64,000 nt of DNA from Zootoca vivipara. Taxonomy: Eukaryota. Location: the NCBI RefSeq assembly GCF_963506605.1, contig NC_083288.1:28706001-28770000 (forward strand), in the 5' to 3' direction. Made by a program: the position numbers and the translations under genes. Below are positions 1 to 64,000 of the stretch, piece after piece (position 1 is the stretch's first letter; every line of letters begins with the position of its first letter). The notes beneath the pieces were generated by a model. That model made no database searches. It was not told where the DNA came from and saw only the letters and a list, made by a program, of their open reading frames with translations.

Positions 1-377
1 CACGGAAAAAATCAAAGGATTATACATGCATAACTCTTTCTTCCATCACAGCAGGCAGTTCAATAATACATTCATGCACTTGAGGAGAAAGGGCATTATG
101 GGGTGTGGCATGGTGAGAGTCCCAAACACCAGACAGAGCGAGCATGAGAACTGCATATGCCTCCTGGATATGAGATTCCACACCTCTGTACACATGTAGA
201 CTCTCCATGGTTAGAGGCTTCATACCAGTTGCTGGACAATGCAGGAGGAGAGAGTACAATTGTGCCCAGGTTCTGCTTGGGGATTTCCCATGAGCATATC
301 GCTTGCCACTGTGACAGCAGGATGCTGGCTTATATTGACCCTTGGTCTGAGTTCCTTTCCCTAGTAATAGTCCAAGA

Positions 378-513
378 AAGGCATAGGCAAACTTGGTCCT
401 CCAGATGTTTTGAGACTACAATTCCCATCATCCCTGACCACTGATCCTGTTAGCTGGAGATGATGGGAGTTGCAGTCCCAAAACATCTGGAGGGCCGAGT
501 TTGCCTATGCTTG
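378..513. mobile_element. hAT-type palindromic MITE
   Basis: Near-complete foldback; 8-bp TSD gtccaaga/ctccaaga. Confidence 0.8.
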
Positions 514-1369
514 CTCCAAGAGTTGGACACTACAGGGCAGGGCCAGTGGCTCAGGGTCTGAAGGCTTGACCCTGTTATTTCCCACATCCGAGTTACATAA
601 AACCTCCAAAAAGCTACTGTGTCATAGATAATAGTGACAATGTTAAATATGTACCTTGGTTTACTGGGTGTATCTGGCACTATTTAAAGTGCTGCTATTG
701 AACTTTGAAAACCTTCTGCAGGTTGAGGAAGGCCAATATCTTAACAGATAAATGTACTCAGGTCTTAAGATCAGCATAACAGATAGGCCCATGATCAAGA
801 TAAATGAAGTTACTGAGATTAAGAGACAGTGCCTTCTTTATTGTCATTCACCAATTTACACTGTTGTTCACTTTAAGTTGTTACATCCTTACTTTTTCAT
901 ACTGACTGTGTATGCGTATATTAACTTGCTTGTCGATGTGTTTTTGTTTTTACATTTTATTGTTACTGATACTCATCGAAAGATATGAAAAAGTTTATAC
1001 CCACCACAAAGTATCTTTTTAAAATATACTGGAATAAAGGGGTGGGTGGGGAATTAATCTAAAAAGAACCAGGAGCAAAGAGAAGGAAGAAGGATAGAGA
1101 GAGGGAAGAAAGAAAAAGAAAATAAAAATTTATGGGGGAGTAAAAGGGGGGAAATAAAAAGAAAAATGTTGAAAAGACTTTTAATTCTCTGTAAGCTAAA
1201 TATAACTAGTTGTTGAAAGTATTCACTCAAATGGATATCAAACTATTTTATTTTCTATAAACCATTATTTTTTACCCAATCTTCAATTCCAGTTATTAAA
1301 AGTTCATCTTCTCTTTCACGCAAAAAGTTCATAAGAAGTTTCCAATTCTTAATAAAAGTCTATAATGAC

Positions 1370-1528
1370 CGCTCCCCACATCAAATGGCCATACACCTAA
1401 TGCCTAAGCCAAATATCTGAAGTTTTAATAAAGTTGTGGCCAATTTTAATCCCATAACATAGTGTCTTGAGTCATTATTCCACCTGGGGGTCGCCTGGGG
1501 TTGGGGGGACTCGGCTTGTCCACGCAAT
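1370..1528 (+). mobile_element. Ngaro/DIRS-like terminal fragment nested in an L1-like piece
   Basis: gcctaagccaa...aataaagttgtggccaa...cacgcaa, as in 51960-52093. Confidence 0.55.
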
Positions 1529-1681
1529 GATTTTTCCTGATTAAACATGTTAAGTTTATTATCTCAGCTAAGTCCAATAATTTTATCAAACATTGCTCAA
1601 TAAGAGGGACTATATATTTCTAGAATTTGCTTGTTTTTTCATTGTTGATTACATTTGTTTGTTTGTAATTAAATAATTCCT

Positions 1682-2602
1682 TTACCTTACCATAAGTCTT
1701 CTTAAGGCTCCTTTTACTTCTTGATTTCTGAGTGTGTAGATTAATGGGTTTAACATAGGAGTCACAGTTCCATAGAAGAGAGAAATTGCCTTATCCAGTT
1801 CATGTGTGGCTTTAGTTTGAGGTCGGATATATGAGAATATAGCAGTGCCATAGAAAATGGTTACCACAGTCAAATGGGATGCACATGTGGAAAAGGCCTT
1901 CAGTCTCCCACCTGATGAATGGATTCTCAGAACAGCCACAATAATGCGTAAATATGAGAAAAGGATAAAGGTAAAAGGAGCAAGCAATGTGAGGGATCCA
2001 GTGAAGAACATAAGCAGTTGGCTCATGGAGGTATCTGAGCAAACAAGCTTCATAACAGCTATGAGTTCACATGTGAAATGATTGATCACATTTCTCCCAC
2101 AAAAGTGAGCTGGCATGGCATAAATAGGAATAACCCCTAAAAAAAAGGCACTTGACCATGTCCCAGCTGCTAACTGAATGCACAATCGCTTGTGCATAAC
2201 TAGCATGTAATGCAGTGGGCTGGAAATGGCTATAAGCCTGTCATAAGCCATGACAGCCAAGAGGAAGCATTCAGTCGTTCCTAACCAGACACCACTGCTC
2301 ATTTGCAAATAACACATTGCAAAGGACATGGTGGGTCTGTCCACCAAAAGATTTGCAATGGCTTGCGGGATGGAAGTTGTTGAATAGCCAATGTCGAGGA
2401 AGGACAGATTACTGAGGAAAAAGTACATGGGGTTGTGGAGTCGAGGATCAGCAATGGTGCCCAAAATAATAAGAACATTTCCCGCAATGGTTACGGAGTA
2501 GACAGCAGTCAGGAAAGCTATTAATCCCATCCTTGTCTTTGGTCGACCAGAATAGCCAATGAGGACAAATTCAGTCACTGCAGTCTCATTTTCATCTTCC
2601 AT
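1682..2602 (-). CDS. Olfactory receptor (class II/gamma), OR1, 306 aa
   Basis: Hallmark OR motifs GN, LHNPMYFFLSNLS, MAYDRLIAISSPLHY, KAFSTCASHL, PMLNPLIYTLRN and N-terminal NET glycosylation site. The ORF track start at 2614 is TTG; the first ATG is at 2602. Confidence 0.95.
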   Translation of the reverse strand: MEDENETAVTEFVLIGYSGRPKTRMGLIAFLTAVYSVTIAGNVLIILGTIADPRLHNPMYFFLSNLSFLDIGYSTTSIPQAIANLLVDRPTMSFAMCYLQMSSGVWLGTTECFLLAVMAYDRLIAISSPLHYMLVMHKRLCIQLAAGTWSSAFFLGVIPIYAMPAHFCGRNVINHFTCELIAVMKLVCSDTSMSQLLMFFTGSLTLLAPFTFILFSYLRIIVAVLRIHSSGGRLKAFSTCASHLTVVTIFYGTAIFSYIRPQTKATHELDKAISLFYGTVTPMLNPLIYTLRNQEVKGALRRLMVR

Positions 2603-3892
2603 ATTCTGAATCAAGTATTATCTTCAATGACACTGAGAACGGGATTTTCTAAACAAAGGACATAACCAACGTGCTGGTCAATAGTATTCAGGCATTTCAG
2701 TCATTAACACATTGTAAAATGCTAAAAAAAAACACACAAGCAATTATATTTAAAACCGTACAAATCTTACTCCTTTTAAATTACATAAAAACTCAATTGC
2801 AGCCATGTAAGTACTCTTGTAACTTGCTTACATTCTAACCTCTGTAACTGAGAAATAGTTTAGGTGGGGGGGGGGGGAGAATTGGATAAATGCATTGCAA
2901 ACTGTGGAAATCCCCTATCGATCTGCCATATTCCTTCTTCCTTATCTTGCTGGTTTAATCTCATCATCAAATGGCTGTCTGATGATGCATAATCTTGGCA
3001 AACATTGGGGTGTGACTTCTTAATAGTATGGCATACATCTCCCACAGACAATCTGAAATTTGTGTTTTAGAAAAGCTGCATTAATAATTCAGAAATTGTG
3101 GTGACACACAAGTTTCCAAGAAAGACAAGGAATTTTTCCCAGTATCATTTGAAAAGATAAAAATGCCCCCTAACTAATCAATTGATGCAATTGATTCTGA
3201 ATGAATTCTATTTTTATGAATGAATATAAAAAATTGCTAATGGATGCACTGGGAAGAGCACTCAGTATGGGGGGAAACTATTGATCCTCGTGGAGAATGC
3301 AACAAGGCTCACACAGTCCAATTAATAACTAAATCTTGTACTTTGAATTTATGTAGAAGTCTCCGTATTGTCTTAGTTCAATTGGACTCATGGGAGAAAG
3401 TTACTATGCTAACTTACTTAAATTCAGTTAACTCAGGATTCAGGTCTGAATTTTCTGATTTCCCCTGCCACTGAAGCAATGCATTGTTCAGGCAATCTCC
3501 CTGACCCTCAAAAAGAGCTGCAGAAGGATGATGGAAAACTGTTCTTCTGCAAACCTCTATAACAGTATAATTATATTGCTGCTTTCAAAGTACGTTCCGC
3601 TAACATCAGATATCACAAGGATTTGTGATGGTAGGTTCACATAGGATTGAATCCAACACCATGTCTAACCATAAGTAGAAAACATATTGAATTCAATCAG
3701 ATGTACTCCAAGATTATCAAAGAAATATGATTTGTGGGACTGCATGTGTGTGTGCATACAATGGATGCCCAAACCCATAAGTGCAAATGAATTAATTGCT
3801 GCTTTGCACATTTGAATTTTTGTTTTCATTTTGTTTAATCTTCCCAATATATTTAACAAGCTGAATACAGCATTCAAGTTCAGCTTCCCATT

Positions 3893-4061
3893 NNNNNNNN
3901 NNNNNNNNNNNNNNNNNNNNNNNNNNNNNNNNNNNNNNNNNNNNNNNNNNNNNNNNNNNNNNNNNNNNNNNNNNNNNNNNNNNNNNNNNNNNNNNNNNNN
4001 NNNNNNNNNNNNNNNNNNNNNNNNNNNNNNNNNNNNNNNNNNNNNNNNNNNNNNNNNNNNN
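3893..4061. other. Assembly gap
   Basis: Run of N. Confidence 1.
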
Positions 4062-4510
4062 CAGTGAATACCTTCAAATGCCTTTGACCTTCAAAGCATT
4101 TTGGATGCCCTTCTTCAGCATCTGTTGTTAAATTGAGAGTTGACATATTTTAACAACTGGTCTTCACCTGGTGGATCATGATCCACTCATGGGTCACAGC
4201 CAGACCCAAGATGGCCATCTAGAGCAGTCTTTCAGATATGGAAGGTAAAAAAGAAGAAGAAGCTTGAAAAATCAATATTTGATCTTAAGGTGGATCCTGA
4301 GTGTGAAAAGGTTTTATAACATTGTGGGAACACAGTTGAAAGGATTGCAGTAATAAAGTATCAATCTCTGATCCTTGGAAAGTTTCAAAATGTTCTCAAT
4401 AGAGAGAAAGGCAGTGCAGAAGGCAATGGATATATGTTCTGGGAAAGAAAACTCCTTCTCCCAGCTTATTTCCTTAGTTTATATTTTTAAATACGCGTCC
4501 TTATTCTGCG

Positions 4511-4544
4511 TTCCTTTGGGTACATAGTCCCAGGAGCCTCATTG
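4511..4544 (-). promoter_or_regulatory. Putative OR1 promoter module (HD + Ebf + Ebf-like)
   Basis: Minus strand CAATGA-G-GCTCCTGGGA-CTATGT-ACCCAAAGGA, 1.9 kb upstream of the ATG (an N gap lies between). Confidence 0.6.
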
Positions 4545-4647
4545 ATTCAGCAGCCTCAAGAATACACTCATTTGTACCTGCTCAAATTGCAAAGAAAAAT
4601 AAAGAAATATGATGTGTTTTATGTGGGGGTGGTCCATAATACAGCAG

Positions 4648-4997
4648 TAAAGGTAAGGGTACCCCTGACCATTAGGTCCAGTCGAGGACGTCTCTGGGGT
4701 TGCGGCGCTCATCTTGCTCTATAGGCCAAGGGAGTCGGTGTTTGTCTGCAGACAGCTTCCGGGTCATGACTAAGCCGCTTCTGGCGAACCAGAGCAGCAC
4801 ACGGAGCCGCCGTTTACCTTCCCACTGGAGCAGTACCTATTTATCTACTTGCACTTTGACATGCTTTCAAACTACTACCTTGGCAGGAGCAGGGACCAAA
4901 CAATGGGAGATCACCCCGTCGCAGGGATTTGAACCACCGACCTTCTGATTGGCAAGCCCTAGGCTCTGTGGTTTAACCCACAGTGCCACCCGCACCC
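4648..4997 (-). mobile_element. Sauria SINE
   Basis: tRNA-like head and (ACCTTT)-type tail; matches the other copies in the window. Confidence 0.9.
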
Positions 4998-5493
4998 AGT
5001 GTACAACAGTAGAGTACATTTTAAATGAAAGTTGCCCAACACCTCATGGTAGGGCTGGGCAAAACTCCTGCCTGATATCCTGGAGAGCTTCCAGCAGTCA
5101 CTAAAGACAATACCGAACCACGTGGACCAGTGGTCTGAGATTGTATAAGGTGACTTTTAATGTTCCTATGTTTCACAACAGTTCCAAACTCATCCCCCTC
5201 ACTGTTTAAATTCCTTGATGGGCTGATTTCCAAACTCCCTTTATCTACAAACATTTCTTAGAATTTGAATAGTTTGGTTATTGAATGACATGGATGGAGA
5301 TACTTCTACCTAAAAATGTTTACCTTTGACATGTCAATTAGATTTGCAAGAATCTTTTATTAGCAATACTAACAGAACAGGTCCAGATAAAACATTGCTC
5401 CCTGTTTAAATATACTTTTAATGTGGCACCTTTCCCCTTCCCAGTTGTCTTCTTAATGCTCCTGTTACTTCAGTTTCATTCAGCTGATAATAA

Positions 5494-5935
5494 TGTTGGA
5501 GATTCATTCCCCGTGTTTGCATTCATGGGATTATTGTCTCTCACATGATGATATATGTTCACATTCCACAGAGTGGGAAGTGATGAAGAAAGGATGTTTG
5601 GTTTACTGTGTGTTCCTGAAGTGGGACTATTGTCCTTTGTTCTTTTTCTTTGCTGTCTGATGCTAGAGAGAGGGGGAGCCATGTTGCAGTGCTCTGTGTG
5701 TGTTTATAGATAAATAAAATAGATTAGCCAAATCCTGTGCTACTGAGGTTTGTTACACAATTGTGCAAACTCTGTGGATCCATAAGTGTGCTGATGTCGC
5801 TTGGCATCAGTTGCTGTGGTGTTCGGGAATAAGAATGCTTTTGAAGCTCCTGAATGATCGACCAGGAGAGAGAGAAGATGCCAGTAGGGCATGTGTGTTT
5901 ACCAGGGTCTTACTCGAGAGTAGGAGATCCTAACA
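5494..5935. mobile_element. Solo LTR
   Basis: TGTTGGA...CCTAACA termini with 5-bp TSD aataa. Confidence 0.85.
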
Positions 5936-6157
5936 AATAAGTCTTTCAACAGACAGGACACAATTTTCAACAGTCTCTCTTCCTTCTTCTGTCATTCCTA
6001 TTCATCTACGTCTGTTCTTGGGGGCAGATGCATGTCTCAACCATCTAGACTACATCTAGGCAGGACTGGGGGAGCCTCAAGTTAAAGTAACGATAAATTA
6101 TAAATAGATAAAAAGTTGCATAAACCTTCTAAGTATCTGGATATTTACAATACTTAA

Positions 6158-6336
6158 TAAAGGTAAAGGGACCCCTGACCATCAGGTCCAGTCATGTCCG
6201 ACTGTGGGGTTGCGGCACTCATCTCGCTCTATAGGCCGAGGGAGCCAGCGTTTGTCCACAGACAGCTTCCGGGTCATGTGGCCAGCATGACAAAGCTGCT
6301 TCTGGTGAACCAGAGCAGCGCACAGAAACACCGTTT
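6158..6336 (-). mobile_element. Sauria SINE, 3' half
   Basis: Similarity to the 3' part of 21294-21660. Confidence 0.85.
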
Positions 6337-7670
6337 AGCTGGAAATTGCTTCCCTGTGATAATCATGAAATATATTGTAGTCGAGGCTGGTGATCCATCA
6401 TTTTTAATTTGATTGCTTAATAGTTTTCGATTTGTTTTAAAAAATGAAAAGTATGCATTTTTTTAAAAAAATTCAATAATATTGAATGTGAAATCTTAAA
6501 CATTTTTATTTGACTATTAAATAAGATGTAAAAAATTATACATTGCTTGATTTCAAATAATAAACAAACAAACAAAACTCCCCAAGCTGTTTACAAAAAT
6601 GATAAAACTATCAATAAGAACAATTAACAGAAATAATTTAACACTTTTGAAAAGTTAAAGTAACAATAAATTAAAAAAAGATTAAAAGTTGCATAAAGCT
6701 TCTAAGTATCTAGATATTTACAATACTTAATATTTTTGTCATTTCTCCTGGGTGTCCTTTATTACTAGTTGCTATTAAATGAAAGAAATGCCCAATAAGA
6801 CTTATTACTTTGTGTCTTAGTTAGCTGATATTATTAAACCATGTTCTTCCTCTACATTCCCGATGGGGTATATTCCCAAGTATGTCACTGATTCGAATTT
6901 AGACTTAAAACCTAGAATACATTTTAGACTTTATTTGGTTGTATATAATTTTATGTTTATTTGAGTTAGAGTTGAACTATACTTGAAGTATGAGGACATT
7001 ACTTTGTATTTTTTATGTTGTACTTTACAATTGATGATTTGATGTATTTTAAACATTTTTCAATAAAGGATTAAAAAAAGAAAAAAAGAACAGCCTCATA
7101 TCATGCAAAATTCATGCTGTTAATCTCTAAAGAAAGAAATTAAGCATCCAAATAATTTTTCATTCAGGTAGAAGTGAACGTAGGCAAATAGGATTGCTGC
7201 CCCCTCTGAAACTGACTGCAGTCATAGACGTGGCTTCCGGTTTAAAACAAAGTGGAGGAGGGCTGCAATAGAGGATAGAATATCAACCCACATAAATATT
7301 TTTTGAAAAAAGTTGAAAGAACAGGGGGGGGGGAATTACTGAATTGTCCATATATCATTCTCTGATATATGGACAATTCAGTAACTTCTTCCCCTGGGAG
7401 GAGGGTGGAGAGAGCATGGGAAGAGAAGAAAGGAAAATTCAATTGCACTTGCAGAGATCATTGCATAATATAAACTTAATTCTACATCCTCAGTAGATTT
7501 AACTAGGGGGTAGAAAATAATAGAATATAGTTGTTCCATTGAAAAAATGTTATCACAAACAAGTAGAACATACCAGTGGATAAAGGCTTGTTCAAAAGCA
7601 GTAGCACCTATGAGAACTTAATTCTGTTCACTATCTCTATGCTCAAATGTTTTTGTTTTTTTTTAAAAAA

Positions 7671-8600
7671 TTAATTCTCTTTTCTTCCCACAAGTCTTTT
7701 TAATGCTCCTTTTACTTCCTGATTCCTGAGTGTATATATGAGTGGATTTAACATGGGAGTCACTATTCCATAGAAGGCAGAAATTATCTTGTCCAATTCA
7801 TGGGTACTTTTAGTTTGTGGTCGGAGATACGAGAATATAGCAGTGCCATAGAAGATTGTTACTACTGTCAAGTGGGATGCACATGTGGAGAAGGCCTTCT
7901 GTCTCCCACCTGATGAATGAATTCTCAGAATTGCCACAACAATACGCAGGTATGAGAAAATGATAAAGGCAAAGGGGGCAAGCAAGGTAAGAACGCCAGT
8001 TAAGAACATCACCAGTTGGTTCATGGAGGTATCTGAACAAACCAACTTCAAAACTGCTTTGAGTTCACATGTCAAATGGTCAATCACATTTTGTTTACAA
8101 AAGCGAGCTGGCATGGTATAAATGGGGATTACCCCCAAGAATAAGCCACTTGCCCATGTCCCGGCTGCTAACTGAATACAAAACTTCCTGCTCATTATTA
8201 GTGTGTAATGTAGTGGACTGGAAATGGCTATATACCTATCATAAGCCATGATGGCCAAAAGGAAGCATTCAGTCACGCCCAAGCCAACACTAATGCTCAT
8301 TTGCAAGTAACACATTGTATAGGACATGGTGGGCTTGTCCACCAGGAGGTTTGCAATGGACTGTGGGACTGAAGATGTTGAATATCCAATGTCAAGGAGG
8401 GAAAGGTTACTGAGGAAAAAGTACATGGGGTTGTGGAGTCGAGGGTCACTTGCAATCACCAAGATGATGAGGCCATTTCCCACCACTGTTATAGAATACA
8501 CAACAGTCACGAAAACTAGTAATCCTATCCTTGTCTTTGGTCTACCAGAATAGCCGATGAGGACAAACTCAGTTACTGTCGTCTCATTTTCCTCTTCCAT
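7671..8600 (-). CDS. Olfactory receptor OR2, 309 aa, closest paralog of OR1
   Basis: LHNPMYFFLSNLS, MAYDRYIAISSPLHY, KAFSTCASHL, PMLNPLIYTLRN; intact ORF. Confidence 0.96.
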   Translation of the reverse strand: MEEENETTVTEFVLIGYSGRPKTRIGLLVFVTVVYSITVVGNGLIILVIASDPRLHNPMYFFLSNLSLLDIGYSTSSVPQSIANLLVDKPTMSYTMCYLQMSISVGLGVTECFLLAIMAYDRYIAISSPLHYTLIMSRKFCIQLAAGTWASGLFLGVIPIYTMPARFCKQNVIDHLTCELKAVLKLVCSDTSMNQLVMFLTGVLTLLAPFAFIIFSYLRIVVAILRIHSSGGRQKAFSTCASHLTVVTIFYGTAIFSYLRPQTKSTHELDKIISAFYGIVTPMLNPLIYTLRNQEVKGALKRLVGRKEN

Positions 8601-9903
8601 ACCCTGAATTCAGTATTATCTGCAAAGACATACAGAAAGGAATTAATCTAAATCAAGGCCATGGTCAAACTACAAAAGAACATTATGCACGCAAGCCTTT
8701 CGGTCAGAGGGGAGGACGACATTTTCTTATGATGCTTTATTTTATTTAATCAGAAAGTTGGTGTGACAATATTACTTCTCTTCAAGTATCATAGGGAAAA
8801 TAATACACATTGTATAATTTAAACATTGTATAATTCTTTGCATGTACGAGATTCTTGATTAAATTATGAAAAACAACACTTTGAATGCAATAAAATGTAA
8901 TCCAAAATGTATTTGTTTAGGGCTTTTTAAGTTCATAAATGTGTTATATATAAAAACCCTACAAAAAATTCAATTTTGTGTGTGACAAACACCAAAATTC
9001 AATTCAATTTTTGTGTGTGACAAACACCAAAAAACCTTACTCAAATTAATAAACAAGATTAATAAAGATGTAAATGTAGCAACAAATAACATTATTATAC
9101 GGTATTTATTATCTACCTTTTCTTAAGGAAAAATAAATGACTGTTTCTTAGCTATGGTTTTACCATTCCATTAATTTACAAAAAGGACAATCTTTCAGTA
9201 AACTTATTATCTCTATATTCTCTTTCACTTTATATACCCTAGAAACTGCAATATGTGAATTGCCTAAGAGCAAATCTAGATCCAAGCGATTTTGCTTAAT
9301 CTGATTGCAGTTAGAATACTCACAGTTTTTCAAAATATAACACATCATCTTTCAGCTGGATAAATTTGGCAAGAGAAATAAAGAATGAAATGAAAACACA
9401 ACAATACCTTTAAATGCTTTTGCCGTTTAAACCTCTGTGGATGTCCCGTGTCTTCCTTTGTCCTTAAATCAAGAAGCAGGATTCTTTAAATTACATGGGA
9501 ATTGCATCCAATCAGTATGTGGAACAATCAGAAAAATCTAAAGATGTTTGAATGGCAACTAGAAAACTAATTCAATGTAATCTTTTATGAGATTTTAGAA
9601 TAATAGTAAGAAGAAAATTAGGTAAAACTAGATACCATATAAGAGGATGCATTTTGCATCTCTTTCATTATGGCATCCTCATTGAAAATGTGTGAAATTG
9701 TCCCTGTGCAGCCCCACAATAAATGCTTGCATTAATAAAGTCTCCTTTTGTGTTCCACAGAACAAAAGTCCAACTATTTTGTTGTTGTTCTTAGGCATCC
9801 ATATAACAGCAAAAAAAAAAAAAAAAAAAAAAGCCCAATAGGACTTTGGTTGACTTTGTTCCTTAGTTGCTTGCTATTTTTAATGAATACTCTCCCTCTT
9901 CAC

Positions 9904-9936
9904 TCCTATGGGTGCATAATCCCAGGAGAATGAATC
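9904..9936 (-). promoter_or_regulatory. Putative OR2 promoter module (HD part degraded)
   Basis: Minus strand TCTCCTGGGA-TTATGC-ACCCATAGGA; paralogous to 4511-4544. Confidence 0.55.
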
Positions 9937-10937
9937 AGCATTCTCAAGAATATTCTTAAACAATGCCAACTTTCATGCCAAACTTTCATGCCACTCTGCA
10001 GGAATATGGATCTACATATTGCTTAATCTGAAGGAAGACTTGGTTGGTCAGGTCCTGCTGGTGAGCCTCCCATAGCCTATTTGGGAACCAAGATGTTGGA
10101 TTAAATGGGCTTCTTCTGTTTTTTGTTTGTTTGTTTTTTTCTGTTGCAGGTAGAAACTCCTTGTGTTCTTCTTTTCTGTGTATAGGGTAATTAAGAGTCA
10201 AAATGAACACATTGAAGAGGAGCCTCTAATATCAGAAGATTGTTGGTTTAAAAGCCTTAATTACTGAATGACCACAGAAACAGAGAATCATAGAATTGTA
10301 GAGTTGAAAGGGATCCAGAGGGTCTTCTAATCCAAACCCCGGCAATGCAAGAATCTCAAATAAAGCATCCATGACAAATGGCTAAAAAAAAATCCATGGA
10401 AGGAGAGTCAACCTCCCAAAGGTGTCCATAGGATGGTCTATGGACAATCGCCATCTTCATTTTTGCCTTAATTTATTTGAATATATTCACAGATTAGGGT
10501 GTGTGCTAATGTGAATAGGGCTAGTAATCAAACTCATTAAAGTGTTGCATTAATATATATTGAGGCGTAGTGGATCACTTTAAGAATTTAAACTGGGACG
10601 ACATGGATCCTGACATTCACCATCATCTAACTGAACTCATTTAAGAAAAGAGTGCTCAACTGTGTTTTCTGGTTCCATCGCCTCTGTCTCTTCCCTGTTG
10701 CTCACTCTCACTAAATTGCACATGTTGGAAGTGTCACACAGCAGTAAATTAATCACGCAGTCTACTTCTTAAACAGAAAAAAACAAAGTTATTCATAAAC
10801 AGCATAGTTAAAGAGCATACATAGAGAGCTGAAAGCAGCTATCTGACTCTTCACAGAGGCACAGTCTTCGTTACTGATTTACTAGAGTCCTGGAGCCATT
10901 CTGTCGGCAACAACACAACACACACACTGGCTGAGAC

Positions 10938-11600
10938 CAGGGGCGGAGCTAGGGGGCAGAGGGGGCAGGACACCCTGGGTTACTCTCTGGGGGTGTGTGA
11001 CAGTCGGTGCCCCACCCAGCGACTCCCAAGCCGAGCCCCTCCAGCCTCCCGGTAAAAAGCCCGTTCAGCACAGCATGGCGCGCTGCGCCAGTGGACTTTC
11101 TACCTGGAGCCTGGATGCTCCGTTTAGGCTCTGTTTTGAAGTCGCGGGGGTTGCGATCCCCCTCTACGTTGTACGCATGCGTCATCACGTAGCGCCGCCG
11201 CCCCCCTGGGTGCATGGCAATTTGCCGCCCCAGGTGTCACCATACCTGCCAAGTCTCCCACAGAAAAATACGGGATCAGCAGCAGCAGCAGCGGCACCGG
11301 AAGTTGCACCGGAAGCCATCTTGGGGTGGCCACATGGTGGCAGCCATCTTAGGGGTGGCCATGCGGCCACCTCCAAGATGGCCACAGCCATGTGGCCACC
11401 CCTAAGATCGCCGTTGGGCATGCGTAGGAGCTATTTCCAGCGCCAGCGGCGGCCATTTTCTGGTGCCCATAGATGGTCAAACCGGCACCAGAAAAATGGC
11501 TGCCGGCAGGAGCGAATTTAAGGGAGAGGAGCTCAAACGGGAGAACGCCGGGAAATGGTAAGGAAAAATGGGGGTTTCCTGGGGAATACGGGGTACTGTT
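10938..11600. mobile_element. GC/CpG-rich DNA-transposon-like insert(s)
   Basis: Begins caggggcggagcta (hAT-like terminus); internal ggcagccatctt/aagatggc repeats. Right end unclear. Confidence 0.5.
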
Positions 11601-11937
11601 TGCTGTTAACAGTTAACGATTAGCAAGCTTGAATGATTGTGCAAGGCCTTGTAGGTCTTGCCCCTTCTGCTCTTAAGAACCTTTGTCTCATGACAGGAAG
11701 AGCTGATCTGAACAATAATAACAGGCAAAGCACCTTTACAGTCTTGTTTTTGGCACCTCCTGAAAACCTCTTTTCTTCTTTGTTTCCACAAGCCTCCTCA
11801 GGCATGGAATTTCAATATCCCATTTTATTGTGTAAGATTGTTTTTTTTTTTAATTGCTGGTGTTTTTTATATTTAAAAATGTAAATGATCCTTTTTAAGG
11901 TTTGGTTGTATCAATATTTTTAATGAATTGTTTAGAT

Positions 11938-12072
11938 CAGGCATTCCCAAACTTCGGCCCTCCAGATGTTTTGGACTACAATTCCCATCTTCCCCGACCA
12001 CTGGTCCTGTTAGCTAGGGATCATGGGAGTTGTAGGCCAAAAATCTGGAGGGCCGCAGTTTGGGGATGCCTG
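11938..12072. mobile_element. hAT-type palindromic MITE (same family as 378-513)
   Basis: CAGGCAT...ATGCCTG TIRs; perfect 8-bp TSD gtttagat. Confidence 0.9.
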
Positions 12073-13754
12073 GTTTAGATTGTTCCTTGTAAACTGCCTA
12101 GAGGTCTTCTGTTGAATGTGTGGTATAAACATTTTGTTAAATAATTAAAAAAAACAAAAACAAAAACCACGGAGTCTTCACTTCAAATGTAGGGTCATCG
12201 TATGATACAGGATTGTGCATGATCAGGGTTCCAGCTTAGAGTGAACTCACTTTCTCTGTTGCACACAATGTCAGTGTGGGTTGGAGCCAGCAGAGGATGT
12301 GACAATGGGATGTGTGTGGAACCAATAGCATATCCTCCAACATTTCTCCGATGAAAATAAGGATGTCCCATTAGGGCGTGTCATTTAAGGACGGAATTTT
12401 TTCCCCCCGAATTTGCACAATGAGGGGTTCTAAAAACATGTTATTGCACATGAGGAATCCAAATCTGCAATTATTTTTATGATTGGTTGATGTTTAGCTT
12501 GGTAAATTGAGATCTGTTTGAAATACACAAAAAAAAGCCAAAAACTCGCATTTTGAAGCGAAGTTAAAGTTTTTAATCATTTTATACAAGTGAAAATATA
12601 AAGAAATTTTGTTTCCAGCTGTAACAACATATCATTACTTTATCATATAACGTCCTATTATAGTAAAAAAAGAAAAAAGAAAAATAAATGAACAACTTCA
12701 AGGGCTGGTATCACATGATCATGTATCTGCTGAGGGCCCACATCTGAGTAGGAGAGCCACTGGCAGAAGCCCCCTGGACCATGCTCTTCAAAAGAAGTGT
12801 ACACTGTTAAAATTTGATTCCTGTAGAATCTAAAGGCCTGCTCTTGATCCTCACAAAGATGGTGTCAGACTTAGAGAAACCATATTCCATGCAGGTCAAG
12901 ACTTCTGTTCATTTAATGGTTCTGAAGCAGGAGAATATATAGTATTTCTATCCTTCCATCACTGTGATAGAAGGGTTACCATAGTGCATATTATCCCTGC
13001 TACTATTGAAGGAACTAAAATCTTGTCTTTTTTAAAATGTGGCAATCCTTCTCTTAAGATTGGGTGCCTGTCCAACAGCCTGAATCCTATACTATCAGAA
13101 TGCTGTTTTTGCACCCCCAATTTATCCAATAAGGAAAGACCGTCACTCGACTGAACTTTGGTAGCTCTACTTTACAGTGTATTTTTAACACCTCCAAGTA
13201 GTTTATCCAGTCCTCTGCATAGACTTCATTATCGTGTTTATCATAGCTATTCTTCAAAGAAAACATGCTTTTCTCCTTCATGGGAATAAAATTCTATTTG
13301 CAAAGGGTGGAAGTGAGCAACAAAGGGACACAATTCTCTGCTGAATATAGTATATATATATAGAATACAGTATAGTATAATAAAATGATGTTGGTGGGTG
13401 AGGACCCCAGCTCCTTTGATGACCACACAATTGTTCTGGTACCAGAGATGCACTGTAACATATTCAAGCAAGACCCCAGCCCCCAGTCTCCAATGCAACA
13501 CAGAAGACAATTGCTAGGGCTGGTTAGATGTCCTCATGCCACACCATTCTGTCTATCTTGGATAGACGATAAATCTACTTGTCAGAGCATTTCGACTTTG
13601 AAACCCCAATGACTTCAGTGGGTAGACTGGTGGTAGAAAGCAAAAAAAGATATCACATACTGTTGTATAATATTAATATTAATATTAATATTAATATTAA
13701 TAGTACAGATATTAATATTAATAGTACTACAATACATATATGAGAACTACAATA

Positions 13755-14006
13755 CAGTGGCACCCCACAAGACGAATGCCTCATGCAACGAAAAACTCAC
13801 AAGATGAAAGCGTTTTGCGTTGCGCGAGGTGACTCGCAAGACAAAGTTTCCTATGACCACGCTTCGCAAGACAAATAGGAATGCATTAACAAAATGGGTA
13901 GCCCGGGTAAACCAGGAAAATTTTAAACCATGCTTTTCAAGATGAGCTTTTCGCTATACGGAGCGACTTGCAGAACAAATTAATTTCATCTTGTGATGTA
14001 CCACTG
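13755..14006. mobile_element. Tc1/mariner-Tigger type MITE
   Basis: CAGTGG...CCACTG TIRs with TA TSD. Confidence 0.8.
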
Positions 14007-14590
14007 TATCTTGTAATCAATTCTAGGCACTTATCAACATCTGTTTTCATGAAAATTGGGGAATAACCTATATGTTTATAAATGACAGAAAAAATTAAAA
14101 AATGTTAAAAAGTAGGAACTTTTCACATAGAGATTTACCAAGCAAGACCAAAATATTTACAAATAACCAAAATATATTTCAAATTACCTCATCATACCAC
14201 AACTTTTTAACACCCCTCAAATCAGGATTTTTAAAGATGAAAAATTCAACACGCCCTAATGTCCCATTGCATAATGATAATTTTAATATTTATACCACAC
14301 ACCCCTGTTACTCTCAGCAGTTTCCAGCATATAGAAAACATAATAAAACATTAAACATTTAAAAAGCTTCCCTATACAAGGTTGCCTTCAGACGGCTCAG
14401 GAGTCAGTTAACTCCATACCTCCAATATTTCTTCAGTGAAAGTCAGACATCCTACTATAGGCTACCCTCCTACATTTCTCCAATGAAAATAGGGATGTCC
14501 CTGGAAACTAGGGGCAATGTCAGTTGCCTGGCAACTAAAGCAGGCTGATGTTTCCATCTAGTACAATATCGTGTCAAAAAGAGGCCAGCC

Positions 14591-14874
14591 CAGGGCTGGA
14601 TTTAGTAGCCCCAAGCTACTGAAGGTAATGGGGCCCTTTATATGTCCAGCTGTCCTTTCTCAACAACAAATTTCCGCTGTTTTTTGTGTTGAATATATGG
14701 TAATTTATGGACCTAACAACACTGTTGTTGTATGTAGGTTTTATTTTATTTGCTTTTTATCTTATATTTTGGAAATATACATCCAGGTCTTTTTTCCTTT
14801 AATTTTTTTTGCCCCCCCAAGAGAGTGGGACCCTAAGCTATAGCTTGTTTAGCTTATACATAAATCTGGCAGTG
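14591..14874. mobile_element. hAT-type non-autonomous transposon
   Basis: Degenerate TIRs cagggctggattta/taaatctggcagtg; TSD ggccagcc/ggccagtc. Confidence 0.7.
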
Positions 14875-15364
14875 GGCCAGTCAGATAGTTGTTGAATGCC
14901 CACCAGTCAGCTACTAGTATTCAGAAGAGTAACACCTGTGGACATGGATGTTCTGCTTAGCTATCATGCCTTCAATTATGTATGTTAAATGCTCTCTATG
15001 TAAATGGATATGAGAACCACTATAACCACCTGCCTGCCTCAGATCAACAGAGTCTGCACTTTGCAATCTCCCAAGCAACATCATGTGAAATAATGAGCAG
15101 TTTGCCAGCTTAGAAATTGTGCAGGCATTGTGCAGCTTGAACATGTGCATCAAATGGAAATGATGAATGATGACCAGCATTTTAAAGCTGCCGCAATTAG
15201 GCAACAAGAAGGTCGGCGGTTCGAATCCCTGTGATGGGGTGAGCTCCCGTTGCTTGGTCCCAGCTCCTTGGTAGTGTTTGAAAAAAGTAGAGACAGGAAT
15301 GGTTCAAATATATTTTCCTGTATGCAGATTTGTGTTTGTGTAACGCTTCTGCTAGTTATACACA

Positions 15365-16775
15365 AATGACACCTACAATGTGGGTTCACCATCATGGTGG
15401 GCACGATTTTGCAGTGGGGGCTTAACAAACCACTCCTGAGCTGCAAAGGTGGGGGCATGAGTGGTCACCATTTGATAGGTCCCTGGCTGTTGTTGGGCAA
15501 ATTTATATGTTGCAATTTGATGGGTCAGCCCCCTGGGTATTTAAGCCAAAGAGAGAGGTTTCTCTTTCACTTTGGCTGGATCCCCACCCTCCCTCCGCTG
15601 TTTTAGGCCTCTGTGTTGACCTTGCTGTGCCTCTCATGTGGTCGCCTGTATTCAGGGGCCTGATAGGAATTTTTCCATTTGACTGATTGGCTGGTGCCAT
15701 CTGGTTTTTGCCTACTGCATAGCAAATAGCCAAAGGACGCAATGCAGGCTCCTACACAAGTATTAATGCTACCTCATGCCTCATTCCTACACCTCTTGTT
15801 ATAGGAGCCGCTGCTGCCCTTCATGGTTTCTGGGGATTCGGCCCTGGGGCCCCACACAAGGATGCAGGTTCCGCCATCTCTAGTGCCAGCTCCACAGTAC
15901 ATAAATAACCCATCTGCAGAACCTGTAGTTATTCATTGGCTCAATAATAATAATTCATTATTTATACCCTGCCCATCTGGCTGGGTTTCCCCAGCCACTC
16001 TGGGCGGCTCCCAACAAAATTAAAACAGAATTAATTTCTCACAGGGAGGGAATTGCCAGAAGACCCTTGGCATTGGACCTCAGTGTCCGGGCAGAACGAT
16101 GGGAGTGGAGACACTCCTTCAGGTATACTGAACCAAGGCCGTTTAGGACTTTAAAAGTCAGAACCAACACTTTTGAATTGTGCTCGGAAACGTACTGGGA
16201 GCCAATGTAGGTCTTTCAGGACCGGTATATAGCCCCCATACCTATCAATTTTTTTAGTGGCTGTATACCCTCTGTGTTAACTTTATGCAAACCATCAAGC
16301 CACTCAATATATATTGGAGGGTTTCACCCAAGGTTTGAGGATCCCAGTGATGGGTGAGCACAGTTGTCATGAGGCCTCCAACCAGAGTTTAGTCAGGGAG
16401 CATCCTGACATTGCTGCAGAAAGAGAGAGAGCCACAGACAGGATGGCTGGCCCCTGCATGGACCCACGCCTAGGGGATTTTCAGGTGCATGCTTTGGGCA
16501 TAATGCCCAACAAGGCTCTGGGCAAGTTAATTCACAATTTGTCATATCCTAGGAAGGGGTGGGGGTGTCTGTGAATGATGTAATACCACATAAATTATGC
16601 TCAGTGTGGTGTGCCTCTTTTTATCAAAATGAAGTTGATCAGCTCCTGCCGCACCTTTGGCAAAATGTGACACTGAATCTGCTTTCTGCCTGCTCCCCTG
16701 TGCATCCTGATGATTTCTGACAGCTGGGTTTCAAATTGAATCACTGCAGGTATATTGATATAGCCCATGGGCGGT
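15365..16775 (+). mobile_element. Ngaro/DIRS tyrosine-recombinase retrotransposon relic (terminal repeat and RT N-terminus), interrupted by L2
   Basis: EGFTQGLRIP...RMAGP...LGIMPNK...LIHNLSYP..SVND...LLPLCI..PMG-like RT motifs at 16310-16770; repeat motif shared with 51390-51465. Confidence 0.7.
15950..16226 (-). mobile_element. L2 LINE 3' fragment (related degraded copies near 14290, 18540, 42935, 59180)
   Basis: tttataccctgcccatctggctgggtttccccagccactctgggcggct end with (AAT)n tail. Confidence 0.65.
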
Positions 16776-17403
16776 GCCATTTTTTTTTTTGAAAAAGAGG
16801 TGCCAGAACTCAGTTCTCCTAGAATAGCAATGGTACCCACCTGAGAGGTGCTGGAACTGGGTTCTGGTGAGTTCCAGCTTGGGGGGGGAAGCCCTGCTTA
16901 TGGGCAGCTTCATTTAGGTTCTGTAAGTGCTTTTGCACAGATAAAATTGGCTAGAAGAAATGCTTTACCCATGAGGATATCATTTGAAACGTTTTTCTCA
17001 TCCCTATGTATTGGAATGCATTTTTCTTTTTTAAAGTCCTCATAGGTTCATATTGTGCATTCTCCCCAGAGCTTAATTTGCTGTAGAGAATTTGTTCATT
17101 ATTTGAATATATTCTGCTCTCAGGATATATCAGATTAAATCCTTGAGTAGGATAGCCCACAGATCTGATTTATAGAACCACTGGATAGATAAATAATTGA
17201 GTATATACAGTGGATATGTTATATAAATGAAACCTATGTTTTTATTTCTATTATTATTATTATTATCATCAATACGGTATTATTTACTCTGTTCATAAAA
17301 AATATTAATGCAGATCTATTACCCCCTCCCTTTCACCCAAAGAAAACTGAAAATATAAGTGTCATGACAGTTTAAAATAATATCTAAATATACTAGATTC
17401 AAT

Positions 17404-18328
17404 CTATGACTGCAGTTTCTTCTCCGCCAGCCTTTTAAGTGCTCCTAACACATCCTGGTTTCTCAGTGTGTAGATTAAAGGGTTTAACATGGGTATCAGA
17501 GCTGCATTAAAGATATAAATAATTTTATCAATAGCATGACTGTCCTTAGATTGAGGTTTGATATATGTGATTATAGAATTTCCAAAGAACACCAGCACTA
17601 CAACCAGGTGAGATCCACAAGTAGAGAAGGCTTTCAGTCTGCTGCCAGATGAATGGATTCTCAAAATGGCCACAAGGATACGCACATAGGAAAAAAAGGA
17701 TGAAACAGAAGGGGAAAAGAACTGTGCAGGTGCTGGTGAAGTACATTGTCAGTTGTCCCACAGCCATGTTTGAACAAATCAATTTCATGAGGGCTGTGAG
17801 CTCACATGCAAAATGATCCACCTCATTATGTCCACAGAAGTGGGCAGGATTTGCAAGACAGGGAACGATAGCAAGTAAGAAGGCCATTGTCCATGATACA
17901 ATAGCTAAAACAATGCAAACTTTCCAGTTCATGATAAGCATATAACGGAGTGGATTGGAGATGGCAACATACCGGTCATAAGCCATGACTGCCAACAAGA
18001 AACATTCTGTTGATCCAAGGTATATGCCAGTGTAAATCTGAATATAACATTTAGCAAAAGACATGACGGGTCTGTCCACCAAACAGTTGGCAATAGATTG
18101 TGGAACTGAAGATGTACAAAGACAGATATCAATGATGGACAGATTGCAGAGGAAGAAGTACATTGGGTTATGGAGCCGAGGATCAGCTGTGACAACAAAG
18201 ACAATGAGTCCATTTCCAATTATGTTTCCCAAGTAGATGATGGTCATTAAAGCTGCCAATCCTATCTTTGTTTTGGGATGTCCAGAAAATCCAATGAGGA
18301 CAAATTCAGTGATGTCAGTCTCATTCAT
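17404..18328 (-). pseudogene. Olfactory receptor OR3 with +1 frameshift (pseudogene or homopolymer sequencing error)
   Basis: ORFs 17546..18328 and 17404..17685 join into a full OR. The A-run at 17691-17697 has 7 A where OR4 and OR5 have 6. Confidence 0.85.
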
Positions 18329-18647
18329 TTATACGTTCTGCAGAAAGATTTTTTGGGGTGATCAAGGGAAGATATTAAAGATATTCAATATTTGAGAAAG
18401 CTAGATAATTAATCATATACAATCTAAACATTTATATGAATATTGCAAACCAATATATTGATACCATTAAATTACATCAACAATTTTTTAGGATCTGAAC
18501 TATAGAACTGATAGCTAAATAGATAATCAAGCGGGTTTTTTGGGAGGGGTATTGGGTTGCTGTTGTTTTTATTTTGATTATGTATTTTGTGGCTTTATAT
18601 TTTGATTTTACTCTGTGAACCACCCTGAGACCTCTGGGTATAGGGCA

Positions 18648-18691
<44 letters not shown>

Positions 18692-18820
18692 TGCATCACA
18701 TAACTGATATACAAAAAAAACAACCAGTGATATTGTGGGAAAAGAGACTTGGGGGAGAAGTATATGTGCTTCAAAACCAGTTTGTCTAATATGCTAGCTG
18801 CGTAGATCTATTTAAGGAAA

Positions 18821-19310
18821 ACTCAAATGCTACATGTTATGTATCACTGTGTCCAAATTAATTTGCTGATTCAGCAAAGCTCGGAACAGTAGGAAATATG
18901 AAGTGCATGAGACAATACAGGACACAGCCACCCATTGCAAGTTGATGTACATGAGCATGCATTGCGATGCAAACATATTATTTCAAGATGATCATACAAT
19001 GTATGGGACTGGAGATTGCAACATACACCTGGTTAATGACATGACAGGTCTGTCAACTAAACAACAATAACTCATGAGAATGAAGCGGCGGTAAAACAAT
19101 CAGTGTCAATCATGAGAAAATTAAAAATGTGCATTCAACTCAGCAACTACTTAATACAATGAGTCCATTTATAATTATAGTCACCAAAGAGGCTAAGGTC
19201 AGAAAATTCATGAAGCCCATTCTGGCCTTGATTCCAAAGCAATAGTTAATTTAATATATCCAATATCCAATGAAACACAAATATTTCTGTATAATTCTCC
19301 AAGTTCCAAC
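18821..19310 (-). pseudogene. Highly decayed OR relic (N-terminus to ECL2, with internal deletions)
   Basis: Minus-strand translation gives KARMGFMNFLTLASLVTIIINGLIV, CLVDRPVMSLTRC, YVAISSPIHCMII and FGH...HVAFE, collinear with the local ORs. Many stops and frameshifts. Confidence 0.75.
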
Positions 19311-20450
19311 TGTAGAATTGTTCAATAGAAAGAAAACCAATGTAGTTACATATGGCTCCTGGTTTTGTACAGGGATTTATTAGAGATAATTAAAAATTAA
19401 AATATGACTCTAACAATAGCAGTACAATAGATCTGCCAGACTAAACTGAAAAACCCGAAGATGAATAAATATCATATTGGGACTGCACCAAATTCAATGG
19501 ATTTCTTGCTCAAGCAGTAGCTTACTATACATCATTTGAAGAACAAAACAAAAAGTTACATGGACCATTGGTCTGACATGGCTAATGCTTCTACAATGTG
19601 GCAAAGTTCCATTTGGAGTAAATTAGTAAAATGTGCTAGAGGCAGTAGACCAAATACCCAAACACTATTCAGCCAAAATGATTGATACCAATAGGCATCC
19701 ATTTTAACTGCATATACCTAATGTCATAATATATGATAATTTAGGAAGGAGGGCTGCAGCTCATTGGAAGAGCATCTGCTTTGTGTGCAGATGGTTCCTG
19801 ATTCAATCTCTGGCATCTTCAGATAGGGACAAAAATGCTCCCTGTCTGAAACCCCAAAGAGTCATTCTCAATCGGTTTAGAAGATAATGAGCTAAATAGC
19901 CTAATGTTATGACTCAGTATAAGGTAACAATGCTTTGCTATCTAATTATAATTTACATGTGAAATGCGGGTTTTAAAGCTATTTTCTCTTGTTATGTTAT
20001 CTTCCATTTTATCTAGAACTATGTGATGGTTTCTACACTTTCAAATGCACACTAAAAGAAAAAAGAAAAAAAGATTTCATTTAAGGCACATTTTTAAATT
20101 CCCCAACACATTTCTAGACCATTTTTTAACAGTTGAAAGAGGAAGGGAACAAAAACTGTTTTCAGTTGGCTGGAAGCATCCCTGATTATTATTTCACTGA
20201 TTCTTGTGCCTTTCAGATGCAGGTTAAAAATGGGTAAGGCTTCATCTAAGTTAAATCTTTAAACATCCCAGGGATTTCAGTTGGACAGATGCATTTGACA
20301 CTTTTAATGAAAGCTTTATAGAGCACTTGGTATAGTATTTTCATAATTATTATTAAATTTATATATTGCTCTTCATCCGGGTATCATAGAGTTGTTTACA
20401 ATACAAATCAAAACAGTGGAATCCAAATAATCAGGTCAATTTAAAAAGAG

Positions 20451-20906
20451 CTTACCTTTTAAAAAAATCTCTTCAAACTAGGGTGAAAAATCTACTCAGT
20501 TGTGACAGTATGCTTTTTTAAACATCAGCCCATCGTGGTAGATTTCCCCCCACAATTTTGGTAACATAATGCAATAATAATTTGGTAACATAATCCAAGA
20601 CTGAAAGAGGAAGAAGTTTGGAGCTATTGTGGCATTCTTTGCAAATTAAAACATAATATATTTACTTCTCCCTTAAATTCAAAACAGTTCTGGATCTAGT
20701 ATATTATTAAAAACACATTTTCAGAATCCCTGTTACTGATTCCTTTTGACTCACTATGTTCATCAAATTAAAAAGAAAGGAAAGCAATGAAGGTCTGAAA
20801 GCTGGCTATAGCACTTTTACTTTCCTAATTATTTTTCTTATATTATCCAGGCCTTCAGTCATTATCCTTATATAAGTAGCATATGTTTAAATCTGAAGCA
20901 TCCAGG

Positions 20907-20962
<56 letters not shown>

Positions 20963-21000
20963 ATTGTTGCATCCAGCTAAAGATACACAGTGCTATATTA
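20451..21000 (-). other. Putative non-coding 5' exon region of OR3 with splice donor; paralogous blocks at ~24794-25320 (OR4) and ~31020-31530 (OR5)
   Basis: Conserved block containing AAG|GTAA donors (plus strand ttacctt at ~20452, ~24795, ~31021). ORs typically have non-coding 5' exons. Exon limits are inferred. Confidence 0.5.
20908..20961. repeat. (GT)n microsatellite
   Basis: Direct reading. Confidence 0.95.
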
Positions 21001-21030
21001 GTTCTTGATTTCTGGTTTGCCCTTCTGCAT

Positions 21031-21062
21031 TCCCATATGAAACAATCCCCACTGACTACTTT
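21031..21062 (-). promoter_or_regulatory. Putative OR3 promoter module
   Basis: AAAGTA-G-TCAGTGGGGA-TTGTT-TCATATGGGA. Confidence 0.6.
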
Positions 21063-21293
21063 GTTTGAGAGCATTGAAAATGCATCTACAACTATCCAGC
21101 TTATAAATCTGAAGTCATCATCAGAAAACTAGGTTTCACAACAAAACTGTAGATCTCAACCACTTGAGCAAAATTAACCCCACTGAGTTTACTTGAACAC
21201 ACTCAAGGGTTATTCTGATCCCCTCCTGCACCCAGTGGGGCTGGTCTTAAAGAGTGTAGGTGGCACTTTAGAACTTTCTACCAATAGATATTA

Positions 21294-21660
21294 GGGACCC
21301 AGGTGGCGCTGTGGGTTAAAGCACAGAGTCTAGGGCTTGCTGATCAGAAGGTCGGCGGTTCGAATCCCTGTGACGGGGTGAGCTTCCGTTGCTCGGTCCC
21401 AGCTCCTGCCAACCTAGCAGTTCGAAAGCACGTCAAAGTGCAAGTAGATACATAGGGACCGCTCCGGCGGGAAGGTAAACGGCGTTTCCGTGCACTGCTC
21501 TGGTTCGCCAGAAGCAGCTTTGTCATGCTGGCCACATGACCCGGAAGCTGTCTGCGGACAAACGCCGGCTCCCTCGGCCTATAGAGCGAGATGAGCGCCG
21601 CAACCCCAGAGTCGGACACGACTGGACCTGATGGTCAGGGGCCCCTTTACCTTTACCTTT
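21294..21660 (+). mobile_element. Full-length Sauria SINE
   Basis: A box (ggtggcgctgtgg), B box (ggttcgaatcc), accttt tail, 14-bp TSD accaatagatatta. Confidence 0.95.
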
Positions 21661-22024
21661 ACCAATAGATATTAGGCAGACAACATTATGGCATTGTTTG
21701 GGGTGCCAGCTATTAACTTTTGTGTTCCAGAAATTGTGTTATTTTAAAAAGTATACACATTTTATACATGCTAGTTTACACACATACACACACATGCCAC
21801 CCCCACACAATTAATGTTTATTTTGCATTGCATTGGTATTCTGAAAGAATATATAAGACTTGTAAAATGTTCATAGGTCTTCTGTTCTGTTACATAACAT
21901 AAAAATGTTGTCTATATTATGCTGTATCTCATTTGTCCCCCCCAAAATGACTAGAAATATGGCAAGGGTGTGCATTCGCCTAAAAAATCACATGGCAGTT
22001 GTATCTGTTGATTTTTAAAAGTTA

Positions 22025-22538
22025 CCTACTTACCAGTATTTTTCTTTTTTGAGTAAATGTTATTGAAATTTTTGGGGGGAATACAAATATGACTATCATA
22101 TATCTTTTTATCAAAACTAAAATGCTAATCTAAGTAGCAGGGCAGAAAAAGAGATAAGAAGGGAACAGAATGAATGGGGAAAGGGGGGGATAAAATAAAA
22201 ATAAAGACAACTTCTGATTCTTCATCTGCTAGCTATATAGAAAATTATTCAACACACCCTCTCCAAGATAACACCCAACAGCAAATCCACATTCTAGAAA
22301 CCAACATTATCTTCAGTTTTCAAAGCCAGATATTATTAGTTCATTTTCTTTTTCATGCAAAAAGTCTATAAGAAGTTTCCAATCTTTAGTAATATTAAGT
22401 GATTATTCTGATTAAGCACATTGATTTCACCATCTCTGCTAAGTCCAGTAATTTTAACAATTCTTCCTCAACTGTAAATATCTGTGCATATAAATGTATT
22501 GCTGCTATAATTACATACAGTATTGAAATAAAGTTCCA
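22025..22538 (-). mobile_element. L1-like LINE 3' fragment (related pieces at ~985-1370 and ~1530-1640)
   Basis: Shared motif caaaaag...cataagaagtttccaat and similar composition. Confidence 0.5.
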
Positions 22539-22893
22539 TAAGGTAAAGGGACCCATTAGGTCCAGGCGTGACCAACTCTGTGGTTGCGGCACTCATCTCA
22601 CTCTATAGGCCGAGGGAACCGGCGTTTGTCTGCAGACAGCTTCCGGGTCATGTGGCCAGCATGACTAAGCCACTTCTGGCAAACCAGAGCAGCACGCGGA
22701 AATGCCGTTTACCTTCCCGCCGGAGCGGTACCTATTTATCTACTTACACTTTGACGTGCTTTCAAACTGCTAGGTGGGCAGGAGCTGGGACTGAACAATG
22801 GGAGGTCACCCTGTTGCGGGTATTCGAACTACCGACTTTCTGATTGGCAAGTCCTAGGCTCAGTGGTTTAGACCACAGCACCACCCGAGTCCC
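22539..22893 (-). mobile_element. Sauria SINE
   Basis: Full-length reverse copy. Confidence 0.9.
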
Positions 22894-23179
22894 TAAATCC
22901 TTTGGGTAGGATCGCAGAACAACTGGATAGATAGATATAGATGGATAGACAGATAGATGATAGAAAAATAGGTAGTTAAATAGAGTGCATGCATTATGAC
23001 AACGAAGCCTGTGCTTTAGTTTCTTATTATTTTTTATTTTTTATTTTTTAATTTCCTTTAATGCACATTTCAGAGATATAAGGTTCTTTACAAGGAAAAA
23101 CATTTTAAAAGCTTGTTAAAAACATGACAATGTTATGATAATTTAGAATACCATCAAAACTCACAAGATTCATACAAGA

Positions 23180-24103
23180 TTATGACTGCAGGTTCTTCCC
23201 CACCAGCTTTTTAAGTGCTCCTAATACATCCTGGTTTCTCAGTGTGTAGATTAAAGGGTTTAACATGGGTACTAGTGCTTGATTAAAGATATAAATAATT
23301 TTGTCACTAGCCTGATTGTCTTTAGACTGAGGCTTGATGTATAGTGCTATAGCATTTCCAAAGAACACCAGCACCACAGCTAGGTGAGATCCACAAGTAG
23401 AGAAAGCTTTCAGTCTGCTGCCAGATGAATGGATTCTCAAAATGGCCACAAGGATACGCACATAGGAAAAAATGATGAAACAGAAGGGGAAAAGAACTGT
23501 GCAGGTGCTGGTGAAGTACATTGTCAGTTGTCCCACAGCCATGTTTGAACAAATCAATTTCATGAGGGCTGTGAGCTCACATGCAAAATGATCCACTTCA
23601 TTATGTCCACAGAAATGGGCAGGATTTGCAAGACAGGGAACGATAGCAAGTAAGAAGGCCATTGTCCATGATACAATAGCTAAAACAATGCAAACTTTCC
23701 AGTTCATGATAAGCATATAACGGAGTGGATTGGAGATGGCAACATACCGGTCATAAGCCATGACTGCCAACAAGAAACATTCTGTTGATCCAAGGTATAT
23801 GCCAGTGTACATCTGAATATAACATTTAGCAAAAGACATGACGGGTCTGTCCACCAAACAGTTGGCAATAGATTGTGGAACTGAAGATGTACAAAGACAG
23901 ATATCAATGATGGACAGATTGCAGAGGAAGAAGTACATTGGATTATGGAGCCGAGGATCAGCTGTAACAACAAAGACAATGAGTCCATTTCCAATTATGT
24001 TTCCCAAGTAGATGATGGTCATTAAAGCTGCCAATCCTATCTTTGTTTTGGGATGTCCAGAAAATCCAATGAGGACAAATTCAGTGATTTCAGACTCATT
24101 CAT
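23180..24103 (-). CDS. Olfactory receptor OR4, 307 aa
   Basis: LHNPMYFFLCNLS, MAYDRYVAISNPLRY, KAFSTCGSHL, PMLNPLIYTLRN; intact. Confidence 0.96.
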   Translation of the reverse strand: MNESEITEFVLIGFSGHPKTKIGLAALMTIIYLGNIIGNGLIVFVVTADPRLHNPMYFFLCNLSIIDICLCTSSVPQSIANCLVDRPVMSFAKCYIQMYTGIYLGSTECFLLAVMAYDRYVAISNPLRYMLIMNWKVCIVLAIVSWTMAFLLAIVPCLANPAHFCGHNEVDHFACELTALMKLICSNMAVGQLTMYFTSTCTVLFPFCFIIFSYVRILVAILRIHSSGSRLKAFSTCGSHLAVVLVFFGNAIALYIKPQSKDNQASDKIIYIFNQALVPMLNPLIYTLRNQDVLGALKKLVGKNLQS

Positions 24104-36427: not shown

Positions 36428-38228
36428 TTAATGTCATAATACTGATATTATAATAGAAGCTGCAAAGTTCCCTTACATTGAATGTGTAAATTCTTAAACT
36501 GAAAATTAGTAGAAATTCCAACAAATGTGTAGCTCTAGACAACTATACGGAATGAAACAAATTTCAAATAAATGTTCCCTTAATCCTGTTAAAATAATTT
36601 CCAAGAGGAAAAGAAAGATGTCATTCACCAGAAGCACCATATGAAATTTCTAAGACATTTCTACACTACTCACTTTTCTAATATAAAGAGAGCTGAGGTA
36701 GTAGTAGGTCACTTCCTTTACAAGCACTGAGTCTACAGAGAAATAGTCATAATGTAATTCATTTGTTCAAGGAAGTCTCTACTATGGTTGTAATGTTCAA
36801 ACTGTGTAATGTTCAAACATCTTACTACAAAGATGGAACAAAGAAGAATACAGTAGGTGGAGCATTCATGTTATGCTTGCGAAAAGCTCATGTAACACCA
36901 GCTTGACAGTGAGAAGCGCTGATGAGAAGCACTGAACTGAAAATGCATGACAATGCATGACAAAACTTGTGCTCCTATGAGAAATATTAGACCTCCATTT
37001 AGAAGAAATATTACCTTTACAACTGGACTTTTTATCTGACTGCAATACTATATCAATTTTTCAAGTAAGCATTGAATTTAATGGGACTTCTGAGTAGAAA
37101 AATATAGAATTGCATTCATTTATTTCATTATTACCATATATCTGGATGCTTCCACACAATTATTTAGTGGATTTATTTGCTTTCACTAGCACATTAACGG
37201 TGGGGGAATGGGACAGATATTGAATTCACTTGGAAAAAAATATTAAATTTATTTCCTTCCACCATTTTCCAAGGTGTGTAGAATGAAATGTTTGCAATTG
37301 ATTGAAAGTATTTCTGGTTGCTGTTTAATTGCTTCACCCTCATTCTGAATTTACATCATTCAACCTGCTTCCCTGAAATGGTGATCTTAAGAGAAAGAGC
37401 ACTGTGAATGGCCAAAATACAAATTATTTGTGTAAAAAAAGTGTTCTCGTTATATTAAAAAAAAATCCAAACTTGCATGCATTTTCCATAGTTCAACACA
37501 AAGTCCCACTGATTTGTGTGGCAATATTTTAAAATGTGCTTAACACTTCTGTTTAAAAAAATAAAAATGGACTTTTAAAATGTATAAATGTGTAACATGT
37601 AATTTGGAATACTTCATGGCACAACCATGCTAGTCCACACAAGAACAGTGAGAAAGAAGTGACCACAAATATTTAAAAAATGCATAGAAACATCAACAAA
37701 ATAGGTTATAATTTACTGGTTGTTTTTTTTACTCACTGAAGATTGGAGGTGGAATCATGGAAAAGATCCTTCAGAGCATTGTGCATTTCTCGCCCTTCCC
37801 CTGCAAAATAATTTAAAAAAAGCTACATCAAGGATGCTGTTCCATTTAGCAAAAATCTGCAAAATGACCCAAAGGTAATTCAAGAGGTTTCAAGAGGCAG
37901 AACATTTGAAGAGATAGTGACTTTCTTGTCATGTTAAAAACTAGTACTTTACATATGTCCCTAAAATTCTGAACAGTTTTTATCTTAGCATTTAAAAATC
38001 CTCTTCAAATAAAAGTCTCACAATGAATGCCTGAGATTAGCTACAGCATTTATAGTTCCTGACTTCCCTTGGTCTGATGTTTCTATAGTTTTATGTGACT
38101 GCTTTTATTTATATAGATTCAGGTTTACATGTGAGTAAATAAATACATGTAAATCACAGTCATTTCCACAAATAGGTAAAGATGAAGATGACTTTATTAG
38201 TTCTGACTTGTATTTCTTCTTTGTGGGT

Positions 38229-38260
38229 TCCCACATGTACTAATCTCCATTGACTAATTT
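38229..38260 (-). promoter_or_regulatory. Putative OR6 promoter module
   Basis: AAATTA-G-TCAATGGAGA-TTAGT-ACATGTGGGA. Confidence 0.6.
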
Positions 38261-38974
38261 GTTTTACATTTAAAAAGGAAAACTTTAAGCATTCAACATG
38301 TAAATCCCTAGGTTTTGATCACCACCACATGCTAAGTGTCATGAACAGGCTCCTACAGGGCCTCCTACAGTCACCTAATGGGACCCCACCAGCTCATCTT
38401 AGAACTGAGTTGCGTCTTCCCTTGATAGCAGTCATAATTGATCTAACCTAAATGATGTAGACCTTTGAAGACCATATTCTTACCATGCTCTGCTTGTTGG
38501 AGCAACTAAGGACAGGAGGTTTGGCACAGAAGTGTCAAGACAATCTTAGGCTTTATAATCTCCAAACGAATAAATATTTATCACTTAGTTTATGTGAACT
38601 TAGAACTTGGAACTTCAGCTATGGTGTTAACCAATTTAAAAATCCATTTTTGCTGCCTGTTATTCTATTCAATACCCTCAAATTAAGAATCACCATTCAA
38701 GGCCTCACTACCTTGAAAGTTTGACTTGTTCACAATTATATAGGGCCTTTGTAGAACTTAGGTTTCAACAGATGCCTTCAGCATATTTAGAGGGGAAATA
38801 CATTGGAATAGCTCATATGGAATGGAAATGCATTTATGGATGTAATGAGGTTGAGGATATAATGTACTGTTCATTGTTTTTATAAATTTATAAATAGTGC
38901 TCAGAGATTTTTTTAAAACTTCTATTCTTTATTGATTCTCAGTTTTGATCCTGGCTACGCCCCTGAGGTATTTC

Positions 38975-39535
38975 CTATCCGTTGATGTCAAACCAGCGTA
39001 CCACACCATAATGAAAGGACACTTTCTATTGTGAACTGGTAGAAGAAGATAATCAAATGCTGATTGACATCATTCTTTCGCAATCACAATCGTTGATTGA
39101 CATCGTTCTTTCACAACACTCTGAGGAAATGGAGTCTCTGTTGGGCTTTCTTAACCACCTGGGTTGTATTGATTTTCCAAGTAAGGTCTTCACTGAGATA
39201 AACTCCTAGAAATTTAAAGGAAGAGACTCTCTCCACACAGCCCTTCCCAATGTACAACGGGGCTAGTTCTCCTCTCTTCCTCCGGAAGTCCAACACCATC
39301 TCCTTTGTCTTGCTGATATTAAGGTGCAAGTTGTTCTCTAGGCACCATGTAGATATTTTTTGGACCTCCCCTCTATATGCTGATTCGTCTCCACCTGTTA
39401 TTAAACCCATTATGGTGATGTCATCTGCAAACTTAATAATTGCAGTAGATGGGTCAGATGATACACAGTCGTATGTACACAATGAATACAGGTAGGGACT
39501 TAGCACACATCCCTGTGGTATGCCAGTGGTGATTT
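38975..39535 (-). mobile_element. Rex1/Babar LINE reverse transcriptase fragment
   Basis: GIPQGCVLSP, KFADD, NISKTKEMVLDFRRK, SFKFLGV motifs. Confidence 0.88.
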
Positions 39536-39795
39536 TTGAAACCATGCCAGAACAATTTTTGTCACTCTGAGAAGGTATCCATACAAATAGGCTTGCAGAT
39601 AGATTTGAATTCATATCCTACATGGTCAGTCTCATTCTTTCCAAGCAATTTATCTGTCTTATCAAGACATGGGATTACAATAATTATGAAAGTCCAAGTA
39701 ACAGTGACCAACATGATGCAAACCACCCTGTTATTTATCTGTATAGTACTCACAGATTGGTGACAACAGTGTTTCAGTCACGAGCCATGAATGAT
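39536..39795 (-). pseudogene. OR relic (TM3 end to ECL2) abutting a Rex1 LINE fragment
   Basis: Degenerate MA.D motif near 39790, then NRVVCIMLVTVTWTFIIIVIPCLDK...GKNETDHVGYEFKSICKPICMDT, matching OR7 NRTVCILLATSTW...VPCLAK...GNNEVDHIGCEFKSMFKLICTDT. Confidence 0.85.
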
Positions 39796-40448
39796 GCAAA
39801 ATCTTTTTGCAACAATTGTAATTCCCCCTCCTTCTCCCTTGAAAATCACATTTCTCCTCTTTTATTTCATTTTGTGGATTCAGCCAAAATGTCTGCTCCC
39901 CACCCAAAGATAGAACCCATCAACTAAAATGAAAGGAAGCCAGTCTTAGGAGGGAGCCAAAAGCAGGTAACAGCCTGTCAGTCTGCTGCTGAGATGCAAT
40001 CACTATTTCCCCCAAAGTTATATTTTTGAGTTTCAGTTCTCGAACTAGCAAGTGTTTATACCATTATGTCCAACTTGTGGAGCACCCAAGATGTAATATT
40101 TGTTCTTATCGCAGGATCATTAATTGAGGTTCCTGGGCAAATTCTATATTCAAGAATGGGCCACCAGTATTGTGACTCTGCTGGGCCAGAGAAAAAGCTG
40201 TTGATATGTTTATAAGACAGGGAGAATAAAAATAACACCACAGCTACGTTCACATTCTGTAGGTAATTATATTTTTGGATAGGATATGCCATAACATGAA
40301 TGTTAATTTTACATTCCTGTTACATTTGTGGTATATTTCCATTTCATTGCCAAAAACAGTAAAAAGAAGTGACACTATGGGACAATCAGGGAAATATTGC
40401 TTCACATTATGAAGGAACAATGCAACTAAAACAGCTGCATAAACAAGT

Positions 40449-41396
40449 TTAGTATGTGATGCCTGGCTTTTTGTTACCTAAAAGTCTCTTCAGTGCACCC
40501 AAAACTTCCTGGTTTCTGAGTGTGCAAACTAAAGGGTTAAACACAGGTGTAAGCACTGCACTGAATGCTGCGAGTACTTTTTCCATCTCATGAGTCTTCT
40601 CATTCTGAGGGAAAAGGTAGACAAATATGGCTGTGCCATAGTACATAGTCACTACCGCCAGGTGAGACCCACATGTAGAGAAAGCCTGCATTCTGCCTCC
40701 TTCTGAGTGCATTCTTACAATGGCTGCTAGAATGCGCATATAGGAGAAAAGGATAAAACTAAGGGGAAGAATTAGTGACAAAGTACTGGTGAAGTATACG
40801 ATTATTTGGCTCATAGAGGTATCCGTACAAATGAGCTTAAACATAGATTTGAATTCACATCCTATATGGTCCACCTCATTGTTTCCGCAAAACCTAGCTG
40901 GCTTAGCAAGACAAGGCACTACTGTTATAAGAAAGGCTGCCATCCATGTAGAAGTTGCCAACAAGATGCACACTGTCCTGTTAATAATGAGTGTGTAGCA
41001 CAGTGGATTGGAGATGGCAATGTATCGGTCATAAGCCATGACAGCCAGGAAGAAACATTCGGTTGTACCAAATAAGAGAATAGAATACATTTGTGTGTAG
41101 CATGCAGCAAGAGACATTACAGGCCTGTCCACTAAGCAGTTGGCTATAGATTGTGGGAGTGACGTTGTTGTGAGGCAGAGGTCAATAATGGACAAATTGC
41201 AGAGGAAAAAATACATGGGGTTGTGGAGCCGTGGGTCACATATGACTACCACAACAATAAGTCCATTCCCAAGAACTGTTATGAAGTAGGAAATTATAAA
41301 AACTGTCATTAAAACCATCCTTGACTTGGGTCGACCTGACCAGCCGATGAGGATAAATTCAGACACAGCTGTTTCATTTTCGCCTACTTCCTGCAT
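40449..41396 (-). CDS. Olfactory receptor OR7, 315 aa (atypical NPLVC in TM7)
   Basis: OR motifs present. Track start 41420 is TTG; the ATG at 41396 follows acceptor ttttcttttgctacattccag. Confidence 0.93.
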   Translation of the reverse strand: MQEVGENETAVSEFILIGWSGRPKSRMVLMTVFIISYFITVLGNGLIVVVVICDPRLHNPMYFFLCNLSIIDLCLTTTSLPQSIANCLVDRPVMSLAACYTQMYSILLFGTTECFFLAVMAYDRYIAISNPLCYTLIINRTVCILLATSTWMAAFLITVVPCLAKPARFCGNNEVDHIGCEFKSMFKLICTDTSMSQIIVYFTSTLSLILPLSFILFSYMRILAAIVRMHSEGGRMQAFSTCGSHLAVVTMYYGTAIFVYLFPQNEKTHEMEKVLAAFSAVLTPVFNPLVCTLRNQEVLGALKRLLGNKKPGITY

Positions 41397-41533
41397 AAAG
41401 GCTGACCTGGAATGTAGCAAAAGAAAAATACAATGTGAATAATTTGAAAATGGCTATACTTAAGCAAATTTAGAATAACAGCACTCTAGTTCACACAGTT
41501 CACTCAGAACTGCCAACAACAACGTATGCCATC

Positions 41534-42106
41534 CTTTATCTGGGCTCCATGATCACTGCAGATGGTGACAGCAGTCACGAAATTGAAAGACGCCTGCTTC
41601 TTGGCAGAAAAGCAATGACAAACCTAGACAGCATCTTAAAAAGCAGAGACATCACCTTGCCGACAAAGGTCCGTATAGTTAAAGCTATGGTTTTCCCAGT
41701 AGTGATGTATGGGAACTGGACCATAAAGAAGGCTGATCGCCGAAGAATTGATGCTTTTGAATTATGGTGCTGGAGGAGACTCTTGAGAGTCCCATGGACT
41801 GCAAGAAGATCAAACCTATCCATCCTGAAGGAAATCAGCCCTGAGTGCTCACTGGAAGGACAGATCGTGAAGCTGAGGCTCCAATACTTTGGCCACCTCA
41901 TGAGAAGAGAAGACCCTGATGTTGAGGAAGATTGAGGGCACAAGGAGAAGGGGACGACAAAGGACGAGATGGTTGGACAGTGTTCTCGAAGCTATGAACA
42001 TGAGTCTGACCAAACTGCGGGAGGCAGTGCAAGACAGGAGTGCCTGACATGCTCTGGTCCATGGGGTCACGAAGAGTCGGACACGACTAAATGACTAAAC
42101 AACAAT
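41534..42106 (+). mobile_element. RTE-BovB LINE, 5'-truncated, in the inferred OR7 5' intron
   Basis: ITADGDSSHEIERRLLLGRKAMTNLDSILKSRDITLPTKVRIVKAMVFPVVMYG is the typical BovB C-terminus; 3' end cacgactaaa...aacaacaa. Confidence 0.92.
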
Positions 42107-44053
42107 TAACACACAAACACACACACCCCAAAATAAAGATAGGTGCACTGGGCTTTTCATAGATGAGAAGCAGGTAGGATCTAAATATTTTGCTTCCCTT
42201 TGGAAGGTATAGAAGTTTATAGGTATGGAAGTTTGCAAAACATTTGGGTGACAGACTCTTACACAACCAAAATGGAACACATGCTAAACTTTCTAAAATG
42301 GCACCAAAGTGCAAATGTGAAATATTTCTTGCATCAAGTAAGCATGAACTGCTCAAGGACCATTCCCTATATTTACCATGTGTGTGTCATATGAACATTA
42401 GAAGAGCCTGGCTGAAGCAGTTCAAAGTTTCTCATGTTTTTCCCCCAATCAGCTCTAGGAGTTCGCAACAAAGGTCCTCACAAAAACTCATCAGCATTTT
42501 GGTATGCATTCTCCTATAATACACATTGAATGCACATTTGCTAAATGTGCAGATATGCTATTTTCCCAAATGAGTCCATTTTCAGGCATACGTTCCTCCA
42601 GTATAAGCATTTTTTGTAGACAGTTTTTGGTTGTACACAGAGTTTTTCATTGCAAAATTCAGATAGGTGCAAATAGAATAACAAGTGATGGGGAAAGAAG
42701 AAAATGAATCCTCTCTTTATGCTATGCCTCTGCTCCCCACAAACATTATGAGCTAGCACATATCTACTCAGAAGTAAATCCTATTGTTTTCATTGTAGCT
42801 TGCTTACTCCCTGGTAAAAATGCATAGGATTTCAGCATTGGAAAAGAGTTTCTGTGAGTTCTTCGATTAAATATTTAAGCAGTTCAATAAATAGATTTTG
42901 TTGACTCAAATGATATCTCTTATAACAACAACAACATTTATATGCCCCCCATCTGAATGCATTGCCCCACCCACTATGTGCAGCTTCTAATAAAATATTT
43001 TAAAAACAAACAAACACAGAAACATTCAAATCCTCCCAGTACAGGGTAGCCTTAATATGTCTTCTAAAAGTCAAATAGATGATTATTTCCTTAACATCTG
43101 ATGGGAGGGCATTCCATAGGGAAGGCATGGCTAACGAGAAGGGTGTCATGAGGAAATCTATATAATATTCATCTTCGTGGACCAAGTTAGATTGTACTTA
43201 TTCTAGCATGAGAACAACATCAACCAAGCATTTTCTGCAAAATGCCCATTAAAAACAAATAAACTACTGTAAGATAAATTAAGAAAATTACTTTTGCTAG
43301 TCAAACAGGGAAGAAGACTGTTTTGGGGGTGCAACTGTCACATCCCTAGAGCCCCCTGCACCACTTTCTGTTATATCTCAAAGGTTTCTCAACCCTCTGT
43401 ATCAGATTTTAAAATGGAAACTGGTGCTGTACTGAAAAGGCTGACCATCTAGGGTTTTTAATGTAGAACCGGGAGGAGGGAAAATAGATGTTTGCATAAA
43501 TCATACAGGGGGAATTAATGGAAATTTATGAATTCAAACAAAAATAAAGATAATCACAATGAGGTCAGTAATGAGTAAGAAAATTCACTACTTGCCTTTT
43601 TAAGGCCTTTTCATAGCAGATATCACCATCCTTTAGGCTGACAATATCCAACTGTCTTTTGAATTCTTATCTTAATTGGTATAACTCTTATCTCTAAGCT
43701 GAATTGTAGCAAGTTGATTTTTTAAAAAATCATGCAAAATGTCCCCGAAGCCAATATAAATGTGTTTCAAATGTCAGAAGCCCTGCTTTGAAATAGTTTC
43801 CTACTTAATAAAAATGCACTTTAATCAGACGTTACTTTAAATATAGAATTGTGTACTAATGGCTAAGGAAACAACACATACATTTATAAGTAGAAAAAGT
43901 GCAAGTAAGATGCTGCAGTGTAATTCCCTTACTAGCATCAATATAAATGGATGGAGAAATAACTATTTCCTCCTTAACAAGAGTTTTTATCTGAGAAAAC
44001 TTTGTCTCGTATGTGATTTTTAAAAAGAAAAAAGTTACACTTTGCTTTCCTAT

Positions 44054-44085
44054 TCCCTTTAGGCATGCTCCCAAATGTCTCGTTA
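44054..44085 (-). promoter_or_regulatory. Putative OR7 promoter module
   Basis: TAACGA-G-ACATTTGGGA-GCATG-CCTAAAGGGA. Confidence 0.65.
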
Positions 44086-44199
44086 CTTCACAAAGTTATT
44101 CTTATCTAAAACTTCAAGTCATAGTGAATATCAGTAATGTGGTTAATTTGAAATTAAAGTGAATTCGAGAAAGTTTTGAAATTCTGCCAGTAAAATGTC

Positions 44200-44980
44200 A
44201 ATTTTTTCTTTCCTTTGTGTTTCTATAAGTTTTGTGAAAGACTAGAAGGACGCGTAGGAGAAAATATTCAATGATGTCCCTTCTTCTATTTTCATGGTTC
44301 ATTTTACAGATCATAAACCCCTGCATATTTTACAAAAACTATACCATTCAGTATTCCATTATTGCATACATCAAAACTTATTTCCATTGTTGAATTTATC
44401 TCAGTGCTGCCAGCTGTTCACAGTTATTACCTATATATTCAATAAACATTCTTTATGTTCTTCTTGTTCTCTTATTCTATAAGTTAAGTCTGCAAGATGA
44501 GGATATTCTGTTAACTTAAGTTGCCATTCTTCTTTGGTTGGGACCTTGCTCATTTTCCATTTTGGGGCTAACAAAACACGGTCCACGGTAGTAGCATACA
44601 TAAATAACCTTTTTTGACACCTAGGAATTGTGAGCTTATGTCCGAAAAACCATTTTTCCTATATAATTTAAACATTTCATGTAACTGATGGTATTGTAAC
44701 CAATCCAACACATGGCTCCTTACATTTTCCATTGATTTCAGTTTGGGTTCCTCCCCTGTAAAGTGCAACAATTCCCTGTAAGTTGCCCACTGTCGATCCA
44801 TATTAACTCTCTTAATTGTAATAGACTCGATAGGAAATAGCCATGAAGGTGTTTTCCTTTCCAGCAGATTTTTATATTTCTCCCAAACTCTATACAGATT
44901 CTTCCTAAGAATATGGTTCATAAAACTTTTATAAATTTTCATCTTCCCATACCAAAGGCATGCATGCCAGTCAAATTTTA
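44200..44980 (-). mobile_element. L1/Tx1-like LINE ORF2 C-terminal fragment
   Basis: FDWHACLWY...NHILRKNLYRVWEKYK..., T-rich plus strand typical of reversed L1-clade copies. Confidence 0.6.
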
Positions 44981-44992
44981 ATGTCTGCATTA

Positions 44993-45520
44993 AGATAGAT
45001 AGATAGATGATAGATAGATAGATAGATAGATACTTTATTGTCATTGTAAATACAGTAGTACAACGAAATTGAATGCCATCCCATGAAAAAACAAAACAAA
45101 AACACATTTTCAGCCACACACCCACACATACATACACACCCATCACAACTCCCCAAAATCATATTATTTAGTTACAGCATTTAAGATGGTTGTAGCTCTT
45201 GGATAGAAACAGTTTTTTTTAATCTATTCATTCTTGATTTAATTGTTCTGTATCTCTTGCCCAAAGGCAACGGTGCAAAAAGACTATATCCAGGATGAGA
45301 TGAATCTTGTAAAATATCATTTGCTTTTTTAAGGCAACAGGAATTGTATAGTTCTTCCAGAGATGGGAGAGGATGACTGATAATCTTTTGAGCTGTGGTT
45401 ATGACCTTCTGGAGAACCTTTCCTGTCCATGACTGTGCAGCTGGAAAACCAAGCACAGATACAGTATGTGAGAATGCTGTCTATGGAGCCTCGGTATAAG
45501 GACACCAGCAGTCTCTCACT
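44993..45520 (-). mobile_element. Rex1/Babar LINE 3' end with (TATC)n tail
   Basis: YRGSIDSILTYCICAW...LPSLEELY...DSSHPG...GKRYR; AATAAA followed by tatc repeats. Confidence 0.8.
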
Positions 45521-45526
45521 GTGCAG

Positions 45527-47256
45527 CTGTGAAAGAGGCAAAATCCATACTGGGATAATTAGGACAGGAAGTGAAACTACAATTGCTGATATCACAATGC
45601 TATTATACAAATCTCTGGTACAAATTGGAGTATTGTGCACAGTTCTGGTTACCTGAGTTCTTCAGAAAAGGACAACAAAAATGATCAAGTGCAGCAACTG
45701 CCCTGTGAGGAAAGGTTGCAACATTTGACACTTTTAGTTTAGAAACAAGGAGAGTAAGTGGTGACAAGATAGACATTTATTTTATTTTTAATTTTTTTAT
45801 ACTTTTCAAGTTTATACATTTCACTAATTTTACAATCATTTCAACATTTCAAAACTTGACTTCCTTCCCCCTCTTTCTGCAGTTCCTTAAATTTATTTTT
45901 AATATCTTCTGCATATCCAAATTAACTTGATGTGCTCATTTATGCATCTTCTTTAAATATATACTCTTGTGAAACTGCAGGTTATTACAATAATTTTGCC
46001 AATGTTCTTATCTGTTTACAATGTTATCTTTAAATATTCAATAAGCCATTTCTATCCTTTTTAAAAAAGTTTGTTATCTTGATTTTTTATTCTTCCGGTA
46101 AGTTTTGCCATTTCTGCATATTCCATAAGTTTTTGTATCCATTCTTCCTTTGCTGGGACTTCTGCTTCTTTCCATTTCGGGGCAAGTAACATTCTTGCCG
46201 CAGTAGTAGCATACATAAATAAGTTTCTATACAGTTTAGGTCACTATAATTCCCAAAAGAAAAGCTTCTAGTTTTTGTTACGAATGTTATTTTAAATATC
46301 CTTTCGATTTCATTATATATCATTCCTCAGAAATGAAAAGATAGACGTTTCTAAAATGATGCATGGGATAGAGAAAATGGATCATTTTTGTTGTCCTTTT
46401 CTGTGAAAGAGGCAAAATCCATACTGGGATAATTAGGACAGGAAGTGAAACTACAATTGCTGATATCACAATGCTATTATACAAATCTCTGGTACAAATT
46501 GGAGTATTGTGCACAGTTCTGGTTACCTGAGTTCTTCAGAAAAGGACAACAAAAATGATCAAGTGCAGCAACTGCCCTGTGAGGAAAGGTTGCAACATTT
46601 GACACTTTTAGTTTAGAAACAAGGAGAGTAAGTGGTGACAAGATAGACATTTATTTTATTTTTAATTTTTTTATACTTTTCAAGTTTATACATTTCACTA
46701 ATTTTACAATCATTTCAACATTTCAAAACTTGACTTCCTTCCCCCTCTTTCTGCAGTTCCTTAAATTTATTTTTAATATCTTCTGCATATCCAAATTAAC
46801 TTGATGTGCTCATTTATGCATCTTCTTTAAATATATACTCTTGTGAAACTGCAGGTTATTACAATAATTTTGCCAATGTTCTTATCTGTTTACAATGTTA
46901 TCTTTAAATATTCAATAAGCCATTTCTATCCTTTTTAAAAAAGTTTGTTATCTTGATTTTTTATTCTTCCGGTAAGTTTTGCCATTTCTGCATATTCCAT
47001 AAGTTTTTGTATCCATTCTTCCTTTGCTGGGACTTCTGCTTCTTTCCATTTCGGGGCAAGTAACATTCTTGCCGCAGTAGTAGCATACATAAATAAGTTT
47101 CTATACAGTTTAGGTCACTATAATTCCCAAAAGAAAAGCTTCTAGTTTTTGTTACAAATGTTATTTTAAATATCCTTTCGATTTCATTATATATCATTCC
47201 TCAGAAATGAAAAGATAGACGTTTCTAAAATGATGCATGGGATAGAGAAAATGGAT
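45527..47256 (+). repeat. Tandem duplication of an 856-bp unit (45527-46382 and 46401-47256)
   Basis: Near-identical copies at period 874; one mismatch seen (46282 g vs 47156 a). Confidence 0.95.
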
Positions 47257-47264
47257 GTGGAAGA

Positions 47265-47266
<2 letters not shown>

Positions 47267-47306
<40 letters not shown>
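47267..47306. repeat. (CT)n microsatellite
   Basis: Direct reading. Confidence 0.9.
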
Positions 47307-47308
<2 letters not shown>

Positions 47309-47619
47309 CTAGAACTCTTGGGCATCCATTTAAACAGAATGTTGGCAAATTCAGAACAGAAAAGGGAAAGTACTTCTATATACAACACATAGTTAAACTA
47401 TGAACTTGCTCCCACAGGAGGCAGCCAATGGCCACCAACATGGATAGCTTTAAAAGAGGATTGGACATATTCACAGAGGAAATTTCAGAAGACCTCGACA
47501 AACTCTTGCTTGTTTACATTGTTTTGTACAGGGAGTTCTCCAAACTCACCATGAAAACTAGTTGTAGGCAACCCATTAAAATTTCTGCTAATTAAAACTA
47601 CTGTAATAAATTCAAACAG

Positions 47620-47651
47620 TAATGAGGCAATAGAGAATCTGCTCAGAGGGA
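47620..47651 (+). promoter_or_regulatory. Putative OR8 promoter module (plus orientation, matching its gene)
   Basis: TAATGA-G-GCAATAGAGA-ATCTG-CTCAGAGGGA. Confidence 0.6.
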
Positions 47652-49022
47652 ATAAAAAACAGTAAGTAAATAAGTATGTAAATAAAATGCTATGCCATAG
47701 TTTCTTAAATAAAATCTCCCACTGAAAACCAGATAGCTGTTTCTCCATTCATTTGCACAGATGATATGGGGAGTCTTATTCAAGCAGTATGTCTGCATTT
47801 TTCTTTCTTTTTATGAATCTGCAATTGCTGACTCCTTAAACACACAAGGCAATCCAAAAACAGTGGGTTATCTTCTTCTGTGTTCAATGAGATTTAAGAA
47901 GGCAAGAATAATTTTTGCTTACTTTTCGTTGTCCTCATTATAATAATTCTCATTCAGTCTGTTTGGTAGTAAGTGTCATTGCTTATGCAGACACATTTAT
48001 TTTAAATTGTTTATTTCTTTTTCTTTTTTCTTTAATCCTAAAATACTCCTATCCCACTTTTGGAATGAAGAAAGATAAATTTATCACAAGGCTTGTGGTG
48101 GGGGTGAGAACCAAAGGTTTAGCAGTTGTGCACAATTTTCTTTTTAGGATAAAAACCCCAAGTGGGTAATCCCTGAGGTAGCTCAATAAGGAATAAACTT
48201 CATGTTCAGTGGCCAGTGGAATGCTGACTCACTATTCGAGGAGGGTAGCAAAATATGCAAAACTCAGTTGGAAAAGAAATGGAATAGAAGTATCCTGGGT
48301 GATGGCTTAGCTGACTGACTATTGTCATTGGGGTGGTTTTCTCTCAGTTATTTGGCAGGCTCTATTACCAGACTCTTCCTTGAATTATCAACATAATTAA
48401 ACAGAAGTTAATGTATTTTTTATATGCATGGAAATAAAGCCGTGGTCTTATGAATACCTCCCTGGAACTAAGCTTCACAGAACATAGCAGCAATTTCTGA
48501 TGTGTAAAATAGCATTGTGTTACAAAAAAGTGCAATATAACTTACTATTTGGGTAAGTTTAAAATATCGTGACGAAATATGCTTTTCAATCTATTGTTGT
48601 TTCTGATTCTGTTCATTACATCTTCCTACAATATGATATAGAAAATATACATATATGTGTTGTGTTATAAGACTGATAAATTGTCAAAATCCTGGGATAT
48701 CTTTCTTGAAAGATTTTATAGGCTCAATGAAAAGAATCGGTGTTAGACACAGTTGCAACTTTCAGCCTTGCATATCAGTTTGAAGGTTAGCCTAGAATCT
48801 TCTCCCACTGTTTATTGTTTTTAAGTGGGGAATCGAGAGGCAACCTATCATGCAATCTTCTACAGTGCAGCAAAACATCTACAGCAGCATCTCCTGCTTG
48901 TGTATGAACTACAATTCCAAAATAGACCAAGCATGGTACACAATAGTTTGATCTAATTAAATGTATTTAAATGTACTAAAATATAATATATATAATATAT
49001 AATATATTTCAGATCCATCTTC

Positions 49023-49970
49023 ATGCAGCAAGTGGGAGAAAATGAGACAGAAGTGACTGAATTTATTCTCATCGGGTGGTCAGATCGACCCAAATCAAGA
49101 ATGGCTTTAATGACCTTTTTGATCATTTCCTATTCAATAATAGTTATTGGAAATGGTCTTATTATCTTTGTAGTCATATACGATCCAAAGCTTCATAATC
49201 CCATGTATTTCTTCCTCTGCAATTTGGCCATCCTTGACCTCTGCCTCACAGCAACAGCAATCCCACAATCAATAGCTAATTGCTTAGTGGACAGACCTGT
49301 AATGCTTCTTCCTATGTGCTATGCACAGATGTATGCTCTTCTTCTGTTCGGTACAACAGAATGTTTCCTTCTGGCTGTCATGGCTTATGATCGTTATGTT
49401 GCCATTTCCAATCCGCTGCGTTACACCATGATTATGAACAGAACAGTGTGCATCCTCCTCGCCACCGCAACATGGACTGCTTCCTTTATGATTACTGTGA
49501 TTCAATCTATTGCTAATCCCATTCGATTCTGTGGAAACAATGAGGTTGACCATATAGGATGTGAAGTTAAATCTGTTATTAAGCTCATTTGTGCAGAGTC
49601 CTCTTCAAGCCAGATAAGCATGTACTTCACTAGCACTTTGACACTGGTTCTTCCTTTGGGCTTCATCCTTTTTTCCTACATGCGCATTCTTGTGACCATC
49701 CTTAGGATCCACTCAGAAGGAGGTAGGACAAAGGCTTTCTCCACCTGTGGTTCCCATCTGACTGTAGTGATCATGTACTATGGCACAGCTATATTCACTT
49801 ACCTCCTACCACAAAATGCAGGGACACATGAGATAGAAAAAATAATATCTCCATTTAATTCAGTGCTGACTCCCATGTTTAATCCTTTAATTTATACACT
49901 CAGAAACCAAGAAGTCTTGGGTGCATTGAAGAAACTGATAGGTAAGAAAAAACCAGACATAACATATTAA
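49023..49970 (+). CDS. Olfactory receptor OR8, 315 aa, the only plus-strand member
   Basis: LHNPMYFFLCNLA, MAYDRYVAISNPLRY, KAFSTCGSHL, PMFNPLIYTLRN; C-terminus KKPDITY resembles OR7. Confidence 0.96.
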   Translation: MQQVGENETEVTEFILIGWSDRPKSRMALMTFLIISYSIIVIGNGLIIFVVIYDPKLHNPMYFFLCNLAILDLCLTATAIPQSIANCLVDRPVMLLPMCYAQMYALLLFGTTECFLLAVMAYDRYVAISNPLRYTMIMNRTVCILLATATWTASFMITVIQSIANPIRFCGNNEVDHIGCEVKSVIKLICAESSSSQISMYFTSTLTLVLPLGFILFSYMRILVTILRIHSEGGRTKAFSTCGSHLTVVIMYYGTAIFTYLLPQNAGTHEIEKIISPFNSVLTPMFNPLIYTLRNQEVLGALKKLIGKKKPDITY

Positions 49971-50136
49971 ATAGATACATAGCTTTCTTATTTGGATGTT
50001 TCCCCTTTAAATCACTTTATTTTCCCATTGTATGATTTTCACTGGATTCTTATTTTGGGTTCAGCAAACTGCAGGTTAATATTACAGGCCCTTTAAATGA
50101 ATGTTCACCATCTGGAATTCTTCAAAAATGTAAATG

Positions 50137-50503
50137 TAAAGGTAAAGGAAAAGGTACCCCTGACCATTAGGTCCAGTCGCGGACAACTCTGGGGTTGCGG
50201 CACTCATCTCGCTCTATAGGCCGAAGGAGTTGGCGTTTGTCTGCAGACAGCTTCCAGGTCATGTGGCCAGCATAACTAAGCCGCTTCTGGCGAACCAGAG
50301 CAGCACACGGAAACACTGTTTACCTTCCCGCCGGAGTGGTACGTATTTATCTACTTGCACTTGACGTGATTTCGAACTGCTAGGTTGACAAGAGCTAGGA
50401 CCGAGCAACGGGAGCTCACTCCGTTGCAGGGATTTGAACCACCAACCTTCCAATCAGCAAGCCCTGGGCTCTGTGGTTTAGACCACAGTGCCACCCGTGT
50501 CCC
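50137..50503 (-). mobile_element. Sauria SINE
   Basis: Full-length reverse copy; TSD-like ttcaaaaatgt on both sides. Confidence 0.9.
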
Positions 50504-50970
50504 GGGTTCAAAAATGTTTTTACACACAAATCTGTTTCTTGTAAAGTTAGCAGTGATGTAATTTATTCTCGTCTGTTTTGTAACTATACTATCAGTGGTG
50601 ATTGTAGTACATTATTTGCCCTGGATTCCCTGTTATTGTTTCTGCATCTGTTCCAATAGTCACTCGAAATATAAAGCTACACTAAGTCAAGAATATACCT
50701 TCCTGGAGGAAAAGCGTAATGCTGTATCTGTCTGGCTCTGTATCTGTGATCTTTCTTGTGCATGTGTGTGAATAGGTTGCACACACACACATTGGCAAGC
50801 ACTTTCAAATTTCAATCAAGTCTCATTCTGTCCATCAAGGATGAAATAGGTGTATGGAAAACCATGTGGTGCCCTCAGGAATTAAGCAGTTTGACCAGCT
50901 ATAGGCGCTTAAAATGAATAATTGGTACTTTTGGTCAGTGTATGATATGCCTTGCATCTTTCATCATCTG

Positions 50971-51129
50971 NNNNNNNNNNNNNNNNNNNNNNNNNNNNNN
51001 NNNNNNNNNNNNNNNNNNNNNNNNNNNNNNNNNNNNNNNNNNNNNNNNNNNNNNNNNNNNNNNNNNNNNNNNNNNNNNNNNNNNNNNNNNNNNNNNNNNN
51101 NNNNNNNNNNNNNNNNNNNNNNNNNNNNN
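50971..51129. other. Assembly gap
   Basis: Run of N. Confidence 1.
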
Positions 51130-52093
51130 TTTTTAGGGCTATAAAGCCCATTACACTCCATAGAGTGTAGTGGGGGTTGTGGAAGAGCTCAAAAGAAATC
51201 TGGGAGAGGGTGGGCTGTAGTTAGACTTAGCCATTGAGGCGTGTCACATGTCACAGTTTTGATTGACAGGAGCCACTTATTTAAACTCAGGCACTTTCAT
51301 TTTCAGCTCACTCTCGGTAAGCCTTTGAATCTCCCGCCCGCCCGCCGCCGTGTTATAGGCTTTAGCTGACATTGCTTTGCCTTTTCAGGGGTCGCCTGTA
51401 TTCAGGGGCCCAGTAGGAATTTTGCCACTTGGCTGATTGGCTGTTGCCATTTGCTTTTTGCCTACTGATTAGCAAATTGTCACAACTTGTTAGGTTGGCC
51501 GTTAGGCTTTGGTTAATAAATTGGTTATAGGAGGGGCATGGCATGAATTTGCCTACCCCCCTATCTTGCTCCTCACAGAAGTATTCCGTTAAAGGAATCC
51601 TGGGGCTCAGGGACTCTAGTCCATTCATCCTGCCATAGGCAAGGATGGTGCGGCCATTACAGAGCTGAGCCTTGGGGAACATTCCTGGGTCAAGAGGAGA
51701 GTGCCTGTGAACAGTACCTCCACTACCATGGGGTGTTTACTTCACTTACCTACCCATAGGTAAGTCGGAGCTGGTCCTGACCCAAAAGGGGGTCAGATGG
51801 AATTGGTGCTGCCCAAACCAGGCAGATGGAATTGGTCCTGACCCAACAAGGGTCAGTTGGAATTGGTCCTACCCAAACCAGGCAGATGGAATTGGTCCTG
51901 ACCCAACAAGGGTCAGATGGAAATGGTCCTGTCCCTTAGAGTGGACAGATGGATTAACCAAAGCCTAAGCCAACACTCAGAATTAATTGTATTTAAATAA
52001 AGTTGTGGCCAAAATAATGCCAAAAACCCAAACCTAAAATATCGTGTGAGTTGTGAGTTATTTACGGGATTTATGGGAGCTTCGTCACGCAAT
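51130..52093 (+). mobile_element. Ngaro/DIRS-like terminal repeat element
   Basis: ggtcgcctgtattcaggggcc block and aataaagttgtggcc...cacgcaa end, shared with 15640-15720 and 1370-1528. Confidence 0.65.
51744..51953 (+). repeat. Array of ~30-bp hairpin units
   Basis: Six units ggtcCTG-stem-loop-CAGatggaatt preceded by a perfect 9-bp hairpin. Confidence 0.85.
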
Positions 52094-52219
52094 TAATTTC
52101 TTAGCTCAGTTGTTGAATCATTCTGCCACATTCTCTTTTAGTGTAGAAATTGGAGTTCTTGGTGAAGTCCAGAAATAAACAGTAAATTGCAAGAACTCGG
52201 GCCAGGAGGAAGATGAATT

Positions 52220-52439
52220 TCAAGTAAGTCTTCAAAAGGTTTTATTTATGTAAGGATGGGATGAATTCAAATAGGAATCAATTCCATACTTGGTATACCA
52301 GGACCATTAAAACAGGGCCTTGTCTTGGGGTTTTTTCACTGGAATTAATTTTTATTTGCCTCACTATCATACTGGAATTGATTCCTATTTGAATTCATCC
52401 TATCATTACATAAATAAAACCTTTTGAAGACTTACTTGA
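52220..52439. repeat. ~67-bp inverted repeat
   Basis: tcaagtaagtcttcaaaaggttttatttatgtaa... at 52220 is the reverse complement of sequence ending at 52439. Confidence 0.85.
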
Positions 52440-52507
52440 CATTCTCTTTTAGGTCATGATTTCCCCTCATTCCCAAAAAGAATATTTTAGCACTCTGCTT
52501 TTTGTGT

Positions 52508-52539
52508 TCCCTTTGGACATATTCCCAGATGTCTCATTA
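52508..52539 (-). promoter_or_regulatory. Orphan OR promoter module (no co-oriented OR CDS of its own)
   Basis: TAATGA-G-ACATCTGGGA-ATATG-TCCAAAGGGA; flank ~52480-52870 is paralogous to ~60215-60595. Confidence 0.6.
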
Positions 52540-52879
52540 CTTTCTGAAGTTGCTCCACAACTAAAACTGAAGTGAATAACTTTGCAAAAATTAACTTGAG
52601 GGTAAAAGAACTACTTAATGTAAGTCAATGAAAAATGTCATGTTGATTTTGGAGAACTCCTGCAATGGTATCGATCTAATGAGTTTAAGCCACATCCTTC
52701 TCAGTATTATTATTTAGTATATTTATACATCATAATCATTTAGTACATTGATTTAGTACTTTTGTATTCCAGCTTTCTTCCACCATTGACTTCTGTGGAG
52801 TCTCAAGGTGAACTTCCATTCAGGTAGTTCTAGGTCTGCTTAGCATTAGCAAGGTAGCATTATCATTATCCGCCACAGT

Positions 52880-53870
52880 CACATAATGGTCATAACAGGT
52901 GAAGGGAGGGTCACAAGAATGAAGACAGGAGACTGGTATTGGATTGAATCAGGCCACAACTTTATTGATTACATGAAAGAGTAGGTTTGGCTAAGGCACT
53001 GGGCATGTATCCAGACTCAGGCAACCCACCTGCTACCTGATAGGAACCTGGTGGGGTTGAACGTGTGCTGGGGAGTCACCCACAACATGGATTGGGTGCC
53101 ACGACCCTGCACAGGCTGCCATTTATAGTGGTGCATTGGCCCATTGGTTCCCCAGTGGGCTCCCTCCTGGACTCCTCTATTCAGCCCAATGCCTTATCTG
53201 CTACCTGAGCCAGTACCAGCAGGGGATGGCTCACCACCAAACCACTCAGACTTGCAACAAACCCCTTAGCCCCCAGATATGTCCTGCAACCAGTGTTCAT
53301 TGCCCACATCTGTGAGGCGCACACCGTCTGATCGGAACAGAGCCTCTGAAGTGAATATTATACTCGAGTGTTGGATCACTCCATCCCCGCAGCATGCCAG
53401 ATAATGCTGGATGGCCTTGTTCTTCTTCCCTTCACAGGCATCAAGATCTGACCAGGTGAGGGCATGCCTGGATGCTTACTACACAGAGAATTGAGGTCAC
53501 CAGTCACCAGTGTGAGGTTGATACCTTTCCTGGCAACCAGGTTGTTCTCACGCAGTTGTGTAATGAGCGCATCCAGAGGACTGTTGGCAGTGATGTTGTC
53601 ATCCAACCACAGCATCAGAGTGTCCCATCACATTCCTCTGTGCCCCATCCATGTAACACATGCCCATTCGTTCAGACCAAGGTGGCAACCCCATGGTGAG
53701 TTAACAGCATGAACACCCAGTGAACAATGTTGTGGCCACAGATTGGTATCTATTGCCCTGGATAGACCTGTGAACTCCCACCCCACCCCAATCTAGTTCT
53801 GAATATGTTTGGGGGGCAGGGTTATTGTCTAATAAGGGTTTTAAAGCCCTGAACAGCCTGCTGCTGCCCT
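52880..53870 (-). mobile_element. Ngaro-like relic with degraded SGNH hydrolase ORF
   Basis: Minus strand ICGHNIVHW (block I-like) and LDALITQLRENNL (block III-like), then aataaagttgtggcc terminus. Confidence 0.6.
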
Positions 53871-54849
53871 TGCATATCAAGACCTCAGAACTTGGCTGAA
53901 TCTAATATATATTCTATATATTAGAGCCTGGTGTGTGCAAGGCAACATACAGGGCAACATACAAATCCATTGTGTTGTTTCTGCATTTGCATGGAGATGA
54001 ACTGTTTGCTTCTGCATATGCAAGGCCACGAGTGAACACCAATGATCTATTTCTATGATGCTACAAGTAGGCATGGAGAAAACAATCTCAAAGCCGCATA
54101 TTCACCAAAACTACAAACTCCTCCCTCCTTAAATCACTACAATGCTCATATCATACTACACAATACCCTCCAAGTGTCCCGATTTTCCAGGGACAGTCCC
54201 TGAATTATGAAATCCCTCCCAGCTTCTGATTTCATCCTGGAATGTCCCTATTTTCTCGGCCACTGCTGCCACTCCTGAGCACAGTGCTGCCGGTCTTCTT
54301 CCTTGGGCACCTGGACAGCGGGTGAGGAAAAGGAGAGGCTGCTGCCATCGGGGCCCAGCATTCAATGATGCACCAGCTCTGGAGTGGAGGCAGAGGGCAG
54401 GGCCATCCTGGGTGGGAAGAAAGGTGGAGCAGATTGCAAGAGTCTAGATTTTTCTTAATAAATGCTTTGTGTGTCTGTGTCTAATCTTACCCCTTCCCAA
54501 AATTTATTTCTTGACGTGTTTCTATTTTTTTTGTAAATCTACAAAATCTACCAAAAAATAAAATTAAATAAAAACAAGGGGTTTCTCAGGATGGTGGAGG
54601 GTTTGTGTGTTGTGCCCCATTAGTGTAGTCATGGTCACATTCACCCTTCTGATATGCTCGGGGGAGAGGACAAAAATGGTAGGTCAAGGAAGGTCAGTTT
54701 GTGGAGGGAAACTGAGAAATATCCCTACTTTCATCTGAGGGATGATGGAAGGTAGCATGCAATACTTTACCATAGATTCTACAACCCTTAACCACATCAA
54801 CTACTGCCATGTCAAGCGGGCACACAATCAGTGGGGGTAGATCTCCAGT

Positions 54850-56080
54850 CTAGAAAAAAGGAATACTGCATCAAAAAATAAATAAAAAAATAAAAAAAAA
54901 CAGTTTTTGTGGTAAAATATATTTCTAAAGTCATGGTCTTCTTAATAAACTATAGGGCCCACAGATGGTATATGGATAACCAGTCGATCAAACAAGTTAA
55001 AATCTTTAAATATATTGGCCTTGTTTTTTCAGTCAACAGGGCAGCACACCTGAAATACAGAGAGGAAAAGTGTCTCCAAGTGCTAAAAGTATGACACTCT
55101 TTCTCCACACAAAAGGTGGCAATCATATATACCTTCAGCACTTGAAATGTTTAAAGCTAACCCCTAGCACAGTTTTTATATGGAGCTCAGATTTGGACAG
55201 GTGCTCACCTTGGGCCCACAGAAGCTGTTCAGTCCAAGTTTCCAAGGCAAATTTTATTTGTGTTCCAAACGCATCACTGCCCTTGGAGGCGAATCTTTCC
55301 TTTGCTGGATTACAGATTTGGTGTATATAGGACATTTAATTAATTATTGTAGGAATTTATCCCCCACTGGTCTACTACCGCTAGTATTGCAAGATCATCA
55401 CAAGAGCGCCTGAACTAAAATTGTTATCCAAGAGCTTTATTCCTTTGGTTTATCACCACAATAGTTATTAACACTGGGCTTCAGCGAAGCAAATAATTTA
55501 GTTAGATAGCTCCTATATGACATTGAATGACAGAATAATTTGGCCACCATAAGGAAATTTTGTCCATGGTATGTTTATTTTCCACCTAGACTTCTTGATG
55601 CATTGGCACCCTACTTGCAAAATTTAACAGTTCCAAAACACAGATGTGCTTTCACTTATGCAAGATTGAACATACTGCCTTCAGATGTACTTGAGGGTCG
55701 ATTTCAAAAAAATCCACTTGAAAAATGCTGATATTCACGTGGAGATGGCAGTATTAAGTCAGTGGCTCATGCACTGCTAGGTTGTACTCTTTATAAAGAT
55801 TTGAGGAGTGGGGTTGTTATGCCACTACTGCTATCTATATGAGGTCACTCAACCATTGCTATTGTGTCTTTTCTTCTGGCAGATCAAGATAACCAGGTGA
55901 CAGCAAAAACTGCAAAAAAAATTAGCCAGGGCAATTAGAATAAGATCTAAGTTCTGATATTTGTATTGATGTAAGCATTCAGAATGTATTTTGTATAGCT
56001 GACAATTTATATCTATTTCCATTATATTTTATCTTATTTTTATGGCTAGCGGCTAATCCAAATAAAGTTCCTATCTATAT
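54850..56080 (+). mobile_element. Degraded non-LTR retrotransposon 3' portion (RTE-X-like)
   Basis: IKQVKIFKYIG thumb motif; RLNILPS..LEGRF and a degraded C-terminal Cys/His finger (HALLGCTLY); AATAAA end. Confidence 0.55.
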
Positions 56081-56600
56081 TTCTGAAGAGGGGATTAAAT
56101 ATGGTAACCGTTAATTTCACATATAACTATCATTGCTTCAATATATAAATATATATAGTGTTTTTATTATGACCATTTCTCTAGCCCATTAAATACAATA
56201 CCTTTAAGCCATGTACAGCAAAATAAAACGCAGAGAAACATATGTTATAAAAATATACTATAACATCATCAATGCAAAGTATTGAAGTGACTAATAACCA
56301 GTTCATACATTTAACAGGTTTAACTGGCACTTTACCACCTCCAGCTGCAGAGGTGGTGGAATTTTTGCATGTTTAAGAGTTGCCTCACCCCCAAATGACA
56401 ATGTTAATGAAAATCAAGATGAACTCTTCATTTCTCCTGAAAAAAGCTAGTTTTCTAGATGGAGAGACTAATTTAAAGAACCATTTTTTAATTTCTAGAC
56501 TGGAAATTAATGTGGGTGGTTAAATCAGTCCACTTCCCTTATGTATTACAAATAAAATGTCTACAAACAAAAAGGTTATTTAAAAAGTGTAATTAGTTAC

Positions 56601-57533
56601 CTATAAGCTTTTTGTAAACAGAAACCTCTTCAATGCTCCCAACACGTCCTGGTTTCTGAGTGTATAAATTAAAGGATTGATCATGGGCGTCAGCACTCCA
56701 TAAAATGCAGAAATTATTTTGTCAACGTCACGCGTGTTCTTATTTTGAGGGAGGAGGTATGTAAATATGCATGTGCCATAGAACATGCAAACCACAGCCA
56801 GGTGGGACCCACAGGTGGAAAATGCCTTCATCCTGCCTCCTGATTTCATCCTCAGGATGGCTGCAAGGATACGCATGTAGGAAAAAAGGATGAAGCCAAG
56901 GGGCAGAACCAGCGTTAAAGTGCTAGTGAAGTATATGCTTAGTTGGCTCATAGAGGTATCTGTACAAATGAGTTTGAAAACAGCTTTAAATTCACATGAT
57001 AAATGGTCCACCTCATTGTTTCCACAGAATCTAGCTGGCTTTGCAAGGCAGGGGACTACTGTTAACATAAAGGCGCTAAACCAAGTCACAGAAGCCAAGA
57101 CGGTGCAAACTGTATTGTTCATTATGAGCATGTAGCGGAGTGGGTTGGAGATGGCAATGAATCGATCGTAAGCCATGACAGCAAGAAGGAAGCATTCGGT
57201 TGAGCCAAAGAAAAGGCCAGTGTAGAGTTGGGTGAGGCATAAAGGAAAAGACATGACAGGTCTGTCCTCCAGGCAGTTGGCTATAGATTGTGGGACTCCA
57301 GATGATGACATGCACAGATCAAGGATGGACAAATTGCACAGGAAAAAATACATGGGGTTGTGGAGCCGTGGATCAGCTATAACCACCACCACAATGAGTC
57401 CATTTCCAACAACTGTAATCGAATATGCAATTATCATGAACACCATTAAACCCATCCTTGACTTGGGGCGGCCCGACCATCCAATAAGAACAAATTCAGT
57501 CACTGCGGTCTCATTTTCTCCTACTTCCTGCAT
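56601..57533 (-). CDS. Olfactory receptor OR9, 310 aa
   Basis: All OR motifs; ICL3 is one residue shorter (LRMKSGGR) than in paralogs. Confidence 0.96.
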   Translation of the reverse strand: MQEVGENETAVTEFVLIGWSGRPKSRMGLMVFMIIAYSITVVGNGLIVVVVIADPRLHNPMYFFLCNLSILDLCMSSSGVPQSIANCLEDRPVMSFPLCLTQLYTGLFFGSTECFLLAVMAYDRFIAISNPLRYMLIMNNTVCTVLASVTWFSAFMLTVVPCLAKPARFCGNNEVDHLSCEFKAVFKLICTDTSMSQLSIYFTSTLTLVLPLGFILFSYMRILAAILRMKSGGRMKAFSTCGSHLAVVCMFYGTCIFTYLLPQNKNTRDVDKIISAFYGVLTPMINPLIYTLRNQDVLGALKRFLFTKSL

Positions 57534-59475
57534 AAAGGCTGATAAGATGGGGATGGGGAGAGATAAATAATGACGTTTAAATATTTTAAAAATAGATTAG
57601 AACACAATTAAACAAATTTATTTGTTATTTACTGGGCATGTCTATTTTTCAGATGCCTAGGTTATTTAACAGAAGATGAAGCAATAAAGCATCAGACTGT
57701 GAGATTGAATGTGACCATATAGAAAAATTTATGAGCATAGAAAACATCTAAATCTCAGATAAGTGTATTAATGTGGGCTGACACAAACTGCCTGAGTTCC
57801 CAGGGAACATTTATAATGTTATTCTGTGTCTAGAATTGTTATGGTTGAGTTAATTATTTCATTCATTTATTTATTTACCATCATTTCTAAGCAACTTAAT
57901 TTTGTTTAATCCCTAAGTGTTGAAAAGGATAACATAAAAACAGTAAAACAGAGTGATAAAAACGTATAAAAATAGCAAAAATATAAAACCACTGATGTAT
58001 TTATATATTACTTTTTTATTTCATTGAGGGAAATGAAGGCAGTGCCTTTTCCAATGGAATTTTCCATTAATTTCTATTATTTTGCATCTTTAGACACAGA
58101 GTAATCCCTCAACATAATACTATAAATATTACTATGGTCCATAACTTTCAAGGGCCAGAATTCTCCCTAATAGCGAATTGAGGTAGATGAGTGCCTATCA
58201 GTTTGGAAACTAAACAATGTCATTTACAAATTAAGGAGTTGATTACTAGACTCTTGGCATGAAGAAACATAGAAGAGTATGAATAAAAATAAAATTCATG
58301 TTTAATTACTCACCCCCCCCAAAACCCCACTTGTATCAAATAATAAAGAAAAGCAAGGAAAGATAAATAAATATGTTTCCTCCTTTTCACAACCCCTTCT
58401 ATGGCAGGGCTGGGGGCCCTCAGATCCAGGAGCTGAATGCAACCCTCTGGCTCATGACTTTTTTTCTCTTTCTCCCCCCCCCCCAAAAAATATATTTATT
58501 GATTCTATAAAACTAATATACAGTATATATATATATAACACGAAAATACAAAAAATCACATAAAACACAAAAATACAAAATACAAAAAAGAGAGAGAAAA
58601 AAAGTTTTTTCTCTTTCAAGGCCACAACACCTTCCAAGTTGCAACACTCAGTAACCCTGTTTCGAACCCTTAAGTATATTTGCATGGCTGAAATATGCAT
58701 TTGAAGTCTGATAATGTCTCTTGCTTGCCTAGACAGAGAGGAGTGTGTGTGTGCGCGCATGCTTGCTCGCTCGTAGGAACTAGTCTACGGACATATCCCA
58801 CCCCCGACACAGCAAGTGTCTGCACACTCAAAAGAGTTAGCCACCAAACTCATCTAGCCCAACCTGTTGTGACCTCAGTTGCTTCTTTTCAGTTCTGAAC
58901 TCTTAGCCCCAACCTTGGACTCTGCAATACTGAACTATTCTTTCTAGGCTACCTACTCTCACCTTTCCTGTCACCTAGCTAGAGTGTAAAGGCTTCTGTG
59001 ACTCATTGCCTATTGCTGAGCCTGTACCTCTACTTTGCCTCAGTAAACCTCTCTTCCTTATACTCAAGTAAGAGACTCCGACCACTGAACTTTCTTACAG
59101 TAAATTATCATATCCTCCATTTCTCTGATTAAAATAGGGTTGTCCTGGTGAATACGAATAAGAATTCTACTCTGCACATCTGACCGTGTTGCCCAAGCCA
59201 CTCTGGACAACTTCCAGTATATATGCAAACATAATAAAACTTTAAACATAAAAAAACTTCTCAACACAAGGCTGCCTTCAGATTTCTCCCAAGGTTTGTA
59301 CAGCTACTTATCACATTGGTTCGTGGGGACCCATAACTCTATGCCCTCCAACATTTCTCCAATGAAAATAGGGATGCCCTAAGGAAAAGTAGGACATTCT
59401 GGGACCAACTAAAAAACTAGGATGCCTTCTGTAAATCCAGGACTGGCCTTGGGAAACAGAGATTTGGAGGGTCTG

Positions 59476-59517
<42 letters not shown>

Positions 59518-60238
59518 TCATGGGTGGCCATTGTGAGGGTAAACGGACACATGTTTCCTTTCCACAATGTAAACTTTTAAGGGAAATTTATGATGCAAAT
59601 ATATGTCTTGCGAAGCAGAACAAGAAAATAACATAGTGAACATTTTATCCACAACATTTTCATTTCTCCCTTCCCCATACAGTCAGAAAAACAGAAATGA
59701 GCAAACCTTGCATAGCCATTTCTATTAATTTTAACCGGTCTTTTAGTACTTTGAGTGTGACTGCCAGTGGATGCAGCCCCTAGTAGCCCCTTGTAAGAAA
59801 ATCACACAGCCTATGGACACATCAATAATTTTATTATAATACTAATGACTAGCTATTGTTGTTTCTAGGAGAGTGAGGGAGAGAATAGTATTTTGCACAT
59901 TATATATGGAACAAAATTGATATAAATGCAGAAAAAAGAAAACATAGGTAGGATTTAACTGTAAGCAAAGCTAGAAAAGAAATAACTTGGTAGAAATCCT
60001 GGTTTGAAATAGTCCTATTCATTAATACAAATACAATTTACATTACCTTTTAATGCACTAATAGTTCAAGCACTCTTAGAAGAATTAGCACTGGAGAATC
60101 AGGATTATTATTATTTTTTAAGGGCCAAGCAAACCACACAGATGGCGCCTGAGTAAATTAATGTAACTAATTTTCAATGGGAGTTTTTATATAGGAAACA
60201 ATGGGCTAGATTTTATTTTAGTGCTCTGCTTTTTGTCT

Positions 60239-60270
60239 TCCCATTGGGTGCATTCCCAAATGTCTCATTA
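60239..60270 (-). promoter_or_regulatory. Putative OR9 promoter module
   Basis: TAATGA-G-ACATTTGGGA-ATGCA-CCCAATGGGA. Confidence 0.65.
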
Positions 60271-61109
60271 CTTTCTGAAGTTACTCCACAACTAAAACTT
60301 ATGACCACAGTGAATAACATTGCAAAAACTAACTTGAAGGTAGAATACCGGTAACTGCTAAATATCAGTCAATGTGAAATGCCATGTTGATTTCATATAA
60401 TTCCTCCAGCAGAATTTATGTAGCATCCTTGTCAGTATTATTATTTAGTATATTTATACATCAACATTATTTAGCACTTTTGTGTCCCAGCTTTCTTCAA
60501 CCATTGATATTTATGGAGTTTCAAGGCTGACTTCCATTTGGGCAGTGATCAGTCCTAGGCCTGTTTAACATTAGCAATTTGGCGTTATCATTTATTCCCA
60601 GACCATGCCATAACATGGGAGATGTGGAGCTATCACAAATGGTCCATGACCAAAAAAGTCACAACTCTGTTGCCATCTACCAACTTGTTTAAAGAGGGGT
60701 GAGGCTGCTTCAGATTTATCTGTAGTTTTAAGACATAGAGACTGTCTTGAAGTTCTTGGCAAAAGCACCTTTTGAAGAAGCCTCCCCCTCCCTTTCTGAA
60801 ATATTCTTTCTGAGGCTCTTCTCCATATCTCCTTCAATGTCAGATGTCCAGCAGGTGGGCACAGAACATAGGCCTCCTTTGGCATCCAAAATCTGGAACA
60901 AGTCCCCATTGATGCTTTCAGTTAGATGGCTATAGTTATACAATAGATGGGCCCATTTAAATGTCACAGAGTTGTGATCACAATTTCACAATCTCAAATA
61001 TTCGCCTTTAAGATCGATAGGAGACAAATCAACTGAGACAGTAAGCTGGGATAGAGGGATACGGGAATTACATCAAAGGCCCAGGATCTGTAGTCTGTAA
61101 CAGTTTGCT

Positions 61110-61292
61110 TTAAGAAGAAGAAGAGTTTGATATTCTGCTTTATCACTACCTTAAGGAGTCTCAAAGTGGCTAACAATCTCCTTTCCCTTCCTACCCCACA
61201 GCAAACACTATGTGAGGTGAGAGGGTGAGAGACTTCAGAGAAGTGTGACTAGCCCAAGGTCACCCAGCAGCTGCATGTGGAGGAGCAGAGAT
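61110..61292 (-). mobile_element. Squam3-like SINE, 3' part
   Basis: Reverse-complement match to ~26460-26650. Confidence 0.8.
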
Positions 61293-61300
61293 CACATTAC

Positions 61301-61902
61301 TGTGGGAATACCACATTGGAAACAAAGACAAAGGACCAAAGATTCAACCAGCAAATCTCTGGGAGGAAAAGTGCATCTCTCTTCCCCTTCGCCAGATCTT
61401 TTTATTACAATATCAAAAGGTTACAAAGATTCAAATCATCCAATAGAATTCATCCTAAGTTCTAAAACCCCTCCCAGGTTTCCTCCCACCTTGAATCTGA
61501 TACTGTTGGGAGAATCTGGAACTAACACCAAGATGCTAAAAAGACTTCCTAAACTTCAAAGAGACTACATCTAAAGAAAGGAAAGAGCCCAGGAATTCTT
61601 GCATAGATTAACAGTGTCTTGTCAGAAAACAGGTTTGTCAGCTTTTCAAAGGCTAACAGGAAAGAAGGAAGATTAACAGATGCCCTTTTACCCAGATCTA
61701 TTGAGCCAAATGTTTTACAGCCAGGCATGAAACAAATGGCAACAAATGCCTGTTTCTTGCAACCCAGACTGAAACGTGTTTTAAAGGTGGAAAGAGATGG
61801 AGTCAGTAATCATCCCAGAAACCTATGTCCAAGACCAGGATTTTCATAATTCAGGCAGCAGAGGTATATCAAGGGAGCCACCAAGCTCAGACATCCTCTA
61901 CA
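61301..61902 (-). mobile_element. LTR-like sequence
   Basis: Begins TGTGGG where the SINE is cut; AATAAA on minus near 61400. No TSD found, so the right end is uncertain. Confidence 0.4.
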
Positions 61903-62322
61903 GGCACACATAATTATGAGTACCTGATTCCCTTCCATAGATCACTAGAAAGTCACCACTACATCTCATCCTTTTTAATTTAATTTTGTTTGCAGAAGAA
62001 AGTTTCCTGCCTTTAGGACAATAAGGGCATCGCATCCTCATCACATTCCTGTAGATGATGCCTGAATAACAGAGATCCAAGAGATTCCTGAGGTAGATTG
62101 AGAAAGACAAAGGGAACATGAAGAAAGAATACAATATGAAAACATCAATTACTAACTGAGATTAATAACTCATATGTGATCATAAATTCTACCTAAGCAA
62201 ACTTATAAACCCTAGCAATCCTAAAATAAACAATTACCCATAATACCAAGATTGAAACTAGACTACATTATATCAGGAAAATATTGAATAGACATAAGCA
62301 TACAACAATATCAATATAAAAC

Positions 62323-64000
62323 TGTTGTAAAAATTTGCAGAGCTACACGGTCCTAGAATTAAGTGGATCCTTGACCCAGGAAGAGTCCAGGTATCCTGGC
62401 AGGCAGACGAAGTTTGAGCGTCTCCTGCCTACCAAATAACAGAGGCCAAACCAGGACGTACGAAGCAAGGTACTTTATTAATTAAATAATAAAGCTATTG
62501 CAATAGCGATCCGTCCACACAAGCAAGTTGAAGTGAAGGGACCCCGAACAAAGGAAGCTTCACAAATTTATAGGTTTCATTTCCAATAGTACAGAATTGC
62601 ATAAAAGGTGGGGAAATGGGTTCTGGGAGGGGGTAATCGCGAGAGGACAAAGGGGTTGATGGAATTCTTGATGTAAGATATCATGGTGATAGTCCAGGTA
62701 ATGATTATGCATGTCTCCTTATTGTTTGACAGGAAGACTCTGCGGATGTGGGAAGATTGTTGATAACACCTGTTTATCAAATAAAATTGTTGTTCTCACT
62801 GAAAGTGTGTATTTGAGTCGTGCTCTTTTAGACTGGCTAGGTGGCAGTGTGGTATCAAGAAGAAGTGGAAACAGTCCGTAAAATATGTTGTGCCACAGAG
62901 GTGCCTATTAACTTGCAACAAAGTTTATACAAATATTCAACGTTTGCAATAGAGAGAAAAGACTACACTTAAAGTTAAAGAAGAAGAAGATATTATACAG
63001 TAACTAATAATACACAGAGAGGATACAATTCTAACAGCGGTAAAACGTTCACAGTTCAGAGCGATGTTTGACAGCTTATAACATTTTATCAAGGACAACG
63101 AACTAAAAGCTTAGAAGGGTGCATAAGTGGAAACCTTTGCAAATAGTAGAGTCAAACAATTAATTCTTCAGGATGGCAGGATTTTTTAAACAGGTACAAT
63201 TTGATAGAAAGGTTCAAGGTATCAGTGCAAGGTTATATTATTGCGGTTTCGTAAATAGATACAGTTTCATACAGAGTAGAGAATAGGGAGATGCATCGGG
63301 TAACATGATAGAGGACACCATAACATTACTAAAGGAACAACGGAATAGTTTATTAGGGATAAATATATATATCTTAAAAAGGTCCATGGTTCAGCTGAAT
63401 CTGGGTCATGAAAAGTACAAGGGAGGGCACCTCAGGCGGGGATTTGGGAGGGTGGAAGTTCCGAGAATGGGTGATCGTTATCGTTTTTGGTTATCTGGCT
63501 GGAGGTGCGATTATGCAAGTTTCCATGTGGGTGTGAGACAGGATTTAGCAATGGGTTATGTAAAAGGGTGCGTGTGTTTTCCAAGAGGTCTGGAGGAACT
63601 GTCTGGGTCAGCAGGGGATTAATTTACCTTGATACGGCAGAATAGGCTTCTCTTGACTTTTGAACCATGAAGTCAAGAAAATGGCTTCTCTCTGGCTAAA
63701 CTGTCCCCTCTCTGTACATTGGTAGTCTCGTAATGCATGGGGGCAAATTCCTCTTACCCTGCCCCTTATAACATTTCCCCTCTCTGCGGATTAATTTTTA
63801 AGTAATTAAAAATTATTTCCGCACACCGGGGTAATGTACTCCCCACTCCCAAGGTGGAACATCGGTACTATCTCGGGGAACTCAGGGGAAGGACATAACG
63901 GAGCTTGAAAGGAGGTTGGGGAGGGCTTTTGTCTGCGGGGAGTTAACATAGCCGGGAAACATTGGAGGCAACAGCAAAGGGAGGTAAGGAGGAGGATCAA
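62323..64000 (-). mobile_element. Endogenous retrovirus 3' end: env C-terminus, PPT and ~1.45-kb 3' LTR
   Basis: ORF to 63806 has a hydrophobic stretch plus CCCLQC tail. PPT AGAGAGGGGAAA (63774-63785) is followed by TGTTAT (63773). TATA (~62568), AATAAA (~62476) and ...CAACA end at 62323. Confidence 0.75.

What the first reader, a model, noticed from the sequence alone, without database searches (positions are those of the whole stretch)
4511..60270. Fixed-spacing ~32-bp homeodomain + Ebf + Ebf module upstream of all nine ORs
Seen: 1.2-2.7 kb upstream of each OR, always in the gene's orientation (it flips with OR8), there is a hexamer (TAATGA/TAACGA/AAATTA/CAATGA), 1 nt, a 10-mer ending GGGA/GAGA, 5 nt, and a 10-mer ending GGGA. 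Copies start at 21031, 25349, 31557, 38229, 44054, 47620, 52508 and 60239; those at 4511 and 9904 have a 6-nt spacer and a second 10-mer ending AGGA, and 9904 lacks a clear hexamer. Spacer bases vary and flanks diverge between subfamilies, but the geometry holds. Known: mammalian OR promoters and enhancers use Lhx2/Emx2 homeodomain sites and O/E (Ebf, TCCCNNGGGA) sites, and mouse Greek Island enhancers are enriched for a composite Lhx2-Ebf motif. Inference: this reptile subfamily may carry an enhancer-like composite plus a second phased Ebf site in each gene's own promoter, which I do not know to be described in squamates.
Basis: partly seen in the sequence, partly recalled or inferred. Interest (0 to 1): 0.8.

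Follow-up and report, generated by a model that had tools for sequence, protein, structure and literature searches.

The report
Lizard smell-receptor genes share promoter module
Every smell-receptor gene in this lizard cluster keeps the same ~33-letter stretch 1.2-2.7 kb ahead of its coding part, carrying likely docking sites for known olfactory gene-switch proteins. It is most likely the genes' ordinary promoter kept by selection, and only its rigid spacing is unusual.

Summary
I found an eleventh copy at 6858-6890.

The module is not just leftover paralogous similarity:
- In each of three old subfamilies (58-68% protein identity) it is, or overlaps, the most conserved window of the whole upstream unit.
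- Between subfamilies nothing else aligns, yet unbiased profile-profile and de novo motif searches land on it.
- Information sits in .AAT.A, .C....GGGA and .C....GGGA; the 5-6-nt spacer carries almost none.
- In B and C it lies in the longest and third-longest indel-free alignment runs.
- Every copy is followed at +16 to +31 by an A/T run, and every OR has a splice acceptor just upstream of its ATG.

Best reading: the proximal promoter of a non-coding first exon, of the known homeodomain + O/E type.

The "Greek-Island composite" geometry (homeodomain site, 1 bp, O/E site) matches the mouse definition. But the published pattern is too permissive to prove anything.

TSS, factor binding and conservation in other squamates could not be tested.

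The parts
4512..4544 (-). Module copy of OR1 (family A, 6-nt spacer, second site ends AGGA); A/T run at 4478-4493
   Evidence: best non-training hit in the whole window of a PWM built from families B+C
6858..6890 (-). Eleventh module copy, family A type, no OR of its own (orphan or far-upstream alternative promoter of OR1); degenerate hexamer; A/T run at 6828-6838
   Evidence: aligns in register with the OR2 module region (72% over 101 nt, E 2e-8)
9904..9936 (-). Module copy of OR2 (family A); hexamer disrupted by a 4-bp deletion relative to OR1; both 10-mers kept; A/T run at 9875-9884
21031..21062 (-). Module copy of OR3 (family B); A/T run at 20994-21000
25349..25380 (-). Module copy of OR4 (family B); first 17 nt match the published mouse composite pattern exactly; A/T run at 25311-25318
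31557..31588 (-). Module copy of OR5 (family B); A/T run at 31519-31526
38229..38260 (-). Module copy of OR6 (family B, most divergent member); exact match to the published composite pattern; A/T run at 38193-38199
44054..44085 (-). Module copy of OR7 (family C); head-to-head with the OR8 module; A/T run at 44016-44026
47620..47651 (+). Module copy of OR8 (family C), the only + strand copy, flipped with its gene; exact match to the published composite pattern; A/T run at 47667-47673
52508..52539 (-). Orphan module copy (family C). Homology with the OR9 unit covers 52483-52867 only and ends about 25 nt 3' of the module; A/T run at 52481-52489
60239..60270 (-). Module copy of OR9 (family C); A/T run at 60210-60220
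1682..2602 (-). OR1 coding exon (family A), 7tm_4
   Evidence: acceptor-like YAG about 30 nt 5' of the ATG
7671..8600 (-). OR2 coding exon (family A)
   Evidence: acceptor 19 nt 5' of the ATG
17407..18328 (-). OR3 (family B), frameshifted after about residue 210: pseudogene or assembly error
   Evidence: acceptor 9 nt 5' of the ATG
23180..24103 (-). OR4 coding exon (family B), 7tm_4
28006..28923 (-). OR5 coding exon (family B); the listed ORF runs further 5' through the acceptor
   Evidence: acceptor 12 nt 5' of the ATG at 28923
34844..35791 (-). OR6 coding exon (family B)
40449..41396 (-). OR7 coding exon (family C)
49023..49970 (+). OR8 coding exon (family C), 7tm_4.
56601..57533 (-). OR9 coding exon (family C), 7tm_4; 95% identical to a Podarcis muralis OR, 84% to a gecko OR13H1-like protein
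50971..51129 (.). Assembly gap between OR8's 3' end and the orphan module; flanked by dispersed repeats; continuity untested
3893..4061 (.). Assembly gap inside the putative OR1 intron, about 450 nt 3' of the OR1 module

Best explanation
The module is the conserved core of the proximal promoter of a short non-coding first exon of each OR13H1-like gene.

Proposed mechanism, which is inferred and not shown. In olfactory neurons a LIM/paired-type homeodomain factor (Lhx2 or Emx2 in mammals) binds the .AAT.A hexamer. O/E (Ebf) family dimers bind the two .C....GGGA sites, one placed 1 bp from the homeodomain site and one 15-16 bp further on. The fixed spacing lets the factors occupy the DNA together. 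An A/T-rich TATA-like box 16-31 nt downstream then positions RNA polymerase II, so that transcription would start roughly 45-65 nt 3' of the module. The transcript would be spliced to the acceptor 5-30 nt upstream of the ATG.

The module was present in the ancestor of the three subfamilies and has been held by purifying selection while the surrounding non-coding DNA diverged beyond alignment.

Shown here: position, orientation, geometry, and conservation above the flanks both within and between subfamilies; lack of indels in families B and C; the A/T run; the acceptors.

Inferred: the identity of the factors, the TSS, and the exon-1 donor.
For: (1) POSITION AND ORIENTATION. There are 11 copies, all in the sense of the OR array. 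Nine lie 1,246-2,706 bp 5' of an OR ORF. OR7 and OR8 are head to head and each has its own copy on its own strand. So the element belongs to the 5' side of the gene downstream, not to the 3' side of a neighbour.

(2) CONSERVATION WITHIN SUBFAMILIES. Taking windows of module width across the whole unit (1.2 kb upstream of the module to the ATG), the module ranks 1 of 4,538 in B, 3 of 3,339 in A (peak at +8) and 8 of 4,486 in C (peak at -15). Mean pairwise identity is 0.74-0.79 against 0.23-0.30 overall.

(3) BETWEEN SUBFAMILIES. blastn finds only transposon and simple-repeat matches in 4.5 kb upstream. Its score is 17.4; column-shuffled maxima have mean 13.9, sd 1.1 and largest 17.9. The best A-C (32-column window) and A-B (17-column window) pairs fall on the second 10-mer plus its 3' flank and exceed all 100 shuffles.

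(4) DE NOVO MOTIF SEARCH. My own MEME-like one-site-per-sequence search ran on the sense strand of 3.5 kb upstream of each ATG, chosen without reference to the module. At width 33 the top motif is the module, in register, in all seven B and C genes. PWMs built without one family recover OR1, OR4 and the C copies as the best non-training hits of 127,936 positions.

(5) FOOTPRINT-LIKE PATTERN. The consensus is .AAT.A g .Ca.t.GgGA N5-6 .C..a.GGGA A. Relative entropy is 0.8-1.0 bit per position in the three blocks and 0.2 in the spacer. In B the module sits in the longest indel-free run (81 columns, rank 1 of 82) and in C in the third longest.

(6) CORE-PROMOTER CONTEXT. An A/T-only run of 7 or more nt starts at +16 to +31 in 11 of 11 copies, against 45% of background windows. 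A polypyrimidine-YAG acceptor lies 5-30 nt 5' of every ATG.

(7) AGREEMENT WITH MOUSE OR PROMOTERS. These have O/E sites enriched in the 200 bp before the TSS, homeodomain sites, TATA boxes at -60 to -10 in about 39%, and 36% GC (PMC3247239).

(8) AGE. Subfamilies are 58-68% identical in protein, while OR9 is 84% identical to a gecko protein. The subfamilies are therefore probably older than crown squamates. This is an inference from identities.
Against: - No transcript evidence.
- The copies are paralogues, so there are effectively three independent lineages, not eleven.
- Score-level significance between families is modest. Single-family 32-mer PWMs give cross-family scores (9-14 bits) inside the range of maxima from Markov-random windows (mean 11-12, sd 3). 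A 20/32 identity between two 3-kb regions is expected by chance.
- The 10-mers are weak O/E sites, with 1-4 mismatches to TCCCNNGGGA. GGGAA cores also fit other factors such as Ikaros and Zfp423/Roaz-type proteins.
- The hexamer differs between families (TAATGA, CAATGA, AAATTA). In OR2, an intact gene, it is destroyed.
- At widths 17-24 the motif search prefers another register, with B's second site aligned to C's first. The site-by-site homology between families is therefore not unique.
- Splice donors 3' of the module are not clearly conserved.
Confidence: 0.65

Rival explanations
1. The module is a gene-proximal enhancer of the Greek-Island type, a homeodomain-O/E composite carried next to every gene, and not the core promoter. 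The TSS would lie elsewhere, and the module would work by cooperative Lhx2/Ebf/Ldb1 assembly.
For: The hexamer-1 nt-10-mer geometry and orientation equal those of the mouse composite. Three copies match the published search pattern exactly and five more with one mismatch. The spacing is held without indels in families B and C.
Against: There is one copy per gene at a stereotyped place, followed by a TATA-like run. That is promoter-like. Greek Islands are few per cluster, intergenic, and carry several sites. The published pattern is non-specific here, with 292 hits against 200 expected. No second cluster of sites accompanies the module.
Confidence: 0.12
2. The module is passive residual similarity among tandem duplicates, with no function. 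The eye picked the best-matching GGGA-rich stretch in each upstream region.
For: Single-family PWM cross-scores are within random maxima. Identity between the family consensuses is only about 20/32. The orphan copy at 52508 is no better conserved in the module (27/32) than its 74%-identical flank would predict.
Against: In three subfamilies independently the module is the conservation peak of a 2.5-3.9 kb unit. Three unbiased between-family comparisons each put their best window pair, out of about 4 million, on the module region. The spacer is free while the blocks are fixed, and indels are excluded in B and C. De novo search recovers it.
Confidence: 0.08
3. It is a real promoter element, but it is read by other factors than Lhx2/Emx2 and Ebf. 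Candidates are a GGGAA-binding zinc-finger protein (Ikaros family, Zfp423/Roaz-type) or another homeobox protein.
For: Only C at position 2 and GGGA are conserved in each 10-mer, with 1-4 mismatches to the O/E palindrome. Young et al. 2011 discuss that O/E and Ikaros matrices cannot be told apart by sequence alone (PMC3247239; the detail comes from my reading of that paper).
Against: The pairing of a homeodomain core with O/E-type half-sites is the one combination known to mark OR promoters and enhancers. The 1-bp juxtaposition is the mouse composite geometry.
Confidence: 0.15

Closest known systems
Mammalian OR proximal promoters (for example M71, P3; genome-wide analyses by Young et al. 2011, PMC3247239; Michaloski 2006, Clowney 2011 and Plessy 2012 cited from my own knowledge)
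   Same: Both are AT-rich and CpG-poor and lie upstream of a non-coding first exon that is spliced to a single coding exon. Both have O/E-like and homeodomain sites just 5' of the TSS and TATA-like boxes in a subset. [quoted passage not shown]
   Different: No fixed arrangement of the sites is reported for mouse promoters. Here the homeodomain site, 1 nt, an O/E-like site, 5-6 nt and a second O/E-like site are held across three old subfamilies. The TSS is not mapped here. The organism is a lacertid lizard, for which I found no promoter study.
Greek Island composite Lhx2-Ebf motif (Monahan et al. 2017, PMC5608512; Pulupa et al. preprint, PMC11643329)
   Same: A homeodomain site lies directly 5' of an O/E site with 1 bp between them, and the O/E half is relaxed to a pyrimidine-then-purine pattern. 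The Sfaktiria probe has the layout hexamer + 1 + 10-mer. Three copies fit the published 17-nt pattern exactly and five more with one mismatch.
   Different: In mouse the composite is enriched in intergenic enhancers and depleted from OR promoters: 4 of the first ~212 promoters in the source data score above 10 (reviews). Here it sits once per gene in promoter position, with a second O/E-like site added. Binding, HOMER score and chromatin state are untested.
Promoters conserved within chemoreceptor subfamilies (mouse V1R promoters, PMC1955453; the OR37/mOR262 subfamily, from my own knowledge)
   Same: Paralogous receptor genes keep a recognisable promoter block with shared motifs after tandem duplication.
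   Different: Those cases concern conservation within a subfamily over hundreds of bp. Here only about 33-50 bp survives between subfamilies whose flanks no longer align.

Membership tests
Vertebrate OR proximal promoter (homeodomain + O/E type) | Lies 5' of the OR coding exon, in gene orientation, separated from it by an intron | tested here: met
   Nine copies lie 1,246-2,706 bp 5' of ORFs, all in sense, and the copy flips with OR8. A YAG acceptor lies 5-30 nt 5' of every ATG.
Vertebrate OR proximal promoter (homeodomain + O/E type) | O/E-like site(s) within about 200 bp 5' of the TSS | tested here: inconclusive
   There are two conserved .C....GGGA 10-mers with 1-4 mismatches to TCCCNNGGGA. 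12 of 22 have 2 or fewer mismatches, against 0.3% of background positions. The TSS is unknown.
Vertebrate OR proximal promoter (homeodomain + O/E type) | Homeodomain (TAAT-core) site(s) near the O/E site | tested here: met
   The hexamer is TAATGA/TAACGA in C, AAATTA (TAAT core on the other strand) in three of the four B copies (AAAGTA in OR3), and CAATGA in OR1. It is lost in OR2 and degenerate at 6858-6890.
Vertebrate OR proximal promoter (homeodomain + O/E type) | AT-rich, CpG-poor context, TATA-like box at -60 to -10 in a subset | tested here: inconclusive
   An A/T run of 7 or more nt starts at +16 to +31 from the module in 11 of 11 copies, against 45% of background windows. Its position relative to a TSS is unknown.
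Vertebrate OR proximal promoter (homeodomain + O/E type) | Transcripts start just 3' of the sites in olfactory neurons | not testable with these tools
Vertebrate OR proximal promoter (homeodomain + O/E type) | Bound by Lhx2/Emx2 and Ebf proteins | not testable with these tools
   Needs EMSA, ChIP or CUT&RUN.
Greek Island composite Lhx2-Ebf motif | Homeodomain and O/E sites side by side, 1 bp apart, homeodomain site 5' of the pyrimidine half | tested here: met
   This geometry is present in 10 of 11 copies, all but OR2. The definition comes from PMC11643329 and the Sfaktiria probe.
Greek Island composite Lhx2-Ebf motif | Match to the published search pattern WWAHDRRBHHHHNDRDD | tested here: inconclusive
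   No mismatch in OR4, OR6 and OR8; one in OR1, OR5, OR7, OR9 and the orphan at 52508; 2-4 in OR3, OR2 and 6858-6890. The pattern hits 292 places in the window against 200 expected.
Greek Island composite Lhx2-Ebf motif | HOMER composite score above 10 (stringent) or 5 (permissive) | not testable with these tools
   The matrix is not on hand; only scores of mouse regions are in the source data.
Greek Island enhancer | Intergenic element, few per cluster, with several Lhx2/Ebf sites, accessible in most olfactory neurons | tested here: not met
   There are eleven copies in 64 kb, one per gene at a stereotyped promoter-like place, with a single homeodomain site each. Accessibility was not testable.

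The most novel reading that the evidence does not exclude
In this squamate OR family the gene's own promoter carries the Greek-Island-type composite (homeodomain site, 1 bp, O/E site) plus a second O/E site at a fixed 15-16 bp. In mouse that arrangement marks the intergenic enhancers and is depleted from promoters. If Lhx2 and Ebf really co-occupy it, promoter-level rigid motif grammar would be an old feature of at least some amniote ORs, probably predating crown squamates. The mouse division of labour between weak promoters and strong composite enhancers would then be either derived or not universal.
Probability: 0.2. Interest if true: 0.65.

Novelty: new member of a known kind. Interest (0 to 1): 0.4.

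Why it matters
OR gene choice is understood almost only from the mouse. There, promoters carry loosely arranged homeodomain and O/E sites, and only the intergenic enhancers carry the tightly spaced composite.

A lizard OR family has held a fixed homeodomain-O/E-O/E arrangement in promoter position while everything around it diverged. That gives three things:
- a ready-made, 33-bp testable element for the first functional study of OR regulation in a reptile;
- a natural spacing series: 5 against 6 nt spacers, a copy without the homeodomain site, two orphan copies and one upstream of a pseudogene;
- a test of whether the promoter/enhancer distinction drawn in mouse holds across amniotes.

If it turns out to be an ordinary promoter, it still helps annotate the 5' exons of squamate ORs.

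Tried and rejected
TOOLS THAT FAILED.
No TSS and no between-species substitution map were obtained. No letters of 49372-49407 were sent to a search tool afterwards. Local scripts did read the whole window file for background statistics.
Upstream DNA of the Podarcis, gecko, Elgaria, Tiliqua and snake orthologues found could not be fetched.

ANALYSES WITH WEAK OR NEGATIVE RESULTS.
- Single-family ungapped 32-mer PWMs. Cross-family scores are not above the maxima of Markov-random windows, so this route gives no significance. I used profile-profile and leave-family-out two-block PWMs instead.
- MAFFT of all ten copies aligned family B's second 10-mer with the others' first. The same alternative register appears in the motif search at widths 17-24.
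- The published composite pattern proved too permissive to serve as a membership test.
- A donor-site scan 3' of the modules (using my own approximate donor matrix) found candidates. These are AAG|GTAAGC at +550/+575 in OR4/OR3 and, seen in the alignments, an AAG|GTATT shared by OR1 and OR2. No donor was shared by all families, so exon 1 remains undefined.

IDEAS REJECTED.
- The module as part of a transposon. Flanks differ between families, and the dispersed repeats found do not include it.
- The module as a 3' element of the upstream neighbour. This is excluded by the OR7/OR8 head-to-head pair.

A first version of the motif-search script favoured masked stretches through a scoring bug. It was corrected.

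Full report
WHAT IS IN THE WINDOW

The window holds a tandem cluster of nine olfactory receptor ORFs: eight on the minus strand and OR8 on the plus strand. The four scanned against Pfam (OR1, OR4, OR8, OR9) match 7tm_4 strongly. OR3 is frameshifted after about residue 210; its homology runs over 17407-18361. OR9 is 95% identical to a Podarcis muralis OR. Its next relatives are OR13H1-like proteins of a gecko (84%), Elgaria (81%), Tiliqua (79%) and snakes (about 68%). So the source is a lacertid lizard.

By protein identity the genes fall into three subfamilies:
- A: OR1 and OR2, 80% identical.
- B: OR3 to OR6, 69-84% among OR4, OR5 and OR6.
- C: OR7 to OR9; OR7 and OR9 are 75% identical. OR8 was left out of the identity matrix and is assigned to C from the upstream alignments.

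Between subfamilies the identity is 58-68%. That is lower than OR9 against its gecko relative, so the subfamilies are probably older than crown squamates. This is an inference from identities, not a dated tree.

THE OBSERVATION

In gene orientation each reads: hexamer, 1 nt, 10-mer ending GGGA or GAGA, 5 nt (6 nt in family A), 10-mer ending GGGA (AGGA in OR1 and OR2). Distances to the ORF start are 1,246-2,706 bp. GRGA-N11-GGGA occurs 10 times against 2.84 expected, and 8 of those are modules.

The site at 52508-52539 has no gene. PWM scans turned up an eleventh copy at 6858-6890 (-), between OR2 and the OR1 module. It aligns in register with the OR2 promoter region (72% over 101 nt, E 2e-8) and with OR1 over about 150 nt. 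It is a second orphan, or a far-upstream alternative promoter of OR1.

THE ASSEMBLY GAPS

The gap at 50971-51129 lies between OR8's stop and the orphan module. It is flanked on the left by a dispersed repeat that has at least seven copies in the window, and on the right by another repeat. There is no OR-like coding sequence anywhere between 49968 and 56603. No module, ORF or alignment used here crosses it.

Homology between the orphan and the OR9 unit covers only 52483-52867 against 60214-60592. It ends about 25 nt 3' of the module, 1.35 kb before the gap. So the orphan's downstream part is already replaced, whatever the gap hides. Continuity across the gap could not be tested. A second gap (3893-4061) sits in OR1's putative intron.

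IS IT MORE THAN PARALOGOUS RESIDUE?

Within each subfamily I aligned the whole unit, from 1.2 kb upstream of the module to the ATG, and slid a window of module width:

| Subfamily | Rank of module window | Note |
|---|---|---|
| B | 1 of 4,538 | |
| A | 3 of 3,339 | peak at +8 |
| C | 8 of 4,486 | peak at -15, overlapping |

Mean pairwise identity in the module is 0.74-0.79 against 0.23-0.30 overall.

Between subfamilies, blastn of 4.5 kb upstream finds only transposon and simple-repeat matches. An unbiased profile-profile comparison of all window pairs gave these results:
The score is 17.4, against column-shuffled maxima with mean 13.9, sd 1.1 and largest 17.9.
- A against C: at the 32-column window, the best pair falls on the second 10-mer plus about 20 nt 3' of it, above all 100 shuffles.
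- A against B: at the 17-column window, the best pair falls on the same region, also above all 100 shuffles.

I also wrote a MEME-like one-site-per-sequence search and ran it on the sense strand of 3.5 kb upstream of each ATG. These regions were chosen without reference to the module. At width 33 the top motif is the module, in register, in all seven B and C genes, with or without family weighting. Family A is missed by that ungapped model because of its extra spacer base. A two-block PWM built from B and C, allowing 5-6 nt, recovers OR1 as the best non-training hit of 127,936 positions. OR2, whose hexamer is gone, ranks only 149.

CAVEATS ON THE STATISTICS

- The eleven copies are paralogues, so there are about three independent lineages.
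- Single-family 32-mer PWMs give cross-family scores inside the range of maxima from random windows.
- The identity between family consensuses (about 20/32) would be unremarkable without the co-location.
- At widths 17-24 the search prefers another register, in which B's second site pairs with C's first; both read roughly CATNTGGGAATGCA. This suggests the two 10-mers are two copies of one kind of site. It also means the site-by-site homology between families is not unique.

ANATOMY

The consensus across the eleven copies is .AAT.A g .Ca.t.GgGA N5-6 .C..a.GGGA A.
- Relative entropy is 0.8-1.0 bit per position in the hexamer and the two 10-mers, but 0.2 in the spacer.
- Both 10-mers keep C at position 2 (10 of 11 copies each) together with the GGGA.
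- In B the module lies in the longest indel-free run of the alignment (81 columns, rank 1 of 82). In C it lies in the third longest (52 columns, rank 3 of 77).
- Against TCCCNNGGGA the 22 10-mers have 1-4 mismatches. Twelve have 2 or fewer, a level reached by 0.3% of background positions. They are weak, half-site-heavy O/E-like sites.
- The hexamers are TAATGA or TAACGA in C, AAATTA (TAAT core on the other strand) in three of the four B copies (AAAGTA in OR3), and CAATGA in OR1.
- OR2 lost its hexamer through a 4-bp deletion, and the orphan at 6858-6890 has a degenerate one.
- The centre-to-centre distance of the two 10-mers is 15-16 bp, about one and a half helical turns. They are not 'phased' on one face.

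PROMOTER CONTEXT

- Every copy is followed by an A/T-only run of 7 or more nt starting at +16 to +31. The position is family-specific: about +19/+20 in A and in OR9 and its orphan, and +30/+31 in B. Examples are TAAAAATA and TAATATAA types. 45% of background windows have such a run. The copies are not independent, so I give no probability.
- Family A also shares an AACTAAG box just after the run.
- Every OR has a polypyrimidine-YAG acceptor 5-30 nt upstream of its ATG. This implies an upstream non-coding exon, as in mammalian ORs.
- OR7 and OR8 are head to head, each with its own module on its own strand. The element therefore belongs to the 5' side of the gene downstream.
- Donor sites 3' of the module are not clearly shared, so exon 1 is undefined.

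COMPARISON WITH WHAT IS KNOWN

Mouse OR promoters are AT-rich (36% GC) and lack CpG islands. They are enriched for O/E sites in the 200 bp before the TSS and for homeodomain sites, and have TATA boxes at -60 to -10 in about 39% (PMC3247239). The lizard module followed by a TATA-like run fits that architecture if the TSS lies about 45-65 nt 3' of the module.

The mouse Greek Island composite is an Lhx2 site and an Ebf site 'stereotypically separated by 1bp' (PMC11643329). The Sfaktiria EMSA probe reads hexamer + 1 nt + 10-mer (PMC5608512, supplementary file 7).

The published fuzznuc pattern matches OR4, OR6 and OR8 exactly and five more copies with one mismatch. But it hits 292 places in this window against 200 expected, so it discriminates poorly.

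In mouse the composite is described as enriched in enhancers and depleted from, or not found in, promoters. In the first ~212 promoter rows of the source data, 4 score above 10. I found no paper on OR promoters of lizards or snakes in the searchable library.

VERDICT

This is most likely the conserved core of the proximal promoter of these OR13H1-like genes. It is of the known homeodomain + O/E kind and has been held by selection since before the three subfamilies split (confidence 0.65). What is unusual is the rigid grammar: composite-like 1-bp juxtaposition plus a second site at a fixed distance, in promoter position. Whether that is functionally a 'composite' is open (about 0.2).

Local scripts read the whole window for background counts.

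Noticed in passing
It is of family A type, lies 780 bp 3' of OR2's stop and 4.3 kb 5' of OR1's ATG, and has no OR-like coding sequence of its own. Its homeodomain hexamer is degenerate.
   Followed up: yes
window 17407-18361 (-): OR3 is nearly identical to OR4 up to about residue 210 and then shifts frame. It is a pseudogene or an assembly error, yet it keeps its module, with two departures from the family B consensus.
   Followed up: partly
window 18816-19229, 29963-30479, 39574-39738 (all -): Degenerate OR-like fragments (27-75% identity over short pieces). Two lie inside the putative 5' introns of OR3 and OR5, and one lies between OR7 and the OR6 module. They may explain why some module-to-ATG distances are 2.4-2.7 kb instead of about 1.3 kb.
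   Followed up: partly
A permissive Rfam scan (E up to 1) of 29900-30700 on both strands found no RNA family at all.
   Followed up: partly
window 50136-50503, with copies at 21294-21662, 4647-4992, 22553-22893, 36085-36427, 27415-27628, 6158-6340: A dispersed repeat of about 360 bp, 80-87% identical between copies, on both strands. It is probably a SINE or other transposon. One copy borders the assembly gap.
   Followed up: no
window 52210-52448 and 51772-51930: An inverted self-match and a short tandem duplication lie just 3' (gene sense) of the orphan module, where its homology with the OR9 unit breaks off. This may be the rearrangement that removed the orphan's gene.
   Followed up: no
window 17063-17079 (-): A lone composite-like site (AAATTA, 1 nt, GCTCTGGGGA) about 330 bp 3' of OR3. 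It matches the published composite pattern but has no second GGGA site and no conservation partner. It may be chance.
   Followed up: no
window about 4065-4081 and 9400-9417 (-): OR1 and OR2 share a donor-like AAG|GTATT about 430-490 nt 3' of their modules. In OR1 it lies directly beside the gap at 3893-4061. It is a candidate end of exon 1 in family A.
   Followed up: no
window 4450-4470, 9855-9870, 6800-6820 (-), approximate: Family A promoters share an AACTAAG box just after the TATA-like run, near where the TSS would be expected.
   Followed up: no
other windows of the same genome (earlier notes s1-851018, s1-850950, s1-854871, s1-849388): First readers noted homeodomain + O/E-like promoter modules upstream of V2R genes of the same genome. 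These notes are unchecked. If true, the same factor pair marks both receptor classes in this lizard.
   Followed up: no
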